Shown: positions 1 through 64,000 of the stretch, piece by piece
How the letters are laid out: the number at the start of each line of letters is the position of its first letter
How positions within the stretch are numbered: the first letter of the stretch is position 1
Assembly (NCBI GenBank): GCA_963809485.1
Contig: CAWEJX010000004.1
Span: forward strand, 192,001 to 256,000
Origin: an uncultured Acidobacteriota bacterium
GTDB lineage: Bacteria > Acidobacteriota > UBA6911
Direction of reading: 5' to 3'
DNA: 64,000 nucleotides
The notes under the pieces: generated by a model
The model's input: only the letters and a program-made list of their open reading frames with translations
Database searches by the model: none
What the model was told of the DNA's origin: nothing
Made by a program: the position numbers and the translations under genes

Positions 1-1313
1 GAGCGCAAGCTTGCCAATGGTTTACGCGTCATTATCGCGCCCAGACGCGGTCTGCCGCTCGTCAGCGCCGAATTGCGCGTATTGTCGGGATCGAGCAGCG
101 ATCCAACCGGCAAAGGCGGACTCGCCTCATTTGCGGCCGACCTGCTGACCAAAGGCACGAAAACACGCAGCGCCACGGAAATCGCGCGCCAGATCGAGTC
201 GCTCGGCGCTCTGCTGTCGGCCTCGGCCGGCCCGGACAGTTCGGGCGTTTCGCTCGAAACGCGCGCAGACCGCGCCGCCGATGCCTTCACGATTATGGCT
301 GACGTCGCGCGCAATCCCGCCTTTGCGGCTGCTGAGGTCGAGCGTCGGCGCCAGCAGGCCCTCGACGAATTGCGGGTGGACCTGCGGCGTCCGGGCGCCG
401 TGGCCGGATTTGCCCTGACCCGCCTGCTATTCGGCGACGGCCCTTACGGCAGCGTCGCTTCGCCGGCGAGTATCGCCGCAATCAAACCGGAGGATGCCAA
501 GCGGCTATCATGCCGCTTATTGGCGGCCCGACAACGCGTTGCTCGTCATCTCGGGGGACGTATCCCCTGAAGAGGGATTTAAACTGGCCGAGCGGTTCTT
601 CGGAGACTGGGCGAAACCGGGCACGCCGCTTGCGGCCGAGCCGAACGTGGCGCTATTCGCAGACGAGCGGCGCGCCGTCGCAATCGATCTGCCGAAATCC
701 GGCCAGGCAGCCGTGGGTTTTGCGGTGCTCGGCGTTTCGCGCTCAGATCCGGATTACTTCCCGGCGCTGGTGATCAACTCGGTCCTGGGTGGCGGGTATT
801 CCGCGCGTCTGAATCAGGAAATACGCATCAAGCGCGGGCTTTCTTACGGCGCCAGGATCCATCCTCCCGCAGCGGCTGGCGCCCGGGCCGATCACAGCCC
901 TTACGCAGACGCGCAACGACGCCGCGGTGCAGGTGGTCGAACTGATGGAGCAGGAACTTGCCAAACTCGGTCAGTCGGATACGCCTGCAGCCGAGTTCGA
1001 GGCACGCAAGGCAAATCTGATCGGCTCGTTCGGGCGCGAAGTTGAGACGGCATCGGGATTGTCGGGGCAACTTGCTCTTTTGGCGACCTTCGGCCTGCCG
1101 CTGGACAGGCTGCAATCCTATGTCGCCGACGTGCAGTCCGTAGCTGCACCGCATTCAAGGGCGGTTGCAGCCCGGCTCTTCGATCCAAAGAAGGCCACGA
1201 TGGTGGTCGTGGGCGATGGCGCGATCTTCTTCCAGGCGCTTAAGAAGAAGCGCGCGGATGTCGAACGAATCCCGATCGACAAGCTCAACCTCGACAGCGC
1301 GGATTTGAGATAA
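1..1313 (+). CDS. M16 (pitrilysin/insulinase) family peptidase, non-catalytic-type half; 5' end outside window; two +1 frameshifts (~500, ~855)
   Basis: Frame 1 reads ERKLANGLRVIIAP..DPTGKGGLA; continues YHAAYWRPDNALLVISGD, VLGGGYSARLNQEIRIKRGLSYGA and MVVVGD across ORFs 73-570, 494-1045 and 927-1313; no HXXEH in this half. Confidence 0.85.
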
Positions 1314-1372
1314 ATAGTCTTCCCATTGCAGAGGATGGCTCGTGGCATCCTGACTATTGTCACTATTCAATT

Positions 1373-1413
1373 GTCAGCGTTCGTCGGCGATTTTTTCAGC
1401 GTCTGTCAGCGTT
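1373..1413 (+). repeat. TCAGCGT-array element copy (core only)
   Basis: gtcagcgttcgtcggcgattttttcagcgtctgtcagcgtt between convergent genes. Confidence 0.8.
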
Positions 1414-1445
1414 GAACGATCGCTCCCCCCAATCATGGATATCGA

Positions 1446-1810
1446 CTATTGCTTGGGCGCGTTCTCGATAACGATCGGCTTGCCGGTCAGGTTTACGCTT
1501 AAAGTGTGGACCCAGCGGTATCTCCCATTTACCAGCCGGAATGTGTGGGAATCGGGCATGCCGTTTTCTCCTCCGAAGCGGCAGAATACGTTGACGGTCC
1601 CCATCTCTTCATCTACTAAAAAGGTCCGTTGCGTAATAAAGAGTTCTCCGAGAGGAGCATCAACTTTGCATGTGTCCTTGTATTCATTCTTGGGGTTGGT
1701 ATATGCGCCTCCCTCAAGCCGGGCGCACGGCGTCCCCCAGGGCGCCCGTACATACTTGTCCAGGAATACAAAATCAAAATACTGGTTGCCGCCAACGATT
1801 GCTATTCGAA
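1446..1810 (-). pseudogene. C-terminal fragment of a conserved hypothetical protein (DUF8021-like)
   Basis: YFD..LDK..APWGTPCARLEGGAYT..PDSHTFRLVNGRYRWVHTLS motif set; upstream part of ORF 1446-1994 looks unrelated and has no clear RBS. Confidence 0.5.
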
Positions 1811-2226
1811 TCGAGTGCTGCACCCAACCGCAGAAACGAGCAACTTCCTGCTTTGATATTTCGAAATCCCGGCAAAGCATATTCGCCAGAGGACAGCGGC
1901 TGTCCGTTGGCGAGCTTTGAAGGTATTCCCTATATCCTAATATAGGAATCCATCCGTCTGGAAAATATTGCGATGAGGCCGATCTTACGGACACGCGCAG
2001 GGCAAGCTGGCTATACAGATAGCTTTAATGTAGAATTGGAGACAGATGCCGTCAGGGGACTTGTTTAACCGACGGATACAGCTGGCAAAGCACCTGAAAT
2101 GCAGCAACTGGCAGGCTGCAATCCGGACTGCAGCCTATGTCGATAACACAGTCGAATGTGCGCTGCGGCTTCGAATCTCACGGTTCAGCGTGAATTGACG
2201 CCGTTCTCTTTGGAGGCAAGTGAAAC

Positions 2227-3003
2227 TTGAACAGTCCTGTAAGGCGGTTTTTTGCATCGACTGCGATTCTGGCAATTCTGATATTTGTCCTACCATCCCA
2301 TGCTGCAGAAAAAAGCGTTGAATCTGCCGCGGAGAAGGAAGGCGTGTCATGGACAAAGATATTGTACCAGTCCGGCCTCTTCCTGACGTTGCAGAGTGGA
2401 GTTCGCATCATTTACGAGGAGGAAACCCGTCGTGATATGGCCGGACCATTTTGGAAGGACTACTTCGAGTCGGTGCGCGGCCTGCACGGATGGGATGATG
2501 GAGATCCCTTCGCGGTCAATTACCTCGGCCATCCCTGGATGGGAGCGGTCGCCGGCAGGATATTCGTTAATAACGACCCGAAGGGCAGGGATTTTACCTT
2601 CAGCAACAGTAAGCCTTACTGGAAAAGCAGGCTGAAAGCGCTCGGCTGGAGCGCGATATATTCCACAACATTTGAACTCAGCCCAATGGGTGAAGCGGCG
2701 CTGGGGAATATCGGGGGTGAACCCTGGCCCGACGGCATGACTTATGGAGACCTGGTTGTTACTCCTGTCGTGGGCACAGGAATTCTTATCACGGAAGACC
2801 TCGGAGACCGGTACATTATCAGTTGGCTGGAACGACGTGCGGACTGGGTCCCCCTGATGGCTGCAACCCGGACGATCCTCAATCCCTCCCGCACAATGTC
2901 AAACCTTTTCCGTTTCAAGTGGCCCTGGCATCGCGATTCCCGGCCCGGCTGTCGGGCGATCCGCCAGATGAATCGATCGATAGCCGATGCCCGCGGGGAT
3001 TGA
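2227..3003 (+). CDS. Secreted/membrane protein, DUF3943-like
   Basis: GGAGG RBS before TTG; signal peptide; WDDGDPFAVNYLGHPWMG and DLVVTPVVG motifs. Confidence 0.7.
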   Translation: MNSPVRRFFASTAILAILIFVLPSHAAEKSVESAAEKEGVSWTKILYQSGLFLTLQSGVRIIYEEETRRDMAGPFWKDYFESVRGLHGWDDGDPFAVNYLGHPWMGAVAGRIFVNNDPKGRDFTFSNSKPYWKSRLKALGWSAIYSTTFELSPMGEAALGNIGGEPWPDGMTYGDLVVTPVVGTGILITEDLGDRYIISWLERRADWVPLMAATRTILNPSRTMSNLFRFKWPWHRDSRPGCRAIRQMNRSIADARGD

Positions 3004-3010
3004 GGCTATT

Positions 3011-3079
3011 TAACGCTGACACACGCCAACCTACGGAGCCTCAGCGTTCGTCGACCATTATCAGTGTAAGTCAGCGTTA
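3011..3079 (+). repeat. TCAGCGT-array element copy (left arm plus 4-unit right arm)
   Basis: taacgctgacacacgccaac..tcagcgttcgtcgaccattatcagtgtaagtcagcgtta. Confidence 0.8.
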
Positions 3080-3116
3080 TTCTGCTTCTTACGGCCCATC
3101 GTCGATGCGGGAAAGC

Positions 3117-5375
3117 CTAAGTCCTGCCTAAGGCTTTCAGCACTTTGTCCGGTGTTACCGGCGGGAAGATCCATTGTCCGATGGCATTGGCCACGGCGCA
3201 AACGGGAAGCAGAGGAGCGGCCATGCAGTGGCTGATGCCTGTCGCTCCATAGCAGGCGTTCCCCGATCGGGTTTCAACGGCATAGGTTTCGATCGGCCCA
3301 AAATCCAGCATCGTGGGCTTCTTATACTCCCACATGTTCGTGCTGAGCTTAACACCCGTCGCCTTGTCGAAAATCCACTCCTCGGATAATCCCCCTCCAT
3401 GACTGAAGAACATCGCCTGATGTAACTGGCCCTCAAACGACGTCATCCTCAGCACCTTGCCCGGATCACAGACGACCACATATTTGGTCACCTCCACCGC
3501 CCCGGTTTCGGGATCCACCGCCACCTCGCAGAAGCTCGTATTCATGACATCGAGGACTTTCCCGCCCTTGTGCCACGTGGTTTCCGGCGGTCTCCCGAAG
3601 AACGTCGCCGTGATATCCAGGTCATGATCGCCGAAGCCTTCATCCGCGATAAATTTCCCGAACGGGATGGATTGGCTGGGATCAGACTTCAGGTAAACCA
3701 TTGTGTCCCTTGTCTCAAGATCCTCAGGTTTGGCTTTGAATTTTGGGGCAGCCAGCTCCAGCAGCAGTTTTTTGCAGGCTACGGCCGCCTCTTTCATGAC
3801 CCAGGCGGATGCCGAAGTGCCGTCGCTCCCTCCCCCAACGGGAGTGAAAATGGCCTTGTTGTCATAAAGGAGAATCACATCCTCGATTTTTGCGCCCAAC
3901 TCCTCGGCGACGACCAGTGCGCAGGCATCGGCAGCGTAGACGCCAATCCAGGGTCCTTTGAGAGGCACATAGACTTTGTTGTCTGCCTGAATGGTGACCG
4001 TTGCCGTGTATGGTTGCTGGGCGTGGCGGGGAGACTGGGCGTACCGGAAGCTCAAGCCGTGCAGCCTGCCGTCGGCGAGCTTCTTCGTCCCAGCCGGATG
4101 CCACTTCCAGTTCATGGCCTGCTTGCCTTTTTCGATGCATTGCTGCAAGCCGGGAGGGACTCCGGGATCGGTCTGCGAAGCGGGACCGTGGACGTTTTTC
4201 AGAGCGATGTCCGTCGGGTCCATGCCAAGTTTTTCCGCCACGAGCTGTTCGGCTATGGTCATGGCGTCCCAATTAAACGGAGATGTCTGGCTGCCGGTGT
4301 TTTTGCCCGAACTCGTGTATACTCCCTGGGCATCGCTTCTAAGATTGACACAGCGGGTGGTATTGAACGGACTGAACATGGCTTCAAAGGCTCCCATGGC
4401 AAAAGCGCGCGCATTTTTGCCCGGAGCCCCCTGATCCCCGATCTGGCTCTCATAGACCGCCGTAATCGTCCCGTCATTTTTGAATCCGACTTTTGTGTGC
4501 ATGTAGCGCTGCGGATTTGAAGGATAGAAGTCGTTCTGCCTGGTATTCATGCACCGGACGGGCCGCCCCGTCCTCCTTGCCAGCAAAGGCGTAATGTAGG
4601 CGGCGCGGCGGATGAACCAGTCGCAGTACTTGCCGCCCTGGAAGGTGGTTCCGCGGTAGAGCTTATCGAAGGTGACGTTGTACATGGGACGAAGCTCAAA
4701 CGAACCCCACGTAGGGCTTATGCCCTCGATATAGAGCGTCGGGCCATCAACTCCCAACGGATCCTGAGCCCACCACGAGACGCTCCCGTTCGGATTCGGG
4801 ATATGCGAAGCCATGAGCGCCTGAGCCCAGTCGAATTCGACAATGTGGTCCGCCACTTTGAAACCGGCCTCAACATCCCCCGTGGTGAACGGTTTGGAGG
4901 CAAGGTCCTTGGGATCGATGCGAACGACCGGTGCGCCGGCCTTCAGACCATCCCGGGGATCCACCACGGTCGGCAGCACTTCCCATTCCACCTGGATCCG
5001 CTTCAGCGCCTCATCGCAGATTTCCGGGGTTACGGCGACAACTACCGCGCCTATTTCTTCGTCTTCGGTATCCGATTCGTCAATAAGCAGCGGCTCCCGG
5101 GTTCCTTTCATGTTCAGGATATCCGGATCGTCCCAGGTAAGGATATCCACCACTCCTTCCAGCGCTTTGGCTTTGCTGATATCGATGCTCTTGATCTTTG
5201 CCCGGCCATAGGGATTCCTGAGGAATTTGGCATGAAGCATGTCCGGCACGACATAATCGCTGCCGAATTTTGCTCTGCCTGTGGCGATGGTATACGACAG
5301 CCTGCCGGGCACATTCGTCCTGCCGACGGCTATAAATTCCGTTCTCTGTCCATTGCTGCCAACTATATCTGCCAT
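3117..5375 (-). CDS. Xanthine dehydrogenase family molybdopterin-binding subunit (paralog 1)
   Basis: ATGRAKF..DMLHAKFLRNPY..AKIKSIDISKAKALEGV N-terminus, EVAVDPETGAVEV, PVTPDKVLKAL C-terminus. Confidence 0.92.
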   Translation of the reverse strand: MADIVGSNGQRTEFIAVGRTNVPGRLSYTIATGRAKFGSDYVVPDMLHAKFLRNPYGRAKIKSIDISKAKALEGVVDILTWDDPDILNMKGTREPLLIDESDTEDEEIGAVVVAVTPEICDEALKRIQVEWEVLPTVVDPRDGLKAGAPVVRIDPKDLASKPFTTGDVEAGFKVADHIVEFDWAQALMASHIPNPNGSVSWWAQDPLGVDGPTLYIEGISPTWGSFELRPMYNVTFDKLYRGTTFQGGKYCDWFIRRAAYITPLLARRTGRPVRCMNTRQNDFYPSNPQRYMHTKVGFKNDGTITAVYESQIGDQGAPGKNARAFAMGAFEAMFSPFNTTRCVNLRSDAQGVYTSSGKNTGSQTSPFNWDAMTIAEQLVAEKLGMDPTDIALKNVHGPASQTDPGVPPGLQQCIEKGKQAMNWKWHPAGTKKLADGRLHGLSFRYAQSPRHAQQPYTATVTIQADNKVYVPLKGPWIGVYAADACALVVAEELGAKIEDVILLYDNKAIFTPVGGGSDGTSASAWVMKEAAVACKKLLLELAAPKFKAKPEDLETRDTMVYLKSDPSQSIPFGKFIADEGFGDHDLDITATFFGRPPETTWHKGGKVLDVMNTSFCEVAVDPETGAVEVTKYVVVCDPGKVLRMTSFEGQLHQAMFFSHGGGLSEEWIFDKATGVKLSTNMWEYKKPTMLDFGPIETYAVETRSGNACYGATGISHCMAAPLLPVCAVANAIGQWIFPPVTPDKVLKALGRT

Positions 5376-5610
5376 ATTCTCGCCTCACCCACCAAATTAT
5401 TAGCGCTGGTTATGCGAGCGATTGTACTACGGAATACGGGATTGGGGTCGAGAAGTCTTCGGTTGGATCCCAAAGCCATCGAGCCAGGGTGCAGCAGAAG
5501 CTTGCCTTGGGCAAACTAGCTGAGTTTCCCCAGCAATCCCGCAGCTCAAACCCGCACTTCGCCGGTTGTGTTATCCCGCAACCGGCCATAAAATGTCCGG
5601 CGATCTTAAC

Positions 5611-6216
5611 ATGGAGATGAAGATGGCCAATCGCGCTGTCAGGGTGATCCTAATAGCCTTCATCGTTCTTGTTCTTCTGGCCATGATCGCCACCGCTTAT
5701 TACTTTGCCAGGGTGAAGCCCCTGATCCGGGCAGGCAAAGAGCAGGGCGTTTATTCCACCGTGCCGGAGCGTCCCCAGGTGGGCGGATTCGGATTTGCGG
5801 CTGAAAGCAGCCCGGGAAAAACAATTGCAGACCTCCGGGGCAAGGTCGTAGTCGTTGACGTCTGGGCCACATGGTGCCCGACCTGCATTTACACCATTCC
5901 CAGCATCGTCGCATTGCGCAACAAGTATCCCGCCGAATCCGTTGAAATTATCGGGCTGAATGTTGATGATGAAGGATGGGTTAAAGCAAAGCCGTTGCTT
6001 TTGAAACATCCGAAAATCAACTACACGATAGCCCTGCCGTCCCCTGCCCCTTCCTTTCTCCTGCAGTCGATTGTTGATCTGAAACCGCTTGGGGAGGTCT
6101 CCGCAATCCCGACTGTTTTTGTGATAGATCGGCAGGGCAGGCTTGCCGGGAAATTCATCGAAACGGGCCATGAACATGAAATCGACAACCTGGTTGCCAG
6201 CCTGCTCAACGAATGA
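5611..6216 (+). CDS. TlpA-family thiol-disulfide oxidoreductase, membrane anchored (start uncertain)
   Basis: N-terminal TM helix; GKVVVVDVWATWCPTC; IPTVFVIDRQG. Confidence 0.88.
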   Translation: MEMKMANRAVRVILIAFIVLVLLAMIATAYYFARVKPLIRAGKEQGVYSTVPERPQVGGFGFAAESSPGKTIADLRGKVVVVDVWATWCPTCIYTIPSIVALRNKYPAESVEIIGLNVDDEGWVKAKPLLLKHPKINYTIALPSPAPSFLLQSIVDLKPLGEVSAIPTVFVIDRQGRLAGKFIETGHEHEIDNLVASLLNE

Positions 6217-6433
6217 ATGCTATGAGCGGAGGATCTAACCGATTGTATGCTTTTTGTTTGGCCGTCTTCCCATTCATTTTCAGTGCGGACAACTCGCTTC
6301 TTCTGTTTTGCTGAGGACGGGTCTCCGGCAGCCGTCCGCTGGATCCTCACTGGTGATTTGCCAGATAGGCTGAGGCCGTAATAGACTGGTATTGTCCTCA
6401 AAACGCACGAGCCTTAAGAATGAAAGGAAACGC

Positions 6434-7240
6434 ATGATTATCAAAACAATCCCCATTCCAAGCATGGACCAGGCATTTTCCGTAAAAGGCAAGAACGTTA
6501 TTGTTACCGGAGGCAACCGGGGCATCGGTTTCGGCATCAGCACCGCTTATGCCCAGAGCGGCGCAAATGTGGCGATCCTCTGTCGAAACAAGGGGAGCGG
6601 CGACAAAGCCGTCCAGGAACTCGACAAATACGGAACCACCTGCATATGCGTACCGTGCGACGTGGGTCAGGCGCAGGAAGTAAAGACGGCCGTGGACAAG
6701 GTCTTCGAAAAATTTTCCATGGTCGATGTGCTCATAAACAACGCCGGCACTTCGACCGTTTCCCAATTCCTGGATGACAAGGACCTCAAGGAATGGCACC
6801 GCATCATCAATACAAATCTTAACGGCCCGGCTCATACGATTTATGAAGTTGTTCCCCGCATGATAAAGGCAGGCAAGGGTGGAAGCGTCATCAATATTTC
6901 TTCAACCGGAGGACAGAACCTCGGAGGAGCCAGAACGCACCCGATGTCCCCCTATCATGTCTCAAAAGCGGCTCTGGATATGTTCACACGCAATATGGCC
7001 ATCGAATTCGGCGACTATGGCATTCGCGTGAATGCGATTGCGCCCGGCCCGACGCATTCCGATCTGGACAAAGACCTGCCGCCGGATGCGTTTGAAAAGT
7101 TTGAAAAGCTCATGCCGATGCACCGTTTTGCGGAACCGATTGAGATCGGCGCCCTGTGCGTGTTCCTCTCCTCGCCGGCCGGCAATCAAATTACAGGGAC
7201 GGTCGTGGTCCACGACGGCGGTCTGCTCTTAATCGCCTAA
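6434..7240 (+). CDS. Classical SDR oxidoreductase
   Basis: TGGNRGIG, NNAG, YHVSK (YxxxK), IRVNAIAPG; GAAAGGA RBS. Confidence 0.95.
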   Translation: MIIKTIPIPSMDQAFSVKGKNVIVTGGNRGIGFGISTAYAQSGANVAILCRNKGSGDKAVQELDKYGTTCICVPCDVGQAQEVKTAVDKVFEKFSMVDVLINNAGTSTVSQFLDDKDLKEWHRIINTNLNGPAHTIYEVVPRMIKAGKGGSVINISSTGGQNLGGARTHPMSPYHVSKAALDMFTRNMAIEFGDYGIRVNAIAPGPTHSDLDKDLPPDAFEKFEKLMPMHRFAEPIEIGALCVFLSSPAGNQITGTVVVHDGGLLLIA

Positions 7241-7314
7241 TGAGGAGGATTTGGAAACGGTTTCATGAAATCCGGTGCTCTCCAATGCCGTAATGCGCGG
7301 ACCCTCACCAACCA

Positions 7315-7354
7315 TCAGCGCTTTTCAGCGCCGTTGTGGGTGCAGGTCAGGATT
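7315..7354 (+). repeat. Degenerate TCAGCGT-array copy
   Basis: tcagcgcttttcagcgccgttgtgggtgcaggtcaggatt keeps the unit spacing. Confidence 0.45.
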
Positions 7355-7457
7355 GCCGGGCCAAAGGTATGTTATTGTTTCCGGCTTCATTTTTCTCGAT
7401 AATTATGGCCGAATTTGATTTATGCTTAGCCTATAGCCCTGCTAAGGAGATCGGACC

Positions 7458-8183
7458 ATGGCTGAATCGAAGACAGGCGAAAAAAAGAAGAAACAGGTTT
7501 TAAGACGTGAATTCCTGGTTGGCGGCGGAGCGGCCATCGCGGCCGGCGCCCTGACGGTATGCGCCCCTGAATCCGCAGCCCTGGCAGAACCGGTGCCCGC
7601 GGCGGCAACGGTTTCATACGAGCCGTCGGCCGGGTACATCGTCTATGACAGCAGGCTCTGTCTTGGCTGTCAGAGCTGCATGTTTGCCTGCTCGATGACG
7701 CATGAGGGCGAAGGGAATCCCTCGGTATCCAGAATCCAGATCATTCGCGACGCCCCGTCATTCACAAAATACCCCTACGACATCGTCATGTCGGTATGCA
7801 GGCAGTGTGTCACCCCGTTGTGTGTCCAGAATTGCCCAACGGGTGCATGTCATGTGGATGCCGCCAACGGCAACGTCCGGAGGATCGACGAAAAGAAATG
7901 CATCGGCTGCAAGCGGTGCATCAACTCCTGTCCCCAAAGACCGCACCGGACGATCTGGAATGCGGCCAAGAAAAAATCCACGAAATGCGACCTGTGCACC
8001 GATGCTCCTTATTGGAGCCAGAAGGGCGGTCCGGACGGACACCAGGCCTGCGTTGAAAACTGCCCCGCGAAGGCCCTCAAGCTGGTGAAAGAGCCACCGC
8101 CACAAATGGATGTTGCGGGATATGACGTGAATCTAGCTCCGCCCCCGGCGAAGAAAGCCGCCCCGCCCAAAATAGTGCAATAG
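7458..8183 (+). CDS. 4Fe-4S dicluster protein (DmsB/AOR small-subunit-like) with Tat-like signal
   Basis: LRREFL twin-arginine motif; CLGCQSCMFAC, CRQCVTPLCVQNCP, CIGCKRCINSCP, KCDLC..ACVENCP; AAGGAG RBS. Confidence 0.9.
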   Translation: MAESKTGEKKKKQVLRREFLVGGGAAIAAGALTVCAPESAALAEPVPAAATVSYEPSAGYIVYDSRLCLGCQSCMFACSMTHEGEGNPSVSRIQIIRDAPSFTKYPYDIVMSVCRQCVTPLCVQNCPTGACHVDAANGNVRRIDEKKCIGCKRCINSCPQRPHRTIWNAAKKKSTKCDLCTDAPYWSQKGGPDGHQACVENCPAKALKLVKEPPPQMDVAGYDVNLAPPPAKKAAPPKIVQ

Positions 8184-8251
8184 CAGCCCCAGGGACGCCT
8201 GCTGCGCTTCTTCCGCGCCGGCGATGCGGTGGTTTACCAAAGTGAATCGTT

Positions 8252-9661
8252 TTAGCGCTTTCTCAAATCCTCGATAATCTCCCGGTATTCACGCCTTATT
8301 CTCAAGGGATCGAGGTCCGGGCTGCTTTCCAGCGTTCCGATGTCCCGGTACCCTTTTGCGACTGCATTTCTCAATGCCTCTATCGCCTGTTTCACTCTGC
8401 CGCCCAGGCTTTGCGCGCGGGCGAGATGAAAAAAAACCTGCGGATTGTCCGGCTGAATCTGCGTCATTAATTCCAGCCGGAGTGCCGCAGATGCATAGTC
8501 CCGCCTTTCGAAAGCGTCTGAGGCATCCGCGTTCAGCACGATCCAGAATTGAGTGAGGACGCGAATCCCGGCAATGCGGGCGATCCCATCTTTCTTCTGA
8601 TCGGCTTCACCTCTGATACGGGAAAGACTGGTCCGGAGTTCCCGGGTGGCGTCCAGAGGATCTCTGCCTGCTTTCACATTTTCAAAAAGAAGCGAAAGAT
8701 CCCTGACAGTGATTTTCTGCCTCTTCTCGACATCCTTTTCCAGCGCGCGGGATTTCCTGACCTCTTTAGCTGAATTCAGCTGCTTTGCTTTCATCTCAAC
8801 GGCGGTCACATCTCTCAGTCCGGAAAAGCCTTCATGCGCTGCAGAATAGCGCTCCAGGGATGCATCCTGCCGCCCTTGCCTTTCCAGTGTTTCGGCTTCT
8901 TCCACGGTCTTCGCATAAATCTTTTCGATCAAAGACGCATCTCTGCCGCGTAGCCCCGCTTTCATTGCCTGGAGTTCCAGCCATTCAACAGCGTGAGTGC
9001 ACACATTTTCCGGCGGCCACTCGTGACCACCGGAAAATGTCTCGAATTGGCGGGGAACCCTTAATCCTGCGAGTACCCGGTCCAACTCCCGGAGTTCAGG
9101 AAAATTGAAATCCTCAAAACCCGCGGCGAGGTACACCGCGAACGGGGTTGCCGCAGTCGGAGGGAGGTCCGGAGGAAAGCCCGCGCCAAAAGCAGCGATG
9201 CCGGCAACTTTCCCCTTCATGGCAAACCCGACCTCAACGGCAGCGCGGGCGCCGCCGGAAAAACCGGTCAGATAGAACCTCTGCGTATTGATGGAAAATC
9301 GAAGCTGGGTATCGCGGAGCATGGCGTTGACGGCCGCTTCAACGATCTTGACAGGGCCATTCCGCGAATTGTTGGATCCCGCCAGGATATAGCCGTATTT
9401 CTCGGCAGCTTCCCTGAAACGCTGAACGGGCATCAGGCCCCGGGCGCCCGGGTCCAACGCATAAAGGATAGGCCATTTCCTGTCCGGCACATAGCCGTAA
9501 GGCAAATAAAGGGCATAGGTCTGCGCTGGATCGGCCTGGCAGGCAACTGTCTCCAGAATTTGACCGCGGGGCAATTCCTGGCCTGCGAGCAGCGGTCCGA
9601 TGAACAGAAAATAAACAAGCCGGAGATTCAGTTGGATCAGCCTGAAGCTGCGCTTTTTCAT
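8252..9661 (-). CDS. Secreted alpha/beta-hydrolase-fold protein with C-terminal TPR
   Basis: YALYLP, GFSGG nucleophile elbow, GGHEWP; TPR end FHLARAQSLGG..AIEALRNAVAKGY..PDLDPLR. Confidence 0.85.
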   Translation of the reverse strand: MKKRSFRLIQLNLRLVYFLFIGPLLAGQELPRGQILETVACQADPAQTYALYLPYGYVPDRKWPILYALDPGARGLMPVQRFREAAEKYGYILAGSNNSRNGPVKIVEAAVNAMLRDTQLRFSINTQRFYLTGFSGGARAAVEVGFAMKGKVAGIAAFGAGFPPDLPPTAATPFAVYLAAGFEDFNFPELRELDRVLAGLRVPRQFETFSGGHEWPPENVCTHAVEWLELQAMKAGLRGRDASLIEKIYAKTVEEAETLERQGRQDASLERYSAAHEGFSGLRDVTAVEMKAKQLNSAKEVRKSRALEKDVEKRQKITVRDLSLLFENVKAGRDPLDATRELRTSLSRIRGEADQKKDGIARIAGIRVLTQFWIVLNADASDAFERRDYASAALRLELMTQIQPDNPQVFFHLARAQSLGGRVKQAIEALRNAVAKGYRDIGTLESSPDLDPLRIRREYREIIEDLRKR

Positions 9662-9887
9662 AAAAGCCCGACTGGAGGATTGGGAGTGCGCATGGGCCTG
9701 CCTCTTGTGCCCTAATCATAACAGCGATCCGGCGTAATAGGGACGTCATTCATCATGCTGCGCAGCGGTGCCGGCTTTTAGCTCTGGCTTTGGAGATCGC
9801 TTCTCCAGGGGCATAAGATGAGTCTCCATTCTCGGCTATTCAAGATTATGGGATTCCGCTAAAATAGGCCTCAACCACCGAAACGCT

Positions 9888-10253
9888 ATGCATTGTATTT
9901 CACCGGCTGTCGGTTTGGAGGGATACCTCGTGATCGGCAAGGACCAGGGCATGCTTTTCGGCGCCATGGCGGTCCTCAGCCCTCCGGTCGCCAATTACAT
10001 CAAGGCAGAAGGATTCGATACGGTTGAGAAGCTGACGGAATATATAAGGCCGGCCGCGGAGCCTCCCATGGGAAAGCCGCCCGCCGGCAAAGAGCCTGCC
10101 GGGAAGGCGCCTGCCGGAAAGCAAGCCGGCGGAGCCCCGCCCTTCGGTGGAATGCCGATATCCATCGTCGTATCCGGAGGAGCGAACAACAATTATTGGA
10201 GCTATGGAGGAATGGCTCCCCGCCAAAGCGTCCTGATCGACAAGTGGCGCTAG
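9888..10253 (+). pseudogene. C-terminal fragment resembling UGSC-family (seleno)proteins
   Basis: EGFDTVEKL..IVVSGGANNNYW..SVLIDKWR terminus; no upstream body of the gene. Confidence 0.5.
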
Positions 10254-10324
10254 GCCGGTGCAGTTTGTCTTTCCGGTTTTCGAGGAGATCGATCCAAATA
10301 TTGCATGAGTTCCAATTGCTTTGG

Positions 10325-10440
10325 CCGCTGACGTACACTGACCGAAGCCTTAAGGATCAGCGTACGTCAGCGGTTTTGTCAGCGTTCGTCGGCGTTACCC
10401 GAACCCGGAGCTGCCAAACTTTATCGGCCCCCTGCAATGC
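10325..10440 (+). repeat. TCAGCGT-array element copy with degenerate hairpin-end tail
   Basis: ccgctgacgtacactgac..tcagcgtacgtcagcggttttgtcagcgttcgtcggcgtta, then cccggagctgccaaact..ggccccctgcaa matching 46168-46205. Confidence 0.8.
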
Positions 10441-10574
10441 CATGTGATAACGGATGCCTCCAGGGACTAAACCTGCGCTCTCCGCATACCGGCAACACAA
10501 AGGTGTATAATGCCCGGCGCCCGGAATCATAAAAACCCGGATTGAAGTCTGAGAGTCTATAAGGAGGCCTTTCT

Positions 10575-12155
10575 ATGAATCACCGCGCATTTCCGATCCT
10601 GTTCATCGCATTGCTGGCCAGCTTTGCGCTCTTTCCAGTCCCTGCGGCTGCTCAGCAGTCCTGCGAAAGTCTTATGTCTGTCAAAATTCCTAACGTAACA
10701 ATCACTTCAGCCAAGGCCGGCAGCCCCGGGATTTGAATTGCCCGCCCAATCCGGTTTAATGAATGTTCCACCCAGGAAAATCACGGTCCCCTTTTGCAGG
10801 ATTGAAGCTTATTCGGCGCCGACCAGCGACTCTCATATCGGCATCGAAGTGTGGCTTCCCGTTGCGGCGAACTGGAATGGGAAATTCCTGGCCGCGGGAA
10901 ATCCTGGATTCATCGGCTCATTGTCCAGCAGCGGGCTGGCGGCAATTATGGAGACCGGATATGTTGCCGCGGGAACCGATACGGGGCATGTGGACGCGGG
11001 ATTCGAGTGGGCCATAGGTCACCCCGAGAAATGGGCCGACTGGGGCTATCGCGCCGTCCACGAAATGGTTGTGGTAACCAAACAGCTGGCCGAGAAATAT
11101 TACGGCAAGCCCATTCAATATTCTTACTGGAACAGCTGCCACAACGGCGGCAACCAGGGGCTCAACGAAGCACAGCGCTACCCTGAAGATTTTGACGGAA
11201 TTGTCGCGGGCGATCCCGCCTACTACATATCGCACCTGCAGCCGGGCTCCCTGTACATCAGCTGGGTCGCGCTCAAAGACGGAGTCGGCGGCCCCGGGCA
11301 CATCCCGCCCGCAAAGGTCGCCGTCCTGAATAAAGCGGCCATCGCCGCCTGTGACGGGGACGATGGGCTCGTCGACGGTCTCATCACGGATCCCACGCGC
11401 TGCAGATTCGATCCTGCCGAGCATTCAGTGCAAAGGCGCGGATGACGGTTCCTGCCTTACCGCCGCGCCAGGTGGACACGGCGAAAAAGATTTATGCGGG
11501 CGCGAAATTCAAAGACGGCACCCAAATCTATAGCGGATTTGAGCCGGGAAGCGAGCAGAACTGGAACTTCATGATTGAGAAGGAGCCCTTTTCCGTCAAT
11601 ATCAACTACTTCAAAGGAATGGTTTTCCAGGACCCCAACTGGGATTTCCGCACCTTCGACGTGGACCGGGATACTCGGCTGGCCATAGATCGTACGGGCA
11701 AATACGTGGACGGCAACAATCCCGATTTGAGGCCTTTCAGGAAAGCGGGCGGCAAACTCATTATCATCGCCTCCTGGAACAGCATGGGCCTTCCGCCGCG
11801 ATCGGTGGTCGAATATTACAAAGAGGTGGAAAAAACCATGGGCGGGCCTGCGCAGACACAGGACTTCGCGCGCCTGTTCGCGGTGCCCGGATCGGGCGGC
11901 TGCCCCGGATTTATCATGAATACTGAGGATTTCAAAGCTTTCGAGGCCATGCTGGAATGGGTGGAAAAAGGCAAAGCTCCGGAGCGGATCATTTACTCGC
12001 ACAGAGAAGCGGGAGGCGCGACCGCAGGGATGGGGAGTCCGGGAAAGGTCTATCGCACCCGGCCGGCCTGCGCATATCCCAAGGTGCCCAGATACAAGGG
12101 AAGCAGCGATATCAATGACGCCGCCAATTTCACCTGCGTCTCTCCGAACAGATAG
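10575..12155 (+). CDS. Tannase/feruloyl esterase family protein, secreted; three apparent +1 frameshifts (~10730, ~11420, ~11465); non-canonical triad
   Basis: AAGGAGG RBS, signal peptide, SCESL, IEVWLP..NWNGK, TDTGH, WGYRAVHE, AQRYPEDFDGIVAG, CDGDDGLVDGLITDP, PDLRPFRKAGGKLI, RTRPACAYP. Confidence 0.88.
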
Positions 12156-12178
12156 AGTCCCTGAGTTCCGCGAGTCCC

Positions 12179-12232
12179 AAACGCTGACCAACGCTGAAAT
12201 CCACTGGGGATTATCAGCGCTGGTCAGCGTTT
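12179..12232. repeat. Symmetric TCAGCGT hairpin between convergent genes (possible terminator)
   Basis: aaacgctgaccaacgctga..tcagcgctggtcagcgttt followed by a T run. Confidence 0.75.
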
Positions 12233-12240
12233 TTATTGTG

Positions 12241-12702
12241 TCAGAATGAATCCTGCCGGAAATTAACCTGAAAGCTGTAGCCGTGGTGCTCGAACCCCAG
12301 GGACTCATAGAATGCATGCGCCCGCTCTCTCTTCAAGTTCGACGAAAGCACAGCCTTGTAGCAACCTTTATCCGCAGCCAGCCTGAGCGCATGCCGCATC
12401 ATGGCCTTGCCGATTCCCCGTTGCTGCCACTCCGGATCCACTGCGACATCTTCGATGATGGCGGAGGGATCGCCCAAATGGGCCAGGTTATGCATGATGA
12501 GCAGGGCGAAAGTGCCGACTATGTTTTTTCCGATGGTCGAGACATAAACCTTATAATCCGGGTAATGCGCCATCAGATTAAAGATCCGTTCGGCTTGTGC
12601 CAGCGGCAGCGTCTGCCCGCTGTCCAGGTCCGTCCGTGCATACAGGCGAAGCACCGCCGGAAGGTCCGCCATGGAAGCTTCCCGGCAAAGAATCTCGCTC
12701 AT
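12241..12702 (-). CDS. GNAT family N-acetyltransferase
   Basis: IIEDVAVDPEWQQRGIGK, GCYKAVLSSNLKRERAHAFYESLGF. Confidence 0.93.
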   Translation of the reverse strand: MSEILCREASMADLPAVLRLYARTDLDSGQTLPLAQAERIFNLMAHYPDYKVYVSTIGKNIVGTFALLIMHNLAHLGDPSAIIEDVAVDPEWQQRGIGKAMMRHALRLAADKGCYKAVLSSNLKRERAHAFYESLGFEHHGYSFQVNFRQDSF

Positions 12703-12777
12703 ATCATGACTCCATGCCGCCCCGCTTGAGGCTGCCTGCCGCAGATCACGCGGCCAAAGTGCTTTATTATTGATTAC

Positions 12778-13174
12778 ATTGGTAAACCCCCGGCTCTGCC
12801 GGGGGACTCAAAGAGATTGACAGCTCCGTATTTTGAAACGCTGAGAAACGCTGATAAAAGCGCTGACAAACACCGATTTGTTCGGCGAGGGTCGGCGAGC
12901 AAAAGCCGATGAGGCGCTTCCGATGGAGTTTTCTGCGGCGGCACTGTGGCAAATGCCCGGTTTCTCATACCCTTCATCTCCTTGCCGCACGGCGCTTGCC
13001 ACAGTGCCGCCGCAGAAAACTGTCCAGCGCGGAGCGCTGGCCCCTGCGGGGAACGGAAGCGCCTCATCGGCTTTTGCCCGCGTAAGTCAGCGTTCAAGAC
13101 CGGCGTAACTCCTCCAACCGCTTTGAGCGGTTCAAATCTTTCAAGCCTCCGGCTTTGCCGGAGGTACCTGACTC
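12778..13174 (-). mobile_element. Non-autonomous nested-palindrome element, longest copy (397 bp), IS200/IS605-like hairpin ends
   Basis: End hairpins cccccggc-tct-gccggggg, aaccgctttgagcggtt and cctccggctttgccggagg; TCAGCGT arms; 24-bp IR 12899-12922/13054-13077; 25-bp IR 12928-12952/12996-13020; inverted near-copy at 45969-46219. Confidence 0.8.
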
Positions 13175-13278
13175 GATCCGTTACATCCGGCGGCTGAACC
13201 TGTATCATTTTTGTTGGCACGAAACAAGATTTTGCATTCGCGCCCCTTCCGGCTTGCGTATATATCCGATGAGCGGGC

Positions 13279-13809
13279 GTGATGGCAGACACAACAGCGA
13301 TTATTACAATGACAGCGGATCTTCCGGAATTTGCCGACCTGGTGCGCGCGTACCAGCGGATGGTATTCAGCATCGCTTACCATTTCCTGCACGACCGTGC
13401 CGGCGCCGAAGATGTGGCTCAGGAGGTTTTCCTGCAGCTCCACCAGAAACTGTCATCGCTCAAATCGGAAGCGCACATCCGCTCGTGGCTGTGCAAAGTT
13501 GCCAGCCATCGCTGCATCGACCATGTGCGCAGCCGGAAGGAGGACCTTCCGCTTGACAGGATTCCGGAGCCTGTTTCGAAACCCAGTTCCGGAGATCCTC
13601 TAATGGCTGCGCTTGTGCAGCGCGCCGTCGCTTCGCTGCCCCCCAAAGCGCGCATCGTGGTGGTCCTGCGCTACCAGGAAGACCTCGAGCCGGCAGAGAT
13701 TGCGCGCGTACTGGGCTTAAGGGTCAATACCGTCAAGAGCCAGCTTCACCGCTCGCTGGATATATTGCGCCAAAAGCTGGGGGGCACTTTAGGAGATGTG
13801 GAATCATGA
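13279..13809 (+). CDS. ECF sigma-70 factor
   Basis: AEDVAQEVF, SWL..CIDHVR, region 4 LEPAEIARVLGLRVNTVKSQLHR. Confidence 0.93.
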   Translation: MMADTTAIITMTADLPEFADLVRAYQRMVFSIAYHFLHDRAGAEDVAQEVFLQLHQKLSSLKSEAHIRSWLCKVASHRCIDHVRSRKEDLPLDRIPEPVSKPSSGDPLMAALVQRAVASLPPKARIVVVLRYQEDLEPAEIARVLGLRVNTVKSQLHRSLDILRQKLGGTLGDVES

Positions 13810-14135
13810 ATCGCCTGGAAAATGAGCTGCGCAAAGCAATGAAGCGGGAGGAACCGCCGGAGGATTTTGCCGATCGGGTTCTTGCGCGGGTTTCTGAGAG
13901 AAAGCAGGTCTCCCCGATTAATTTCCTGATGCGGGCTTCTTTCAGATGGGCCTTAGCCGGTGCCCTATGCCTGCTGCTGGTTGTGGCCGGAGTCGAGTAC
14001 CGTCAGGATAAGCAGGAACAGGCCCGGGGCGAGGCCGCCAAAGCACAGCTCATGCTGGCTCTGCGCATTACCGCCGGCAAGCTTCAGCTGGCCCAGGAGA
14101 AGGTCCAGCAAATTGGTGATCTGCAACGCTATTGA
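13806..14135 (+). CDS. Putative membrane anti-sigma factor
   Basis: ATGA overlap with sigma; EPPEDFADRVLAR then a TM helix. Confidence 0.75.
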   Translation: MNRLENELRKAMKREEPPEDFADRVLARVSERKQVSPINFLMRASFRWALAGALCLLLVVAGVEYRQDKQEQARGEAAKAQLMLALRITAGKLQLAQEKVQQIGDLQRY

Positions 14136-14152
14136 ATATGGAGAAGAATTTT

Positions 14153-14716
14153 ATGCGAAATACAACCTTTATATGCTTTTCAATCCTCGGCCTGGCATTA
14201 AACGCCTTTGCACAGGCGGCAACCTCCTGCAAGCTTCCCATCAACCTGGACAGGCTTGCTGCCAAAGCCGCGGAGGTCGTGGATGTCGATATGGATGCCA
14301 ACATGCTTCAATTCGCGGGCAAATTTCTTAATGGGCAAAAATCGGATGAAGCCCAGGTCCGGAAACTGATATCCGGTCTAAAAGGGCTTTGCGTCCGCAG
14401 CTTCGAGTTCGATGGGGAGGGCCAATACGCCGCTGAAGACGTCGAAGCGATCCGTAGCCAGTTTCAAAGCCCCACCTGGTCCCGCATGGTTGGCGTGCGC
14501 AGCAAACGCGACAGGGAAAATGTCGATGTCTTCTTTCGGATGGAAAAAGGTTCCGTCACGGGGCTGGCCGTAATCGCCGCAGAACCGAAGGAGTTAACCT
14601 TCGTCCACATCGATGGCGTCATCGATCCACAGCAACTGAATGAATTGGGCGGCCAGTTTGGCATCCCCAAGGTGGAAATGCCTGAAAAGCCAGCGGGAAA
14701 GGCGGAATCCAAATGA
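14153..14716 (+). CDS. DUF4252 domain secreted protein
   Basis: Signal peptide; VRSFEFD, AEPKELTFVHIDG..QFGIP. Confidence 0.8.
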   Translation: MRNTTFICFSILGLALNAFAQAATSCKLPINLDRLAAKAAEVVDVDMDANMLQFAGKFLNGQKSDEAQVRKLISGLKGLCVRSFEFDGEGQYAAEDVEAIRSQFQSPTWSRMVGVRSKRDRENVDVFFRMEKGSVTGLAVIAAEPKELTFVHIDGVIDPQQLNELGGQFGIPKVEMPEKPAGKAESK

Positions 14717-15201
14717 AGCGGATCGGCGCGATTGGGCTGGCCTGGATCGTGTTGTCGGTCCCGTGCTTTGCCGACGATTTTGATGCGGTAGTGCAAGGGA
14801 TTGAATCGCACTACGGCATTCAGCGCGTAAATCCTCACCTGATCGGATTTGCGACATTTTTGGCCAAACCGGTGTTGTGGGGAAGCGGGGCGGGTGAATT
14901 GAAGATCGCCGCGTTTGAAAACGACAGCCGCCCCCTCAAACCCTCCGTGCGCGAACTGGACAAAATCATGGTCTCATCCCTCGATCCCAAATGGCATCCA
15001 TTTGTGCGTGTGGATTCACGCAAAGATGGTGAAGCCGTGGTCATCTATTCGATCGTTAAGGATCAGCACATGACCATGATGATCGGTTCGGTTGAGCGCG
15101 ACGGCATCTCCCTGGTGCAGATCAGAATCAGCCCGAAAGCCTTCGAAGACTGGAGGACCAGTCCCGGGGATAAAGCAAAATGCGCATCCCAAACAAATTA
15201 A
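14713..15201 (+). CDS. Secreted hypothetical protein of the ECF/DUF4252 operon
   Basis: ATGA overlap; signal peptide; WHPFVRV motif. Confidence 0.7.
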   Translation: MKRIGAIGLAWIVLSVPCFADDFDAVVQGIESHYGIQRVNPHLIGFATFLAKPVLWGSGAGELKIAAFENDSRPLKPSVRELDKIMVSSLDPKWHPFVRVDSRKDGEAVVIYSIVKDQHMTMMIGSVERDGISLVQIRISPKAFEDWRTSPGDKAKCASQTN

Positions 15202-15621
15202 TCTGCATTTCTCAATGCCTTGCGCAACCAGACGCAGCAACACAGCCCCGTGTGGAAGCTGCGTAACGAGCCGAAGCCGCATACCTGCGGAGCATTTTCC
15301 CTTGTACAATGGCCCGGAGCAAGCGTACTTTGCCGACTGGATATATCATCCTCCCAGGCTCATCGGAGAGTCCGCGCCTCAAATTGCTGATGCGGCGGAT
15401 TCGATTCCACTTGAAGGGAATAGGTCCGACTGGGCTTGTCACAATCCGGGTATGAATCCCTCGCCTATTTAGTCCAGGAAGAAGCCGGGTGATCTCCATG
15501 GACATTGAAGGCGCCCGCCCTGCCAGAATGGCTCTCAATGCCCGAATAATATCGAGTGTCCTCAATTCATTCTCCGCATATGCGGAGCCGGCAACTTCTC
15601 CTCATCTGTTCAAAGGGCTCC

Positions 15622-15657
15622 TTGATATTTCAGGACATATTTATGTACTATTTCTTT
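15622..15657 (+). promoter_or_regulatory. Putative leaderless promoter/operator of the Phd-PIN TA pair
   Basis: TTGATA-18 nt-TACTAT, 6 nt before ATG 15658; acatatttatgt palindrome in the spacer. Confidence 0.55.
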
Positions 15658-15906
15658 ATGAAATCCGTACCAATAAATGAACTCAAACAAAGGCTTGCAT
15701 CGATTGTCGCCGAAGCCGAAGCGGGCTACGATGTGCTCATAACAAAACATAACAAGCCTGTAGCCCGGTTGACTCGTCCGGACACGCAGCACCTGCACAG
15801 AGGATCGCGATTCGGTAAAGCGAAATTGACTCCGGTCATGAAGGGAAAAACGGCGGGGCGCTATCTTCAAATACTCGAAAAAGATCGTGACTCGGACACC
15901 CGGTGA
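15658..15906 (+). CDS. Phd/YefM family antitoxin
   Basis: MKSVPINELKQRLASIV..VLITKHNKPVARL. Confidence 0.9.
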   Translation: MKSVPINELKQRLASIVAEAEAGYDVLITKHNKPVARLTRPDTQHLHRGSRFGKAKLTPVMKGKTAGRYLQILEKDRDSDTR

Positions 15907-16328
15907 TATCCATGGCAAAGCGATTGTATCTGGATACCTCCGCGTATTTATGCATCCTGTTGGGCGAAACCGGGCACGAGAAGCTGGTCCGGGAAACAAC
16001 AGGGGCGGAATTGCTCTCCAGCGTTATCCTTGTGCTTGAAACCGGCAGAAACCTGATAAGACTTTCCCGCGAAGGTATTCTCACCGCCGCTGATTTTCAG
16101 GCATGCATGTCTGCCTTCAGTGACCATATGCAACAGTTTCTGCTGCGCGATCTCACTCTTGATTTATGCGGATCCATGATGATGCCGGTGGTCTCAACTC
16201 CTCGTTCGTTTGACCTTGCGCATTTACGCACAGCTCTGTGGTTTCATCAACGGAAGAAGCTCCATCGTTTTGTCACGCTCGATCAATCCCAGGAAATGTC
16301 CGCCCGTGAACTGGGATTGCCCGTATAG
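15903..16328 (+). CDS. PIN-domain (VapC-like) toxin
   Basis: LYLDTSA, RSFDLAHLRTAL, FVTLD..ARELGL; overlaps antitoxin stop. Confidence 0.88.
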   Translation: MISMAKRLYLDTSAYLCILLGETGHEKLVRETTGAELLSSVILVLETGRNLIRLSREGILTAADFQACMSAFSDHMQQFLLRDLTLDLCGSMMMPVVSTPRSFDLAHLRTALWFHQRKKLHRFVTLDQSQEMSARELGLPV

Positions 16329-16639
16329 GATATCGTCGCAGTCGACGAGCAGGCCCGGGGTAGCCTTTTCCATCAGGCATTTTCCGCTCATTCCCATTTC
16401 AAAAGATGGGAATAACCACTCGCTTTCCAATTCATGGAACGCATCCGGCCGATTCTCCTCAAAGCCAGGCGGCTTCCGGCTGCACAGAAACCTGATTCTG
16501 TCCTTGCCCGGGCAATTTTGCAGTGTACCCTTGCGACAAAGCATACCCAGCGACACATCAAAGCGCAGGGCAATCCATAGGATGAAAGGATCCGAAGCCG
16601 GGTGCGCCGATTGGAAAAGCGCAATGCGGCTTAGACGAT

Positions 16640-16951
16640 TTATCCGCTCAGGCCGTCGATCAAATGGAGGATGGCCAGGATGGGATGCCGTTTCAGCATG
16701 CGCGGGCCCGCATACCGCATCACGGTCTGGATCTTGTCGCGCATCTCCACCTTGTAGCAGTGAACGGAGCATTTCGCGCAGGTAGGTTTCTCATCCTGGA
16801 ACCGGCAGGTCTCGAGTCTGCGCCGGGCATAGGACTGCAGCGCGCTGCAATCCTCGCATAAGACGGTTTTATGCCCATGGTGATCACGGCAGTATATACG
16901 GATCATGGCCAAAACTGTCTTTTGTTCTCGTTTAATTCTGGAAGCGAGCAT
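16640..16951 (-). CDS. YgbA / nitrous-oxide-stimulated promoter family protein
   Basis: REQKTV..IYCRDHH..C..C..KPTCAKCSVHCY..MRYAGPRMLKRHP. Confidence 0.88.
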   Translation of the reverse strand: MLASRIKREQKTVLAMIRIYCRDHHGHKTVLCEDCSALQSYARRRLETCRFQDEKPTCAKCSVHCYKVEMRDKIQTVMRYAGPRMLKRHPILAILHLIDGLSG

Positions 16952-17087
16952 CTTATCGAACAGTCTGCCATGTGGCGGCACGGCATTCAATCGTCACCCG
17001 TCCATCGCATCGAGATATTCGAAAGCTGGCCATGCCAGGCAACCGGGACAACGTCAGCAACACGACAGTCGCACGACAGCAACAGTA

Positions 17088-17172
17088 GGACAGGCTGCGT
17101 AATTCCCTAATTCCCATAAGGTTGCCGGTACTGCAGGCACCCACATAGCTTGGGGAATTACATAGCCTGTCC
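17088..17172. repeat. GGACAG-type REP-like inverted repeat
   Basis: ggacaggctgcgtaattccc (17088-17107) and gggaattacatagcctgtcc (17153-17172), 18/20 match; half copy at 47468-47491. Confidence 0.7.
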
Positions 17173-17185
17173 CCCTTTTTCCCGC

Positions 17186-17219
17186 TTGATTCAATATATA
17201 AATACTTGTATATTAATGC
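17186..17219 (+). promoter_or_regulatory. Leaderless promoter with palindromic operator for the HigBA-like pair
   Basis: TTGATT-17 nt-TATATT, 5 nt before ATG; AATATATAA-ATAC-TTGTATATT inverted repeat. Confidence 0.7.
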
Positions 17220-17582
17220 ATGGCCGATAAGCCCCTTTTCTGGCTTGGATCCTCGCTTGCCGACTTGAGGTCCTTTCCCGCAGATGCGAGGCGGATTGCC
17301 GGATTTCAGTTGCGCCGGATTCAACAAGGGTTGGACCCAAACGACTGGAAGCCGATTCCCGCTGTCGGCCAGGGGGTCCGGGAAATCAGGATTCACATGG
17401 GGCTTGAGTTCAGGGTGCTGTATGTCGCGCAGTTTGCCGAAGGCCTCTATGTTCTTCATGCGTTTGAAAAACGGACGCAAAGGATGTCCAAATGCGACAT
17501 AGAGCTGGGAAGCAAACGCCTTGCAGCCCTATTGGCAGGAACGCGGGCCTCAAAACGCCAGTCAAAAAAAGGTAATTTATGA
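17220..17582 (+). CDS. RelE/HigB (Gp49-like) toxin
   Basis: WLGSSLADLRSFP..GLDPNDWKP..GVREIRI..FRVLYVA..VLHAFEKRTQ. Confidence 0.92.
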   Translation: MADKPLFWLGSSLADLRSFPADARRIAGFQLRRIQQGLDPNDWKPIPAVGQGVREIRIHMGLEFRVLYVAQFAEGLYVLHAFEKRTQRMSKCDIELGSKRLAALLAGTRASKRQSKKGNL

Positions 17583-17887
17583 GAGTCAAAATTACTCGGT
17601 CCAACCGCAATGTCTTCCGTGACCTTGGCTTCGATGTGCAGGAGGCGGAACACCTGAGGATTCGCGCCGATCTGATGATTGAGCTTCAAAAGCGAATTGC
17701 CGAAGGTGTATATAAACAGGCCGACGCCGCGAAAATCCTGAAAGTGACGCAGCCCCGGATAAGCGACCTTATCAATGGCAGGATTGATTTGTTCAGCACC
17801 GATACACTCATAGATATGCTGGCGCTCTTCGGCACCAGGGTCCATTTGATTCTAAAGCCTTCGCGCAATACCCGCCGAGTTGCATAG
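17579..17887 (+). CDS. HigA-like XRE HTH antitoxin
   Basis: NVFRDLGF, QADAAKILKVTQPRISDLINGRIDLFS; ATGA overlap. Confidence 0.92.
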   Translation: MRVKITRSNRNVFRDLGFDVQEAEHLRIRADLMIELQKRIAEGVYKQADAAKILKVTQPRISDLINGRIDLFSTDTLIDMLALFGTRVHLILKPSRNTRRVA

Positions 17888-17903
17888 CGATTTGATAGAT
17901 CGT

Positions 17904-18154
17904 AATTCGGGGTCGGACCACGCTAAATAACTGGCATTAAAGGGTAAAGGTGCAGTTTTGCAGGTCTAAATGGGCTTAGAGCAGAATTGGGGAGGGTATT
18001 TTTGACTGTAAGAAAACAGGGATGTCTCCAATCAGTATGAAAATCCTTACACGTAAAATATGCCGCCCCAAATTGCAGCCGGCCCTTTTATCGGTCCCGA
18101 AAAATTGGTTATCAATAATCCTGCGAAGGCTTTATCGTGGTCTCACCCCCCGTT
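17904..18154 (+). repeat. ~250-bp MITE/REPIN-like repeat, intact copy (empty target site of the integrative element)
   Basis: Termini ggggtcggaccacg..cgtggtctcacccc are inverted; body aligns with 22900-23003 plus 26917-26960 and with 20457-20617. Confidence 0.8.
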
Positions 18155-18203
18155 CGATTCAAAATAGATGGCGACAAGGCGTATATGATGGTAATATACT
18201 ACA

Positions 18204-18518
18204 GTGCCTGAATGGAACCGGGTGGAAGGCTTTGAATGGGATGAGGGCAACGCCCGAAAGAGCGCTGAGAAACATGGTGCATCTCAGGCTGAAGCGGAGT
18301 CTGTGTTCTTCAGTAATCCCTTGGTTGTTGTCCCGGATCCACGACACAGCCATGCGGAATCGCGCTACCACGCCCTCGGCCGGACAGTCTCAGGGCGGTT
18401 GCTGCATGTGGTGTTCACTCTTCGCCGCCGGGAGACGCTGATCCGCGTTATTTCCGCCCGTGACATGAATAGGAAGGAACGAACTGTTTATGCGAAAGAA
18501 ACGAAAGCCCATTCCTAA
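18204..18518 (+). CDS. brnT: BrnT family toxin
   Basis: GFEWDEGNARKS.EKHG, ESRYHALGRT, VFTLR..IRVISARDMNRKER; gtatat..atatac palindrome just upstream. Confidence 0.92.
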   Translation: MPEWNRVEGFEWDEGNARKSAEKHGASQAEAESVFFSNPLVVVPDPRHSHAESRYHALGRTVSGRLLHVVFTLRRRETLIRVISARDMNRKERTVYAKETKAHS

Positions 18519-18750
18519 GTTTTCCTCAGAGGCGGAAGAACGCGCGTTTTGGGAATCCGGCGATTCCACGGATTTTGTGGATTGGAGCCAGGCGAAACAC
18601 GTTCGCCTGCCCAAACTAAAACCGTCCACCCAATCCATATCGCTCAGGCTTCCTGTGATTCTTTTCGAGCGTATCAGAGTTGAGGCGAACAGGCGAGACG
18701 TTCCCTACCAATCCCTTATAAAGACTTGGCTCAGCGAGAAAGTGGGATAG
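18490..18750 (+). CDS. brnA: BrnA/CopG family antitoxin
   Basis: IPKFSSEAEERAFWES.DST, SISLRLP, DVPYQSLIKTWL. Confidence 0.9.
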   Translation: MRKKRKPIPKFSSEAEERAFWESGDSTDFVDWSQAKHVRLPKLKPSTQSISLRLPVILFERIRVEANRRDVPYQSLIKTWLSEKVG

Positions 18751-18897
18751 GCTTTGTTGTTCGAGTTCCTGTTCCAATGCCTTCCGGTTCGTAAACGCAC
18801 CGCGGGTTTTCTCAAAACCTTACAATGGATTCGCAGCCGGACCCCATGAACCGGCATTATTCATGAAGCTTCTGCTGCAGCGGCAAAGTCTCATGAG

Positions 18898-19095
18898 AAG
18901 GGGACAGTCACGACTGTCCCCTTTTTCTGATCGCAGGGGAGTATTACTTTGGAAGGTCACAAGCGGACAATGGGCTCACAGGACGCATACGAAGAAATCA
19001 CCCTCGCACCAGTGCTGGAAGAGTGGGGACGTCCACCTCGTTCCATTTTTTCGGCAGCTGAAAAGAAAATCGAGGCTTACGTCCCCGTTTCCCCC
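18898..19095. repeat. GGGGAC/GTCCCC REP-like palindromes
   Basis: aaggggacagtcacgactgtcccctt; ggggacgt (19025) with acgtcccc (19079). Confidence 0.6.
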
Positions 19096-19153
19096 CGGCA
19101 ATGGATGCGAGAAGCGGCCGGCAAGTAAAAAATTCATCTTAAAAAAAGAGACC

Positions 19154-19187
19154 ATAGTCCACTTTACTAATGAGTAAAGTGGACTAT
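19154..19187. promoter_or_regulatory. Perfect 15-bp inverted repeat (putative operator) before the AAA gene
   Basis: ATAGTCCACTTTACT-AATG-AGTAAAGTGGACTAT, 10 nt before ATG 19198. Confidence 0.65.
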
Positions 19188-19197
19188 AGTCCGTTTT

Positions 19198-20334
19198 ATG
19201 CGAGTTCCGCGTTATCTCGAGAGTGCTGTGGGCGAGGCGTTGCGCAAGAAGATGGCATTCGTCGGCGGTCCCAGGCAGGTCGGCAAAACGACGTTTGCGC
19301 TTGGCTTTCTCGGCAAAAATGCCGATGAAACGCACCCTGCCTATTTAAACTGGGACCGCCCGAGCGTTCCACCCAAATTGAGAAAAGCGGAAATGCCGGC
19401 CGGAGAGCCTCTCGTGCTTCTGGATGAAATCCACAAGTACGCCCGCTGGAGGGGCATGGTCAAGGGAATCTTCGATGTTGAGAAGTCCCGCGGAAAATTC
19501 CTTGTGACCGGTTCCGCCCGGCTCGATTATTATCGTAAAGGGGGAGACTCTCTCGCGGGCCGCTACCGGTAATTTCGTCTCCATCCCTTCTCTCTGAGAG
19601 AACTCAATCGCCACCCGTTGCGGTCGGACCTTTCGGCTTTGCTGCAGTTCGGCGGATTTCCCGAGCCTTTATTCTCGCAGAATGAACCGGAGCATCGAAT
19701 CTGGCGTCGAGACCGCATCGTGCGAGTCGTTCGACAGGACCTCCGTGATTTGGAACAGGTCCGGGAAATCAGTCTCATGGAACACCTGGCCGATTTGCTG
19801 CCGTCCAAAGCAGGTTCCCCGCTGTCGATCAAGAGCCTGAGGGAGGGCCTCCAGATCGACCACAAAACGGCGGAACGCTAGCTGCAGATCCTGGAGAATC
19901 TCTATGTCTGCTTCCGCGTCTCTCCCTATGGCCCCCCGAGGATCCGAGCCGTGAAAAAGGAAAGGAAGTTGTATCTCTGGGACTGGTCGAGCGTTGAGGA
20001 TGCCGGGGCTCGATTTGAGAACCTGGTCGCCTCTCAGCTTCTGAAGTATTGCCACTGGATTGAAGATACCGAGGGCTACCCGATGGAACTCAGGTACCTT
20101 CGAGATACGGACAAACGCGAAGTCGATTTTGTGGTTCTGAAAGATCGCAAGCCACTGTGGGCGGTAGAATGCAAATCAGGAGAGAAGTCCGTCGGTCAAG
20201 CGCTCCGCTACTTCGCCGAAAGAACCGCAATCCCTCGATTTTTCCAGACGCGTCTCGGCGAGAGGCACTTCGAAAGTGGCAAGATCACGGTGTTGCCATT
20301 CACGCGGCTTTGTCAAGAGCTCGAGCTGCCATAG
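19198..20334 (+). pseudogene. AAA_14 + DUF4143 ATP-binding protein with two in-frame stops
   Basis: GPRQVGKTT, LDEIH, TGSA, GGFPEP, FENLVA, EVDFV in one frame; TAA at 19570-19572 (RYR*FRLHP), TAG at 19879-19881 (ER*LQILE). Confidence 0.88.
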
Positions 20335-20456
20335 CGCCGGGGGGCTTGAAACAATATGAGAAAAGATCACGGTCTTGCGGGTTTTCTGTTAGGAGATTGT
20401 ATCCGATGCGATATCGGTTCATCAGCTGCTGCGATATCGTAACGGTGTCACGGGCT

Positions 20457-20617
20457 TGGTATTTTTGGCTTCAGAAAAATCAGCAAGGTCTTCAAACATA
20501 GTGAAAATCCTTAAATTCAAAAAATGCCGCCCAAAATTGTGGCTAAGTCATCTTTCCAGCCCCAATAATCGAGCTATCGATTTTTTTGCAAAGGCATTAC
20601 CGTGGTCTGTCCCCGTT
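20457..20617 (+). repeat. Diverged partial copy of the 17904-18154 repeat
   Basis: gtatttttg..tgaaaatcctta..aaaatgccgcccaaaattg..cgtggtctgtccccgtt collinear with 17996-18154. Confidence 0.7.
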
Positions 20618-20728
20618 AAACCATTTCTTTTCTATGGGCGCCCATCCAATTTTGCTATATTAGCTCTACCCGATTGATCCCACATTGCATGCATTGAACC
20701 CGATGTCGACGTGGAGGAAGCGCTCCCT

Positions 20729-21339
20729 ATGATCGGCAAGACGCTGGGGCACTATAGAGTCGGCGAACAGCTTGGCCGCGGAGGCATGGGGGAAGTCTTT
20801 GTTGCCGATGACCTCAATTTGAACCGCAAGGTCGCCCTCAAGTTCCTTCCCGAAGCATTCACGGGCGATCCCGAAAGAATGGCCCGCTTCGAGCGCGAGG
20901 CCCGACTTCTGGCATCGCTCAATCATCCCAGCATCGCTGCGATCTATGGACTCGAACAGGCCGAAGGCAAGAGGTTCCTCGTCCTGGAACTGGTAGAGGG
21001 CGAGAATCTGGCGCAGAGGACCGGCTGTCGAGGGCCCCTAATCAATTGCTATGGTACGACCGGCAGGGAAAAGTCCTCGGATCCGTTGGACCGCCGGGCA
21101 TCTAATCAATTCCGGTAATTTCTCCGGATGGCAGGCGATTCGCGGTCAGGACTGCGCCGGATTTTGAAGCCGGTGTCCCTGTTACTCTTTTTAATGCCTT
21201 TCCCGGCGCCTGGCGGACCCGGAACAATTTCGATGTCACAAGCGACGGGCAACGCTTCCTCATTGTCAGCCTGACCCGGGACGAGACCACTTCATCGATC
21301 ACCGTTACTCTTAATTGGACTGCCCTGGCAAAGAAATGA
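20729..21339 (+). pseudogene. Collapsed Ser/Thr kinase with PD40/TolB-like C-terminus
   Basis: MIGKTLGHY..LGRGGMGEV..VALKFL..RFEREARLLASLNHPSIAAIYG, then QLLWYDRQGK..ISPDGRRFAV, then NFDVTSDGQRFL..ITVTLNW; catalytic loop missing. Confidence 0.85.
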
Positions 21340-21451
21340 CGCTCCCCCACCCTCTTCCGGGCCCTGCTGCGCAATATAAACCTGAATTTACCTGCAATAC
21401 CGCCCACAAGGAGTTTATAGCCTGACGGTAAAAATGCTCGCACGATTTCCT

Positions 21452-21482
21452 TGCAAATTAGAGGGCGGCGCTCTAATCTGCA
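21452..21482. promoter_or_regulatory. Inverted repeat (putative operator) before the second AAA gene
   Basis: TGCAAATTAGAG-GGCGGCG-CTCTAATCTGCA, 4 nt before ATG 21487. Confidence 0.6.
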
Positions 21483-21486
21483 TAGT

Positions 21487-22647
21487 ATGTGGCGACGCCT
21501 GGCTCAAACGAGATTGCGTGCACTCTGGCGGCAGTTTCCGGCCGTGCTGATTTTGGGAGCGCGCCAGGTCGGCAAAACGACACTGGCCCGCCAGACATTT
21601 CCCGGCTTTCCCTACTGCGACCTGGAGGAACCGCACCTCCGTGCACTGTTTGCCGACGATCCGACATTCCAGATCCAACAACGTTCGCGCCCCGCACTCA
21701 TTATTGACGAAGCTCAGGCCGTGCCCGCTGTTTTTAATTCACTGCGCGGAATCATCGACGCACATCGCAAGAAGAATGGCCGCTTTCTGTTGCTTGGTTC
21801 GGCGCAGCCTTCGCTGGTCCGCCAGATTTCCGAATCGCTCGCCGGCCGGGTCGGAATCCTGGAATTGGACCCGCTTACCGCAGCTGAGGCCGCCACGGGG
21901 GACCGGGCGCGAGACTGGCAGCAATTATGGCTGCAGGGAGGTTTTCCCGATGCTTTGGGCGGCTCCTTTCGCGAATGGTGGGAAGCCTACTTGCGGACTT
22001 ATGTGGAGCGCGACCTACCTCAATTGGGAGTTCCTGCAGATCCCATTCTGCTGCGCCGCCTGCTCACGATGCTGGCGCACATCCAGGGCGGCATGCTCAA
22101 TGCTTCGCAACTCGGCAACTCCCTGGACGTTACGTACCATACGGTGCAGCGCTACCTGAGCGTTCTTGAGCAGACCTTCATTATCCGGCACCTCCCGCCA
22201 TACTATCGCCACATCGGGAAACGCCTGACGAAAGCTCCAAAAATCTATTTGCGCGATACCGGACTGCTGCACCATCTGCTCAATATCAATACGCTGGAGG
22301 AACTCGATCATCATCCCCAGCGCGGCGCCAGCTGGGAGACGTTTGTAATGGAAGACCTCATTCGCAGAGAGAAACTGCGCCATCCGCACGCGCAATTCTA
22401 TTATTGGAGAACTGCGACCGGAGCAGAGCTTGACCTGTTGCTGGACCGCGGATCCCAACGCATTGGAATTGAGATTAAAGCCGGGCGAGGCGACAAAACA
22501 ACTATTGCCCGCGCAACCGAGCAGATTGCCAAGGATGCAGGCGCCACTTCGGTTTGGATTCTCGATCAGGCTGCAGGTACGGAGGCTCTCCGGCCATCTG
22601 TCCGGCGGCGCGGCTTCGCCGAAAGCCTAAAATGGCTTCCCTCCTGA
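21487..22647 (+). CDS. AAA_14 + DUF4143 ATP-binding protein
   Basis: GARQVGKTTLA, IIDEAQ, LLGSA, ESLAGR, GGFP, TYVERD, KAPKIYLRDTGLL, ELDLL..IEIK. Confidence 0.92.
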   Translation: MWRRLAQTRLRALWRQFPAVLILGARQVGKTTLARQTFPGFPYCDLEEPHLRALFADDPTFQIQQRSRPALIIDEAQAVPAVFNSLRGIIDAHRKKNGRFLLLGSAQPSLVRQISESLAGRVGILELDPLTAAEAATGDRARDWQQLWLQGGFPDALGGSFREWWEAYLRTYVERDLPQLGVPADPILLRRLLTMLAHIQGGMLNASQLGNSLDVTYHTVQRYLSVLEQTFIIRHLPPYYRHIGKRLTKAPKIYLRDTGLLHHLLNINTLEELDHHPQRGASWETFVMEDLIRREKLRHPHAQFYYWRTATGAELDLLLDRGSQRIGIEIKAGRGDKTTIARATEQIAKDAGATSVWILDQAAGTEALRPSVRRRGFAESLKWLPS

Positions 22648-22785
22648 TACACTAGCCTGGGCCTCACTGCGAAAAATAAACCTGGCCGAATAATTCGAGA
22701 TTCGATCTTTGTGGAATTAGCGAACTTCATGGCATTCTGCGTCTTGAAATCCATTACAATGTGCCCAACACGATTCTATCAAATT

Positions 22786-22871
22786 GTATTGAACCGGTTG
22801 TCGACGTGGAGGAGGCGCTCCCGATGATCGGCACGACACTCGGGCATTACCGGATCACCAGCCAGCTTGGA
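22786..22871 (+). pseudogene. 5' stub of a second Ser/Thr kinase gene
   Basis: ttgaaccggttgtcgacgtggaggaggcgctcccgATG ATC GGC ACG ACA CTC GGG CAT TAC parallels 20694-20760. Confidence 0.75.
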
Positions 22872-22899
22872 TTAGGGGGTAATTTGGACAATTAGTGAC

Positions 22900-23003
22900 A
22901 ATTCGGGGTCGGACCACTTTAAATCACTGGAAGGGGAAAGGTGCAGTTATGCGGGCCTAAATGGGCCTAAAACAGAATTGAGGGGGGGCATTTTTGATTG
23001 TAA
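22900..23003 (+). repeat. Left half of the interrupted ~250-bp repeat (target, left flank)
   Basis: aattcggggtcggaccac..ggtgcagtt..ctaaatggg..cagaattg..tttttgattgtaa aligns with 17904-18011. Confidence 0.85.
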
Positions 23004-23022
23004 TTGACCGGCCAATCGCTGC

Positions 23023-24171
23023 CTATTTTTCTTCTCCAGCCGATCCTGAAGGGTGGAGTTTTTTCAGTTTGCTTGACACCTTGGCAAGCCGATTGATGAG
23101 GCGCTGCATTGTAAGCTGTTGTTTTGAAGCGTTGAGGCCTCGCCGATTCATTTCGAGGAAGTGCATCGCATCGGCAATGCACTGGAGAGCACGGATATGA
23201 GGGTGTACGGATTGGTTACGGGGATTGCTGCGTTGCGGCAGCTGGTAGAGGTTGGCCAGGTTGGCTCGGGCCGAACTATATTCGCGTTGTAGATCTACCT
23301 GACTCACCTCTACATAACGCATTGTCATTTCGATTTTTGTATGTCCGAGGAGTGTTTTGACTGCAGGCAGGCTGGCGCCGCCGCGGAGCATCTCGGTCGC
23401 AAAAGTATGTCTCATTTGATGCGTCGTGATTCGGGACGCACTGCAGTTTGCTTTTCGGGCCGCTTTCCTGATCATCGCGACCATTTGGCTATACGAAGGA
23501 CGGGAGCCATCTTCGCGCATTAGCAAGAAGGTGGATAATTTTCTGGCCTTAGCCGGGGCTCGATTGCGCAAATCATCGAGGTGTTCAATAAGACTACGGC
23601 TATGGGCGTCCAAGGGAACCAATCTTTCCGTATGCATCTTGCCGAGAGGGACGCGGATTGCCCACTGTTGATCGCCCAGATCCCGGAAGCAATCGACTGC
23701 GAGATTCAAACATTCACCAACGCGCATACCGGTGGCACGCATGAGAAGCAGCGCAGTTGCTTCAACGGTGCCTTTTTTGCGGAGTTCTTCGCAAATGAGG
23801 CGATCATCTTCGGGCGAGAGGGGCCGGGGAAGGTACTTGTCCAGGTGTGGGAAGTCTCGGCGAACGATGAGGTTTTCTCTTATTCGGTCTATTCCTTCAT
23901 CGGCAAGGTCGCGAAGGCACTTGCGTAGCTCATAGAGTTGGTGGAGACGGGTGCAGGTTCGGGAGCTGGCCAAAGTTGAGATCCATCCGAGGATATGCGG
24001 ATCCCGCCTGAGTTGGGAGAGCTTATGAATCTCGGGGTGGTTTTGTTTGAGGAAGCGCATGAAGCCATTCAAAGTGCTTCGATACCGATACATCGTGTTT
24101 GGCCTGTGAACAATAGCAAGACTCTGAAGATAGGAATCGAAGATCTGTTGAATAGTGCGCGGTTTACTCAT
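23023..24171 (-). CDS. Tyrosine recombinase 2
   Basis: TGMRVGE, GKMH, HQMRHTFA, LGH, MRY: full R-K-HxxR-H-Y set; ATG overlaps upstream gene end (GATGAGTAA). Confidence 0.93.
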   Translation of the reverse strand: MSKPRTIQQIFDSYLQSLAIVHRPNTMYRYRSTLNGFMRFLKQNHPEIHKLSQLRRDPHILGWISTLASSRTCTRLHQLYELRKCLRDLADEGIDRIRENLIVRRDFPHLDKYLPRPLSPEDDRLICEELRKKGTVEATALLLMRATGMRVGECLNLAVDCFRDLGDQQWAIRVPLGKMHTERLVPLDAHSRSLIEHLDDLRNRAPAKARKLSTFLLMREDGSRPSYSQMVAMIRKAARKANCSASRITTHQMRHTFATEMLRGGASLPAVKTLLGHTKIEMTMRYVEVSQVDLQREYSSARANLANLYQLPQRSNPRNQSVHPHIRALQCIADAMHFLEMNRRGLNASKQQLTMQRLINRLAKVSSKLKKLHPSGSAGEEK

Positions 24172-25222
24172 CGAAGGAAGCACTCCGGAGTTGGGCCAAC
24201 GCTTGCGATCGCTTTTCGACGGCGCGGTGATATTCCCGCCAGACATCCTGGGGAGACAATTCCACGTAGAGCATGGTCGTGTGAATCTGAGAATGACCCA
24301 TGAGTCGCATCAGTGCGGGTACTGAAACGCCGGCACGGATCATGTCGGCACCGAAGGTGTGGCGGAACCGATGCGGGTGGGCGTTGATCGTTTGAGTCGC
24401 ACGTCGATGGTGACGAAACAACGAACGCAGGCCGGCGGATGTCATCGGTTGGCCGCGCCGCCATCCCTTGAGAGAAAGAAACAGGAGGGGCGACCCGAAA
24501 GCAGGCCGTTCGAATTCGAGATAACGCCTAAGAACCCGAATGATCGCATCTGCCAATGGCAGAACCCGCTGTCTGTTTCCTTTGCCACGAACAAAGATCT
24601 GAGTCTCGGAAAGCCGCAAATCTTCGAGCCGGAGTTGGATCGTTTCATGGGAACGCAGGCCGTTAAAAAGCATCAATCCCACGAGACTGAGGTCACGGAA
24701 GGTGCGAAAGCTGGACCAGAAACGTGAAACTTCATCAGGCTGGAGGGGGATGACGACTTTTCGAGGTTGTCGTAACCGCAGTCCCGCGATTGCGGTGCTG
24801 GGTTTTCCTATGCCCATTGGACTTCGTCTCTTGTATCGGGTTTGCACACTGGCGCGAGTTCTGGGGACTTCCTTCTGGTAGTAGAATCGGTACAGGGATC
24901 GGACAACCACCAAACGATGATTGACCGTAGGCGGCGACGGCTTGGGTTCGTTTTCAAGTTGGTATCGAACGTAATCGAGCAGACGAAGCTCGTTGAGAGT
25001 GGATAGACTCGGCCAGCGAGAACCGTGTAACCACCAACGGACGAAGTTCAACAGATCGAACCCATACGAGCGCAAGGAACGGACGGAAAGGTTGCGCAGG
25101 TACTGGGCATCCAGAAAATCATTGATGAAACGGACCGGCTGGTCCTTAGAATCCAAGAGTTGATAGGGAGACATGCCCGCAGGGCCGGATGGGTAACGAA
25201 TGAGATGAAAAGGCGGGGTCAT
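24164..25222 (-). CDS. Tyrosine recombinase 1
   Basis: GLRSHE, GKGNRQR, HRFRHTFG, MGH, MLY; ATGA overlap with primase stop. Confidence 0.93.
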   Translation of the reverse strand: MTPPFHLIRYPSGPAGMSPYQLLDSKDQPVRFINDFLDAQYLRNLSVRSLRSYGFDLLNFVRWWLHGSRWPSLSTLNELRLLDYVRYQLENEPKPSPPTVNHRLVVVRSLYRFYYQKEVPRTRASVQTRYKRRSPMGIGKPSTAIAGLRLRQPRKVVIPLQPDEVSRFWSSFRTFRDLSLVGLMLFNGLRSHETIQLRLEDLRLSETQIFVRGKGNRQRVLPLADAIIRVLRRYLEFERPAFGSPLLFLSLKGWRRGQPMTSAGLRSLFRHHRRATQTINAHPHRFRHTFGADMIRAGVSVPALMRLMGHSQIHTTMLYVELSPQDVWREYHRAVEKRSQALAQLRSASFDE

Positions 25223-26226
25223 ACACATTGTGCTTCCTCCAGACATCTTGTGAAATCAGCAGCGGTGGCTCCGGAAACAAAGAAACTATTGGGATCATGG
25301 TTTTCCGGAAGCGGTACGATCTTCGATTGCAGACCGGCCTCCCGGAGTTGCCGTGCCAGTTTCAAAGCAGCGCGTTGACCGGCAGCATTCGTATCCGAGT
25401 CAAAAGCAATGAAGATCTGTCTATTGAGATCGTCGCATAGTTGGGCAAACTGCTTGCCTGTCAGGTGGCAGCCGAGAGCGCTGGTTGTATTGCGAAAGCC
25501 AGCCTGCCAGAGAACCGCAAGATCGAAAAGGCCTTCCACCAGGATAACGTTGGGAGCATTGTGAATCGACTCCCATGCGACCAGGCCGATCCTAACACGA
25601 GGCAGAAATCGATGTGGCGGCGGGGGACCGATGCTGCGTCCGTACAGATTGACGATGCGGTTCTGATCGAGACAAGGAAAGACGATGCGGTGAAAGAAGG
25701 TGTCATGCCCCTTTTGATTTATCAATCCAAGATTCACGAGCCGGTCGTAATTGTGGCCGCATACCGATAACAGGTGCCCACGCAAACTGCCGCCTGGCGC
25801 ATAGCCCAATCGAAGGTGACGTAATATCTCTGGATCCCGCAATCCGCGTTGGTGAAGATAGTTCATCGCTTCCTGGTGGTGCTGCAACTGATACTGGTAA
25901 AAAGCGACCGTATCGCGGAGGAGGTCGTCATCACCCCTGAGCTTGTCCCATTCTCCGGCCAGCCGTGCGACGCTATCGCGGAAAGAAAGGTTGAAGTAGA
26001 CCTGGACGAAGCGAATCAAGTCGCCGCCATAGCCACAGCCATGGCAGTGAAAAAGATTTTTCTCGGCGTTGACATAGAACGACGGCTGGGTCTCGGAGTG
26101 CAGCGGGCACAATCCAACATATTCGTTCCCTGAACCCACAGGACGGCCAGTCCAATTGAGGCGTTTGAGATAATCCAACAGTGGAAGATCGCGCTTAAGT
26201 TTTTCCACTTCCTTGCAGTTTGCCAT
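25219..26226 (-). CDS. DnaG-like primase (CHC2 zinc finger + TOPRIM), no helicase-binding tail
   Basis: CPLH..PSFYV..FHCHGCG.GGD, RIVFP, YGR, VEGLFD, FDSD..AG, DPN. Confidence 0.9.
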   Translation of the reverse strand: MANCKEVEKLKRDLPLLDYLKRLNWTGRPVGSGNEYVGLCPLHSETQPSFYVNAEKNLFHCHGCGYGGDLIRFVQVYFNLSFRDSVARLAGEWDKLRGDDDLLRDTVAFYQYQLQHHQEAMNYLHQRGLRDPEILRHLRLGYAPGGSLRGHLLSVCGHNYDRLVNLGLINQKGHDTFFHRIVFPCLDQNRIVNLYGRSIGPPPPHRFLPRVRIGLVAWESIHNAPNVILVEGLFDLAVLWQAGFRNTTSALGCHLTGKQFAQLCDDLNRQIFIAFDSDTNAAGQRAALKLARQLREAGLQSKIVPLPENHDPNSFFVSGATAADFTRCLEEAQCV

Positions 26227-26609
26227 CAGAGCCTCCGGACGGGAACGCCTGTTCGGCCGCAAATGATGCAGGCGATACGTTCGAGAGGGTTTGCTCTCGC
26301 AGATCCGACGTTCCCTGACTTTGATGGATCGATCCTGACATTACTGTCTTGGCTTCTGGAACCCTGATACGTCACGCTTTTTTTATTGGACTGGCGCAGA
26401 CGATAGTTGCGCTGGTGGTCTCGATGGTCGAGTTTGCCTAAGGGACTTTGCCGGTAGCGTCTATTCGCTTCGCGCAGTTGGTGCCGGCGGGCGCGGTCCC
26501 GACATGCCTGACTGCAGTAGTGCTGTCCGCGATCGCAGTGACTGCAGATATGGAATATCTTGCCGCACCCCGCGGCATGGCAAGATCGTTGCCGGAGGAT
26601 GAGTTCCAG
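26226..26609 (-). CDS. Cys-rich basic protein (127 aa, CTG start proposed; absent from ORF track)
   Basis: LELILRQRSCHAAGCGKIFHICSHCDRGQHYCSQACRDRARRHQLREANRRYRQS..VTYQGS..CIICGR; GAAAGGA upstream; TGATG coupling to primase. Confidence 0.72.
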   Translation of the reverse strand: MELILRQRSCHAAGCGKIFHICSHCDRGQHYCSQACRDRARRHQLREANRRYRQSPLGKLDHRDHQRNYRLRQSNKKSVTYQGSRSQDSNVRIDPSKSGNVGSARANPLERIACIICGRTGVPVRRL

Positions 26610-26916
26610 GGGCCAATCGTCCTTTCCCGAAGGCGGGACTCGACAACGGCCCCCATGTCATGGCACGCTAAAGACGACTTTGGTTCTGGGAGCTTTAACC
26701 GGGCTCTTGGAATTTAGCCTCGATCGTTACAGCGGTCGGGGCTTTCTTTTTCCGCCTTTCACGCCGCCACGATATCACCACCAGGGCTCAAGAAATCTAT
26801 TGCAGTTACCCAGAAGCAAAGAACACGGCTGAATAAAAGAGAAACCAGCTGAAAGAAAAAATAGGCAGCCACTCCTGGGCTGGTTTAGAAAAAACGACAT
26901 TTTGGCCGGTTAATAG

Positions 26917-26960
26917 GTAAGAAATCGGGGATGTTTCCAATCAGAATGAAAATCCCTACA
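26917..26960 (+). repeat. Right continuation of the interrupted repeat (target, right flank)
   Basis: gtaagaaatcggggatgtttccaatcagaatgaaaatccctaca matches gtaagaaaacagggatgtctccaatcagtatgaaaatccttaca at 18008-18051. Confidence 0.85.
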
Positions 26961-27044
26961 TACTCAGCATCTTTTCGAAGGGCGGCGCGTCAGGCGTTTT
27001 GTGAGAATTGAATCTGTGGCCATGCGCGAACCTACTCATAAGGT

Positions 27045-27085
27045 TCAGCGTTCATCGGCGTTTTTGTCAGCGTAGGTCAGCGTTA
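27045..27085 (+). repeat. TCAGCGT-array element copy
   Basis: tcagcgttcatcggcgtttttgtcagcgtaggtcagcgtta. Confidence 0.8.
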
Positions 27086-27109
27086 AAAGGGCCTGGAGCC
27101 CCGGCGCAG

Positions 27110-28582
27110 CTAAAAAGCTTCCCGTATCTTCGCCGCCCAGTGGACGAAATTGCCGTAGAGGTGCCCAAGGTGGGGCGCCGGGGAAAAGTGCCCGTGCCTG
27201 AGGTCCGTCTCCAGGGACTTTTTCATCAGCTCCATCGGGATATTTTTGCTGTCGGGCAGCGTGCGGTCGTAAAAGAACAGCAATTCAACATGGGCGCCAT
27301 GGCCATACTCGATCGGGATAATCTGGAAATTATTCGGCGCGTTTAAAATCAGCTTCCTATCGATGAAGTCGTTGAGGAACTCCGGAAACGCTTTAGCTAT
27401 CTCACAGGTGTGGCGGAGCGAGTCTGCGTGCAGGACCGGCGCCCACCCTCCGCCAAGCTTCAGCACGCGTTGCAGGAAACTCACGATGATGAAGAAGTCC
27501 ATATTGTCTTCCCATATCTTACGAATGGATGGATCGACTTCTTCTCCCCCAGTTTCTCTGACGATATCCCACAGGACCCGCTCCTCATACGCCGTTTCCT
27601 CCGGAGACGAGGTGGCCAGGTAAACCCAGACCGCGCAGGACAGCTCTTTCTGGAAAAGTCCGCTGTTCCACAGCGTCCAGAAATCGTTGGCCGAAACCGT
27701 GAACATCACAGCCGCAGTGGCATAGAAGAACTTCAGCACCGCCGCACCGATTTCGGCTCTGCCCATTTCGATCATGAAATCGCGGGCCTTTTCGAGCGCA
27801 GCAAACTTGAAGATAAAGACTTTGTGGCAGTCCTGAGGCAGGCGGACCTTGTACGATGGAGTGCGTCCAAAAGACGGCATGACTGCAGGCCCTTTCCAGG
27901 CGTCCAGGCCAATGGCTGCCTTGGTAAAAACGCCGCGCCCCTTCTGAATCAAGCCTACCAGACTTGGTCCGGGCCCATCCGGGCAGAACCATCCGGCGTC
28001 ACCTCCAAGAGAGCCGGCCCTGAGAATTTCGCCTGAAGGCATCACCCACTCGTATCCCAGCAGATAGCGGTTATTCTTCGAGGTGCTGTGCTGGTTGTGG
28101 TGTTCCCCCTTGCCCAGAAAGTTTGACATTACCGAGCACGACGGTCCTACGGACGGGACCGGATAGCTCAGTCCCCTTTTCATGAGTTCCGGCTTCAACT
28201 GGACATGCCGGACTCCGGGCTCAACCACCACGTAGCGGTCCTCTTCGTTGATCTCCAGGATCCGATTCATTCGTCTCAGGCTGAGAATGATCTTCAGCTT
28301 GGGGCCGGGCGGCATTCCGGCGGAAAGGAGCGAGACGACTGAATTGCACTGGATGTCGTACTGCCTGCATATTTTGACGACAGCCTGCACCTCTTCGGTA
28401 TTGCCCGGCAAAACGACGGCATCGGGGCTTGCGGGCTTGCGGCCATCCTGGGGCGAAGTGTGCCGGTAGGCGGCGAGGATATGGGGGCGGCCACTTATGT
28501 ATTCTTTCCCCACAACGCCTTCGAGCATCCTGAAAATATCTTCCGGTAAGCTCATGCGATCGATCCCTTCCCTTTTAATCAA
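27110..28582 (-). CDS. FAD-binding oxidoreductase (GlcD/PCMH-type)
   Basis: AVVLPGNTEEVQAVVK, LRRMNRILEINE..VVEPGV, EWVMPSGEILRAGS. Confidence 0.88.
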   Translation of the reverse strand: MIKREGIDRMSLPEDIFRMLEGVVGKEYISGRPHILAAYRHTSPQDGRKPASPDAVVLPGNTEEVQAVVKICRQYDIQCNSVVSLLSAGMPPGPKLKIILSLRRMNRILEINEEDRYVVVEPGVRHVQLKPELMKRGLSYPVPSVGPSCSVMSNFLGKGEHHNQHSTSKNNRYLLGYEWVMPSGEILRAGSLGGDAGWFCPDGPGPSLVGLIQKGRGVFTKAAIGLDAWKGPAVMPSFGRTPSYKVRLPQDCHKVFIFKFAALEKARDFMIEMGRAEIGAAVLKFFYATAAVMFTVSANDFWTLWNSGLFQKELSCAVWVYLATSSPEETAYEERVLWDIVRETGGEEVDPSIRKIWEDNMDFFIIVSFLQRVLKLGGGWAPVLHADSLRHTCEIAKAFPEFLNDFIDRKLILNAPNNFQIIPIEYGHGAHVELLFFYDRTLPDSKNIPMELMKKSLETDLRHGHFSPAPHLGHLYGNFVHWAAKIREAF

Positions 28583-29829
28583 AGCGCGCGCACGACAAGC
28601 TCGCAGAAATCATGGTAGCCAAGCCCATTTTTTCGAGTCTCCGCAGCTTTTTGGAAGCTGGATTGGCAAAAGGGGCAGCTGGAGACTATGGCTTCTGCAC
28701 CCGTGGAAGCGGCTTCTTCAATTCTTTCGCCGGCTGTCCAAAGCGCAAATTCCGGGAACGCGGCGGGCACGCCTCCTCCGCCCCCGCAACAGAACGCGTT
28801 TTCCTCGTTCCGGGTCATCTCGAGCAACTCGATGCCGGGAATCGAGCGCAGAACCTGGCGCGGCGCGTCGTAGACGCCATACGTTCCCCTGCGCCACTGC
28901 TTCGGAGGATCGTGATACCCGTACGGTTTGATTTCCCCGCTCCAGGGCACATACAGCTCCGAAAGCCTGCCGAGAAGGCACGGATCATGATAGGTCACCC
29001 GGATATCCGGAATCCTGCCCGGCCTTAGTCTGCCGTCCTGCAGCAGCCGGCTCACAACTTCGCTGATGTGCAACACTTCGAAATCCAGGCCGGCGAGTCT
29101 CGGATAAAAGCCCTTGAAGGTTCCATAGCACTCGGCGCAGCTTGTAATCAGTGTCTTTATCCCCAGCTTTTTTATTGCTTCCAGGTTATGCCCGGCCAGT
29201 TGTGCAGCGGCCTGTCTTTGTCCGGTCCGCCACAGCGGCGCGCCGCAGCAGTATTCTTCCGCGTACAACAGAGTGAAATCGATTCCGGCGGCGCTCAGGA
29301 TCTTTACTGTGTCGCGGGCGATGCCGGGGTATAGATAGGAGGCGGTGCAGCCGGCGAAATAGGCTGTCTGCGCTCCCTCGGATACCCGCAAACCCTCGGG
29401 CACCCAGTCGAATCGTTCTTTATGCGCCAGTCCATAGATGTTGTGACTGCCGGCGGCATGCACGGCCTGCTCCCTGTGCTGCGGCATCGGTCCCCGGCCG
29501 TCCTCAACGCACTTCGCCCTGAGAGCAAGGATTGTGTCCAGGACTTCCATGTCGCGGACCGATTTGCAGTTGATATCGCAGGCGCCGCAGGTTGTGCACG
29601 CATAAATATGCGCCAGAAGATCCTCTTCATACTCGAGGGTCCCTTCCAGAAGCTCCTGTGCGATATTAATAAGCCCCTGCCCGGAATAGGAATCGAACTT
29701 ATATCTCTGGTATATGGGGCAAACCTCCGAGTATTCCCAGCCTTTCATTTTGGGGCCCAGGATAAAACGGCACTGGCCGCAGTGATTGCAGGATTCCATG
29801 GTGTATTTATAGTCGCCCAGCGTATCCAT
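28579..29829 (-). CDS. (Fe-S)-binding CCG-domain protein (GlcF/HdrD-like)
   Basis: CNHCGQC..CP, CTTCGACDINC, CCG, SCAEC, YHDPC, CCGGGGG, SCPFC. Confidence 0.92.
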   Translation of the reverse strand: MDTLGDYKYTMESCNHCGQCRFILGPKMKGWEYSEVCPIYQRYKFDSYSGQGLINIAQELLEGTLEYEEDLLAHIYACTTCGACDINCKSVRDMEVLDTILALRAKCVEDGRGPMPQHREQAVHAAGSHNIYGLAHKERFDWVPEGLRVSEGAQTAYFAGCTASYLYPGIARDTVKILSAAGIDFTLLYAEEYCCGAPLWRTGQRQAAAQLAGHNLEAIKKLGIKTLITSCAECYGTFKGFYPRLAGLDFEVLHISEVVSRLLQDGRLRPGRIPDIRVTYHDPCLLGRLSELYVPWSGEIKPYGYHDPPKQWRRGTYGVYDAPRQVLRSIPGIELLEMTRNEENAFCCGGGGGVPAAFPEFALWTAGERIEEAASTGAEAIVSSCPFCQSSFQKAAETRKNGLGYHDFCELVVRAL

Positions 29830-29839
29830 ATCTCATTTC

Positions 29840-31358
29840 CTAAAAACAGAGTTTGCCCGGATTCAGGATGTTGTTCGGATCGAAGATGCCTTTCAGCTTT
29901 CTCAGCGCTGTCGCACTTCCGGTATATCGCGCGTAGACCATTTCCGCCCACGGCCCGTACGGCCGGCTGAAAAATGCGCCGTTCTCCATCAGGGATTCCG
30001 AGGCATCCATGAACAGATTCCTGACTTCAGCCGTTTCGTCGGGATTGGACCTGTCGCAGGGCAAACTGAACTCGCAATGGCATCCCCTGCCCTGAACCAT
30101 GGGTTGGACATAAGCGCCTATATCTTCGCCCGGATACCGGTATTTAGCGGCGATCGTTTCCATAAGACGGATGAAGCCTGGAGCTTTACTTAAGGTTGTC
30201 AGAAAAAACAGGTCATGGCACGAACCCTTGCGACGGAGTTTCCAGTACGGTTCTTTTTCCCATGGACCCGACAGTAGTTCGAGAAGAGCATCTTCCTTCC
30301 CCTCCGCTCCGGGCAGCGTAGCCTGTGAGCTTCAATCCAAGTTCCCGGCAGATTTCCTTAAAATACCTTTCCTGGATATTCAGCCTTTCGTCCGCCCTCC
30401 TCTCATACCCGGCGACGCAAACAATAATGGTCCAGGGAGGCAGCTTTTTTTTCAGCTCGCCGTAATCCGAAGGCCAGTTCTCAGCCAGCACAGAAGCCAG
30501 GTTCACGTTGTTCAAGCCCAGGCATTCATCGACGACTCTGCGCTTCAACAGACGGATCATGGGCGCTGCCAGGTCATCGACGTTTGCTATGGGTATAAAA
30601 TAGATCTTCTGCAGGGAAGGCAATACTTCGGCTTTGGTGGTTGCCCAGGTGACCAGGCCCATGGTCCCCTGGGCCCCGGACACGAACCTGCAATAATCAG
30701 TCTGCCCTGGGCCCCAAGGGTCCACCTTGTCGGACTTGAGCGTCTCCAGAGGTCCGGGGCCTGATGCCGAGCCGGTTCTCAAATCATCCCCTGTTCCATA
30801 AACTATCTCCAGGGTCAGAAGCGGATCCAAATAGTCAAACTGATACTTAGGTATGAGGGTCGGTTCCCTTTCCAGGCGGCTGGCAACCACGGATTTGGAG
30901 GCTCGCGGCAGGAAAGGCATGCTGAGCCTCAGCCCTTGTTTCTTCAGTTCCGGAAGAAGCTGTCCAAAGGTCACGCCCGGCTGAACCGTGGCACAGCGGT
31001 TTAGGGAGTCTATTTTGACAATCCTGTTCATCCTGCTGAAGTCCACAATTACACCGCCCTGGACCGGCACGGTGCCGCCGTGAAACCTGGGCGGGCCTGA
31101 GCTGACCGGCACCAGCGGCATCCTGCTTTTATTGGCCAGCCTGACTATTTCCTGCACCTCCTCCCTGCTCTCCGGATACACGAGAAGCAGCGGAGCGCCC
31201 CCGGCGACGAAGCTGCAGTCTTCGGAATATCCCGCAAGAGCAGCCGGATCGCTGACAATTCTCCCGGCCTGGACAATCCCGGTCAGTGAGTCCTTGAATG
31301 CGGCCGCATCGGCAGCAGCTTTGTTTCTCGTCGCGATGTCGTTCTCATCAAAACTCAT
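29840..31358 (-). CDS. FAD-binding oxidoreductase, frameshift near 30315
   Basis: PLVPVSSGPPRFHG, DFSRMNRI, WGPGQTD, GAQGTMG; C-terminus GAFFSRPYG..LKGIFDPNNILNPGKL in ORF 29840-30163. Confidence 0.88.
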
Positions 31359-31839
31359 GGGCTTGCTCCATCCTATATCCACCGGGAATTTACAATCGGG
31401 TCCGGATAAAACCCGGAGATTCATTCCCGCAAGCGGGGTGGATCCGCGATTCTGCAAAGGCACAATTGACGCCTATAGTACACCGGCATCCGCTTATGCG
31501 CACTATTTTCAGACACTCCATTCCCAGGGGGACTGTTCCCGACGCCCTATGGATTATTGAGTCCGACAAAATGAGGAGTGCTGATTTCTCAAACACAGCT
31601 TGCAGCTGTTTGTTGCTAATTGCATTGCCGCAGTGATTTGCACCCTTTATACTCAACCAAACGGACGCAATGGAGACTCCTGGCTCATGGCAGATGGGGC
31701 GGATCTTGTGCGAAATGCTTCCCCCGTTGGCTTTTGCCGACGCAAACATTAGAAGATGCCTGAGCAAACATTGGCTGAAACATGGCATCCGTAACCTGGC
31801 AACATGAACGGAGCCCTCGGTTCCGGGAGGCAAGACAGA

Positions 31840-32934
31840 ATGCAGGCTGACAGCGAAATCTATGACAGGCTGGAGCATAAATACCACCTTGCAGGTGACA
31901 AACATTTTCGTGAAATACTCGAGACACTCATGACGCCCGATGAAGGAGCCATAATTCTTGAACTGTCCGTTCCCATGACTCCTGGCGAATTGGCAGCCAG
32001 GATGAATGCGGATGAGCGAAAAATCGGCTCCAAATTAGACAACATGGCCCGCAGAGGTTTGTTGTTCCGTGGCAAGAAGCAATACGTTGCCTGGGGCAAT
32101 GCCCATCAACTAAACGTCCGGGTAATGTTCAGTTCGGACGAGAACACTCCTCCCAGGTATCTTGAGCTTCGAAAAACGGATATGCGCTATGAGGAATCGC
32201 CCTATGCGGAGATAAATTTCTGGCTAAAGATATATGAAAATACCGGAAAGCCCTTGATCCGGGTGATCCCATCCCGCCTGGCAATTCTGGCTAACCCCAA
32301 TATCAAGGCAGAGGAAGTCTTGTGGTATGAGGACATGGCAGAGCTGCTCAAGCGGGCCGATGTTATAGGTGTTGTCGATTGTGATTGTCGCCGCATCCAT
32401 CAAAAATGCGATAAGCCGCTATTTACGTGCATGCACTTCGGAAAGGAGATCATCGAATACGAAACCGGCAGGGGCGGTCGGATGAAGGTGATTTCCTATG
32501 AAGAAGCCCTGGCGATTTCGGACAATGCAGAGAGGGCAGGCCTCGTTCACAACACACCCGGCAATAGTGCCTCTCTGTCCGGTGTGATCTGTCATTGCTG
32601 CAACGATTGCTGTTCAACCTTCGAACCCGCCCTGCATTCCGGAAAGATGAATCAGGTCGCTGACCCCAGCCGATACAGGCCTCGAGTGGAACCCGATCTC
32701 TGCCAGGGCTGCCGACAATGCGTTCAGCGGTGTCCGTTTGGCGCCATTGAAATGGATGCGATTCCAAATTCCAAAAAGTCCAGGGCGAAAATCATTGTTG
32801 AAAAATGCCTGGGATGCGGCGCTTGCGTACTTGGCTGCAAACAGACGGCCCTAACATTCGAAATCGTGAGACCGCCCGAATTTATTCCAGCTAAACCCGT
32901 GTTGCCTTTGGGCGATGGAATGAAGATTCTATAA
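31840..32934 (+). CDS. 4Fe-4S binding protein with N-terminal wHTH-like segment
   Basis: CDCRR, AERAGLVH, ICHCCNDCC, CQGCRQCVQRCP, CLGCGACVLGC; GGAGG RBS. Confidence 0.88.
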   Translation: MQADSEIYDRLEHKYHLAGDKHFREILETLMTPDEGAIILELSVPMTPGELAARMNADERKIGSKLDNMARRGLLFRGKKQYVAWGNAHQLNVRVMFSSDENTPPRYLELRKTDMRYEESPYAEINFWLKIYENTGKPLIRVIPSRLAILANPNIKAEEVLWYEDMAELLKRADVIGVVDCDCRRIHQKCDKPLFTCMHFGKEIIEYETGRGGRMKVISYEEALAISDNAERAGLVHNTPGNSASLSGVICHCCNDCCSTFEPALHSGKMNQVADPSRYRPRVEPDLCQGCRQCVQRCPFGAIEMDAIPNSKKSRAKIIVEKCLGCGACVLGCKQTALTFEIVRPPEFIPAKPVLPLGDGMKIL

Positions 32935-33124
32935 TCCGGGCTGTTTTGCCCGATCAAAGGTTGGGCCGCTAACCGGATAAGGACAAGATAGGTTGCAAGC
33001 CGCCCGGATTGAGAATAGTATCGTCTTCATGTCACAGCTGCAGCAAAGGTCGCGCCTTGCAATCTTTACAAAAACCGGAACGAGGATTTTGAATGAATGA
33101 AACCTGGCCGGGATAGGAGGTCCT

Positions 33125-34342
33125 ATGAAGCGCAAGTCATCACGCAGGACGTTCCTGCAGGCGGGATTGATGCTGCCCGCCGCCGAACTCATCTCTTCAC
33201 ACGGCCTGGAAGCGGCCCCTCAGGCGCCCGGCGAAATTGTCTATAGAACTCTGGGCAAGACAGGGCTGAAACCCTCCGGCGTCGGGTACGGCCTGGGACA
33301 ATACCCCGATCCCGATATCATTGCGCGTTGCATTGAATTGGGCGTCAACTATTTCGATACAGGACGTATCTATGGGGGAGGCCACAGTGAGCGGATCTTC
33401 GGCATTTCCATCAAGGGTAAGCGGGACAAAGTCCTGATCTCCACTAAAAGCAGCGAAGCGACCCGGGAAGGTGTTTTAAAAGACATCGACACCAGCCTGC
33501 AAACGCTCGGCACTGATCACGTCGACGTCTACCTCCTGCACGGCAGGGATACACCAGAAAGAGCACCCGAAGAAGCCATTGAAGCTTTGCGGATGATCAA
33601 GAAGCAGGGAAAAGCCCGGGCTATCGGTCTCAGTACGCACGACCCCAACAATATGGTGGATTACATTATTAAATGTAATCTGGACGTCGTGCAAACCTCC
33701 TATAGCTATGTGATCGGCGGAGTTTACAGGGATGCGGCCATAAAAAAACTGCACGATGCCGGCGTCGGCGTGGTGGCCATGAAGCCGGTCATAGGCTTGA
33801 CCAATGCGCCCAGGGAAATGGGCCCCATGCCGGATTACTTTAATGAAAGGATGCTGAAAGCCTACGGCTTCACAACACCACCAAGGGATTTTTCCTATCA
33901 ACCCCCATTGAAAGCAGGGGAGGAGACCGGTATTGCGGCACTCAGGTGGGTCCTTCGAAATCCCGGGATCAGCACCACGGTTCCGCACCATGAGAGCGTC
34001 CATGAGCTCGAGATGAATATCCGGGCTATGACGGGATCGTACACTCCGGCCGACGAGAAGCTTTTGTATGTGCGGAAAGAAGAAAACAGCCCGCTTTATT
34101 GCCGCATGTGCTATCAGTGCAAAGGCCAATGCCCGAAGGGCGTTCCTGTGACGGACGAATTGCGGTTCCTGGCCTACAACGACTTCGGCCGCAGCCTTCA
34201 ACAGGCGCGCCTCAGCTTCATGGAATTGCCCAGGGAGGTCCGTAACCTGCGCTGCAGCGACTGTTCCTCGTGCGTCATTCAATGTCCGAACGGCGTCATG
34301 GTCCGGGAACGCCTGATCCGCGCCCAGGAGCTTCTGGCGTAG
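33125..34342 (+). CDS. Aldo/keto reductase with Tat motif and C-terminal Fe-S domain
   Basis: SRRTFL; YRTLGKTG, YFDTGRIY, STK, LLHG; YCRMCYQC..CP and CSDCSSC..CP. Confidence 0.92.
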   Translation: MKRKSSRRTFLQAGLMLPAAELISSHGLEAAPQAPGEIVYRTLGKTGLKPSGVGYGLGQYPDPDIIARCIELGVNYFDTGRIYGGGHSERIFGISIKGKRDKVLISTKSSEATREGVLKDIDTSLQTLGTDHVDVYLLHGRDTPERAPEEAIEALRMIKKQGKARAIGLSTHDPNNMVDYIIKCNLDVVQTSYSYVIGGVYRDAAIKKLHDAGVGVVAMKPVIGLTNAPREMGPMPDYFNERMLKAYGFTTPPRDFSYQPPLKAGEETGIAALRWVLRNPGISTTVPHHESVHELEMNIRAMTGSYTPADEKLLYVRKEENSPLYCRMCYQCKGQCPKGVPVTDELRFLAYNDFGRSLQQARLSFMELPREVRNLRCSDCSSCVIQCPNGVMVRERLIRAQELLA

Positions 34343-34377
34343 CCCTGCATTTCCTCGCAGGTCCCAGCCCGGCTGGT

Positions 34378-34452
34378 AATGCTGATAAACGCTGATTCCC
34401 CCAAAAAGTCTTTTCAGCGTTCGTCAGCGGATGTCGGCGTAAGTCAGCGTTT
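34378..34452 (+). repeat. TCAGCGT-array element copy (both arms)
   Basis: aatgctgataaacgctga..tcagcgttcgtcagcggatgtcggcgtaagtcagcgtt. Confidence 0.8.
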
Positions 34453-34503
34453 TTTAGGGCGGTGGGTGAATACCAGCTTTTGGATTCAGAAAGAAGGAGC
34501 TAT

Positions 34504-34941
34504 ATGCCCGATACCAAATTCGGAAAATATTTCACCACGGATGTGCTCAAGGAAAGCCCCAAGTTCCCGGGGCTGTGGGACTGCTCATCGACGCGGCATC
34601 TGAAAGGATTCGGGGGAGGACATCTCTCCGTGGACTGCATCTTCATCACCAGGCCGTTTGTTATGGTCAGCCAGCCGCACCGGCATGAATTCCCCCAGTA
34701 TCTTCATTTCTTTTCCGCAACCCAGGACGACCAGAAGATCTTTGACGCCGAGATCGAGATGACCCTGGGCGAGGACGAAATCCACGGGGAAAAGCACATC
34801 ATTACCCGGCCCACAGCGCTTTATATCCCGGCCGGCATTTTCCACGGCCCGCTGAATTTCAAGGTCATCAACAAGCCCGTGGTTTTTGTAGACATCGCCC
34901 TCGCCGGTGAATACAAGAGGGTAAGCAATACACCCGATTGA
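34504..34941 (+). CDS. Cupin-like hypothetical protein
   Basis: PHRHEF..AEIE..GE..HIIT..YIPAGIFHGPLNF; AAGGAG RBS. Confidence 0.75.
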   Translation: MPDTKFGKYFTTDVLKESPKFPGLWDCSSTRHLKGFGGGHLSVDCIFITRPFVMVSQPHRHEFPQYLHFFSATQDDQKIFDAEIEMTLGEDEIHGEKHIITRPTALYIPAGIFHGPLNFKVINKPVVFVDIALAGEYKRVSNTPD

Positions 34942-34944
34942 GTT

Positions 34945-35042
34945 GTCAGCCTTCATCAGCGCTTTTGTCAGCGTACGTCCGCGTGATAAAATTCGGCGTC
35001 TGCCAAGCTCCATGAGTTCCCCAGCAAAGCTGGGGGTTTGCC
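34945..35042 (+). repeat. TCAGCGT-array copy with hairpin-end tail
   Basis: gtcagccttcatcagcgcttttgtcagcgtacgtccgcgt, then atgagttccccagcaaagctgggggtttgcc matching 46187-46216. Confidence 0.82.
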
Positions 35043-35050
35043 GACATATT

Positions 35051-35975
35051 ATGGAAATCGTTTCCCCGCAGAGTGCGATTATCACCAACATTCAGGGCTT
35101 TTCCATTCATGATGGACCGGGGATTCGAACGGTGGTCTTCTTCAAGGGTTGTCCGCTGTCGTGCAAATGGTGCGCGAATCCCGAATGCCTGTCGGGAAAG
35201 CCCCAGATGGGTTTTATTGAAACCCTCTGCGCAGATTGCGGCAAGTGCCTGGAAATCTGCACAAACAACGCCATTCGTCGCGGCGAGGGCGAGCACCGTA
35301 TCGATTATTCCCGCTGCACATGCCTGCGGCAATTGCAGGGATCATTGCTACTACGGCGCCCTGGTCCGATATGGCGAATCCATGACCGTTGCCGAGGTTT
35401 GGGATGCCGTCAGGCGCGACAAGATGTTTTACGATAATTCCGGCGGCGGGGTGACGGTTTCGGGAGGAGAGCCATTGCTCTGGTCGAAATTCGTCCGGGA
35501 ACTGTTTGAGCTGAGCCATCAGGAGCGAATCGATACCTGCATGGAAACATGCGGATTGGCCGATCCGGAGGCGTTGCTCGATGTCATTCCGGTGACGGAT
35601 CACTTTCTGTTTGATCTGAAACACATGGATTCGGACATCCACAAAAAGTACACCGGACAGTCCAACGGTCAAATTCTGAAAAATGCCGCGCTGGTCCTGG
35701 AGCGCGGGGCGGACGTGGTCTTCCGCCAGCCGCTTATCCCAGGGATAAACGATTCCATCGCGAATATCGAGGCGACCGCCGGATTTTTGACCAGCCTCGG
35801 CAAAAATGCTGCAAGGCTTCAGCTTATGCCTTACCATCGAATGGGTCAGAGCAAGTACAAGGCGCTCAATATACCGTGCATAATGGAAGAATCGGGCATT
35901 GCAGATGACGAGCAGGTAGAGGCAGTCAAGAAGGCCTATATCGACCGTGGCATAGACTGCACGATTTCACGGTAA
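35051..35975 (+). CDS. Glycyl-radical enzyme activating protein with ferredoxin insert; +1 frameshift near 35321
   Basis: FSIHDGPGIRTVVFFKGCPLSCKWCANPE, CADCGKC, GGGVTVSGGEP, FDLKHMD, LIPGIND, MPYH. Confidence 0.93.
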
Positions 35976-35995
35976 CATGAATATTGAGGCACAAA

Positions 35996-38445
35996 ATGGT
36001 TGAAATAAACAAGCAACTCCTCAGTCGGATCGATGCGCTGCAACTCAGCGAACGCAATCAGCAATGGAAGCAGGCCATGAAAGCATCCGGCTGGAAGCTG
36101 TTCGCCGACAGGGAAAAATGGACGGTAGCCTCCTGGCGTGAAACAGAGGGGGAGGACATCCAGATACGCCGCGCCAAGCTCTTTAAGAAGATCGTCGAGA
36201 ATATCGAGATCCGCATTCACGATTTCGACGTGATTGTGGGCCGTCTGACACCCGGCGTCATAGGATGTGCGACATCGTTCGATGTTTGCGGCGACTATAT
36301 CCCCGACATCTGGAAGGACACGGCCGAGCTCAATATCACGATGGACGCCAATGTCGGCATGGATCCCGAAAGCATCGAGATTCTGCGCGACAGCGCTCGG
36401 GAATTTCGCGGCAAGACGGCGCCCGAGATGACCTATAAGGCGTGGGAAGCGGTTGTCGGTTCGTGGATAAAGGATGCAGAGGCGGCGAAGCTGAAGGATC
36501 CCACTCTGGATAGCGGGATATTCGGGCAAACCACATCCGTGCTGATGTGGAAAAAGATCCTCGGCAAGGGCCTCCGGAGTTTCATCCAGGAAGCCCAGGA
36601 GCATATTGATGCGTTTATCGCAAACCGCGAGACCAATATCGACAAGCTTTACTTCTGGAAATCCGCCATCATTGTCTGCGAAGCGGCGATCCATCATGCG
36701 CGCAGATATGCCGCTCTTGCAAGAGAAATGGCTGAAGCGGAAACGCGTCCGGACCGCAAAGCCGAGCTGCTTCAAATTGCGGACGCTTGCGAACACGTGC
36801 CCGAAAATCCGGCCCGGACCTTCCACGAAGCCCTTCAGTCCATGGCCATTGTCGGCGTGTGCAAGAACTACGAGCATCCGATGCACAACAATCCGCAGTG
36901 GGGACGCGGCGACCAGTATCTGTATCCCTACTTTATCCAGGACATCAACAACGGCACCCTCACGCTGGAAAAAGCCGCCGAACTGCTGGCAGAACTCATA
37001 GGCCGTTGGGGCACTCAGACTTTTGTCGCTTCCGAAAGCACTCAAGGAGTCTCATCAGATCAATTTCGGAATCAATAACATCATGATCGGCGGAGTGGAC
37101 AGGAACGGGAGCCGACTGTTCAAACGAATTAAGTTATCTTTTCCTGCACGTCATCGGGCTCCTGCAGCTGTCGTCTCCGACCCTGGGACTGCGCTGGAAC
37201 AAGGCTACGCCCCATTGGCTGATGAACAAAGCCATCCGCACCAACATGGCCACAAAGGGAGGCATCCCTCTTTTTGAGAATGATGAAGTCGTGATTTCGC
37301 ATTTCCTGGAAGACGGAATTCCCATGGATGAAGCCGCGGAGTGGTGCGGTTTGGGTTGCGTGTATCCCTGCCTGCCTTCGAGAGCAGAGCATTACGGCGC
37401 CGAAGGCGTGGCTGCCTGCAACATGGCTGCCATGCTTCATCTGGTCCTTCACAACGGCGTGGATGTGAACGGCAAGCGCACGGGATTGGAAACGGGCGAT
37501 CCGAAAGAGTTTAAAAGCTTTGATGAGCTATACGACGCTTTGATGAAGCAGCACAGGTTCATCACCCATCGCACTTTCTGGCTGGCCGCCATCGCTCGAA
37601 AGGAACAGTCCAAACACGTAAGGCTGCCCTTTTTGTCGACCATGGGCATTCAGACATGCATGGACTCTGGGACAGGATCTGCTTGATTCCGGATCCTGAC
37701 TCCTGCATGTTCGGCATTTCCGACAGAGCCATTATCGATGTCGCCGATTCTCTTATGGCCGTAAAGAAGCTGGTATTTGATGAAAAGAAACTGACCATGG
37801 ACGAGCTTCTCAAGGCGCTGGACAGCAACTTTGACGGCAAGCGCGGCGAAGAAATCCGGCAGATGTGCCTGGCACAACCCAAATTCGGCAATGACATCGA
37901 TGAGGTGGATCTGCTTGCCAAAAAGATCAGCGAAGATTCCTATCAAATCATCCGCAGCTACGACAACTCGCCTTTCCGCAACTACATGATCGCGAGAGAA
38001 GGTCTTGCCTGGCACTATTTCGGCGGACTCGGAGTGGGCGCTTTGCCTAACGGAAGGAAGGCTTTCGAACCGCTCAACGACGGCTCTGTGTCCCCGATGA
38101 GAGGCGCCGACAAGAACGGGCCGACCGCCGTGCTTCGCTCCGCGATCAAGGCGGGATTCAAAGAGTCCCATGCCTCGGTCCTGAATCAAAAATTTTCCGC
38201 TGCAATGCTTCGGAGCAATGAAAGCATCGACAAGCTTGTGGCCTACACCAATGCATTCATGCCGAACGGCGGTTCGCATATTCAATACAACATGGTGGAC
38301 ACGCAATGAATTGAGGGATGCCAAGATTCACCCCGAAAACCACCGCGACCTCATCGTTCGCATCGGGGGATTCAGCGCTTACTTCACGCAGCTGTCTCCC
38401 GGCATTCAGGACGATGTCATCAACAGGAACGAGCACAGCCTGTAA
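35996..38445 (+). CDS. Glycyl radical enzyme of unknown specificity; ~4 apparent +1 frameshifts (~37040, ~37110, ~37670, ~38307)
   Basis: SWRETEGE, PARTFHEALQ, GRGDQYLYPY, GCVYP Cys loop, PKFGND, GALPNGR, HIQYN, DLIVRIGGFSAYF glycyl loop. Confidence 0.9.
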
Positions 38446-38555
38446 TCCGGCAGTTTACGGATGAATCACTCCGGCCCGCAGCGTTGTGGAAAAGTCTACC
38501 CGCGCTCCGACTGAAGGCGCTTGAGAAGAGCCTGGTTTGGAAGCCGGTTTGGATC

Positions 38556-38596
38556 TCAGCGTTCATCGGCGCTTTTATCAGCGTATATCGGCGTTA
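38556..38596 (+). repeat. TCAGCGT-array element copy
   Basis: tcagcgttcatcggcgcttttatcagcgtatatcggcgtta. Confidence 0.8.
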
Positions 38597-38724
38597 CAAG
38601 ATCCTATAGCCCTCAGATTCTTAGGAATACTCAGCAGCTCCAGCGGATCGCCGAGCCGGCAATTCGGGCTGGCTGGTGCATTCGTCGGATTGGCCGCAAG
38701 TCCACAGCTCTCACAGGAAGAAAC

Positions 38725-39999
38725 TTACTTTTTCGCTTTTATGTCGTAGCACCAGAGCATGTTGAGATCGCGGATATACAATTTGCCGTCCGCTATTACG
38801 GGATAAGCCCAGGCTTTTTCCATGGGGTTGCCATGCTTGGGTTGGTCGGGCGGCGTGAAACGTCCGCGTTCTCGGTACGCCTCAGGCGACGCCTCGATGA
38901 GCGCCATCTCCCCTTCTTCGCCGTGCAGATACAAAAGCCCGTCGGCGAAAATCATCGAGGCGGGAGCAATGCTGCGTTCACTCCATTTGACCTGGCCGCT
39001 CTTAAAATCGACGCACAGGACTGCCGTCTGGCTGCTGCCGTACAGGTAGTCGCCCACAAGCACTGTGCCCCCGATCGCGGTAGGAAGCTTAGGATCGAAG
39101 TATGCTTCCTCGGCCGTGACGGATCCCTGCGAGGCTTTGAGTCTTACGGCTCCGCCACCGACGCGGTTTGCTCCGCCGTATACATACCCGCCGCCGGCAA
39201 CCGGCGTCTGGATGCTCATTCCCAATGCGCCCTTGTTCTTTTCATAGCTCCATAGGAGCTTCCCGGTCTTTGCCTCCACGCCCACAAGCCCGTTTGAGGT
39301 ATAGGCGATGTACTGCTTGATGCCGCCGGTGTTATCGATGATGATCGACGCGTAACCGGCCATTTCGCCGGCGGGGAGGGCGGATTTCCAGATTACTTCC
39401 CCATTCCGCTTGTTGAGGGCGACGATGGTTGCATCCTTGCCTCCGGGCGTACACGCCAGCACGTCGCCATCCACCAGGGGCGACTCGGCATAAGCCCAGG
39501 TTGGCGGAAGTCCGTTGAAGTCGCTGCGTAGGGATTTATGCCAGCGCACCTTTCCGGTGGCCGATTCCAGGCAGACAAGATCGCCGTCCGAACCGAGGGC
39601 GTAAAGAACCGCTCCATCCACCGTGGGCGTGGATCTGGCTGCGGGGAAATTGGGTTTCTGGTCCGGATTGCCGACCTTGCCGATGCGGGTGGACCAGAGC
39701 TTCTTGCCGTCTTTCACGTCCAGGGCTTCGACAAACTCGTCCTCCAGCCCTCTGTTACTCATGATGTAAATGCGTCCGCCGGCTATGGACGGTGTGGCAT
39801 AGCCGCTTCCCAGGTCGTTGATCTGCCAGAGAAGCTTCGGCCCTTCGCTGGGCCACTCTTTCAGCAGCCCTGTTTCACGGGAATGGCCGTCCCGGTTCAC
39901 CCCGCGCCACTGCGGCCAGTCATATGCCCAAGCCAGGGCCGCCGACAATAGAAGCACTGAGAGCACCAACCAACCCTTGCTCCGATTGAAATTGCCCAT
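38725..39999 (-). CDS. PQQ-like beta-propeller secreted protein
   Basis: Signal peptide, DWPQWRG..RDG, repeated xxGKxxW blades, WAYPVIADGKLYIRD. Confidence 0.92.
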   Translation of the reverse strand: MGNFNRSKGWLVLSVLLLSAALAWAYDWPQWRGVNRDGHSRETGLLKEWPSEGPKLLWQINDLGSGYATPSIAGGRIYIMSNRGLEDEFVEALDVKDGKKLWSTRIGKVGNPDQKPNFPAARSTPTVDGAVLYALGSDGDLVCLESATGKVRWHKSLRSDFNGLPPTWAYAESPLVDGDVLACTPGGKDATIVALNKRNGEVIWKSALPAGEMAGYASIIIDNTGGIKQYIAYTSNGLVGVEAKTGKLLWSYEKNKGALGMSIQTPVAGGGYVYGGANRVGGGAVRLKASQGSVTAEEAYFDPKLPTAIGGTVLVGDYLYGSSQTAVLCVDFKSGQVKWSERSIAPASMIFADGLLYLHGEEGEMALIEASPEAYRERGRFTPPDQPKHGNPMEKAWAYPVIADGKLYIRDLNMLWCYDIKAKK

Positions 40000-40174
40000 G
40001 ATTCTTTCTCCTATTTCATTGCATCCTGCGACCTGCCGAGGAGGATGCGCACCTTTTGGGTCCGCCGATAATGCCAGGAGTCTGCACTTTTGCACATGCT
40101 TTCCCGGATTTCCCTTTCGCCAAAGCTTAGACGTTAGGAACAATCTCGATTTCGGATTCAATTATAAGCCTGTA

Positions 40175-40403
40175 TTTGATCCACAAGACGATCTCGTCGC
40201 ATTTTTGGAATGCGGCCGCTCGCCTTGACCTCTCCGTCCATGACCGGCCCTGGTGTCGCCATTATGCCGTACTTGATGATTTAATCAATTGTCTCGGCTT
40301 TTTCCAGATCGGCTTTCACCCCAGACGCGGCAATCGCCTTTTCTGGTTCGGCATTTGGCTTTATGCATTGGGGGCACCCTGTACCCGGGACTTTGATTTT
40401 CAT
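40175..40403 (-). pseudogene. Decayed MTH895/TM0996-type small thioredoxin (absent from ORF track)
   Basis: MKIKVPGTGCPQCIK..EKAIAASGVKADLEKAETID*IIKYGIMATPGPVMDGEVKASGRIP. Confidence 0.75.
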
Positions 40404-40771
40404 GTTCTTTCTCGCTTGCACATGGCTTTTGAACTCAACGTTTAACCAAATTTACTGAGTCGAGCCTCTGTGCACCGACATAGCGGCATATAAATGGGGA
40501 ATGCTCCCGGTTGTTTAACAGAAGCCGGAGTATCTTGCATTCCGCAGGCGCCTTCAGGAGTTTGACTTTTCGCCCTGCACTCAATGCGGGGGATGCGACT
40601 ATTTCGAGTCGAATCAGGAAGATTGCATCGGCAGCCCGTTTCCGGCTTGCGGCGGCTGCCTGTGGGCGCAGGGCATCATCCAATGCCCCTGACAAAAGAT
40701 ATCAGGAGGCTCAGCATAGCAAGGAAGCGCTGAGCCCTCTCCTGTCTTCTGACGATACTTCACCTTCATTA

Positions 40772-40802
40772 TCAGCGCTTTTGTCGGCGTATGTCAGCGT
40801 TA
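40772..40802 (+). repeat. TCAGCGT-array element copy
   Basis: tcagcgcttttgtcggcgtatgtcagcgtta, 10 nt from the MetRS-like stop. Confidence 0.75.
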
Positions 40803-40812
40803 CCAAACGCTT

Positions 40813-42816
40813 TCAGAATTGAATCTGGCTCGGGTGCTTGGGAAAAAAATCGACTCGGGGTTCCAGGAAACGAAGCTTATGCTCCCCTGGATCCTTCATG
40901 AAAGCGTACAATGTGTCAAACGCCCGCTCCCAGCTCCAGAAGGACTCGTCAAATCCCAGGTATTCGCGGATCATTTCCGTACCGAATGGCGCGATCGGGT
41001 GAAGCATGAGCGCGGCCGTGCGGACGCGATGGAATGCGTCAATCAGCGCCTGACGCAGCACGGGATCGCTTCCGGAAAGCTCCCTTCCCGGAGTGCTTTT
41101 CACCGCCGCCGACCAGTTTTTGGTGATCGCCCGGACGTAATTGTCCGTAACCGCCATCGTCTGGTGGAACTCCTGCCGATGCATGGCAGCCTCATAATTG
41201 AGGAGAGCTTTGCCGCTTTCTTCCAGAACCTCCGGAGACACTTCGCCGGCCGGGACGCGGCCGTCAAAATACTTCTGGGCTGTATAAAAGCACGTTCGCA
41301 CTGCTTTGTTGAATGAATTGCACAGCAGGTTCCCTTCCTTAAGCACCGGATCGCCTTCGCGGGGATCCGCGTTCGGATTCAGGGGACGGGGCTTGAAACT
41401 GACGCTGCGGATGCCGAGGCCGAGGGAAACGAAGTGCGCCCGGAGTTGATCGGCTGTGTAATGGTCGAGGAGCTCGCGGGCCATCGGCGGCCGAATTTTG
41501 CCGCTGCTGCTTGCCTTTTTGTCGAAATACAGTATGTGGTTGTTCACAACCAGTTCCGGAAGCTGCAGGCAGCCATCCTCTGGATCGGCCGATACCTGCA
41601 GTCCCTGGACGCCCATGAACATGCTCATTTCGGCCAGACTGTAGAAATAGACATTGTCCTCGCCGATAAACTGATAAATATGGGACTCTTTCGACTCCCA
41701 CCATCGTTTCCACTCCGCCGCCTCAAAGCCCCGTGATTCCAGGTAAGCGGCTGAAAACGAAATCGGCGCCCAGAGCGATTCCGGCCATACCCAGAAAGTC
41801 AGCCCCTCAAGATCATCCTCCAGGTCCGGAGCCGGAAGCCCCCACTCGACATTCCCCGTCAGGCGGAACGGCACAAGCGTCTTGCCGTTCCGATACCGGA
41901 TGCCCGCGCGTCCAAGCACTTCATTTGCCGTTTCGCGATCGCCAAGAGCCTTGAATACAAGCCGGACAGGTTTGTTCGGCTCCTCGAAGAATTCGTGCTG
42001 CGGGAGGTCCTTCAAAATGGCTGCCAGCATTTCTCCCTGATCCGGCTTGACATAAATTGTCGGCGGTGCAAGAAACTCCTCGATTGCGCTCACGGCAAAC
42101 GGACGATACCCCGGAGTTTTCTTCTGAGCCTCGACCCAGCGTATGAGCTCGGTCCGGAAATCCTCGAGATGGATGTACCAGTTGGCCACGCTGCGCATTT
42201 CGGGAGTATCGCCCGTGATCGCGCTTTTGGGAGCGATCAGCTCCCGCGGCTCGTAAGGATGCCCGAGCGCGCATTCGTCCGCGTAGGCTTTTTCCGATTT
42301 GCAGCCGGGCACGGGGCAGCGTCCCACGACCTGGCGTCCATTCAGGAACACACCGGCCCTGTTGTCATAGAACTGCAGACTGCTGATCCGGCGAAGGAAT
42401 CCATTCTCATAAAGCGATCGAAAAAATGCCCCGCACATCTCGCGATGTATTTCCCCGGAGCGTCCGAATCCCGATGCGGCAAACAGATTGAGGCTGATCC
42501 CGTAGGAGTCCAGCACCTCTTTCTGCCGTTCGTGGTTCATGCGGACAAAATCCTCAATGCTGCCCTGGAATTCCCCGGCTTCGGTCATCTGCCGGTACTG
42601 CTCGACAATGGGCGATCCGTAGCAGTCGGTCCCTGATACGAAGATGACGTTCCGGGAGCCAATCCGGTCGCGCATGAATCTCGCAAATACGTCGGCATGG
42701 ACAAACATTCCGCCGATGTGTCCAAAATGCAGATCCTTGTTCCCATAAGGCATGCCGCCAGTGATGACGATGCGCTTGGGAAAAACGGGACGGACCGGGC
42801 CGGAATTCTGGTTCAT
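40813..42816 (-). CDS. metG: Methionyl-tRNA synthetase-like class I ligase
   Basis: PYGNKDLHFGH (HIGH variant), SGTDCYG, CPVPGC..ADEC knuckle, FIGEDNVYF, KASSS (KMSKS variant). Confidence 0.85.
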   Translation of the reverse strand: MNQNSGPVRPVFPKRIVITGGMPYGNKDLHFGHIGGMFVHADVFARFMRDRIGSRNVIFVSGTDCYGSPIVEQYRQMTEAGEFQGSIEDFVRMNHERQKEVLDSYGISLNLFAASGFGRSGEIHREMCGAFFRSLYENGFLRRISSLQFYDNRAGVFLNGRQVVGRCPVPGCKSEKAYADECALGHPYEPRELIAPKSAITGDTPEMRSVANWYIHLEDFRTELIRWVEAQKKTPGYRPFAVSAIEEFLAPPTIYVKPDQGEMLAAILKDLPQHEFFEEPNKPVRLVFKALGDRETANEVLGRAGIRYRNGKTLVPFRLTGNVEWGLPAPDLEDDLEGLTFWVWPESLWAPISFSAAYLESRGFEAAEWKRWWESKESHIYQFIGEDNVYFYSLAEMSMFMGVQGLQVSADPEDGCLQLPELVVNNHILYFDKKASSSGKIRPPMARELLDHYTADQLRAHFVSLGLGIRSVSFKPRPLNPNADPREGDPVLKEGNLLCNSFNKAVRTCFYTAQKYFDGRVPAGEVSPEVLEESGKALLNYEAAMHRQEFHQTMAVTDNYVRAITKNWSAAVKSTPGRELSGSDPVLRQALIDAFHRVRTAALMLHPIAPFGTEMIREYLGFDESFWSWERAFDTLYAFMKDPGEHKLRFLEPRVDFFPKHPSQIQF

Positions 42817-42956
42817 GCAGATCTCCTTAATTGCAAGGGATTATGATACACGACCTGCAGGCTGTTGGGGCAGGCTTTCCATGCTTGCGTCCATGCCGTA
42901 CTTCCTGCCGCTTTGCGGCGGCGGCTCAGGCGGGCATACATATTATTGATGGAAGG

Positions 42957-43604
42957 CTATGGCGACCGGGTTACAGGATGCTGTTTCTGTGCCGCAAGCT
43001 CCCATACCACTTTGATTTTGAAATACCGGTTCATGGTGCACTCATGAAGCGCCCCAATTTCCCACTCGGCGAAAAAAGAGCGCAGGGATGAATCATCAAA
43101 GAAGCGTTTTCTGGCTCCGCTTTGCTCATAATACAGGGGCTCGATGGCAACACCTTCCCCTGCACCGTGGTTGATATCATTGACCGAGTTGAATCTGGAA
43201 AACAACCATCCGCCATCACTGAGAATCCTTCGGATTTCGGCGATGATATCCCTGGTTTCAGCCTCGGAAAAATAGTGCAGGCAGAGGTCGGCGATTACGA
43301 CCTTGGCTACGCCGTCGTCAAAAGGGAACCGGCTGCGAAGATCAAAAAGCCGCGTATCGGGATCAGGCATGAAGCAGGCAAGCCGTTTCAGTGCCGCTTC
43401 CGCAAAGTCACAGGAGATAACCGGATAACCGTGCTCCTGTAGATAAAGGGTGTTGTTTCCGGACCCGCATCCCAAATCGATAACAGGCGTTTCCCGAGAA
43501 GTGTCCAAAATCTCCCGGTACTTATCCAGCCAATCATCGCAGACCGGCCGCTTGGTTCCGTACTCCTCGAATATGCGGTTCCAGCGTTCTTGTGGGTCTT
43601 CCAA
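42957..43604 (-). CDS. Class I SAM-dependent methyltransferase
   Basis: IDLGCGSGN, IADLCLHYF, EIRRIL..GG. Confidence 0.88.
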   Translation of the reverse strand: MEDPQERWNRIFEEYGTKRPVCDDWLDKYREILDTSRETPVIDLGCGSGNNTLYLQEHGYPVISCDFAEAALKRLACFMPDPDTRLFDLRSRFPFDDGVAKVVIADLCLHYFSEAETRDIIAEIRRILSDGGWLFSRFNSVNDINHGAGEGVAIEPLYYEQSGARKRFFDDSSLRSFFAEWEIGALHECTMNRYFKIKVVWELAAQKQHPVTRSP

Positions 43605-43926
43605 TGGCGGCCTGCCTGAAATGTTTAAATCATATTACATCCTTATTTTATAAGAAAATGGTCCGCTGAGTAACCAGGGCTTGCGGCCAGTCATCGGTAT
43701 TTCAATCGTGCCATCAACGATACGAGGCTGCCAATCATTTAGGGCCCAAAAAAGAAAGATTCTCTACCCCTTCCCGCCAATAATCGACCATTGGTTGCCG
43801 GAAAATCGAGGGGGACAGAAATTATGGATTCATCAGCCTGATATCGCTACAATCAACGCCTGATGGTTCATTGGTTCCATTTAGTCAAAACCTTAATGTT
43901 TTTCATTGGTCAATCGGGATTCTGCA

Positions 43927-44643
43927 ATGCTTCGGGCAGTCTTGTTTGATCTTGGGAACACGCTGGTCAGGTACTTTCGCCGGGATTCGTTCCCGCAAAT
44001 ACTTCGCGAATGCCTGCGCTGCGCAGCCGCCGCAATAAACGACAGGACCGCAGACCCCGACAGTCTTTTCGAAAAAGCCCTCGCGTCAGGCCGTGAAGCC
44101 GGCGATTTTGCCGTGCGGCGGTTGGAAGATCGCATCCTCAACTTGTTCCCGGCCCTTGATGGTACAGACGCCCTCGCCATGAGCAGGATCTGCCGGGCAT
44201 TCATGGCTCCAATTTTTGCGTGCGCCAGGATTGAAGACAATGCTCTCGAAGTTTTGGACAAACTGCGAGCCCGCGGCTTGTATACAGCGGTTGTATCGAA
44301 CACCCCCTGGGGAAGTCCTGCCGAACTCTGGCTGGAGGAGCTACAACGCCATGATCTCCTGAAAAGGCTGGACGCCGTTACGTTCTGTGTGGACGTGGGA
44401 TGGCGCAAGCCGCACCCCGCGCCGTTTCTATTTACGCTCAACAAACTGGCCATTGCGCCTTCTGACGCAGTTTTTGTGGGCGATGACCCGCGTTGGGATG
44501 TCGAAGGCGCTCTGCGCGCTGGGATTCGACCGATCCTGATCTCGGACCATCCGGTTGAAACACACAGCTGCTCCAGGATTGAACGGCTGACCTTACTTCT
44601 AAATCCGGATGTGCTTGAGCCTGACGCAAAGGCTTCGCATTAA
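43927..44643 (+). CDS. HAD family hydrolase
   Basis: FDLGNTL, VSNT, KPHPAPF, VGDD..DV.GA. Confidence 0.9.
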   Translation: MLRAVLFDLGNTLVRYFRRDSFPQILRECLRCAAAAINDRTADPDSLFEKALASGREAGDFAVRRLEDRILNLFPALDGTDALAMSRICRAFMAPIFACARIEDNALEVLDKLRARGLYTAVVSNTPWGSPAELWLEELQRHDLLKRLDAVTFCVDVGWRKPHPAPFLFTLNKLAIAPSDAVFVGDDPRWDVEGALRAGIRPILISDHPVETHSCSRIERLTLLLNPDVLEPDAKASH

Positions 44644-45058
44644 GGGATGGAATTCGGACACGCTGCAGACGGCCAGCATGAATTCAAGAATGCCCCGAAG
44701 GAGTCGCGCGCAATTTTTAAGACACATAATCTGCACGGTCATAAAGATGGCGCATGAATCCCATGCTGTTGTAGAATCGCCTAATCGGCGCAATGCCCTG
44801 CGATGAGCTGTCGGGATTGCGCCCCGACGCAGGCCGCTTAAAAGTCGTTTCGAGAACTGTAGGAATCAGGGTTCCAGCAGGAATGCTCTTGGGATTCGCA
44901 TGCGGTCCGATCACACGCACGAGGCTAAACGCCTTGCAGGTGCAATCCTTGTCAGCATCCGCAAGACTTTGTGTGCCATTTTCGGCACGAATCCTGGAAT
45001 GCTAGGGCTCCGGTAACCCAAAGGTTTTACGTGGCTATATTGAAAGGAGAATCTAACG

Positions 45059-45961
45059 ATGAAACGGAAAGCATGGTTTATTGCGTTGGCCTGTATGTGT
45101 GCATTTCTTGCAGTCGCATTTCTGGCGTGCACTACCGCAGATCAAACCACCGCAGACAAAGAAGTAAAAAAAGAAGCAGCGCCTGCCGTACGGCCGAATT
45201 TTGTTCCCTCCCCGGAGTTTTCGCCACCGTATCCACCGCTGCCCCACCGTTTCGGTAAAACTTACGGTCTTCAGGTTTTGTGCCAGGCACCAAAGGGGGC
45301 TATTGCCCGGGCGCTGGCCCGGCCTCTGGAACCGGTCGGCGACGCTGATCAGTTTATTCTCCTGATGGGTTGGAGTCCAAACTGTGAAGGCTATAATGTC
45401 CACGAGATCGCAATCAACGCCCCCGTCAAATGGCAAGACAAAACCGGCAACACAACGCTTATCGAATATATCGACAGCGGCATGGGGCTTATCACCGGGC
45501 GGGAGGTCTGGGGATGGCCAAAGAAAATGGCGGATATTACCTGGACACAGACCGCAACAGGCTGGACGGTCGTAGTTAATGCGATGAAAGACCAGAACAG
45601 CATTCCGCTGATGAAAATTGAATTTAAGGCTTCCAATGCCACCCCTGAGGTGAAATGGCCGGAGATGGGCCCCACGTACCTGGTTAAACGCATTGCCAAC
45701 GCTTCGCCCACGGTTCCACCTCTAACCCAGCTGGTTTGTGTTGGCTGCAATCTACCACCAAGAGACTCGAGCTCGGTTATCCCGATGGCACCTAAGGGAA
45801 CAAAGGGTATCGCCACGGTTCAATTCTTCGATGGACCCCATGATCCTTTGACCTTCTTCGGCCCTGTCAAGGTGCTTGATGCGAAGATGAGCATCAGCGA
45901 GGGTTCTCCCACAGATCCCGGGCTGGGTCTCGGAGAAGTAATCTACGAGTGGAAGGAGTAA
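45059..45961 (+). CDS. Acetoacetate-decarboxylase-like family protein with signal/lipobox
   Basis: GREVWGWPKK Schiff-base Lys motif; hydrophobic N-terminus ending FLAC; AAAGGAG RBS. Confidence 0.8.
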   Translation: MKRKAWFIALACMCAFLAVAFLACTTADQTTADKEVKKEAAPAVRPNFVPSPEFSPPYPPLPHRFGKTYGLQVLCQAPKGAIARALARPLEPVGDADQFILLMGWSPNCEGYNVHEIAINAPVKWQDKTGNTTLIEYIDSGMGLITGREVWGWPKKMADITWTQTATGWTVVVNAMKDQNSIPLMKIEFKASNATPEVKWPEMGPTYLVKRIANASPTVPPLTQLVCVGCNLPPRDSSSVIPMAPKGTKGIATVQFFDGPHDPLTFFGPVKVLDAKMSISEGSPTDPGLGLGEVIYEWKE

Positions 45962-45968
45962 TCTTCCG

Positions 45969-46219
45969 GAGTCAGGCACCTCCGGCAAAGCCGGAGGCTT
46001 GAAAGATTGGAACCGCTCAAAGCGGTTGGAGGAGTTACGCTGGTCTTGAACGCTGACTTACGCGGGCAAAAGCCGATGAGGCGCCTCATCGGCTTTTGCT
46101 CGCCGACCCTCGCCGAACAGATCGGCGTTTGTCAGCGCTTTTGTCAGCGTATCTCAGCGTTTCAAAATACGGAGATGTCAAACCCTATGAGTCCCCCGGC
46201 AGAGCCGGGGTTTGCCAAT
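45969..46219 (+). mobile_element. Second near-intact copy (251 bp) of the nested-palindrome element
   Basis: Reverse complement of 12778-13174 lacking the inner 141 bp plus one GCGC; perfect 34-bp palindrome at 46066-46099. Confidence 0.82.
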
Positions 46220-46329
46220 AGAATCACAAAGAACTCGCTGCCGGCAGATGGAACCAGCTCTCCTTCGCCGAACAAATGGCGAATCTCGGGAGAGGTCAAT
46301 CCTCCGCTATTGGGGATTGTTCTCAGGCA

Positions 46330-47073
46330 ATGATGAAGACCCTTCTTCGCACAAAAGGTATTGCCCACGACCTGATCGTCACCAGGAAAGGAGCGACGGT
46401 CACGCTCTGGTCTGCGGCGGGGCTTCGGCACACCGTTTTCGATATCGCGGCCCCGCATCTCCCCGGGCTGGAATATGCCCGCAATATGCTGGCGGTGCTG
46501 GCATTCTGCCCGCAAGCGCAATCCTGCCTTGTCCTGGGGCTCGGCGGAGGCTCTATCCCGCGCATGCTGCTGTCGGCGCGCCCGCAGATCGAGGTGGAAG
46601 CCGTCGAATACGATCCGGCGATCGTGGAACTGGCCGCCACATATTTTGATATCCGTGCACTGCCCCGCTTCAGAATTCACCTGGAAGACGCGGCGGCTTT
46701 CCTCAATCAATGCACATCACGCTATGCAATCGTCATAATCGACACCTATGTGGAGGAGCGGTTTCCGGATCAGTGCGCCAGCCGGGAATTCATCAGGGAT
46801 GCCAGGAAATGCCTGCTCGATGACGGCGTGCTGGCGGTCAACTGGCTGAGCGGAGACTCGCAAACACGGGAAGACCTGCTGAAGAATCTCCAGTCGATTG
46901 TAGGGCCCGTCTGGAAGCTGCCCTGCCTGAAGGCACGCAATCTTCTGTATTTCGCTTCAACCGGGAAAATTAATCGTCCTGCCATCATCGCGGCTGCGGA
47001 AGCCGTGGAAGCCGAGATCCCGTTTAAAAATACACTCGCGCGATTCGCCCAGCGCCTGCGGAATGCCGTATGA
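46330..47073 (+). CDS. Spermidine-synthase-like SAM methyltransferase
   Basis: LVLGLGGGS, VEYDPAIVELA..F, DAAAF, GVLAVN. Confidence 0.85.
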   Translation: MMKTLLRTKGIAHDLIVTRKGATVTLWSAAGLRHTVFDIAAPHLPGLEYARNMLAVLAFCPQAQSCLVLGLGGGSIPRMLLSARPQIEVEAVEYDPAIVELAATYFDIRALPRFRIHLEDAAAFLNQCTSRYAIVIIDTYVEERFPDQCASREFIRDARKCLLDDGVLAVNWLSGDSQTREDLLKNLQSIVGPVWKLPCLKARNLLYFASTGKINRPAIIAAAEAVEAEIPFKNTLARFAQRLRNAV

Positions 47074-47139
47074 TTACGGCCGGCGGGGATCCGATGACAG
47101 TCGTTATAAGGCCGACTCTGGAGACTCGTCCATAAATTT

Positions 47140-47178
47140 TAACGCTGACATACGCTGATAGACGCCGACGTACGCTGA
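47140..47178 (-). repeat. TCAGCGT-array copy, minus orientation
   Basis: taacgctgacatacgctgatagacgccgacgtacgctga. Confidence 0.8.
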
Positions 47179-47535
47179 AAATTTATTAATAAATGATATT
47201 TTCTCGGCATTTGACATTGATCGAGTGAGGACTGCTCTCCAGAGACTTTCTCAAAACTGCCGGTGGGAGTTTCATGACAGTCGTTTTGAGGCAGACTCTG
47301 GAGAACCATTCTCACTGAGGAATCCTTCGACCATCCTGAGCTGCATGCCGGTGCTGAAAACAGCCTCTTCGCCGAGCTCAGGGCAACATAAAAATCCCGG
47401 AATCTGGCACATGCTCGAATTATATTCAGCCAGCGGGGGAGCGCGAGCGTCTGTTTTGCAGACCACAAATTACGTAGCCTGTCTCCCTTTTATGGCTTAT
47501 AATCAGCGCAAAAATTCCAATCGTGAGGCGACAAC

Positions 47536-49815
47536 ATGGCAGATATTGCAGGCAGCAACGGACAAAGAACGGAATTCAAAGCTGTCGGTCGAGCCAATAT
47601 ACCCGGCCGGCTTTCCTATACCATAGCCACCGGAGGAGCCAAGTTCGGCAGCGATGCGGTCCTGCCGGACATGCTCCACGCCAAATACCTCAGAAGTCCT
47701 CATGGCCGGGCGAAAATAAAAAGCCTGGATATCAGCAAGGCAAAGGCGCTGGAGGGCGTGGTGGATATCGTAACCTGGGACGACCCGGATATCCTGGCAA
47801 TGAACCAGGCTATGAACAAGGCAGCGGTCAGGCCAATGGCCGGCCTCCGGCAGTCTATGATCCCCAACGAAGTGGAGACGGAGGACGAAGAGGTAGGCGT
47901 GGTTGTTGTCGCCGTAACGCCGGAAATTTGCGAAGAGGCACTCAAACTCATCAAAGTGGAATGGGAGGTGCTGCCAAGCGTTACGGACGCCTTGGATGGC
48001 TTGAAGCCCGGTGCCCCGATCATCCGACACGATCCCAAAAAGCTGGCTTCAACTTTCTCCCAGGGAGATGTTGAGGCTGGCTTCAAGGAAGCGGATCATA
48101 TAGTTGAATTCGACTGGGCCCACACCCGGACGGCTTCTCACATCCCGAATCCAAACGGCAGCGTCTCCTGGTGGGCGCAGGATCCGTGGGGAGTCGAGGG
48201 CCCAACTTTGTATATCGAAGGCATAAGTCCTACCTGGGGGGCATTTTCGCTGCGCCCCATGTACAATGTGAATTTCGACAAACTCCGCCGTCAGACCCTG
48301 TTCCAGGGGGGCAAATACTGCGATTGGGTCATCCGCCGCTCCCAGCTTATTACGCCTTTGCTGGCCAGAAGAACCGGGAAACCGGTCCGGTGCATCAACG
48401 AAAGGCAAAACGATTACTATCCTGCAAACCCGCAGCGATTTTCTCACGCGAAAATCGGGTTCAAAAAGGATGGAACGATTGTGGCGGTGGAGGAAAGCAA
48501 TATCGCGGATCAGGGATGTCCGGATGAAACCGCAATGGCCGGGAATTTCGAAGCCAGGTTCAGCCCTTTCAATACAACCCGATGCATCAATCAGAAGAGC
48601 CATTCCCAGTCTGTATTCACCAATTCGGGCCGCAATACCCTTAGCCAGACCTCTCCATTTAACTGGGACGTCATGACCGCGGCCGAGCAGATCGTGGCAG
48701 AAAAGCTTGGCATGGACGTGCTGGACGTGGCGCTCAACAATGTCCACGGACCCTCTTCTCAGACAGATCCCGGAGTGCCTCCCGGCCTTGTGGAATGCAT
48801 CGAAAAGGGCAGAAAGGCCATGAACTGGAAGTGGCATCCTGCCGGCACCAAAAAGCTCCCGGACGGCAGAATGCACGGCCTGGCATTCCGATACGCCATG
48901 TCACCCAGGCACGCCTTCCAGCCGTACACCGCGACCGTGACAATTCGGGGAGACAACAAAGTGTATGTGCCGCTTAAAGGTCCCTGTGCCGGCTACTATG
49001 GAGCCGACGCCTGTGCACTGGTGGTTGCCGAGGAGTTGGGCGCAAAGCCCGAGGATGTGATTCTCGAGTATGACGAACAGGCTATATTCACTCCTGTAGG
49101 AGGAGGGAGCGACGGCACTACGGCATCGGCTTGGGTTGTTAAAGAAGCAGCCGTGGCCTGCAAGAAGCTGCTTCTGGAATTTGCCGCCCCGAAGTTTAAG
49201 GCCAAGCCCGAAGATCTGGACACAAAGGACACGACGGTTTACCTGAAGTCCGATCCAAGCAAATCCTTTCCATTCGGGAAATTCGTCGCAGAGGAAGGAT
49301 TCGGCGATCACGATTTGGATCTCACCACGACCTTCTTCGGCAGGCCGCCGGCCACTACCTGGAACCAGGCCGGGAAAGTTCTCGATGTCATGAATACGAG
49401 CTTCATGGAGGTGGCCGTAGATACGGAAACCGGCGGAGTCGAGGTAACCAAATTTGTTGTCGTCTGCGATCCGGGAAAGGTGCTCCGGATGACGTCGTTT
49501 GAAGGCCAGCTGCACCAGGCAATGTTCTTCAGCCAGGGGGGGCTCTCGGAAGAGTTTATTTACGACAAGGCGACGGGCGTAAAACTCAATACGAACATGT
49601 TCGAATACAAGAAGCCCACGATCGTGGATTTCGGGCCGATCGAAACCTACGCCGTCGAGACTCGAAGCGGGAACGCCTGCTATGGCGCCTCGGGCATCAG
49701 CCATTGTATGGCCGCGCCCTTTTTCCCTGTTGCCGCCGTAGCCAACGCGATAGGGCATTGGATCGCGCCGCCCGTGACGCCGGATAAGATCCTGAAGGCC
49801 CTGGGCAAGGCTTAG
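47536..49815 (+). CDS. Xanthine dehydrogenase family molybdopterin-binding subunit (paralog 2)
   Basis: Collinear and highly similar to 3117-5375 over the full length, including the gtgaggcga RBS context. Confidence 0.92.
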   Translation: MADIAGSNGQRTEFKAVGRANIPGRLSYTIATGGAKFGSDAVLPDMLHAKYLRSPHGRAKIKSLDISKAKALEGVVDIVTWDDPDILAMNQAMNKAAVRPMAGLRQSMIPNEVETEDEEVGVVVVAVTPEICEEALKLIKVEWEVLPSVTDALDGLKPGAPIIRHDPKKLASTFSQGDVEAGFKEADHIVEFDWAHTRTASHIPNPNGSVSWWAQDPWGVEGPTLYIEGISPTWGAFSLRPMYNVNFDKLRRQTLFQGGKYCDWVIRRSQLITPLLARRTGKPVRCINERQNDYYPANPQRFSHAKIGFKKDGTIVAVEESNIADQGCPDETAMAGNFEARFSPFNTTRCINQKSHSQSVFTNSGRNTLSQTSPFNWDVMTAAEQIVAEKLGMDVLDVALNNVHGPSSQTDPGVPPGLVECIEKGRKAMNWKWHPAGTKKLPDGRMHGLAFRYAMSPRHAFQPYTATVTIRGDNKVYVPLKGPCAGYYGADACALVVAEELGAKPEDVILEYDEQAIFTPVGGGSDGTTASAWVVKEAAVACKKLLLEFAAPKFKAKPEDLDTKDTTVYLKSDPSKSFPFGKFVAEEGFGDHDLDLTTTFFGRPPATTWNQAGKVLDVMNTSFMEVAVDTETGGVEVTKFVVVCDPGKVLRMTSFEGQLHQAMFFSQGGLSEEFIYDKATGVKLNTNMFEYKKPTIVDFGPIETYAVETRSGNACYGASGISHCMAAPFFPVAAVANAIGHWIAPPVTPDKILKALGKA

Positions 49816-50038
49816 CCGGCCCCCGGATACGCGGATTTGGGCCAGCCCGGCCGGAGCATGACCTGTTGCATGCGCGATCCCTTATACGATGGAACAGCTG
49901 AAATATTGGCTGTTCCATCGCGCTTCAGCATCGCGCTGAAGGCGCCCTGAAAAACTGTTTCTCCAAAGCCCCATATAGTTCTTTCAGCAACCGGTTTCGT
50001 GTCTTTCGCGGTTCATGCCTTCCGGCTTTGCTGGATCC

Positions 50039-51439
50039 TTACGAGACCATCATCGGCCCGGCCCCGGAAGGCGCGAGCCGGGCGGTGAAGTGGCTCAGGT
50101 GCTCGGAGGCTTCAATCAGTTTGAGGCCGCGGATGGATCCCGAGCGCCGCGCAACGTCTGCGAACACCTCGATCACAAAGTCGATGTGGCTCTGCGTGTA
50201 GACGCGCCTCGGCACCGCAAGCCGCACGAGCTCCATCGGGGCGGGCTCAAAGATCCCGTTGCGATGCTTCCCGAACATGAGCGAACCAATCTCTACCGCG
50301 CGGATGCCGCCGGTCAGGTACAGCTCACAGACCAGAGCCTGGGCGGGATACTCCTGCGGCGGGATGTGGGGCAGCATGCGCCTGGCATCGACATAAATCC
50401 CATGCCCGCCGGGAGGCTCCACGAACGGCACGCCCGCTTTGCGCAAGCCGTCCCCGAAGTACTCGATCGATCGGATGCGGTAGCGCAGATATTCCTCGTC
50501 GAGCACCTCGCGCAGGCCGATGGCTATCGCCTCGAGGTCGCGGCCTGCAAGCCCGCCATAGGTCGAGAAACCCTCCCCGACGATCAGGGCCTCCCGGCAG
50601 CGCCTTGCGAGGTCCGCGTCATTCATCGCCAGGAATCCGCCCATGTTAACCAGGGCATCCTTCTTGGCGCTCATCATGCAGCCCTGCGCAAGCGAAAACA
50701 TCTCCCGCGCGATATCGGAAACGGGGCGGTCGGCGTAACCTTTCTCGCGCTTCTTGATGAACCACGCGTTCTCTGCAAAACGGGCGCAATCGAGGAAAAA
50801 CGGAACTCCGAACCCTCGGCAGATCTCGCTGCAGGCACGAAGATTTTGCATGGAGACCGGCTGGCCGCCGAGCGAGTTGTTGGTGACCGTCATCAGGACG
50901 AGCGGTATGCGTCCGGCTTTCGACTCGAGCGCCGCTTTTAGGGCCCTCAGGTCGATGTCTCCCTTGAAATCTCCGTATATCTCAAATTCGAGCGCTCCCG
51001 GAGCCGGGAGATCCACCGCCTCGGCGCCCGTTACCTCAATGTTTGCCCGCGTCGTATCAAAATGGGAGTTTGAGAGAAATGTTTTGTCACGTCCGCCGAT
51101 AATCGAAAACAGGATGCGCTCGGCCGCCCGGCCCTGGTGCACCGGAATGACTTCCCGGAAGCCGGTCAGTTCCCGGACGCTCTTCTCGAAGGCGTAAAAG
51201 CTTCGCGCCCCTGCGTATGCCTCGTCTCCCCGCATGATGCCGGCCCACTGCTCCGACGACATCGCCGAGGTGCCGGAGTCGGTGAGCAGGTCGATGAGGA
51301 CCTTGTCCGAGGGGATGTTAAACATGTTGTAGCCGCCGTCCTGCAGGGCTTTTTCACGCTCCGCGCGCGTTGTAAAACCGAGGGGCTCGACGCACTTGAT
51401 CTTGAAAGGCTCGATGATGGTCTTCCAGTTCCAATACAT
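50039..51439 (-). CDS. tnaA: Tryptophanase (beta-eliminating lyase)
   Basis: EPFKIK, IDLLTDSGT, GDEAYAG, HQGRAAE, HFDTTRAN, MSAKKD (PLP Lys), ELVRLAVPRRVYT, HFTA. Confidence 0.88.
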   Translation of the reverse strand: MYWNWKTIIEPFKIKCVEPLGFTTRAEREKALQDGGYNMFNIPSDKVLIDLLTDSGTSAMSSEQWAGIMRGDEAYAGARSFYAFEKSVRELTGFREVIPVHQGRAAERILFSIIGGRDKTFLSNSHFDTTRANIEVTGAEAVDLPAPGALEFEIYGDFKGDIDLRALKAALESKAGRIPLVLMTVTNNSLGGQPVSMQNLRACSEICRGFGVPFFLDCARFAENAWFIKKREKGYADRPVSDIAREMFSLAQGCMMSAKKDALVNMGGFLAMNDADLARRCREALIVGEGFSTYGGLAGRDLEAIAIGLREVLDEEYLRYRIRSIEYFGDGLRKAGVPFVEPPGGHGIYVDARRMLPHIPPQEYPAQALVCELYLTGGIRAVEIGSLMFGKHRNGIFEPAPMELVRLAVPRRVYTQSHIDFVIEVFADVARRSGSIRGLKLIEASEHLSHFTARLAPSGAGPMMVS

Positions 51440-51491
51440 GGCTCCCACCTCCGGAATCCGATGCAGAATCCTGAGCCGCTGCATCGCCTCG

Positions 51492-51779
51492 CTATTCCAG
51501 CTTTTTGAGCTCGGCTTCCATTTCCGCAGCGCGTGCTTCCCGATGTGTCTTCCTCAGAAGATTCGCGCAGCCGCGGAACGTGTCGTAGGCAGACGGATAG
51601 TAGCTTCCATCCGGCTTTCGAGACACAGCCAGGGCTTTTTCGTAAAGAGCCTCCGCTTCCTTGAGGCGGCCGCCCTGCTCCGCAGCGATGTACGCATTCG
51701 GCCAGGCCCGGAACTCCTGCCCGGCAAGCCTCTGATTCAACAATGCCTCGGAGCATTTTCGATCACAGGCATTGTTCAT
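51492..51779 (-). pseudogene. TPR-protein C-terminal remnant
   Basis: GRLKEAEALYEKALA..ANLLRKTHR..AAEME; no convincing 5' part. Confidence 0.45.
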
Positions 51780-51965
51780 TACCGGCAGAAGCCGCCTGAA
51801 TGCTGCAGAGCCTTACGCGTCTTTGAAGTCATTATAGTCGCCGAACACCGCCATCAAAAGGAAATTGGCTTGCTTCAGAACTCGGGGAGGGAGGCCAGCA
51901 CCGCCTCAGCGGCAGCTGGACGTTGATGAATTGGATCCGCTGCATGATACTATTCAGGCCAACCC

Positions 51966-52739
51966 ATGCAGAAAGATCTGGAGTATCTTCGCGCAACCTT
52001 TAATAAAAGCGCGGAATGGTATGATCAGATACGCCCGGGGTATCCGGAAGCGCTTGCCGATGATGTAATCACCCTGTCTGCAATTCCGGAAAATGGAGAG
52101 ATACTCGAGATCGGCTGCGGGACCGGCAAGGCCACTGAGATGTTCGCCTCCCGCGGCTACGCAATGCTGTGTCTCGATATCGGGATGGACCTGGCAGCCG
52201 TCGCCGTCCGGAAATTCAGTGAGTCAGCCCAAGTTAAGATCGCGGTGAGTTCCTTTGAAGAGTGGGAATCCGGCGGCCGGCTTTTTGATCTGGTGATTGC
52301 CGCAACTTCATTTCACTGGATTGACCCGGCGATTGCCCATGCCAAGAGTGCGGCAATCCTCAAACCCAGCGGTTCGCTTGCCGTTTTCTGGAACACGGCC
52401 ATCCGCCGGGATGAGGGATTCTTCATGCGTGTTCAGGATGTCTATCGCGCATGCGCTCCGTCCCTGGTGAGCGCTGCGGCAGAGTTGGATCGATATGAGG
52501 CAGAGCCAGTGAACAGCCCGCTCTTTTGTGACCCGATCGTGCGAAGATACCAATGGACGAAAGAATACAGCGCGGAGGAATATATCGACCTGCTCGGCAC
52601 CTATTCCGACCATATCAGTCTTCCGGATTCCGAAAGAAGGGGCTTGTTTTCGGGCATCGCGGACATGATCCAGCGGGAATACGGCGGAAGAGTGGTGAAG
52701 CACTACGAATCAGTTCTAAGGCTGCTGCGCAAGAGGTAA
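51966..52739 (+). CDS. Class I SAM-dependent methyltransferase
   Basis: YDQIRPGYP, LEIGCGTGKAT, AATSFHWID. Confidence 0.92.
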   Translation: MQKDLEYLRATFNKSAEWYDQIRPGYPEALADDVITLSAIPENGEILEIGCGTGKATEMFASRGYAMLCLDIGMDLAAVAVRKFSESAQVKIAVSSFEEWESGGRLFDLVIAATSFHWIDPAIAHAKSAAILKPSGSLAVFWNTAIRRDEGFFMRVQDVYRACAPSLVSAAAELDRYEAEPVNSPLFCDPIVRRYQWTKEYSAEEYIDLLGTYSDHISLPDSERRGLFSGIADMIQREYGGRVVKHYESVLRLLRKR

Positions 52740-52787
52740 ACAACGAAGCGGCCGGCGCTTGGAAGAGCCGTCCCTATCAATTCTGGC

Positions 52788-52905
52788 ACGCTGACTTTCA
52801 CTCTAATGGTCAGCGTTCATCGGCTCTTTTTCAGCATATGTCAGCGTTATCCAATTGCAGAATTATCGAGCTCCCTAAGTCCTCCGGCAAAGCGTGGGGA
52901 TTGTC
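52788..52905 (+). repeat. TCAGCGT-array copy with degenerate hairpin-end tail
   Basis: acgctgac..gtcagcgttcatcggctctttttcagcatatgtcagcgtta..agtcctccggcaaagcgtgggg. Confidence 0.78.
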
Positions 52906-53260
52906 GGTGCATGCAAAATCTAATCATTCACATCAATATATTCCACATTGCCTTGTGGTTTCGACCATTGCCTTGACGTTTTCTATCTTTGCTTCATCCA
53001 GCGGGCAACTGTGTCCCATAATAAATCCGCCGACCTTGCAATTGACTTTGGTTTTGCCTTTGTGTCAAATAGCCCCAATCTATCTGGCGATCCATTAAGC
53101 AAATGCCGGTAATTAGCAGTCCGGGGGCGCTGCGGTCGCTTTCACGCTCTTAATTCGCCGCCACCAGCCTGCCGTACCGTTGAGCTAATGCCTTGCGACG
53201 CTTGCATTAACCCGCCGCTGTCATCAGGTCTGAACCGCCGGAATGATAGAAAGGAATCCC

Positions 53261-56200
53261 ATGAAAAGGTCCCTCGTTGCTTCGTTTCTCATAACAGCAT
53301 TTCTGCTGATTCTCCAGACGAGCCATTCTTTTGCCCAGTCGGGCAATGTTGTCATCACTTCCGACACGACCTGGCCTTCAGGCACATATAATCTAAGCAG
53401 CCTGAAGGTTACCAATAATGCAAGGCTGCTTTTGCAGGGCGCCGATACAACGGGCAAGGTGGGCGGCCTGTGGCAGGGCAAGGGAGTGACGATTGTCTCC
53501 GCGAGCATAGAAGTTGATCCCGGCAGTTCAATTAGCGCCGACGGACAGGGTTACACTGGAGGAGCGACAGCTCATCCGGGTAATGGCCCCGGCGGCGGTT
53601 GCGGGACTGATCTATATGACAGTGCAGGAGGAAGCTATGGCGGCTTGGGATGGGGGCCTGCGTCCTGCCCTCCAGGACCGGTTTACGGATCCGCTCTGAC
53701 GCCGGCCGATCCCGGTTCGGGCGGCGGCGGCACCACGACCACCTCCGGAGGCGGTGGCTATGGTGATCATGTTGGCGGCGACGGCGGCGGAGCCATACGC
53801 CTGATCGTCAGCGGCACGCTCACGAACAATGGAACAATTTCTGCCAACGGAACGAGTGGCATCGGGCTTTGGCCCCCGGGTCTCGACAACTATGCCGGCG
53901 GGGGCTCGGGCGGCTCCATCTGGGTGACCGCAGGCGTTCTGACGGGTTCCGGCAATTTCACAGCGAATGGCGCGCCCCGGTATTGGGGCGCGCCAACCTG
54001 GCCTTCGGGCGGCGGCGGGCGCATCGCTGTCTACTACGGTGCTGACGGCTCTTTTACCGGATTCGACTCCTCCACAGCCAACGGGGCGCCTGCAGCCCAA
54101 CAGGGCACCGTTGCTTTCATAGACTCGAGTCAGAATGACCTTCTAGTAACCGGAGCACAGCGCTTCATTTACAGCCAGGATTCGGCAATCACCTTTCATA
54201 ACATAACCGTAAGAGGCGGCGCCAGTTTGACGGTTGGCGGCAATTCAACAATTACCGTTACCGGCACCATCCTGGTTACAGAAAATTCAAAGATCATTCT
54301 CGAGGGTAAGAACAGGAATGCATCAACAGGCGGCCTGGGCGTGACGGTTACGGCTGCCAACGTCCAGGTGGACTCCGGCAGCTCAATCAATGCGAACGGG
54401 CAGGGCTACACCGGCGGAGCGACAGGGCAGCCGGGGAACGGCCCGGGGGGCGGTTGCGGGACTCTTGGATTTGACAGTGCAGGAGGAAGCTATGGCGGCC
54501 GCGGCTATGGCACCCCTACCTGCAGCTCCGGACCGACCTATGGATCGGCCCAATATCCAACCGACTTTGGTTCAGGCGGCGGCGGCACGACTACCACCTC
54601 CGGAGGCAGTGGCACTGGTGATCATGTCGGCGGCGACGGCGGGGGGGCCATTCGTATGATCGTTACCGGAACAATCCTCAACAACGGTGCGATTTCCGCC
54701 AATGGCAGCAGCGGCCTTGCACTTTGGCCTCCAAGCCTTGACTGCTACGCCGGTGGCGGCTCGGGCGGTTCTCTCTGGATAACCGTGGGGACTCTATCGG
54801 GTTCCGGTGTGTTCTCGGCCGATGGCGGACCCCGATATTGGGGCGCGCCAACCGATCCTTCGGGCGGCGGCGGCAGAGTCGCCATCTATTACTCAAGCAA
54901 TACGTTTGGCGGGGCAATAACGGCTGACAAAGGAAGCGCCGGATCAGAGGATGGGACAGTCAACCTGGTTTCTACAATAGTCAACATCACCATCCGCACG
55001 AATCCGTCGGGACGCAGCTTCACCGTAGATGGAACGGGCTACAGCAGCACCCAGACATTCAATTGGGAAATGGGCAGCAATCACTCCATTTCAACGTCAT
55101 CCCTGCAGGCAGGTGCGACCGGAACACGCTATGTTTTTACCAATTGGTCGGACGGAGGCGCCCTGAGCCACAGTATTACGGCTCCCGAAAGCACGACTAC
55201 CTACACTGCAACCTTTAAGACTCAATACCGGCTAACGACCACCCCATCCCCCACAGCCGGCGGCACGATTGCGGCGTCACCCTCCTCATCCGATGGATAC
55301 TACGACAGCGGCACCTCCGTGCAACTGACTGCCACGGCAAACAGCGGCTATGCGTTCGCCAACTGGTCGGGCGACTTGAGCGGAACCACAAATCCGCAAA
55401 ACGCGACTCTCAGCGCACCCCGGTCCGTAACCGCCAACTTCAACGCCGTGGTCATGACATCGATAACAATCGGCACGAACCCGGAAGGCCGCAGTTTCAC
55501 AGTAGATGGCACGGCCTATACAAACACTCAGACCTTTTCATGGGAGGAGGGCAGTGTTCACACAATCGCGACCTCAACTCCGCAGGCCGGGTTGACGGGT
55601 ACGCGATACCGATTTGCAAACTGGTCGGATGGCGGCAGCCTGAGTCACAGCGTCACGACGCCCGGCAGCGCAAGGACATACACCGCCAATTTCACGACCC
55701 AGTATCAGTTGACCGTTTTGGCCACCCCTCTGGTGGGCGGATCTGTCGCTGCGACACCCGCATCGGCAGACGGTTTCTATGACAGTGGCACATCCGTGCA
55801 ACTGACCGCTTCATCCAATAGCGGTTTCGCCTTCTCAGACTGGTCGGGGGATTTGAGCGGAACTGCAAATCCGCAGAGCTTGATTCTCAGTGCACCCCGG
55901 TCCGTAACGGCCAACTTCAGCGCCCTGGCCGGCGTAGCGGTTATCGTTTCCACGAATCCGGCCGGGCGCAGCTTCACAGTGGATGGAGTGGCATACACGA
56001 CGACCCAGAATTTCATTTGGACAGAGGGAAGCAGTCACACGATTTCCACAACCTCGCCTCAAACGAGCTCCGGGACGCGATACCAGTTTGCTGCCTGGAG
56101 CGATGGGGGAGCAATCAGCCACTCAATCAATGTTCCCGCTACAACAACCACTTACACGGCCGGTTTTACGGTTCAGTATAGGCTGACCACATCGGCTTCA

Positions 56201-57847
56201 CCTGCCAACGGAGGGCATGTAAATGCAAACCCGGCTTCATCGGACGGATATTATGCCTCCGGAACCGCAGTGCAGTTGACAGCCGGAGAAAACAGCGGCT
56301 ATTTCTTTTCAAGCTGGAGCGGCGACTTGTCGGGGATGGCGAATCCCCAAACGGTGACGATGTCAGTTCCTCGCAGCATTACCGCGAATTTCATGCCCAA
56401 AGGTGTTTCGGTGAACCTTACTTTGAGTCGCGGAGCCGCGGCAGCTGCCGGCACTGCAGGGACTGGCGAAGCGGTCCGGGTTGGTTACTCGACGCTGACG
56501 CTGAATTCAGGCGTCGATCCATACGGAACGGCCGTGTTCAGCTTTATGCAGTCCGGAATAACCGTTACGGAGGCGGGCGTTCCTGCATCTCCTCCCACGA
56601 CTCGAGCACGGATCTTTATTGACTACCGTGAGGCCGTGGATGCAGTGCCCGGGCGAAGTGGCTCCGGAATAATTGACATCAACACCGGTATCGTTGTCGT
56701 CAATTACGGCTCGGCCGCCGCCAACGCCACCTATACCTTGCGCGACATGGAAGGCACCATCATCGCGACCGGCCATGGAGAACCATTGAATCCGGGAAAT
56801 CATTTCGCCTGCTTCATCCATGAATTAAAGGACAGGGCCGCACCGGATTTCAATCTCCCTCCGGATTTCCAAAACACGACTCAATTCGGCTCTCTCGAAA
56901 TTGCCAGCGACCAGCCGGTATCGGTGCTGGGTTTGCGCGGGACTTATAACCAGAGAGACGAATTTCTCATCACAACCACGCCAGTAGCCGATCTGATTCA
57001 GCCCTTCATCAACAGCTCCATATATTTTCCTCAGTTTGTCGATGGCGGCGGATACACCACGTCGCTGATTCTTCTGAATACATCCGGCGTGACCGAAACG
57101 GGCAGCCTTCAAATCATGGACAAATTTGGTGCTCCTTTTGTTGTCCAGCAGGCCGGCGGCGCGGCCGGTTCATCCTTCATGTATTCGATCCAGCCCCACG
57201 GCGTTTACCGATTCCAGACGGACGGATCCCCCACGGATGTCAAGGCGGGATGGGTGCGGCTGACGCCTGATTCAGGCAAATCCACGCCTGTCGGTTCGGG
57301 GGTATTCGGATTTAACCCGCTAAACATCCTGGTATCGGAATCCGGCATTCCTTCAGCGGTTTCCACCACTCACGCCCGTGTTTATGTGGATCTTTCGGGC
57401 AAGCACAATACGGGTCTGGCGATCGCAAACACTGCAGATACGAGCGCCGAAATCGCGCTTAAGGCATATCAAAGCGACGGTGTCACGGAAATAGGCGCCA
57501 GCCAGGACATTCCTCCGCTGGATGCCCACGGGCACACTGCGGCATTCGCCAACGAGTTTATCTCGGGACTGCCCGCCGGATTCAACGGTGTGCTGGACAT
57601 CAGTTCGACCGCACCCTTTGCGGCCCTGACGCTGCGTTCCCTATACAACGAGCGTGATGATTTCCTGATGACGACATTCCCGGTTGCGGATGCGAATAGG
57701 CCCGCTCCGAGTCCGATAGTATTTCCCCAAATTGTCGATGGGGGAGGCTATATAACGCAATTTTTCTTCATCAGCCCAAGCGGGGAATCGAGCGCAACTC
57801 TCCATTTCCGGGATGAAGAAGGGGAGCCGATGCCAGTGGGGAGATAA
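53261..57847 (+). CDS. Large secreted/surface protein: duplicated Gly-rich unit, three tandem InlB-B-repeat-like modules, duplicated PQxVDGGGY C-terminal domain
   Basis: Signal peptide; two ADG/NG-QGYTGGA..GGGSGGS..GGGGR units; three TNPxGRSFTVDG..WSDGG..WSGDLSG..TANF repeats. Confidence 0.88.
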   Translation: MKRSLVASFLITAFLLILQTSHSFAQSGNVVITSDTTWPSGTYNLSSLKVTNNARLLLQGADTTGKVGGLWQGKGVTIVSASIEVDPGSSISADGQGYTGGATAHPGNGPGGGCGTDLYDSAGGSYGGLGWGPASCPPGPVYGSALTPADPGSGGGGTTTTSGGGGYGDHVGGDGGGAIRLIVSGTLTNNGTISANGTSGIGLWPPGLDNYAGGGSGGSIWVTAGVLTGSGNFTANGAPRYWGAPTWPSGGGGRIAVYYGADGSFTGFDSSTANGAPAAQQGTVAFIDSSQNDLLVTGAQRFIYSQDSAITFHNITVRGGASLTVGGNSTITVTGTILVTENSKIILEGKNRNASTGGLGVTVTAANVQVDSGSSINANGQGYTGGATGQPGNGPGGGCGTLGFDSAGGSYGGRGYGTPTCSSGPTYGSAQYPTDFGSGGGGTTTTSGGSGTGDHVGGDGGGAIRMIVTGTILNNGAISANGSSGLALWPPSLDCYAGGGSGGSLWITVGTLSGSGVFSADGGPRYWGAPTDPSGGGGRVAIYYSSNTFGGAITADKGSAGSEDGTVNLVSTIVNITIRTNPSGRSFTVDGTGYSSTQTFNWEMGSNHSISTSSLQAGATGTRYVFTNWSDGGALSHSITAPESTTTYTATFKTQYRLTTTPSPTAGGTIAASPSSSDGYYDSGTSVQLTATANSGYAFANWSGDLSGTTNPQNATLSAPRSVTANFNAVVMTSITIGTNPEGRSFTVDGTAYTNTQTFSWEEGSVHTIATSTPQAGLTGTRYRFANWSDGGSLSHSVTTPGSARTYTANFTTQYQLTVLATPLVGGSVAATPASADGFYDSGTSVQLTASSNSGFAFSDWSGDLSGTANPQSLILSAPRSVTANFSALAGVAVIVSTNPAGRSFTVDGVAYTTTQNFIWTEGSSHTISTTSPQTSSGTRYQFAAWSDGGAISHSINVPATTTTYTAGFTVQYRLTTSASPANGGHVNANPASSDGYYASGTAVQLTAGENSGYFFSSWSGDLSGMANPQTVTMSVPRSITANFMPKGVSVNLTLSRGAAAAAGTAGTGEAVRVGYSTLTLNSGVDPYGTAVFSFMQSGITVTEAGVPASPPTTRARIFIDYREAVDAVPGRSGSGIIDINTGIVVVNYGSAAANATYTLRDMEGTIIATGHGEPLNPGNHFACFIHELKDRAAPDFNLPPDFQNTTQFGSLEIASDQPVSVLGLRGTYNQRDEFLITTTPVADLIQPFINSSIYFPQFVDGGGYTTSLILLNTSGVTETGSLQIMDKFGAPFVVQQAGGAAGSSFMYSIQPHGVYRFQTDGSPTDVKAGWVRLTPDSGKSTPVGSGVFGFNPLNILVSESGIPSAVSTTHARVYVDLSGKHNTGLAIANTADTSAEIALKAYQSDGVTEIGASQDIPPLDAHGHTAAFANEFISGLPAGFNGVLDISSTAPFAALTLRSLYNERDDFLMTTFPVADANRPAPSPIVFPQIVDGGGYITQFFFISPSGESSATLHFRDEEGEPMPVGR

Positions 57848-57890
57848 GCTGTCTTTGGACCTTATGCTTTGACTTTATCTTCATGTAACT

Positions 57891-57980
57891 GTCAGCGTTC
57901 AGCAGCGCCTTTGTCATAGACGTACGTCAGCGTTACATGATACCCGGGCTGCCAGACTCTACGAGTCCTCCCGAAAAGCT
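57891..57980 (+). repeat. TCAGCGT-array copy with degenerate tail
   Basis: gtcagcgttcagcagcgcctttgtcatagacgtacgtcagcgtta..gggctgccagactctacgagtcctcccg. Confidence 0.75.
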
Positions 57981-58113
57981 CAATTTATGTCTGTTTGGCG
58001 CTCATGCCTGAAGCGTCCTCGGATAATGCGGATTTCGTGGACAGCGAGATCGGGTTTAGAGCATTCTATTGCCAGAATCCGTAAAGAATTATCGACGCAA
58101 AAGGAGAAAATAC

Positions 58114-59310
58114 ATGGCCGGCCCCTATGAGGAGCTGAACAGGATTTTTGGTCCGCGCAACGTGCTGAACGACTCGAAAATCCTCGAGGCTTGCTCCAAA
58201 GATGAAAGCTTTTCCCAGCCGCTGAAACCGCATTACGTCGTCAAAGCCCAGAATGCAGCCCAGATCCAGGAGCTTGTGCAATGGGCGAACCGGACCCTGA
58301 CCCCCCTGGTGCCCGTAAGCTCCGGCCCCCCGCATTTTCGCGGGGACACGGTTCCCGGCGCCCCGGGCGCGATCATAGTCGACCTGAGCGCAATGAAGAA
58401 AATTGTTCATGTGGACAGGCGAAACCGGATGATCCTGATCGAGCCCGGCATCACCTATGCCCAGCTTCAGCCGGAGCTGGAAAAACACGGATTGCGGTTG
58501 TCTTCGCCGCTGGCTCCCCGCGCAAATAAATCCGTGATCGGGGCGCTGCTGGAAAGAGAACCGATAACAATCCCTCGATTGCAGTGGTCGATGCTGGATC
58601 CGTTGAGATGCACGGAAGTCATATGGGGCGATGGGCAAAGAATGACAACGGGCGAAGCCGCAGGCACGGATGCTTTGGAGACGGAATGGGCGAGACACCG
58701 TGCGCAGGTGATCCCGATGGGGCCGGGACAGACTAATTTCTATAAATTCACCTCGGCAGCTCAGGGCAGCATGGGCATCGTTACCTGGGCTTCCGTCAAA
58801 TGCGAGGTACTGCCCCAGGTCCATAAGCTCTTTTTGGTGCGGGCACCGGAACTGGCGGATCTCCTGGATCTGACCTATTCAATACTCAGAATCCGTTTTG
58901 GCGATGAACTCTTGATCATGAACAACTGGAATTTCGCCATGCTGCTTGGGAAAAATCCCGGCAGCATCGGCGCTCTCGCTGAAAATCTGCCTCGATGGGT
59001 CCTCATGGTAGGGATCGCAGGGAGGGACAGGCTGCCCGCGGAGAGAGTGGCCTACCAGCAAAAGGACATTTCCGCATTGGCTCAGAAACACGGTCTGCAG
59101 CTTCTACCGGAAGTCCCGGGGGTCGGGATGGAAAGGCAAAACGCGCTGTGCCGTGGGCGCGACGGCAAGGAGGTGCCCAGGGAGCGGAGGGAAGTTGCCT
59201 ATGCGGCATCCCCTCAGGCGCACGTATTCCGATACCAGCAGAAGATCCGGGAAGCCTTCAATCCCAACGATCTGGGCGACTCCTACTACGTTACTCTGGG
59301 TTCGCCCTGA
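58114..59310 (+). pseudogene. FAD-binding oxidoreductase, internally deleted or chimeric
   Basis: N-terminal ~335 aa parallel 29840-31358 (PLVPVSSGPPHFRG, LEREP, GPGQT, AQGSMG), then jumps to a KIREAFNPNDLGD tail without the GAFFSRPYG segment. Confidence 0.65.
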
Positions 59311-59411
59311 TTGCCGGATGAGTCGGCCAGGAATATGCGGTTCCCGCCACAAAGGCGTGTCCACCGCTCCGTGAATCTATCCGGCGGAGAATCCGCGAAG
59401 TCGGCGCCAAT

Positions 59412-59804
59412 ATGAAAGTCAGCGGCGTCACCCTACCGTCGCGAACCTATATGAGCAACAAGCTTGTTCCCGGATGCAACGTCTATGTGGAATATTCGTG
59501 GATCTATCAAATGCCCGAACCTGAGCTCGTTGTGCCCTCCGTTCATTCCCACCCCTACGAACAGGTTACCCTCATGATCGGCTCCGATCCTCAAAATCCC
59601 GAAAATCTCGGAGCAGCGGTAGAGAACTACCTGGGCGGGGAAAGAATGATCAGCGATAGGACCAATGCCATTTATATCCCAAAGGGAGTGGAGCACGGCC
59701 GTGTATGCTGGAAGAGCTTTGATAGACCGCATCTGCTGATGTCCATCACTCTGGGCACCGGCGACTTTGAAAAAGCCAACCCGGGCGGATACAGCAAAAA
59801 ATAG
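59412..59804 (+). CDS. Cupin-like hypothetical protein, related to 34504-34941
   Basis: HSHPYEQ..GSDP.NPENLGA.VE..YIPKGVEHG. Confidence 0.7.
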   Translation: MKVSGVTLPSRTYMSNKLVPGCNVYVEYSWIYQMPEPELVVPSVHSHPYEQVTLMIGSDPQNPENLGAAVENYLGGERMISDRTNAIYIPKGVEHGRVCWKSFDRPHLLMSITLGTGDFEKANPGGYSKK

Positions 59805-59831
59805 GACTTTCCCGGCGACTTGACCATCAGC

Positions 59832-61766
59832 TCATACGGCCATGGCCGCATCAAATGCGCTGGTTGTGGCGTTCCACACGGTGCCGGACTTTCCATTGCT
59901 GTTTCCAACCACATAACACTCGGAAACCGCGGTCTTCAACTGGTTGATCGCTTCGGTGTTGACTTTGATCCCAAGCGAGAGGATTACGGTGTCGAAGACC
60001 AGTCCTTCTTCCCTCCCATCCTTGACGACTATGGCGTAATCCCGCGTTACATCAACCAGCTTCGTGTGGGTCCTCAAGTCAAGGTTGAGTTCGGCCAATG
60101 TATTAAAAAGCGCATAGGCATTGATGGGTGAAGAACCCGATCCAAGCTCCTCTTTGGGCAGCAAATCAATCAAGGTCACTTTTTTGCCCGATTGCAGAAA
60201 CCTCAACGCGGCTTCGCAGCCGGTCAAGCCGGCGCCTGCGATCAGAATATTTTCGCCAATCCGGACATCGCCGCTGTCGATGTCGCCAACCCATAGGACC
60301 TTTGATGTATCCTGACAGGTCAGTTCCGGAATAACAGGCACGCCTCCGATGGCCAGGATCAGCGCATCGGCGTTTTCATCGGCAATAAGCCCCGGCGTTG
60401 CTTCGGTATCGATTCGAACGCCGATATTTTTGGCTAGCTCGGTCATGCGAACAGACCAGTCAAGATAGCTCTTCAAATCGGCTTTATAGGGAGACCGGAC
60501 GGCTCTCCATAAAAGGCCTCCCAATTGAGGCGCTTTTTCAAACAGCACAACTTCGTGTCCGCGTCCGGCCAGAGTTCTTGCAGCTTCCAGACCGGCCGGC
60601 CCGCCCCCCACAACGACAACCTTTTTCTTCTTCCCGGGAGCCAGGCGGCACTCATAATCCATTTCCCGTCCAGCCAGCGGATTCACGGCGCATCTGGGCG
60701 GTTTTGATCCAAAATGGCTTCTGCTGATGCATGTATTGCATCGCACACAGGGACGGACGTCATTCTCTTGCCCACGTTCCAGCTTCCTTACAGTCTCCGG
60801 ATCGGCAATAAGCTGCCGGCACAAAGCGACCATATCCACTTTGCCCGAGGCAATTGCCTCTTCGGCCTGTTCCAGGGTTACGGCGCCGACAACGCTCACC
60901 GGGACATGCAGAGCTTTTTTGAACTGAGCCGCATAGTCGATATTGATCCCGTGATCCATGTAGGGCGGAGGGAAAATAAACGGAGTCAGCTTATTGATGG
61001 CCAGGTTGCCCCTGGAAACGTGCAGCAGGTCGATCTTATCCTGAATGGCTTTTGCGAACTCAATCACCTCCTGAATGTCCGGGGATCCGGGAACCATATC
61101 GATCGCGCTGATGCGGTACTCGATAGCCAACTTGTCGCCGACCTCGGCACGGATGGCATCCAGAATTTCCACGGCAAAGCGGCACCGGTTCTCGAAAGAC
61201 TGGGGACCATATTGATCGGTTCGCCGGTTAAACACTTTGGAAAAAAGCAGAGCGGGCAACTGGCAATGTGCCCCGTGGACCAGAACCATGTCTCCATCAG
61301 CCCTCAGAACGTTGCGCGCCGCTTTCGCGTAGTCCTGTATAAAATCCTGAAGCTCTCTCAGCGATAGGAGATTGCAGTCGATTTCCATTGGGATCCCCAC
61401 GGAACTCTCGACTTCATGAGTGCCGAAATAGGAAGCGATCGGAACCAGTTCAACGCAAGCTTTTGCCCCGTAGCGTTTGGCCGCTTCACACCATTCCGAC
61501 AGGGATGTGACGATCCAGTCGTCATTCAGCCCGACAATGTGGTGTGCCGCCGCGGGCAAAACTCTGTTGATAAAGCCGCTGCCCAAGGTAACCGTCGCCG
61601 CGCCGCCGCTGCTGAGAGGTTTGGAAGCCTCGATTTGCGCCCGCGTGATGTGGTTATCATAGGAAGCGAGGAAGTTATAGGTAGGAGCATTGGTAATGCG
61701 GTTCTTAAGAAGTAATTTCCCGATCTTAATGGGCTGAAACAGGTGCGGATATTTGCCGGGCAACAT
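59832..61766 (-). CDS. NADH:flavin oxidoreductase (OYE + 4Fe-4S + FAD domain; DCR/BaiCD-like)
   Basis: LFQPIKIG..LKNR, NRRTDQYG..ENRCRF, CVRCNTC..CAVNP, VVGGGPAGLEAA, GAGLTGCE. Confidence 0.92.
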   Translation of the reverse strand: MLPGKYPHLFQPIKIGKLLLKNRITNAPTYNFLASYDNHITRAQIEASKPLSSGGAATVTLGSGFINRVLPAAAHHIVGLNDDWIVTSLSEWCEAAKRYGAKACVELVPIASYFGTHEVESSVGIPMEIDCNLLSLRELQDFIQDYAKAARNVLRADGDMVLVHGAHCQLPALLFSKVFNRRTDQYGPQSFENRCRFAVEILDAIRAEVGDKLAIEYRISAIDMVPGSPDIQEVIEFAKAIQDKIDLLHVSRGNLAINKLTPFIFPPPYMDHGINIDYAAQFKKALHVPVSVVGAVTLEQAEEAIASGKVDMVALCRQLIADPETVRKLERGQENDVRPCVRCNTCISRSHFGSKPPRCAVNPLAGREMDYECRLAPGKKKKVVVVGGGPAGLEAARTLAGRGHEVVLFEKAPQLGGLLWRAVRSPYKADLKSYLDWSVRMTELAKNIGVRIDTEATPGLIADENADALILAIGGVPVIPELTCQDTSKVLWVGDIDSGDVRIGENILIAGAGLTGCEAALRFLQSGKKVTLIDLLPKEELGSGSSPINAYALFNTLAELNLDLRTHTKLVDVTRDYAIVVKDGREEGLVFDTVILSLGIKVNTEAINQLKTAVSECYVVGNSNGKSGTVWNATTSAFDAAMAV

Positions 61767-62008
61767 TTTTCCTCCCGCGAGTGTCATGGTTATCGAAAAC
61801 TGATTGTTCCATAGTCTTACAGGTGAAGCATGCCCCATTCTTTGAAATCGGCATCAGCCGGTTCCGGGCGCCGTCGCCATCCGTTCCATGTTGGGCTATC
61901 TCGGGAGGAAAGTCAAAAACCTATGACAAACGGGAGGCTTGACTTCAAATCCTTCAAGGCCGTTAAATGAGTTTCACCGGCTCTTGCACCCTAATCCTCG
62001 CATAGGTG

Positions 62009-62050
62009 GTCGGCGTTCATAGGCGTCTTTCTTGATTCATGTCGGCGTTA
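62009..62050 (+). repeat. Degenerate TCAGCGT-array copy
   Basis: gtcggcgttcataggcgtctttcttgattcatgtcggcgtta; upstream gggaggcttga..tcaaggccgtt (61932) echoes 45992-46027. Confidence 0.6.
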
Positions 62051-62190
62051 CCTGCTTCTGGAGAGGGTAAAAGTCTGCGGGAAGGGCCGGGCAGGAAACC
62101 ACTTCCGATTGCCAAGTATCTTTGTTTGAGTGTATGTTCTTCACACGTCGCGATTTTTATTACTGAGTGAAAATTCGGAGGCTATAAAAC

Positions 62191-63462
62191 ATGACCCAAG
62201 AGACTCCTGGAAACAGTGCCGTGAAGGAATATGCCGAAAGAGATCAGAGGGTAAACGATGCCATAGCCATGAAGGTACCGGACCGCGTGCCGATCCAGTT
62301 GTTCGTCGGCTACTTCGCGGGCAGGTACTGCAACATCCCATTTTCATCCGCTTACTACGATGCTCCAAAATGGAGGGAGGCCAATATCCGGACCATAACA
62401 GAGCTTGCACCGGATGTTTACTGGGCACAGCCCGCCGCTGCTTCCGGGAAAGCACTCGAGGTCCTCAACCCGCTTAACATGAGGTGGCCGGGGTTCGGTG
62501 TGCCTCCGAACAGCAGTCACCAGATGATCGAGCTGGAGCCGATGAAGGCGGAGGATTATGACGCATTTTTTAGCGACCCCTCGGACTATATTGTGCGCAC
62601 CTACCTGCCCCGTGTCGTGGAATCAGCGGCGCCTTTGGCCAAGCTGCCCCCATTGCGGTCGCTGATGGGCGGCATGGGTATGGCATCCTATTTGACGGTG
62701 TTCACCCGGCCGGAAATGGCGGAAATGCTTGACAAATTCCGCAAGGCAGCGGAATTACAGGCAAAGTGGCAGACCCAGGAGATTTTCTTCGATGACGAAA
62801 TGGCGAGGCGTGGATTTCCCTGCTACACCACTCCAAGAATGATGGGAGGATCAGCCTTCGACATGGTTTCCGACTTTCTCCGCGGCATGCGCGGTGCAAT
62901 GCTGGATATGTATCGCGCTCCCGACAAGCTCCTTGAAATCTGCGATACGCTCTGCAACCAGACCGTGAAGACGATAAAGGCATTGCCTCCTCCTGCGGAA
63001 GGCAGTGTCAAAAGAGTTTTCATGGCACTTCACAGAGGTTCGGACGGATTCATGTCTCTGTCTCAATTCGAGAAATTCTACTGGCCCACTCTTAAAAAAG
63101 TCATATTGACTTTGATCGACGCCGGATGGACGCCCTGCCCATTCTTCGAAGGAACCTGGGACCAGCGCCTTGAATACATTCGAGAATTGCCCAAGGGATC
63201 CATCCTATGTCATTTCGCGAGGACTGACCCGGAAAAGGCAAAGGCCGTCCTGGGCGGACATCTTTGCTTTATGATTGACGTCCCCGGCAGTATTTTGCAG
63301 GCTTGCACCGTCTCAGAAGTCGAAGACTATTGCAGGAAGCTTATCCAGACATGCGGTAAAGACGGCGGCTTTATCATGACGGCCACAGCCCTGGACGAAG
63401 CCAAGCCGGAGAACGTGAAAGCTATGCTGGATGTTACCAGGAGCTACGGCAGGTATGTCTGA
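62191..63462 (+). CDS. Uroporphyrinogen decarboxylase / MtaA-CmuA family protein
   Basis: PDRVP, MKAEDYD, LRGMRG..DMYR.P, LHRGSDGFMS..QFEKFYWP, KDGGFI, AKPENVKAM. Confidence 0.9.
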   Translation: MTQETPGNSAVKEYAERDQRVNDAIAMKVPDRVPIQLFVGYFAGRYCNIPFSSAYYDAPKWREANIRTITELAPDVYWAQPAAASGKALEVLNPLNMRWPGFGVPPNSSHQMIELEPMKAEDYDAFFSDPSDYIVRTYLPRVVESAAPLAKLPPLRSLMGGMGMASYLTVFTRPEMAEMLDKFRKAAELQAKWQTQEIFFDDEMARRGFPCYTTPRMMGGSAFDMVSDFLRGMRGAMLDMYRAPDKLLEICDTLCNQTVKTIKALPPPAEGSVKRVFMALHRGSDGFMSLSQFEKFYWPTLKKVILTLIDAGWTPCPFFEGTWDQRLEYIRELPKGSILCHFARTDPEKAKAVLGGHLCFMIDVPGSILQACTVSEVEDYCRKLIQTCGKDGGFIMTATALDEAKPENVKAMLDVTRSYGRYV

Positions 63463-63482
63463 TCTCTGGTCCGATTATCAAC

Positions 63483-63630
63483 AGCCTGCGGCAAGGCCGG
63501 AGGCTGGATCGACTCCACCAACATGAAACGCTGACGCACGCTGACTTCCTCCCTATCATCAGCGTACGTCAGCGCTTTAGTCCGCGTAGGTCAGCGTTAC
63601 CAGATCCTGGAACTGTCAGACTCTGCAACT
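63483..63630 (+). repeat. TCAGCGT-array copy retaining traces of both hairpin ends
   Basis: agcctgcggcaaggccggaggct..aaacgctgacgcacgctgac..tcagcgtacgtcagcgctttagtccgcgtaggtcagcgttac..ggaactgtcagactct. Confidence 0.8.
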
Positions 63631-63741
63631 TCAGATCTGACATACTCTCCCCAAAATTGGCAAAACCTGCAATCTATCGGACATGGGTGCGGACAAAAAC
63701 CTGTCCGCTTTTTTACGCAGGTAGCACCGATATCTCGCTCG

Positions 63742-63920
63742 GCCGCGTAGCGGCCCAGTGAATTTAGGCCGGCCTTTTAAGGCCGGCATTATGACCGATG
63801 CGCAGGATGCGTCGCGCCAGCGACGCTTGAATTCAACCGTCGCTGACGCGACGGATTCAATTTCAAATCGTTGTCCGGGCCTTGAAAGGCCCGGCTAAAA
63901 TCAAACTGCCGCTACGCGGC
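63742..63920. repeat. REPIN-like nested palindrome
   Basis: gccgcgtagcggc / gccgctacgcggc outer IR; gccggcctttt-aaggccggc and ccgggcc-ttgaaa-ggcccgg inner hairpins; cgtcgcgccagcgacg / cgtcgctgacgcgacg centre. Confidence 0.8.
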
Positions 63921-64000
63921 AAACCCATGATGCGGCGTTGGGCATTTCGCTGAAAGGCGGACATATTTTCATAGGAGTACGTAGGAGTTCTGGACTTATT

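Follow-up and report, generated by a model that had tools for sequence, protein, structure and literature searches.

TCAGCGT box arrays of an uncultured acidobacterium as a probable internal module of high-copy, gene-less IS200/IS605-type elements

Palindrome-associated transposable elements (PATEs) are mobile elements without coding capacity, whose ends are homologous to those of tnpA-bearing IS and which are presumed to be mobilised in trans; they possess subterminal hairpins, lack inverted terminal repeats and produce no target duplication. Gene-less PATE-like elements are described in G. stearothermophilus alongside about 50 IS devoid of tnpA (PMC10055086). IS608 and ISDra2 belong to the IS200/IS605 family, whose single-strand, 'peel and paste' transposition involves strand-specific excision and a circular single-stranded intermediate. 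Accounts of these two elements place the insertion point 3' of a defined tetra- or pentanucleotide and the active strand on the lagging-strand template (PMC3597680, PMC6006769), and linkers of 15-16 nt on the left and 8 nt on the right are given for the IS200/IS605 family (PMC3597680). Y1 HUH proteins are also associated with intergenic palindromes of high copy number, namely the REP/REPIN sequences with RAYT (TnpA-REP), whose insertions can keep the reading frame, and the CnGA-footed structures of class 3 TnpAY1, with approximately 600 copies in the acidobacterium Solibacter usitatus (PMC6006769).

We analysed a window of 64,000 nucleotides from an uncultured Acidobacteriota bacterium (assembly GCA_963809485.1, contig CAWEJX010000004.1, positions 192,001 to 256,000) in which the heptamer TCAGCGT is present 45 times, against a mean of 7.26 and a largest value of 14 in 100 shuffles. 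All 17 loci listed by the first-pass annotation contain the motif, in some cases degenerate, the weakest matches being those at 7315 and 62009. The split in orientation was also as reported there, with 14 loci carrying TCRGCGT boxes on the + strand, one symmetric foldback (12179) and two loci facing the other way, of which 12837 is a full copy of 398 bp and 47140 belongs to a different family. The loci had been described as intergenic and mostly near a stop codon; a stop codon is located within about 100 nt of 15 of them, while 12837 and 62009 are sited between divergent genes. The features are collected in Table 1.

Table 1. Array-bearing features of the window and their comparison with the sister genome G006
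Position	Strand	Feature	Remark
1374..1412	+	Solo four-box array, TCAGCGT-N3-TCGGCG-N6-TCAGCGT-N3-TCAGCGT	
3013..3077	+	Decayed foldback: one ACGCTGA box, loop, TCAGCGT boxes at 3041 and 3071	
7315..7345	+	Degenerate array remnant, TCAGCGC repeats	G006 orthologue conserved about like flanks
10325..10395	+	Diverged element copy: two left-arm boxes, loop, four right-arm boxes, remnant of hairpin-end module	
12181..12230	no strand	Small symmetric foldback: two ACGCTGA boxes, loop, TCAGCGC/TCAGCGT	
12771..12775	+	Target pentanucleotide TGATT, directly 5' of class A copy (active strand)	
12776..13173	active strand +	Full class A copy, 398 bp, terminus CCTGACT	TCAGCGT boxes on - strand; hairpins near 12787-12805 (left end) and 13146-13164 (right end)
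27045..27083	+	Solo four-box array	Three array positions differ in G006 orthologue
34378..34450	+	Foldback, two left and four right boxes	Compared with G006 orthologue
34946..35040	+	Diverged copy: array, then conserved end hairpin CCCCAGC-AAA-GCTGGGG	
38556..38594	+	Solo four-box array within strongly diverged copy	Full young-type copy at orthologous position in G006
40772..40806	+	Three-box array	One additional 10-bp unit in G006 orthologue
45970..46221	active strand -	Full class B copy, ~250 bp	Target TGATT (read on - strand) at 46222-46226
47080..47310	-	Copy of second array-bearing family, boxes 47142-47178	Flanked by two copies of one ~38-bp hairpin unit
52788..52847	+	Decayed foldback copy	
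57892..57933	+	Decayed array and end-module remnant	
62009..62055	+	Degenerate array, TCGGCGT boxes	
63528..63597	+	Foldback, two left and four right boxes	

A scan of the whole genome (G000; 6.04 Mb in 21 contigs, 95.7% complete) showed 560 arrays of at least three boxes and 329 matches to the strict four-box pattern, against none for the same pattern read backwards as a control. The spacing of same-strand TCRGCG boxes peaked at 10 (1227), 12 (347) and 11 (127), with 6-60 for the other spacings, and 495 of 510 array loci were intergenic according to our own crude gene model.

The arrays lie within sharply bounded elements of two size classes, 235 and 395 bp (190 full copies), whose left and right ends gave 282 and 312 matches, respectively, across the genome; the two full copies noted in the window on first reading are real. 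Aligned copies (78 of class A, 88 of class B) showed a column identity above 90% and sharp ends, with random flanks beyond a conserved TRATT adjoining the left end. On the active strand, this TRATT target, outside the element, is followed by ACATTGGTAAA and by the left hairpin CCCCCGGC-TCT-GCCGGGGG, then by a TTGACA-containing segment, by arrays in which ACGCYGA boxes fold back onto TCRGCGT boxes and further palindromes are nested, by the right hairpin CCTCCGGC-TTT-GCCGGAGG and by a terminal TRCCTGACT. In the same 78 and 88 copies, imperfect palindromes are subterminal at both ends and located on the same strand, and terminal inverted repeats are absent. Single-strand DNA folds gave z values of -7.7 and -14.1. 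Comparison with G006 (98% complete) showed one clean orthologous empty site, reading ...TTATTAT-GGATT-CGATCCG... where the window has TGATT, 398 bp and CGATCCG, which places the insertion 3' of TRATT without target duplication; of two other sites in G006, one contained a different insertion and the other a younger copy.

We consider with a probability of roughly 0.78 that the TCAGCGT arrays form the palindromic interior of high-copy, gene-less IS200/IS605-type elements, that is, of PATEs. The elements are a known kind of mobile DNA, of which this genome holds a very clear example. We take the short and solo arrays of the window for copies that are older and have been eroded or truncated, together with members of sister families sharing the module. 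They have the features of PATEs given above, and differ in their very high copy number (about 270-310), in an interior made of phased 7-nt boxes and nested palindromes, and in that neither this genome nor G006 (95.7% and 98% complete, respectively) yielded an intact cognate tnpA. As in the published accounts of IS608 and ISDra2 (PMC3597680, PMC6006769), insertion occurs 3' of a specific short sequence, here TRATT. The linkers, of 11 nt on the left and 9 nt on the right, lean the same way as the 15-16 and 8 nt described but differ from them in length, the elements carry no genes, and a search by eye for complementarity between guide and cleavage site at their ends made out no convincing pairing.

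The first-pass annotation had proposed a search for a transposase gene bounded by the same hairpins. A related IS is present in this genome, with its gene broken: an IS200-type tnpA with the HUH motif HVHL (locus L006) has a left end of the element's architecture, with compensatory changes in the stem, and shares the right terminus GCCTGACT, and it contains an in-frame TAG near codon 24. Its homologue in G006 (L020) has the same left end and has lost its frame upstream of the tyrosine motif. Homologues of tnpA were present in 18 of 400 other Acidobacteriota genomes, and homologous left and right ends flank them at 10 of the 12 loci listed, intact homologues included; these autonomous IS200 relatives are without arrays, with 0-3 boxes per 3.3-kb locus. 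A search for an autonomous copy between element ends, in nine pairs of left and right ends 0.7-6 kb apart, returned housekeeping genes (among them those of an esterase, MutL, HisRS, ThrRS and TldD/PmbA), and three pairs of arrays 1.78 kb apart enclose peptidases. All-versus-all clustering of the 828 genes flanking arrays gave ordinary paralogue families and no uniform multi-copy family. Since TnpB (PF07282) was found in neither of the two genomes (G000 and G006), a role for an omega RNA is unlikely.

We also considered systems based on other Y1 proteins. The elements resemble REP/REPIN-RAYT and class 3 structures in being high-copy intergenic palindromes of an acidobacterium tied to a Y1 HUH protein, and the box ACGCYGA contains the CnGA of class 3, a likeness based on the motif as described (PMC6006769). 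REPs are palindromes of 20-40 bp with a GT[AG]G foot, grouped about one RAYT gene, whereas these elements are 235-395 bp long and have IS200-type ends. The RAYT-like genes of this genome (L007 and L009) are flanked by other repeats rather than by arrays, arrays were absent within 1.5 kb of four PF01797 matches, and a crude six-frame regular expression for class 3 TnpAY1 (NHVH ... YV[VI]xEQ) yielded three loose hits in the 95.7%-complete genome, none of them a class 3 gene. Integron attC-like sites were considered and set aside, the copies being dispersed across all contigs rather than arranged as a cassette array.

The orientation of the elements agreed with the sign of the GC skew in 222 of 268 copies and was discordant in 46. 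Contig C20 showed a split of 60 to 3, and on contig C7 the copies left of dnaA (454.6 kb) number 12+/2- and those on its right 2+/11-, the flip falling between 440 and 483 kb; orientations were mixed on contig C8. Solo arrays outside family 1 leaned to the orientation of their replichore (87 of 140). The flip at the origin that the first-pass annotation had proposed to test is present. Because orientation follows the GC skew and changes at dnaA, the active strand is the lagging-strand template, as it is in IS608 and ISDra2 in the published descriptions (PMC3597680, PMC6006769). Chi-like polar sites were considered only, the skew being accounted for by insertion bias. The ends, the insertion without duplication, the homology to tnpA-bearing IS and the replication-linked orientation all support the proposal, made on first reading, of a non-autonomous family mobilised by an HUH enzyme. 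For the chemistry, we infer that a Y1 HUH transposase supplied in trans would recognise both subterminal hairpins in single-stranded DNA, a mechanism that would fix the orientation of the element on each replichore.

It had also been suggested that the core was retained as an RNA 3' structure. Selection of the elements at gene ends, as such structures or as terminators, would be consistent with the proximity of most window loci to a stop codon, with the enrichment of arrays between convergent genes, where 149 of the 494 intergenic loci lie although such regions make up 17% of all intergenic regions, and with the TTT that follows the end hairpin. This reading is rejected, and we regard it as extremely improbable, because the orientation of the arrays was independent of the direction of the flanking upstream gene, with 39 (++) versus 45 (--) for + arrays and 23 versus 20 for - arrays, while it tracked replication; moreover, no Rfam family reached its gathering score within the window. 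Purifying selection against insertions in promoters yields enrichment at 3' ends for any small mobile element, and would give the observed distribution as well.

The second use proposed for the core was as a helically phased site for a host protein, for example a nucleoid factor or one of replication or segregation. The spacing of 10, 12 and 10 bp and the direct repetition of the heptamer would suit such sites, as would the divergence of the spacer at 34946..35040, between an array and a hairpin that are both conserved in the G006 orthologue. Arrays were, in addition, detected where the ends were not: they are far commoner in the genome than recognisable ends, and 236 hits of 20-40 bits covered about 90-100% of the array and 10-40% of the end module. 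Comparison of five orthologous arrays with G006 nevertheless showed identities of about 90-95%, like those of their flanks, with some substitutions inside boxes and one indel of a 10-bp unit, and the array at 1373 is absent from G006, where homology stops within its first box. The view that the core outlives its flanks can be put down, at least in part, to the presence of these arrays in other element families, which are without IS200 ends. The pattern was present in one of 40 relatives (G006), a set in which 23 of the 24 members of the genus gave no match, and occurred in one of 400 other genomes of the phylum, there as a trivial tandem repeat. Since nearly all relatives lack it, no conserved host system can depend on the arrays, and their retention as host binding sites is very unlikely. 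A link between arrays and indel junctions of G000 and G006 was set aside, chance overlap being likely with 17 loci across about 50 intergenic regions.

The mobile nature of the elements, which their scarcity among relatives likewise supports, was also apparent in metagenomes. On soil and wetland contigs, bins within the element reached 100-1000 times the summed depth of its flanks, and the flanks were unlike one another at the element ends; for the class B copy of the window, contigs break at 45969/45970 and 46210.

An alternative that we hold to be rather unlikely is that the arrays move independently, as a foldback MITE of about 95 bp (TAACGCTGAC...GTCAGCGTTA) of which the PATE merely carries a nested copy, and whose putative transposase would find several binding sites in the phased heptamers. 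The genome contains 46 pure foldbacks of about this length with sharp palindromic ends and unrelated flanks. They form clusters on C5, on C7 (712-784 kb) and on C8 (607-667 kb), and six copies stand in one tandem. Their ends are inverted, as in a MITE of the TIR type, but a target duplication is not separable from the palindrome, and none is established. Also in favour of a separate unit are the presence of arrays in a second family, which shows no strand bias (11 versus 13 of 24), and their absence from the autonomous IS200 relatives. The lean of the solo arrays towards replichore orientation argues against an independent unit, as do the searches between and beside arrays (nine end pairs, three array pairs), which returned no transposase partner, and the ordinary families of the array-flanking genes.

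In the preferred reading, with the arrays as a module of the PATE, they would be a selfish structural part grown by duplication of a 10-nt unit. They might zip the element into a hairpin and so bring its two ends together, a role to which we give somewhat less than an even chance. Points against it are the array-free autonomous relatives, the unequal arms of the foldbacks (2 versus 4-6 boxes) and the lack of covariation of the variable box position between arms in 27 strict foldbacks (49/30/20/9 observed versus 50.5/28.5/18.5/10.5 expected, p = 0.65), the last being what double-strand binding sites, and hence the foldback MITE, would predict.

The same design, with four ACGCNGA boxes, a loop and four TCNGCGT boxes spaced by 10, 12 and 10 and often capped by short hairpins, was also found in Patescibacteria, Elusimicrobia, Ktedonobacterales and another Acidobacteria MAG, which favours a separate unit. 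Recurrence of the heptamer in unrelated phyla is easier to reconcile with a sequence-specific reader than with a stem alone. In Patescibacteria, the four-box foldback has 1-3 copies per genome and lies within 16S/23S rRNA genes and within the open frames for GyrA, SecA, LeuRS and a further class I tRNA synthetase. Rickettsia palindromic elements are small palindromes inserted in frame within genes. The patescibacterial foldbacks resemble these and in-frame REPs in their position; such inserts were seen only in other phyla, unlike the predominantly intergenic arrays of this genome. That the phased-heptamer foldback is a distinct cross-phylum mobile module, read by a putative sequence-specific protein, is unlikely in our view. 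If it were so, the module would have travelled within an IS200-type PATE, or been taken up by one, and so reached hundreds of copies in this acidobacterium, and the in-frame patescibacterial inserts would imply either that they are removed from the RNA or the protein or that their translation is tolerated.

With several hundred gene-less copies, this genome serves as a natural record of single-strand transposition coupled to replication, and one of unusual clarity, and the elements account for much of its intergenic repeat load. Since their orientation switches exactly at dnaA, they can be used as replichore markers to orient contigs of this uncultured lineage. Annotators should not take the arrays for operators or terminators. 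The presence of phased heptamer arrays in an IS200-type element and in distant phyla may be a sign of a partner protein or a mobile module not yet described.

The window holds 45 TCAGCGT heptamers against 7.26 expected (shuffle maximum 14). The first-pass annotation had listed 17 array loci with a common consensus, and reading each place in the window bore out both. The consensus comprises up to two ACGCTGA boxes, a loop, TCAGCGT-N3-TCRGCG, a T-rich spacer of 5-6 nt and TCAGCGT-N3-TCRGCGT-TA. The orientation split that it gave was also correct, with the TCRGCGT boxes on the + strand at 14 loci, reversed at two (12837 and 47140) and symmetric at one (12179), as was the placement near stop codons, 15 of the 17 loci lying within about 100 nt of one. 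The window is C4:192001-256000 of the G000 assembly (6.04 Mb, 21 contigs, 55-58% G+C), over the whole of which the same-strand distance between successive TCRGCG words peaked at 10 (1227 cases), 12 (347) and 11 (127). There were 1014 arrays with at least two boxes and 560 with at least three, and a strict four-box pattern was found 329 times, compared to 0 for its backwards control. A crude gene model was made for this analysis by scoring the longest ORFs on codon usage (4419 genes at 79% coverage), and by this model 495 of the 510 array loci were intergenic; convergent-gene gaps were over-represented, holding 149 of 494 intergenic array loci while making up 17% of intergenic regions.

A BLAST search of window positions 45800-47400 against G000 revealed a sharply bounded repeat of ~250 bp in some 270-300 copies, called family 1 here. 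Grouping of the matches gave 385 loci, 190 of them full length, in two size classes (~235 and ~395 bp), and the first and last 95 bases of one natural copy had 282 and 312 matches, respectively. When 78 long and 88 short copies were aligned, most columns were more than 90% identical, and the short class proved to be the long class minus a central long hairpin. The ~35-nt loop of this hairpin (for example at window 12930-12975) is the sole strongly variable stretch in these copies. The borders are abrupt: on the TCAGCGT strand, copies start with AGTCAGGYACC and finish with TTTACCAATKKAATTA, and the flanks beyond are random. On the opposite strand, here termed active, the order is TRATT, ACATTGGTAAA, a hairpin, TTGACA, the arrays, a second hairpin and TRCCTGACT. 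Instead of forming inverted repeats, the two ends have one GC-rich hairpin each, in the same orientation. As single strands, the two window copies were predicted to fold much more favourably than shuffled sequences (z = -7.7 and -14.1); both terminal hairpins form, and the boxes are part of a long, multi-branched palindrome in the centre.

Comparison with the sister genome G006 (same genus; syntenic genes ~92% identical) yielded one clean empty site, the only one found, for the copy at 12776-13173. G006 reads TTATTAT GGATT CGATCCG where the window reads TTATTAT TGATT, 398 bp of element and CGATCCG, which places the element 3' of a pentanucleotide, with no target duplication. At 45970, G006 carries an unrelated insert, and at 38556 it has a young full copy versus a strongly diverged one in the window. 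An extra 3.2 kb is present in G006 between positions 40012 and 40706 of the window, and several junctions of segments that differ between the two genomes lie within 60 bp of an array. Among 40 relatives, the four-box pattern was present in G006 alone (46 matches); those lacking it include 23 more members of the same genus. A survey of 400 other genomes from the phylum gave one match, a trivial 10-bp tandem repeat. In contigs from three soil/wetland metagenome runs, summed depth was 100-1000 times higher in the element bins than in the bins on either side, and many contigs broke at 45969/45970 and 46210, leading into unlike flanks.

A search of G000 for the Y1 transposase family (PF01797) gave four matches, none of them with an array within 1.5 kb. 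Loci L007, L008 and L009 were RAYT-like or partial, while L006 was an IS200-type tnpA with the HUH motif HVHL, the Y....Q motif and an in-frame TAG near codon 24. The upstream end of L006 aligned with the left end of the element (the same TAATT, ATT..GGTAAAC and ACTCnAAA), the hairpin there having compensatory stem changes and an identical loop, and its downstream end terminated at the same GCCTGACT. L006 thus resembles, in its ends, the tnpA that the first-pass annotation suggested looking for, but the gene is broken there and also in the copy of this IS in G006, where the start is intact and the frame breaks before the tyrosine motif. Of 400 other Acidobacteriota genomes sampled, 18 had L006-type TnpA homologues (41-67% identity). 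At 10 of 12 TnpA loci inspected, the left flank contained CCCCCGGCTCTGCCGGGG ... AGAGTTTGACAG and the right flank CCGCTTTGAGCGGCTCAC ... AAGCCCCCGGCTYTGCCGGGGGATAYTTACT, both plainly homologous to the element ends. These autonomous IS200 relatives carried 0-3 boxes per 3.3-kb locus; the arrays are thus not part of the ancestral IS. Neither TnpB (PF07282) nor an intact cognate transposase was found in G000 or G006.

As a gene-less IS200/IS605 derivative (PATE), the element has the tested defining features set out in PMC10055086, except that no intact cognate transposase was found and that its linkers are 11 and 9 nt instead of the 15-16 and 8 nt described in PMC3597680. A REP/RAYT system was ruled out because the RAYT-like genes of G000 are flanked by other repeats. 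Quentin et al. (PMC6006769) describe a 'class 3' Y1 group of Acidobacteria and Planctomycetes, with atypical flanking structures that have a CnGA foot; in Solibacter usitatus these number ~600. CnGA is also present in the box ACGCYGA, but a motif search of G000 found no class 3 Y1 gene; we regard this connection as a lead.

The orientation of copies was nearly uniform across whole contigs (50-kb bins), with 60 '+' (TCRGCGT boxes on the + strand) and 3 '-' copies on contig C20 (1.36 Mb). For the 268 copies that matched the query over more than 150 nt, orientation agreed with the sign of the GC skew of the surrounding 200 kb in 222 cases (178 '+' in negative and 44 '-' in positive skew) and disagreed in 46. 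On contig C7, the stretch ending at 440 kb held 12 '+' and 2 '-' copies, and the one starting at 483 kb held 2 '+' and 11 '-'; the contig's cumulative skew minimum is at 410 kb and the sole dnaA match at 454,563-455,039. The flip at the origin proposed by the first-pass annotation was thus observed, the switch between 440 and 483 kb bracketing dnaA. Orientations were mixed on contig C8; misassembly, rearrangements or the presence of a terminus could each account for this. On the left side of the origin, the active strand of '+' copies is the parental - strand, which there serves as the lagging-strand template. IS608 and ISDra2 insert into the lagging-strand template, 3' of a tetra- or pentanucleotide, according to PMC3597680 and PMC6006769, and the element resembles them as there described in having its active strand on that template and the target pentanucleotide on its 5' side. 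In tandem intergenic regions, '+' arrays were split 39/45 and '-' arrays 23/20 by gene direction, and orientation is therefore independent of transcription. The empty site, the ends shared with an IS and the switch of orientation at the origin all support a non-autonomous, strand-biased element mobilised by an HUH enzyme, a reading to which we give a probability of about 0.8.

Features and loci, with their locations
Feature	Location	Copies or matches	Description
Second array-bearing family	window 47080-47310	24 larger copies	One-armed arrays between copies of another hairpin unit
Array loci in protein genes	L070, L087 (gyrA); L097 (leuS); L132; L117 (secA)		Named Patescibacteria and other MAG records
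Small satellite	C7:251439-252122	six	98-bp box foldbacks, head to tail, 117-bp period
Window segments missing or replaced in syntenic G006 contig	1382-6321, 9670-12720, 16607-27020, 31517-32991, 38944-39881, 43307-44657, 49832-59728
RAYT-like Y1 gene (L007)	G000:C15:224127-227471	652 short matches (BLAST of the locus against the genome)	Another high-copy REP set on its flanks, with hairpins CCGTCGC-TCAC-GCGACGG, CCCGGCC-TTGAAA-GGCCGGG, GGCCGC-TAC-GCGGCC
Further Y1-like frame, outside window	C4:292364-292720		HYH ... YVDLNP; unlisted by PF01797 search at E <= 0.01
Phage-integrase-like C-terminal frame	L006 1990-2560		Itself stop-interrupted; downstream of broken IS200 copy
Threonyl-tRNA synthetase	L004 (G000:C8:329700-336200), ORF 3661-5544		'Archaea-specific' editing domain PF08915 (1.5e-43)

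Family-1 loci do not account for all arrays: 140 of 270 solo arrays (at least three boxes) and 73 of 240 foldbacks lie outside them. The second array-bearing family had no strand bias (11 vs 13). Its window copy is flanked by two copies of a ~38-bp unit (ATGACAGTCGTT..GACTCTGGAGA), and the G006 orthologue has a single such unit and no array; the copy looks either inserted, with a long unit duplicated, or composed of several REP-like units. In addition, 46 free foldbacks of 80-100 bp, bounded by TAACGCTGAC ... GTCAGCGTTA, cluster at 712-784 kb of C7, at 607-667 kb of C8 and on C5. Since the estimated contamination of the assembly is 7.3%, these foldback-rich stretches could represent foreign contigs, an island or an accessory replicon. 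The G+C content of C5 is higher (57.7%). The main rival on the role of the arrays is that they are an independent foldback element nested in the PATE, which we consider rather unlikely.

A profile of the array plus the left-end module gave 888 hits in G000; for the 236 that scored 20-40 bits, coverage was ~90-100% of the array and 10-40% of the end module. The earlier claim that the core outlasts its flanks holds as a description, but much of the pattern comes from arrays that never had such flanks. The orthologous arrays at 7315, 27045, 34378, 34945 and 40772 showed ~90-95% identity between the two genomes, as did their surroundings (n=5). Boxes contain some of the substitutions, the array at 40772 differs by an indel of one 10-bp unit, and G006 lacks the array at 1373. 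At 34945, the array and a hairpin are conserved while the intervening 29-nt spacer has ~15 changes, a hint, from one locus, that would favour selection on the array. Among 27 strict four-plus-four foldbacks, whose arms are 82% complementary, observed and expected combinations at the third (variable) box position were 49 and 50.5 for T-A, 30 and 28.5 for T-G, 20 and 18.5 for C-A and 9 and 10.5 for C-G (p = 0.65), and this lack of covariation between paired boxes does not favour selection for pairing there. Direct tests for selection on the arrays were weak or negative. The proposal that the core was retained as a host site or RNA structure was not supported, as orthologous arrays diverge like their flanks and orientation ignores gene direction; taken together, these two roles seem to us improbable.

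A scan of species-representative genomes returned at least 71 loci, about half of the matches listed being trivial 10-bp tandem repeats. Some 20 among the matches listed share one design: four ACGCRGA boxes are followed, across an AT-rich loop, by four TCAGCGT boxes at 10-12-10 spacing, and a short hairpin caps the array at either end. Their hosts are Patescibacteria (several groups), Elusimicrobia, Ktedonobacterales, Omnitrophota and another Acidobacteria MAG, and five such genomes had 1-3 copies each. In the 17 loci examined, the array lay within 16S (L064, L090) or 23S (L071, L099) rRNA genes, three of these four being adjoined by a LAGLIDADG ORF, or, in essential protein genes, within stop-free frames of GyrA (two loci), LeuRS, another class I synthetase and SecA; the rest were intergenic. 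Novelty, if any, is confined to the phased-heptamer module and its cross-phylum occurrence, the element being otherwise of known type, and we favour the reading of the arrays as a selfish structural or recognition module.

Follow-up and report, generated by a model that had tools for sequence, protein, structure and literature searches.

Tn916 and CTnDOT transpose by a tyrosine recombinase reaction that tolerates mismatches within the overlap. Both are large, conjugative elements with a single integrase that has an arm-binding domain, and their coupling sequences, which segregate to either end, vary with the insertion site. RIT (recombinase in trio) and GInt elements are compact, contain several overlapping tyrosine recombinase genes, are bounded by inverted repeats, and are thought to transpose. 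For CTnDOT, homology is described as necessary at only one end of the 7-bp overlap (PMC2817482).

Three further groups bear on the locus considered here. According to the survey of Tn554-like elements by Van Houdt et al. 2012 (PMC3414803), their second recombinase has 611-828 aa, and pBD2 is named, at the level of the plasmid, as a carrier. Strand-biased elements (SEs), as portrayed in 2023 (PMC10214605), encode a pair of tyrosine recombinases and end in imperfect inverted repeats; their spacer is 6 bp long, and joining is strand-biased. The same account gives them the gene set intA-tfp-intB-srap, cargo genes, a median length of 15.7 kb, and a distribution limited to Gammaproteobacteria; their spacer is replaced at each move, the 6 bp of the target becoming the spacer of the next circle (PMC10214605). 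Integrative elements exploiting Xer (IMEXs) use host XerC and XerD and insert at dif (PMC4246890). In the VGJ phages, attP is reported to be homologous to dif on the XerC side only, XerC alone exchanges strands, and host replication completes both integration and excision (Das 2014, PMC4246890). The element described below carries its own DNA primase, an unusual load for a tyrosine-recombinase transposon. A published description of a primase-carrying tyrosine-recombinase family was not found in the literature.

The element and its target

Within the window (the whole 64-kb stretch of DNA analysed), positions 23004-26920 are a 3.9-kb mobile element, which confirms the earlier observation made on this sequence. 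The left junction, next to the arm at 23004-23015, reads tttttgatt-GTAA followed by TTGACCGGCCAA; the right junction, next to the arm at 26902-26913, reads TTGGCCGGTTAA-tag-GTAA followed by gaaatcgggg. As the original prediction had it, GTAA is the only part of the 7 bp that matches the target in this copy. That prediction also pointed to an uninterrupted target 5 kb away, and the look-alike at 17999-18035 is indeed part of an uninterrupted paralogue of the target repeat (17904-18051), which serves as a stand-in for the empty site. In a local alignment, this paralogue matches the joined flanks, that is, the left (22900-23003) and right (26921-26960) halves of the interrupted repeat copy, with no gap at the junction, in favour of the original prediction, which a gap there would have refuted; the sole gaps, of 5 nt and 1 nt, both lie more than 40 nt away. 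The final 7 nt of the left half (22997-23003), ATTGTAA, are the target's own 7-mer and agree with the paralogue's ACTGTAA at 6 of 7 positions. The repeat is about 170 bp long and has 8 more matches elsewhere in the genome. Among metagenome contigs assembled from three runs, one contig of 151 nt fuses 22986 to 26918, and thus represents an element-free allele of the locus (n=1).

A second copy, on another contig (G000:C7:257815-261727), is 100% identical across 3913 bp and ends at the same bases, so that the differing ends envisaged as a possible refutation are not seen. Beyond the element, identity between the copies extends for 4 bp at one end and 5 bp at the opposite end. GTAA flanks both copies, the surrounding flanks are unrelated, and uninterrupted paralogues of the C7 target also align through the junction. 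The element was not found in 40 relatives (including G034, unpublished), in which only the long chromosomal dnaG is present.

Genes of the element

By sequence comparison, the machinery appears as one operon of four genes that includes two Xer-like tyrosine recombinases, whose distant relatives are found in Tn554-like elements. All four genes are on the minus strand and each overlaps the next, stop to start. OrfZ, a small, arginine-rich, zinc-ribbon ORF (26226-26609), has 127 residues if a conserved CTG is its start. This start is uncertain, with the frame open as far as 26657. CTG or TTG is present at the same Leu codon in all five relatives inspected. OrfZ matched no Pfam family, and tblastn detected it in 8 of 80 related loci (E <= 1.5e-5), with the match in L040 lying outside the element and that in L018 weak. 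In most other family members its position is taken by a DUF6431 ORF. The OrfZ stop overlaps the ATG of the primase gene (TGATG).

The primase (25219-26226, 335 aa) is of the DnaG type (PF01807, 5e-20; PF08275, 5e-10; PF13155, 2e-16). It consists of a CHC2 zinc finger and a catalytic core/Toprim region, and has no helicase-binding C-terminal domain; in relatives, most chromosomal dnaG frames are 582-692 aa long. E231, D235, D276, and D278, the acidic residues of the Toprim domain, are invariant in 22 sequences, as are the zinc ligands, and the best solved relative, 2au3, matches over residues 6-316.

The primase stop and the start of recombinase A overlap in ATGA. Recombinase A (24164-25222) has 352 residues (PF00589, E 2.3e-31), and its catalytic residues are conserved (37 sequences kept of 44). 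Its stop overlaps the ATG of recombinase B by 8 nt. Recombinase B (23023-24171; PF00589, E 6e-31) has 382 residues, or 407 from an alternative start at 24246, with a tail of about 90 aa past the catalytic Tyr. Its R, K, HxxR, H, and Y residues are at least 90% conserved (45 sequences, of which 37 were kept), and its best solved relatives are Xer-type chains. The models that fit the two recombinases best are those of XerC, XerD, and XerA, with 109-122 bits where the cut-offs are 330-335. The original prediction was silent on the primase, the fourth gene, and the size of the family.

Arms, spacer, and subterminal repeats

The ends of the element are 12-bp inverted arms, and a joined, circular form would place a 7-bp spacer between them. 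The R arm (23004-23015; TTGGCCGGTCAA in gene orientation) adjoins the 3' end of the recombinase B gene and forms the same end in the C7 copy; the L arm (26902-26913; TTAACCGGCCAA in gene orientation) lies on the primase side. Both are conserved in the family. As a 13-nt inverted repeat the arms are complementary at 12 of 13 bases, and a search of the window for the exact 12-mer (pattern TTGGCCGGTYAA, 0 mismatches) gives no sites other than the element's two ends. The element-borne spacer (26914-26920) is TAGGTAA on the plus strand and TTACCTA in gene orientation, with GTAA common to the target. Beside the L arm it is the same in the two genome copies, whose 7-mers at the opposite end differ. 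Inside the arms is a second inverted repeat (23018-23030 and 26857-26869, 13/13 bases complementary), placed unevenly, 2 nt inside the R arm and 32 nt inside the L arm. The joined form, R arm-N7-L arm, had 0 matches in the genome contigs, the viral contigs, and 110 loci.

A family in other genomes

The element belongs to a widespread family that is common in soil bacteria. Among 80 related loci, the primase is present in 80, recombinase A in 79, and recombinase B in 74, in the same gene order. In five other genomes, which have 3-7 copies each as compared with 2 here, a primase gene adjoins 22 of 23 recombinase-A genes. Elsewhere, too, related elements are bounded by the same arm sequences, at a spacing of about 3.95 kb; with a search pattern built from the observed arms, both ends are present in 60 of 98 stretches, and in many phyla conserved arms set sharp limits to the unit. 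The family is absent from 72,556 plasmid records, where the top primase identity is 32%.

Spacer register and one-sided homology

The arrangement of spacer and target was examined in 58 distinct related insertions from other genomes. In 56 of these, the first 3 nt beyond one arm recur beyond the other, starting at a distance of exactly 7 nt, while alternative registers (3-6 and 8-12) account for 0-1 insertions each. The tyrosine-recombinase core site that had been proposed, two 12-bp arms and a 7-bp spacer, is thereby upheld. The flanking 7-mers are identical at positions 1-7 in 57, 57, 57, 53, 32, 23, and 35 of 58 insertions, as compared with a shuffled expectation of about 24, 25, 19, 29, 16, 13, and 17. 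Leading identities of 0 to 7 nt are found in 1, 0, 1, 4, 22, 13, 1, and 16 insertions, respectively; L093 and L078 are the exceptions with fewer than 3. These data show that insertion occurs at targets sharing the first 3-4 overlap bases, on the side of the recombinase B arm, and that the other bases need not match. The mismatch-tolerant overlap proposed originally is supported, positions 5-7 showing tolerance to be a property of the family.

The two 7-mers also behave differently. Elements with 90% identity or more form 14 groups, among which 2 changes are seen in the primase-side 7-mer and 12 in the other 7-mer (one-sided binomial p = 0.0065); because the members of a group have a common ancestry, the counts cannot be treated as independent events. 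The primase-side 7-mer is identical among all members in 12 of the 14 groups; it departs from that of the group in L033 and L059. Of the informative insertions, 16 have the group's common 7-mer solely on the primase side, 0 have it solely on the opposite side, and 2 lack it on both sides. This is a hand count; a scripted tally of 27/0/2 included 11 tie cases, broken by list order, from four groups with no variation in either 7-mer. Apart from sites where element and target 7-mers coincide, no group member has a primase-side 7-mer equal to the target 7-mer of a sibling. After insertion, the element's 7-mer is always by the primase-side arm and the target's 7-mer by the other arm.

A possible mechanism and its alternatives

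On balance, we lean towards an intact, recently active transposon-like element for which a single strand exchange would be completed by synthesis begun by its own primase. Because of the fixed asymmetry and the one-sided homology, only one strand pair would be exchanged, with the gene-sense strand cut at the arm/overlap boundary for both excision and insertion. The junction would then be finished through DNA synthesis instead of a second exchange. The primase may start this synthesis, for example on a single-stranded or nicked circular copy, and transposition would therefore be copy-out and copy-in. By analogy with the VGJ-type phages and the strand-biased elements, the one-sided homology would fit a single exchange completed by replication. 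However, a second exchange 3-4 nt away, or biased heteroduplex repair, would give the same sequence picture. We infer the role of the primase in junction completion from gene linkage alone; that SEs and VGJ phages work without a primase of their own counts against it. In the non-coding stretch of 277 nt that lies inside the end on the primase side, neither strand is predicted to fold with unusual stability (z = 0.53, -0.56), so that a priming hairpin is not indicated. For the zinc-ribbon protein, a role as a DNA-binding accessory factor is probable. Also against this model, the near identity of the two arms gives no reason for having two different recombinases.

A conventional cut-out, paste-in element, though unlikely, is the most serious competitor. 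It would exchange both strand pairs 7 bp apart, its circle would replicate briefly in a plasmid-like way with the help of the primase, and the constant 7-mer would come from biased mismatch repair or selection. Many integrative elements combine an integrase with a primase, and the full set of catalytic residues in both recombinases is what one would expect if each cuts one strand pair. In addition, element and target agree at 7/7 in 16 of 58 insertions, where an ordinary two-strand exchange is possible, and the 7-mer of L033 looks like a chimera of element and target. However, two-strand exchange with mismatches gives heteroduplex joints that segregate to either end, whereas the observed ratio is 16:0. 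Neither a replication initiator nor a helicase is encoded in the 3.9 kb, origin-like repeats are absent, the contigs and loci searched include no circular contig, and the plasmid records contain no member of the family. Improbable by comparison is the idea, taken from the original prediction, that the three unmatched bases are coupling sequences from the previous site and that the spacer is renewed at every move. It accounts for the differing end 7-mers of the window copy and suits the distant relationship to Tn554-like recombinases. Variable coupling sequences are nevertheless contradicted: the primase-side 7-mer is the same in both genome copies despite different targets, is uniform in nearly all groups, and does not recur as a sibling's target; the element's 7-mer travels unchanged, and the 7-mer at the other end is target DNA.

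Even less credible is that a staggered cut, by a DDE transposase or a Toprim-type nuclease, produced GTAA as a 4-bp target-site duplication, the recombinases serving, for example, in resolution. GTAA is doubled at both copies and 4 nt is the commonest leading identity (22/58), but this identity varies from 0 to 7 nt, and one group has GTCG on the element side and GTCA in 2 of 3 targets, so that the 4 bp are not just a copy of target sequence. Furthermore, the element encodes no DDE, HUH, or serine enzyme, and its Toprim domain is part of a complete DnaG primase core. An equally slight chance attaches to a decayed or domesticated remnant of a satellite or prophage integration module, immobile now. 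An integrase with a primase is a common module of satellites and prophages, and copies are few. Against this stand the complete identity of the two copies, four frames that are all open, the sharp arm boundaries across phyla, and the lack of phage genes inside the element; fixed orthologous positions across a genus were not seen, none of the 40 relatives having a copy.

Comparison with known systems

The best annotated matches to the recombinases are pairs on Rhodococcus, Dietzia, and Mycobacterium plasmids (33-37% identity for recombinase A, about 30% for B), one of them on pBD2. The value for recombinase A refers to the short recombinase of actinobacterial Tn554-like elements; Tn554 itself was compared by description. 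The original likening of this element to Tn554 holds for its nearest annotated recombinase relatives; the likening to Tn916 and Tn554 fails for the spacer, which is constant, unlike coupling sequences. Tn554 and its actinobacterial relatives are likewise described as having two adjacent tyrosine recombinase genes on the same strand and a small accessory gene; they insert site-selectively, with a core of 6-7 bp and without classical target duplication (PMC3414803). Unlike these elements, the one here has no TnpC/DUF6262 gene, adds the DnaG-type primase and the zinc-ribbon ORF, has clear inverted-repeat terminal arms, and keeps a spacer that is not carried over from the last site. Its second recombinase, of ordinary size at 382 aa, is also shorter than those of two Tn554-like neighbours inspected (564 and 655 aa).

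The published account of SEs likewise includes two catalytically complete recombinases with accessory genes in one operon at one end, asymmetric behaviour of the two short flanking sequences, and a proposed copy-out through exchange of one specific strand, as suggested here (PMC10214605). The present element differs by its own primase, a 7-bp spacer that stays with the element, a length of 3.9 kb without cargo, and its family's occurrence in several other phyla. IMEXs of the VGJ type are also described with a double-stranded attachment site of two arms around a central region of about 7 bp, and with target homology next to one arm only (PMC4246890); here, there are two element-encoded recombinases, many non-dif sites, and a primase instead of a phage replication module. 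This element differs from Tn916 and CTnDOT by its two recombinases, 3.9-kb size, and constant spacer that stays beside one arm. RIT and GInt elements have three recombinase-fold genes and no primase, in contrast to the two recombinases plus primase here. A RIT-like trio is nested within two family members, L074 and L078, and RIT and this family are therefore distinct.

The element and its two copies

The stretch of the window from 23004 to 26920 is a discrete mobile unit. On the + strand, its left junction reads ...tttttgatt GTAA and then TTGACCGGCCAA, with one arm at 23004-23015 (the R arm, on the recombinase B side), and its right junction reads TTGGCCGGTTAA tag GTAA and then gaaatcgggg, with the other arm at 26902-26913 (the L arm, on the primase side). 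The arms form an inverted repeat of 13 nt in which 12 of the 13 bases are complementary, and the exact arm 12-mer occurs in the 64-kb window at the two element ends only. A subterminal inverted pair (23018-23030 and 26857-26869) is perfectly complementary (13/13) and asymmetrically placed, lying 2 nt inside one arm versus 32 nt inside the other. The element and the window have similar G+C contents (0.538 and 0.553).

Exactly two copies are present in the whole genome (21 contigs, 6.04 Mb): the one in the window and a second on another contig, C7, at 257815-261727. The two are 100% identical across 3913 bp, the identity ends 4 bp beyond one end and 5 bp beyond the other, and the remaining flanks are unrelated; GTAA is found on either side of both copies. 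The original prediction had placed the junctions at these same bases and an empty target 5 kb away. The sequence reads as it stated, the C7 copy ends at the same bases, and the flanks of the window copy, when joined by script, align to an uninterrupted paralogue at 17904-18051 straight over the junction, with no gap. Uninterrupted paralogues of the C7 target (C7:384716, C20:257415, and C6:16012) align to 1-5 nt past the junction and are gap-free there.

Genes of the element

The element has four minus-strand genes, each of which overlaps the one after it. The first, OrfZ, is an open frame spanning 26657-26226, with a stop codon that overlaps the start of the primase gene (TGATG). Its product contains zinc-ribbon cysteine pairs followed by an arginine-rich stretch and matches no Pfam family. 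The codons before residue 95 include no ATG, GTG, or TTG; all five relatives inspected share a CTG (TTG in L014, one of the closest relatives) at the same Leu codon, and the frame upstream of this codon is lost between relatives. Thus, the start is placed, with reservations, at 26609. Two other minus-strand ORFs, 26438-26656 and 26461-26661, were rejected as genes; relatives match them in two frames simultaneously, which indicates conservation of the nucleotides, and the frame is also not kept between relatives.

The second gene (26226-25219, minus strand) encodes a primase of 335 residues with a CHC2 zinc finger, the DnaG catalytic core, and Toprim (PF01807, PF08275, PF13155). Residues C40, H43, C61, C64, E231, D235, D276, and D278, the zinc ligands and the Toprim acidic residues, are invariant among 22 family sequences, so that the protein has both the CHC2 finger and the acidic core that define a DnaG primase domain. 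Its closest solved structure is 2au3, the zinc-finger-plus-polymerase fragment of Aquifex DnaG, which is matched by residues 6-316. The helicase (DnaB)-binding C-terminal domain is absent from the element primase; most of the dnaG frames on the chromosomes of relatives measure 582-692 aa, and against the full-length equivalog TIGR01391 the element primase scores 181 bits, below the cut-off of 283.6.

The last two genes encode recombinase A (25222-24164, minus strand; 352 aa) and recombinase B (24171-23023, minus strand; 382 aa, 407 at most), both of which match PF00589 (E ~1e-31). Each has the R, K, HxxR, H/W, and nucleophilic Y of a tyrosine recombinase: R201/K225/H295/R298/H321/Y330 in A and R196/K224/H297/R300/H323/Y332 in B, numbered from stop to stop. 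These residues are at least 90% conserved in the 37 sequences kept of 44 for A and of 45 for B, those dropped being mis-picked ORFs with less than 30% identity. The best NCBIfam models for both proteins are XerC, XerD, and XerA, all far under their cut-offs. Assignment to the chromosomal XerC or XerD was rejected on the equivalog scores, 119.5 and 121.6 bits for XerC (cut-off 335.15) and 117.4 and 109 bits for XerD (cut-off 329.6).

Distribution of the family

A locus search of genomes with a single protein returned one distant relative only, and an alignment was then used as the query. The profile scan, with one genome per species, matched at least 597 stretches, of which at least 464 encode a relative, making the family an abundant one in uncultured soil and sediment bacteria. 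The best 80 of these loci were retained for comparison. Their hosts are mostly Acidobacteriota (Terriglobia, Bryobacterales, Acidoferrales, Blastocatellia); the other labels are Planctomycetota, Nitrospirota, Verrucomicrobiota, Methylomirabilota, Acidimicrobiia, and Alphaproteobacteria, where those on short MAG contigs may be wrong and the Acidimicrobiia copies are on contigs of 167-449 kb. The primase, recombinase A, and recombinase B, in that order, are found at 80, 79, and 74 of the best 80 loci, and the misses are contigs that end early. Five long-read genomes contain 7, 6, 3, 3, and 3 primase copies, and 22 of their 23 recombinase-A genes lie directly downstream of a primase gene. The sole gene with no adjoining primase match at E <= 1e-60 (G042:C3:1661541-1662512) may represent a copy that was truncated or a variant that lacks the primase. 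No family member was found on 72,556 plasmid records, and 40 relatives of the host (24 from the same genus and 16 from the same class, one of them, G034, an unpublished genome) lack the element, their only dnaG being the long chromosomal one.

In metagenomes, 6010 of 8000 scored candidates match the primase at E <= 0.001, many of which are expected to be ordinary DnaG. The 120 best matches are 57-100% identical to it, all but one are 329-376 aa long, and many are on contigs of about 2-5 kb. A metagenome scan for loci gave 10, of which only L095 has both ends of a close relative. Contigs of ~4 kb, such as L069, were considered as circles and rejected, because they are integrated copies cut at their flanks; elements of this family account for many such contigs, and for contig breaks, in metagenome assemblies.

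An OrfZ-type upstream ORF is matched by tblastn at 8 of the 80 loci (E <= 1.5e-5), the match at L018 being weak and that at L040 lying outside the element. The L040 frame (4678-4881; 56% identity over 68 aa) is located ~280 nt beyond the R arm and may be part of a neighboring element from another subfamily. Another type of upstream ORF is the zinc-binding DUF6431, which scores 37-39 bits (cut-off 26.6) at the two loci scanned, L042 and L051, and was recognized by eye at L021; in the literature searched, DUF6431 appears only in unrelated contexts. One large subfamily, to which the two loci scanned as DUF6431-type belong, contains a third arm-like 12-mer, TTGGC[G/A]GGTCAA, which is ~113 nt inside the primase-side arm and inverted to it (5349 in L042, 5355 in L063, 5348 in L080, and ~25 other loci). 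The window element lacks this 12-mer and has its 13-bp subterminal inverted repeat instead. In L074 (7983-11151), and at the same place in L078, three overlapping tyrosine recombinase genes (412, 317, and 358 aa) on the opposite strand sit in the 3' part of recombinase A, so that the host element grows to ~7.4 kb. This nested trio looks like a RIT element.

A core site with a 7-bp overlap

Both arms are found in 60 of 98 stretches, 3.7-4.3 kb apart, or ~7.4 kb apart in two copies carrying the nested element; when the duplicates L017 and L083 are left out, 58 distinct insertions remain. Read in gene orientation, the L arm has the consensus (T/A)T(A/T)ACCGGCCAA and the R arm has TTGGCCGGT(C/T)A(A/T), and in most subfamilies the inverted repeat extends 4 nt further inward. 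Arm pairs at 3 mismatches took in spurious ones (L031, L068, L078), and the counts use a stricter pattern; since this pattern was derived from the observed arms, arm conservation is partly circular. The test of register depends on the placement of the arms and not on their exact sequence. In 56 of the 58 insertions, the 3 nt outside the R arm are the same as the 3 nt starting exactly 7 nt outside the L arm; each of the other registers from 3 to 12 has a count of 0 or 1. Thus, the joined ends would have their arms 7 bp apart throughout the family, and this arrangement of arm, 7 bp, and arm is the core-site geometry of a tyrosine recombinase, extending to the whole family what had been predicted from the ends of the window element.

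A related layout is seen at L093, on a complete MAG chromosome, where an R arm is followed by 7 nt, a 10/12 match to the L arm, and then unrelated coding-like DNA (9159-9189). The leading identity to the element 7-mer is only 2 nt here. The layout could represent a target with an arm-like half-site or the scar of an earlier element.

One-sided homology and a constant element 7-mer

Each insertion has an element-side 7-mer next to the L arm (L7; 26914-26920 in the window) and a target 7-mer next to the R arm (R7; 22997-23003). The two are the same at positions 1 to 7 in 57, 57, 57, 53, 32, 23, and 35 of the 58 insertions, versus ~24, 25, 19, 29, 16, 13, and 17 expected when R7 is shuffled among insertions. 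Leading identities of 0 to 7 nt are found in 1, 0, 1, 4, 22, 13, 1, and 16 insertions, respectively. Overlap bases 1-3, beside the R arm, are therefore practically obligatory and base 4 nearly so, and bases 5-7 are favored yet dispensable. A fixed-length duplication was rejected as the source of the identity, as, in one group, L7 starts with GTCG in all three copies of one genome and two of their targets start with GTCA.

L7 remains with the element. Among 14 groups of elements that are at least 90% identical and located at different sites, L7 is identical in all members of 12, and R7 varies by site; the extra variants number 2 for L7 versus 12 for R7 (one-sided binomial p = 0.0065). For the insertions whose L7 differs from R7, with four groups in which both are constant left out, a hand count gives 16 insertions with the group's common 7-mer next to the L arm, 0 with it next to the R arm, and 2 (L033 and L059) in which neither side has it; copies within a group are related and are not independent trials, and the direction never reverses. 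No member of the 14 groups carries the target 7-mer of a sibling. In the window and C7 copies, L7 is TTACCTA in both, and R7 is TTACAAT in the window (a 6/7 match to TTACAGT of the paralogue) and TTACCTG in the C7 copy. The closest relatives have the L7 sequences TTACCTC (L095, primase 82% identical) and TTACCCG (L014, 77%), and their targets start with TTAC. Together, the natural insertions on their own show homology that is cleanly one-sided and junctions whose asymmetry is fixed.

Mismatch-tolerant coupling sequences like those of Tn916 and Tn554 had been suggested for the window element. The tolerance is seen, in that bases 5-7 are dispensable, but the constancy of L7 in 12 of the 14 groups argues against coupling sequences, and the overlap is instead a constant, element-borne one with one-sided homology.

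Two near-identical copies in one MAG, L033 and L034, differ at position 7 of L7 (TCGGCAG versus TCGGCAA). The odd G in L033 is the same base as in its target 7-mer, TCGGTTG, and could be a heteroduplex repair patch or a point mutation.

Proposed single-strand exchange and a possible role for the primase

In Xer recombination, as outlined in PMC4246890, ligation requires that the 5' end released by cleavage first form 2-3 base pairs with the partner duplex. The identity at positions 1-3 beside the R arm would correspond to this requirement for a first exchange, that of the gene-sense strand, at the boundary of arm and overlap. In the model that we propose, a tyrosine recombinase would cut at this boundary, the gene-sense strand would be exchanged, and at both excision and insertion only this one strand pair would be exchanged, the product being completed through DNA synthesis. 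L7 would then stay with the element, the target 7-mer would be left at the R end, and the target would be restored upon excision. Exchange of one strand pair with completion by synthesis is the simplest reading of the junction sequences. If a second exchange took place across mismatched overlaps, heteroduplex joints would form, and the element 7-mer would appear at either end after replication; if the flanking bases were carried over, as with Tn916, Tn554, or the strand-biased circularizing elements (SE), the spacer would be altered with every move. Both of these patterns are absent. A second cut just 3-4 nt from the first is a possible alternative, as is biased repair.

Exchange of a single strand pair has two precedents. 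The VGJ phage uses this route via host XerC at dif, with a double-stranded attachment site whose central region, in the description of PMC4246890, is matched to dif on the XerC side only. The strand-biased circularizing elements provide the second, here with recombinase pairs encoded by the element, according to PMC10214605. That report describes the Tn554 route as still unsettled and the strand-biased elements as recently recognized, those that it covers being from Gammaproteobacteria only.

We infer that the element primase has a part in completing the exchange product, because its gene is always in the operon, its active site is intact, it has no helicase-binding domain, and the element has no initiator or helicase gene by which a circle could act as a plasmid. 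A more specific version is a self-priming transposon, in which the gene-sense strand would be exchanged alone, a single-stranded or nicked circular copy would leave while the donor stays, and the element primase would lay down the primer from which this copy, or else the unresolved target junction, becomes duplex. We consider this version doubtful. If it were true, priming would be an obligatory, element-encoded step of transposition in a family found over at least six bacterial phyla; we know of no transposon class with such a mechanism. Some results weigh against a part for the primase. A search for the joined form, as the pattern R arm-N7-L arm, gave 0 matches in assembled contigs in three scopes. 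No RNA run was listed with the element; contigs from three metagenome runs of one study (shares 0.13, 0.06, and 0.05) match parts of the element with 100% identity and include no joined ends. The single-strand fold of the non-coding element end is not significant.

Relationship to known elements

Tyrosine-recombinase transposons are few and poorly understood. The best annotated matches to recombinases A and B are adjacent pairs on actinobacterial plasmids, with pairwise identities of 33-37% for A and ~30% for B. In these pairs, a long recombinase (564 and 655 aa) accompanies a short one, and a DUF6262 gene follows. A plasmid with one of the matched pairs, pBD2, is named among the carriers of 'actinobacterial transposons related to Tn554' (Van Houdt et al., PMC3414803), a match at the level of the plasmid. 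The adjacent pairs suggest that the element is a distant relative of the Tn554-like transposons. In these, as characterized in PMC3414803, a short recombinase of ~350 aa adjoins an abnormally long one of 611-828 aa; recombinase A, with 352 aa, fits this description, whereas recombinase B, with 382 aa (407 at most), does not. A small TnpC-like gene is absent, no Pfam match to DUF6262 is found in the four ORFs, and the small ORF that is present encodes a zinc ribbon and precedes the primase gene rather than following the recombinases. The element also adds the primase and zinc-ribbon genes, and its L7 is constant, whereas the spacer of Tn554-like and SE junctions changes with each move.

The SE core consists of intA, tfp, intB, and srap. 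In contrast, the element contains only the zinc ribbon, the primase, and two complete recombinases, with no third recombinase-fold gene, although it is possible that OrfZ has a srap-like function. RIT elements have three consecutive tyrosine recombinase genes and the element has two. In its proposed mode of action, the element resembles a VGJ-type IMEX or an SE, but it belongs to neither family, nor is it a RIT element. It is a tyrosine-recombinase transposon that carries a primase of its own, which may finish a single-strand exchange. No published description of a primase with two tyrosine recombinases in a transposon was found in the literature searched; the supplementary tables of PMC3414803 and PMC10214605 might list relatives.

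With four genes, 3.9-4.0 kb, no cargo, and sharp ends, the element has advantages as a study system. Because a primase is linked to site-specific recombination in one operon, the completion of single-strand exchange products becomes testable, and the conserved arms and 7-bp rule allow automatic annotation of elements and insertion sites.

Target sites and surrounding repeats

The targets of the window subfamily start with TTAC in gene orientation (GTAAG on the + strand for both copies) and lie in A/T-rich intergenic repeats; no resemblance to the arms was seen at them. Several acidobacterial subfamilies are far more selective, using repeated short palindromes, CCGGTT-N-7-mer-AACCGG, or contexts such as ...cggcctt CTCATGG aagg.... 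The palindromes are not claimed as true pseudo-core sites because their half-site spacing differs from that of the element's core. The window copy lies in a repeat of ~170 bp with 8 further matches in the genome, and the C7 copy is at the very edge of a different short dispersed repeat (G000:C7:257700-257820), which has at least 10 further matches in the genome and more in relatives of the genus. Thus, both insertions are in intergenic repeats. In an Rfam scan covering 16000-29000, the sole match, to a microRNA, is a chance one (E 0.27), indicating that the ~170-bp repeat belongs to no known RNA family.

A search of 29 genomes of the genus for an orthologous empty site of the C7 insertion found none; a conserved gene near this copy aligns only to ~130 nt from the junction, where the contig of the closest relative ends. 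For the window copy, a sediment-metagenome contig of 151 nt has 22986 directly connected to 26918, and thus represents the locus without the element. Since 2-3 bases around the core differ, this contig is read as a variant allele, which does not demonstrate excision.

Copies of the ~170-bp repeat are found ~2.5 kb apart in the window (17881-18080, 20458-20539, and 22900-23003 plus 26921-26960), one of the three being partial, and others are paired, ~1.5 kb apart, on C7. Between the window copies are toxin-antitoxin pairs (Gp49-like, and BrnT with a CopG-type antitoxin), AAA_14/DUF4143 ATPase genes and fragments, and N-terminal kinase fragments, a layout that resembles a cassette array. The short N-terminal Ser/Thr protein kinase fragments (20711-21118 and 22800-22880) end just before copies of the repeat, which suggests that the repeat marks break points or cassette borders.

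Follow-up and report, generated by a model that had tools for sequence, protein, structure and literature searches.

A mobile four-gene unit with two tyrosine recombinases and a DnaG-type primase in an uncultured Acidobacteriota bacterium

Introduction

In a soil bacterium of the Acidobacteriota, four minus-strand genes within 3.9 kb of DNA encode, in order, a Cys-rich zinc-ribbon protein, a primase, and two tyrosine recombinases, which we refer to as YR-A and YR-B. This gene set raises two questions. Is the locus a mobile element in its own right, or a piece of something larger? And what would a primase do beside a pair of recombinases? An earlier reading of the same DNA (hereafter, the original prediction) proposed an IS-sized element of no recognized class. 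Here, we describe the gene content of the locus, its boundaries and ends, its relatives, and possible mechanisms of its movement. Positions are those of the window, i.e., the whole 64,000-nt stretch of contig CAWEJX010000004.1 that was analyzed; features are listed in Table 1.

Table 1. Features of the unit and its target, in window coordinates
Feature	Position	Strand	Remarks
7-nt YR-B-side junction spacer ATTGTAA	22997..23003		Target type, from comparison with uninterrupted sites
12-nt terminal arm TTGACCGGCCAA (3' arm, gene orientation)	23004..23015		Inverted repeat of 26902-26913, 1 mismatch
Subterminal inverted-repeat box GCTGCCTATTTTT	23018..23030		13 nt, 100% complementary to 26857-26869; overlaps YR-B stop
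YR-B, tyrosine recombinase, 382 aa	24171-23023	-	Phage_integrase E 5e-31; SAM-like N domain
YR-A, tyrosine recombinase, 352 aa	25222-24164	-	Phage_integrase E 2e-31; SAM-like N domain
DnaG-type primase, 335 aa	26226-25219	-	Zinc-binding domain and RNA-polymerase/TOPRIM core
Cys-rich zinc-ribbon gene, ~127 aa if the start is CTG 26609	26226..26609	-	Frame open to 26657
Conserved hairpin at Cys-rich gene start	26607..26655	-	RNA MFE -30.8 kcal/mol, z -2.61
Subterminal inverted-repeat box AAAAATAGGCAGC	26857..26869		Partner of 23018-23030
12-nt terminal arm TTGGCCGGTTAA (5' arm, gene orientation)	26902..26913		Inverted-repeat partner of 23004-23015
7-nt element-carried spacer TAGGTAA (TTACCTA, gene orientation)	26914..26920		Same in both genome copies
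Uninterrupted paralog of copy-1 target repeat	17904..18060		BLAST, 82.5% identity to left flank

Gene content and organization

The four ORFs are coupled by overlaps. Their three junctions, CTCTGATGGCA, TGTATGACC, and TTCGATGAGTAAACC, contain the predicted TGATG, ATGA, and GATGAGTAA overlaps; ATGA joins the primase to YR-A, and YR-A and YR-B share 8 nt. The unit is compact, but it had been described as almost filled by genes, and this was an overstatement: genes occupy ~3.6 of the 3.9 kb, and positions 26658-26921 form a non-coding leader. Inside the unit, no further ORF of ≥50 aa had a family match, and there is no cargo. Pfam searches of the ORFs detected no relaxase or T4SS domain, and repeat and Pfam searches of the unit detected no Rep, helicase, partition, or iteron-like origin feature, in keeping with the predicted lack of helicase, relaxase, and cargo genes.

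The frame of the Cys-rich gene is present as predicted (26657-26226 from stop to stop, with a TGA that overlaps the primase ATG), but it has no in-frame ATG, GTG, or TTG upstream of the cysteine cluster, and the leader is not part of the gene. The sole in-frame start-like codon kept in all six close relatives is a YTG, here the CTG at 26609-26607. None of the 315 proteins in the zinc-ribbon family (3,641 representative clusters) carries a functional name from its source. At the core of the hairpin at the gene start is a ~20-nt block that is largely invariant among six aligned relatives; in the same alignment, none of 18 pairs is compensatory. A hairpin-like motif is also found upstream of a homologous zinc-ribbon gene in two DDE transposons.

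The primase matches the Pfam families Zn_ribbon_DnaG, DNAG_N, and Toprim and aligns with the Aquifex DnaG structure 2au3 over residues 6-333 of the latter; as predicted, Pfam detects no helicase-binding domain. It thus shares with bacterial DnaG the zinc-binding domain and the RNA-polymerase/TOPRIM core but differs in its length of 335 aa, in the missing C-terminal helicase-binding domain, and in its score against the NCBIfam dnaG model (181.5 bits), which is below the equivalog cut-off of 283.6 bits. A separate DnaG-like region, 32% identical to the element primase (contig C20, 20506-21450), is probably the host dnaG, judging from sequence. In all 15 sequences compared, which are 58-100% identical, the primase residues C40, H43, C61, C64, E231, G232, D235, D276, and D278 never vary. 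PADLOC assigned the unit to none of the known anti-phage defense systems: the primase matched only DRT-associated DnaG-like models, at the level of domains, and the other three proteins had no match.

Both recombinases are predicted to be catalytically intact. The R-K-HxxR-H-Y residues noted at the outset are R190, K214, H284, R287, H310, and Y319 in YR-A and R150, K178, H251, R254, H277, and Y286 in YR-B, and they are at least 97% conserved across 62 and 49 distinct family sequences, respectively. YR-B has a C-terminal tail of ~80 aa, and its stop codon lies within the terminal repeat.

Boundaries, copies, and target sites

Positions 23000-26921 form a discrete unit of 3,922 bp, of which the genome carries two copies. 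The second copy is on another contig, is 100% identical over all 3,922 bp, and has unrelated flanks; identity between the copies breaks off exactly at 23000 and 26921. Assembly duplication is an unlikely source of the pair because each copy has unique flanks. The neighbors are ordinary genes, i.e., those for an FAD-binding oxidase, a CCG/Fe-S protein, a DUF4143 ATPase, and lepA, and a search of the 29 other species of the genus did not detect the primase at a threshold of E ≤ 1e-60.

Uninterrupted versions of the target are known for both copies. For copy 1, a public metagenome contig of 151 nt joins 22944-22986 to 26918-27012 across 12 letters, giving a net insertion of 3,910 nt plus 7; the evidence for this empty site is one contig, with a depth of 2, and it comes from a strain that is related but not the same (two mismatches in 43 nt). 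In addition, the uninterrupted paralog in the window continues directly from left-flank-like into right-flank-like sequence (..TTTTTG ACTGTAA GAAAAC..). The target of copy 2 is a repeat, intact copies of which show ..GAGTAAG.. once.

On the strength of these comparisons, the unit is a mobile, autonomous, cargo-free transposon belonging to a widespread family for which we found no name. We regard it as an autonomous, IS-sized element, and not as part of some prophage or ICE, because of its identical, sharp-ended copies, the empty site, and two features described below, namely conserved gene order and multicopy units of ~4 kb. This bears out the original prediction of an IS-sized element, which had also called for a search for further copies in the genome (there is one).

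Family distribution and synteny

A search of contigs representing one genome per species found 261 relatives, of which 80 loci were kept. These are mostly from Acidobacteriota, with the remainder from six other groups. The order primase, YR-A, YR-B is conserved in 70 of the 80; five loci are cut by contig ends and five are interrupted. Among 12 more diverged loci, with primases 34-57% identical, YR-A immediately follows the primase in all but one (L141), and YR-B is then present wherever the locus reaches far enough. Related elements also occur on many ~4-kb contigs in soil and sediment metagenome assemblies, with the genes labeled only “DNA primase” and “integrase.”

Ten pairs of loci share blocks of 3,923-4,002 nt that are 94.2-99.95% identical, eight of them within one genome and two between MAGs. 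Full copies of ~4-kb units number three in one genome and four in another. These ~4-kb units speak against a family confined to larger prophages or ICEs, and the other conditions named for refuting the original prediction, to the extent that they were run, likewise favored it.

Ends and junction spacers

Terminal inverted repeats had been predicted, and the 12-nt arms in Table 1 are such repeats; the same arms are found in 39 distinct family insertions. What each insertion adds is precisely the DNA from arm to arm together with a single 7-nt spacer. If joined, the ends would give a 12-7-12 core site.

The two junction spacers of an insertion appear to behave differently. On the YR-B side, ATTGTAA is close to the spacers of sites without the element, differing at one of seven positions from the paralog (ACTGTAA, 18005-18011) and at two of seven from the metagenome empty site (ACTCTAA). 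On the 5'-arm side, by contrast, the spacer is element-carried. Other multicopy families have their constant spacer on this same side (26914..26920 here), and the arm-side spacer is constant among same-genome copies in 9 of 10 groups. Both spacers are fully identical in only 14 of the 39 insertions. At spacer positions 1 to 7, the two junctions are identical in 38, 39, 37, 36, 27, 21, and 26 of 39 insertions, i.e., positions 1-4 agree and positions 5-7 often differ.

Possible mechanisms of movement

We consider the best overall explanation, with a probability of about 0.6, to be an autonomous, primase-carrying, two-recombinase transposon that moves by 12-7-12 core recombination and, more speculatively, primase-primed copy-out. 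In this model, the two recombinases would bring the ends together as a core site (TTGGCCGGTCAA, 7 nt, TTAACCGGCCAA), which would then recombine with targets sharing only the first four spacer bases (TTAC in the subfamily of the window element). Exchange would always begin on the same side of the spacer, and DNA synthesis, not another matched exchange, would resolve the three-base heterology, as has been proposed for Tn554 and for strand-biased circularizing elements. These two steps are suggested because the spacer of one arm stays element-type while that of the other stays target-type. The remaining steps are the most speculative: the primase would provide the primer for this synthesis, on either a recombination intermediate or an excised circle; movement would thus be replicative (copy-out), with survival of the donor copy; and the zinc-ribbon protein would be a swappable accessory or regulator outside the chemistry. 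The circular intermediate and the role of the primase are thus inferred, and a search of assembled contigs yielded no circular form. Counting against the primase-primed step are the lack of a helicase-binding domain in the primase and of a helicase in the element for recruiting the replisome. Moreover, the one-sided spacer pattern also fits a plain two-strand exchange that needs homology at one side, and cut-and-paste movement after replication can also produce two identical copies.

Plasmids and P4-like satellites commonly encode primases for their replication. The primase could accordingly be the initiator of a mainly extrachromosomal, plasmid- or satellite-like circle that the recombinase pair integrates. 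PHROG DNA-primase models do match the element primase, many family members are on ~4-kb contigs, and integration appears to be site-selective within subfamilies, since the targets resemble each other. We nevertheless consider an integrating mini-replicon rather unlikely. The unit has none of the replicon features searched for, a single genome can carry several identical copies, each at its own chromosomal site, and 72,556 plasmid records contain no close relative, the best primase identity there being 32%. Among the assembled contigs searched, the whole-contig loci of ~4 kb include no circular contig and show no terminal overlaps; where arms are visible in these loci, they are near the contig ends. 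An arm-spacer-arm junction occurs only in locus L077, where it reflects insertion beside an arm-like target rather than a circle.

Another reading keeps plain cut-out/paste-in movement and makes the primase-like protein an architectural or directionality factor instead of a primer maker. There are precedents: excision of NBU1 of Bacteroides reportedly requires PrmN1, a homologue of primases, and a TOPRIM protein takes part in the excision of CTnDOT. The ATGA coupling of the primase and YR-A genes would fit a shared complex. However, the zinc ligands and acidic TOPRIM metal ligands are among the invariant primase residues, which argues that catalytic activity is under selection, and we judge this reading improbable. 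Still harder to sustain is the notion that the locus is immobile, whether as a leftover or subunit of some larger prophage, ICE, or genomic island or as a host Xer system. XerC and XerD are indeed the best NCBIfam models for the two recombinases, but at 121.8 and 119.8 bits the scores are far below the cut-off of 335.15, and the genes belong to a mobile unit present in two copies rather than being single-copy host genes for chromosome dimer resolution. Copy identity that ends sharply at the arms, ordinary neighbors, the empty site, the uninterrupted paralog, and the lack of a match in the 29 congeners refute immobility; this reading is almost certainly wrong.

Relation to known systems

In the literature searched, we found no description of a primase in such a tyrosine-recombinase element, nor of this gene set. 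The word “primase” occurs zero times in PMC3414803 and PMC10214605. The original statement that none of the known classes compared has this gene set holds in this respect, but the recombinase pair does have known relatives. Over 331 aa, YR-A shares 35% identity (E 3e-55) with the short member of a Rhodococcus recombinase pair, and YR-B aligns at 29% identity (E 4e-32) with residues 228-555 of the adjacent long (651-aa) member. Actinobacterial pairs of a short and a long recombinase are called Tn554-related by Van Houdt et al. 2012 (PMC3414803), who also list pBD2, one of our hits. Judged by alignment with the Rhodococcus pair, the YR-A/YR-B pair is homologous to these actinobacterial pairs. 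A more fitting description of the element is therefore a primase gene and a zinc-ribbon gene linked to a Tn554-like recombinase module.

Tn554-related elements share with the element a pair of neighboring recombinase genes that overlap, keep the same order, and each encode the catalytic motif, as well as identical copies at several sites. The junction spacers of the family, which where they differ do so mainly at positions 5-7, are compatible with the one-sided core, without true target duplication, of Tn554-related elements. There are also differences. YR-B, at 382 aa, lacks the long N-terminal extension of their 611-828-aa recombinase; the element has a DnaG-type primase, a leading zinc-ribbon gene, and no cargo; its spacer is 7 nt rather than 6, with clear 12-nt inverted arms; and no TnpC-like small gene follows the pair, the YR-B stop in the terminal repeat leaving no room for one. 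According to PMC3414803, TnpC is missing from some Tn554-related elements.

RIT elements, as characterized in PMC3414803 and PMC10214605, are likewise compact and cargo-free, with overlapping tyrosine-recombinase genes and inverted repeats. However, they have three recombinases and no primase; in the element, which we do not count as a RIT, the third large gene is the primase, beside two recombinases and the zinc-ribbon gene. SEs share multi-protein tyrosine-recombinase transposition, with one junction spacer from the element and the other from the target; PMC10214605 describes this one-sided behavior for SEs and Tn554 (with a 6-bp “footprint”), argues for copy-out, and proposes such a route for SEs. 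There, SEs are said to need IntA, Tfp, IntB, and Srap, to carry cargo and reach a median size of 15.7 kb, and to occur only in Gammaproteobacteria, whereas the element is 3.9 kb, is found mainly in Acidobacteriota, and has a primase but no Tfp-like third recombinase-fold gene. Judged by ORF content and Pfam domains, it also stands apart from SEs and GInts, with neither Tfp/GinC nor Srap/GinD among its four ORFs.

An integrase is combined with a primase-type gene in P4-like satellites, PICIs, and NBU1-type mobilizable elements. These have one integrase, a primase that usually has a helicase fused to it or as its partner, and genes for regulation, packaging, or mobilization, and they are ≥10 kb. 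Neither a helicase nor a relaxase gene was detected in the element, although an oriT may escape recognition from sequence alone. Its primase, consisting of ZBD, DNAG_N, and Toprim only, and its 3.9 kb without further genes separate it from P4-like satellites and PICIs; ICEs and IMEs are set apart by the missing relaxase and T4SS domains and by the two recombinases in place of one integrase plus Xis.

Significance

PMC10214605 lists only five groups of multi-tyrosine-recombinase transposons and states that movement of RIT and GInt elements has never been reproduced in the laboratory. We tentatively suggest, with less than even confidence, that the family may add a sixth kind to the tyrosine-recombinase transposons of prokaryotes and would then be the first known with its own DnaG-type primase. 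It would move by self-priming copy-out, i.e., a single defined strand exchange at the 12-7-12 core would yield an intermediate that the primase of the element turns into a new double-stranded copy, with the donor retained.

How multi-tyrosine-recombinase transposons (Tn554, RIT, SE, and GInt) move is largely unresolved. The family offers a very small test system, with four genes in 3.9 kb, no cargo, and defined arms of 12 nt with a spacer of 7 nt. The family has been active recently in nature and includes an extra enzyme, the primase, whose loss of function is easily scored. The element is widespread in Acidobacteriota and is thus relevant to the annotation of their genomes. If the primase proves to be needed, site-specific recombination would be tied directly to primed DNA synthesis, and the copy-out idea for tyrosine-recombinase transposons would become directly testable.

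Copies of the element and its unoccupied target site

The element is a discrete, recently active mobile unit that inserts precisely, with the addition of one spacer. The original prediction proposed looking for further copies in the same genome, and a search of that genome revealed a second, copy 2, on contig C7 downstream of lepA. Copy 2 is 100% identical over 3,922 bp to copy 1, the copy in the window; identity ends exactly at window 23000 and 26921, and the flanks are unrelated. The genes flanking the element are ordinary chromosomal genes, and its GC content shows no contrast with the surroundings.

No RNA run was listed among the public sequencing runs; unoccupied sites were sought among contigs of two public DNA runs, with small shares (0.15 and 0.06). 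A 151-nt contig (metagenome run X2, depth 2) connects window 22944–22986 to 26918–27012 across 12 letters, with two mismatches over the former segment and none over the latter. Comparison with the window gives an unoccupied site of ..TTTTTG ACTCTAA GAAATC.. and an occupied site of ..TTTTTG ATTGTAA (arm ... arm) TAGGTAA GAAATC.., where the arms are the terminal inverted repeats. The net gain on insertion is therefore 3,910 nt, arms included, plus one 7-nt spacer. The X2 sequence is a single low-depth contig from a related strain, backed by an uninterrupted paralog of the target repeat in the same genome (window 17904–18060), which reads ..TTTTTG ACTGTAA GAAAAC... Copy 2 likewise lies in a short repeat, and ..GAGTAAG.. 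occurs a single time in each intact copy of that repeat; in relatives, the contig of the nearest genome stops before the copy-2 site.

The copy-1 target is itself a repeat of ~180 nt (22880–22999 and 26922–27010), and a distance of 5 kb separates it from its uninterrupted paralog. Close by lie two truncated 5′ ends of Ser/Thr kinase genes (20711–21118 and ~22808–22880) and a DUF4143 ATPase fragment (19951–20334) beside a full copy (21451–22647), and the region looks as if it has been repeatedly rearranged. Copy 2 is flanked by a 25–70-nt repeat (C7:257740–257810; positions 1430–1500 of the copy-2 locus, L002) that occurs in ~15 other places on many contigs of the genome, and in congeners. Five of these occurrences, regularly spaced at C19:41168–41768, look like a spaced array.

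Gene content

The genes of the element (see table) had been described as a four-gene operon joined by three start/stop overlaps. All three overlaps are present, with the junctions reading CTCTGATGGCA, TGTATGACC, and TTCGATGAGTAAACC.

Genes of the element, with window coordinates
Gene	Length	Coordinates	Strand
Cys-rich ORF		open from 26657 to TGA 26228–26226	minus
Primase	335 aa	26226–25219	minus
YR-A, tyrosine recombinase	352 aa	25222–24164	minus
YR-B, tyrosine recombinase	382 aa	24171–23023	minus

The primase has the Pfam domains Zn_ribbon_DnaG (E 5e-20), DNAG_N, and Toprim, with no helicase-binding domain detected by Pfam. It aligns with residues 6–333 of the Aquifex DnaG structure 2au3, and its score is under the NCBIfam dnaG cut-off. 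YR-A and YR-B each match Phage_integrase (E 2e-31 and 5e-31, respectively) and have a SAM-like N domain. They are just 32% identical to one another over 188 residues, and their closest solved structures are XerC-like, XerD, and XerA. Scans for regulatory signals gave uninformative counts, with five promoter sites (2.5 expected) and five terminators (4.1 expected), and a search of Rfam gave no match at E ≤ 0.1.

Distribution of the family

The host belongs to Acidobacteriota by its LepA. The primase was not found at E ≤ 1e-60 in the 29 other species of the genus, and among 301 genomes sampled from the phylum, two gave a YR-B match at E ≤ 1e-40, one of them being the window's own genome. Primase relatives of 329–376 aa number in the thousands, many of them on contigs of 3–6 kb. 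In a set of contigs with one genome per species, 261 stretches encode a primase relative, and we analyzed the best 80. These loci were gathered through the primase, and primase-less relatives thus lie outside the collection. Approximately 70 of the best 80 are labelled as Acidobacteriota lineages; the remaining ten are labelled as Planctomycetota, Nitrospirota, Verrucomicrobiota, Methylomirabilota, Acidimicrobiia, and Alphaproteobacteria. Mis-binning is possible for short multicopy contigs; however, the Acidimicrobiia copies are on contigs of 167–449 kb.

Gene order is conserved across genomes, as the original prediction anticipated: primase, YR-A, and YR-B are colinear in 70 of the 80 loci, with a full-length YR-B match in 61 and a partial match in nine. 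The ten others comprise five truncated at a contig end and five with an interruption, caused by insertion sequences in two and by a 3.4-kb insert in YR-A in two more. The loci with the 3.4-kb insert (L060 and L062, ~6868–10283) are two copies in one genome, and the insert, whose orientation is opposite in the two, may be another mobile element nested in a family member. Among 12 diverged loci, whose primases are 34–57% identical, 11 have YR-A directly after the primase (the exception is L141), with YR-B after YR-A wherever the locus is long enough. Ten pairs of loci have blocks of 3,923–4,002 nt in common, with 94.2–99.95% identity, and eight of these pairs are within a single genome. One genome has three full copies, together with fragments and diverged relatives; another has four.

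Relationship to known transposons

Five groups of prokaryotic tyrosine-recombinase transposons are distinguished by Idola et al. 2023 (PMC10214605): ICE/IME, SE, GInt, RIT, and Tn554. The same paper describes one-sided behavior of a 6-bp spacer in SEs and Tn554, and argues for copy-out. The word "primase" is absent from this paper and from Van Houdt et al. 2012 (PMC3414803). More broadly, full-text searches of the main texts of open-access articles, with most matches judged by title and abstract, found no paper describing this gene set. BIM elements, which have one recombinase and an SMC-like protein, are unlike the element in gene set.

The nearest recombinases we found on plasmids are actinobacterial. 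A search of 72,556 plasmid records matched YR-A best (34–36% identity) to recombinases encoded on plasmids from Rhodococcus, Mycobacterium, and Dietzia; three Staphylococcus matches were counted outside the matches listed. No close primase relative was found among the plasmid records, the best having 32% identity. In two records that we examined, a second, larger recombinase gene follows the YR-A-like gene, overlapping it directly in one and separated from it by a 150-aa ORF in the other. Of the Rhodococcus pair, the short recombinase shares 35% identity with YR-A (E 3e-55), and residues 228–555 of the 651-aa long recombinase share 29% with YR-B (E 4e-32). The N-terminus of the long recombinase was considered as a hidden primase and rejected (hhalign probability 0.3). 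Short-plus-long actinobacterial pairs are treated as a class of Tn554-related transposons in PMC3414803, which lists pBD2, a plasmid also among our matches (H34). In a Mycobacterium plasmid (L130), an actinobacterial element resembling the Tn554-related pairs has a small gene after its recombinase pair (6879–7178) that scores 26.8 bits against DUF6262, under the cut-off of 29, and may encode a TnpC-like partner.

Ends, targets, and a possible mechanism

In gene orientation, the element starts with TTAACCGGCCAA and finishes with TTGGCCGGTCAA. The 12-nt arms are found across the family; inward of them is a perfect subterminal inverted repeat of 13 nt. Were the ends joined, the product would have two arms around a 7-nt spacer, as in a classical tyrosine-recombinase core site. 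No circular form was seen in the assembled contigs: no whole-contig locus has terminal overlaps, and no circle junction was observed. L077 alone shows an arm-spacer-arm pattern, beside an arm-like target. At L077 8161–8200, the 7 nt after the 3′ arm lead into the first 10 nt of a 5′ arm, beyond which the sequence is unrelated; either the element inserted beside a lone arm, or its target resembles the core site.

We compared the spacers of 39 distinct insertions in which both arms are present, after removing from 47 rows eight strand duplicates that arise from the palindromic arms. In 14 of the 39, the same spacer stands at both junctions. Counting from the 3′ arm, the successive positions agree in 38, 39, 37, 36, 27, 21, and 26 of the 39 insertions. 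The 5′-arm spacer is constant among the copies of a genome in nine of ten groups, and the 3′-arm spacer varies with the target. Targets are alike within a subfamily, and many resemble weak copies of the core; in the subfamily that includes the window and loci L003 and L133, the common word is TTAC in an A-rich context.

From these patterns we infer that the recombinases bring the two ends together as a 12-7-12 core, which would then recombine with targets sharing the first four spacer bases. Since a match at positions 5–7 is not required and each junction retains its own version, we think that exchange begins at the 3′-arm side and that DNA synthesis resolves the heterology, in line with proposals for Tn554 and SEs. 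Most speculatively, the primase, acting without a helicase partner, could prime that synthesis, or second-strand or circle replication, with the donor copy being kept. A preprint on an IEE PrimPol protein (10.1101/2023.06.07.543989) offers a loose precedent, in which a primase-type enzyme acts on copy-out intermediates.

Other explanations assign the primase or the whole unit a different role. The element could be an integrating mini-replicon, which we consider unlikely. The primase could instead act non-catalytically, as an architectural factor, a role for which PrmN1 of NBU1 is a precedent; this is somewhat less probable again. The catalytic residues of the primase, YR-A, and YR-B are kept family-wide and, as judged from sequence, all three proteins appear to be under selection for activity. 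The sharp ends, the unoccupied site, and the absence of the element from the congeners searched refute a third reading, in which the unit is part of a larger island or a host Xer system, and we give it almost no weight.

The Cys-rich leader gene

Neither Pfam nor NCBIfam has a model for the family of the Cys-rich zinc-ribbon protein encoded ahead of the primase. This family comprises 315 proteins, none functionally named by its source, and 3,641 representative clusters (E ≤ 1e-3); a protein atlas search returned unnamed clusters only. Its members share the motif C-x4-C-x6-C-x2-C-DRGQ-x-YCS-x2-CR, a basic helix, and CxxCGR at the C terminus.

The window gene has no canonical start, with the ATG at 26656 being both out of frame and weakly conserved. 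We considered whether the ORF is a broken gene, frameshifted relative to L003, and rejected this because the upstream ATG is present in only two of five relatives, the upstream frame varies in close relatives, and all six close relatives retain an in-frame YTG. The YTG sits in a conserved hairpin (window 26607–26655, minus strand; z −2.61; compensatory pairs 0/18) that spans the likely ribosome site and start codon. A ~20-nt block of the hairpin, GTTGTCGAGTCCCGCCTTCGG, is better conserved than the coding sequence around it. We also rejected the hairpin as a primase recognition site, since a similar motif lies upstream of Cys-rich homologues in two DDE transposons that lack this primase (L093 and L094).

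The leader gene is swappable within the element family. Most acidobacterial members have a DUF6431 zinc-ribbon ORF at the leader position (35.6–41.5 bits; cut-off 26.6). A third type, rich in Cys, Gln, and Arg (..CSxxACQQQRR..), replaces the zinc-ribbon/DUF6431 gene in L026 (4406–4984) and L031 (394–909). In most DUF6431-type loci, a conserved DNA word lies ~25–40 nt upstream of the primase start (e.g., L039 ~4960–4985); it reads PPTILAWE or HHPCLG in differing frames, so it is the DNA or RNA, not a protein sequence, that is conserved.

Homologues of the Cys-rich gene, each 46% identical, are also the first genes of two DDE-transposase operons in the window's own genome (G000), at C20:515159–515569 (L093 5127–5549) and C12:24230–24640 (L094 5198–5620). 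One operon comprises rve, AAA_22, and a DnaA_N/AAA_25 protein; the other is an IS21-like pair (IstA/IstB) with a tyrosine recombinase nearby. A swappable leader whose homologues head DDE operons points to a regulatory or accessory role that is independent of the kind of transposase, and this unnamed zinc-ribbon family looks like a general transposon accessory gene.
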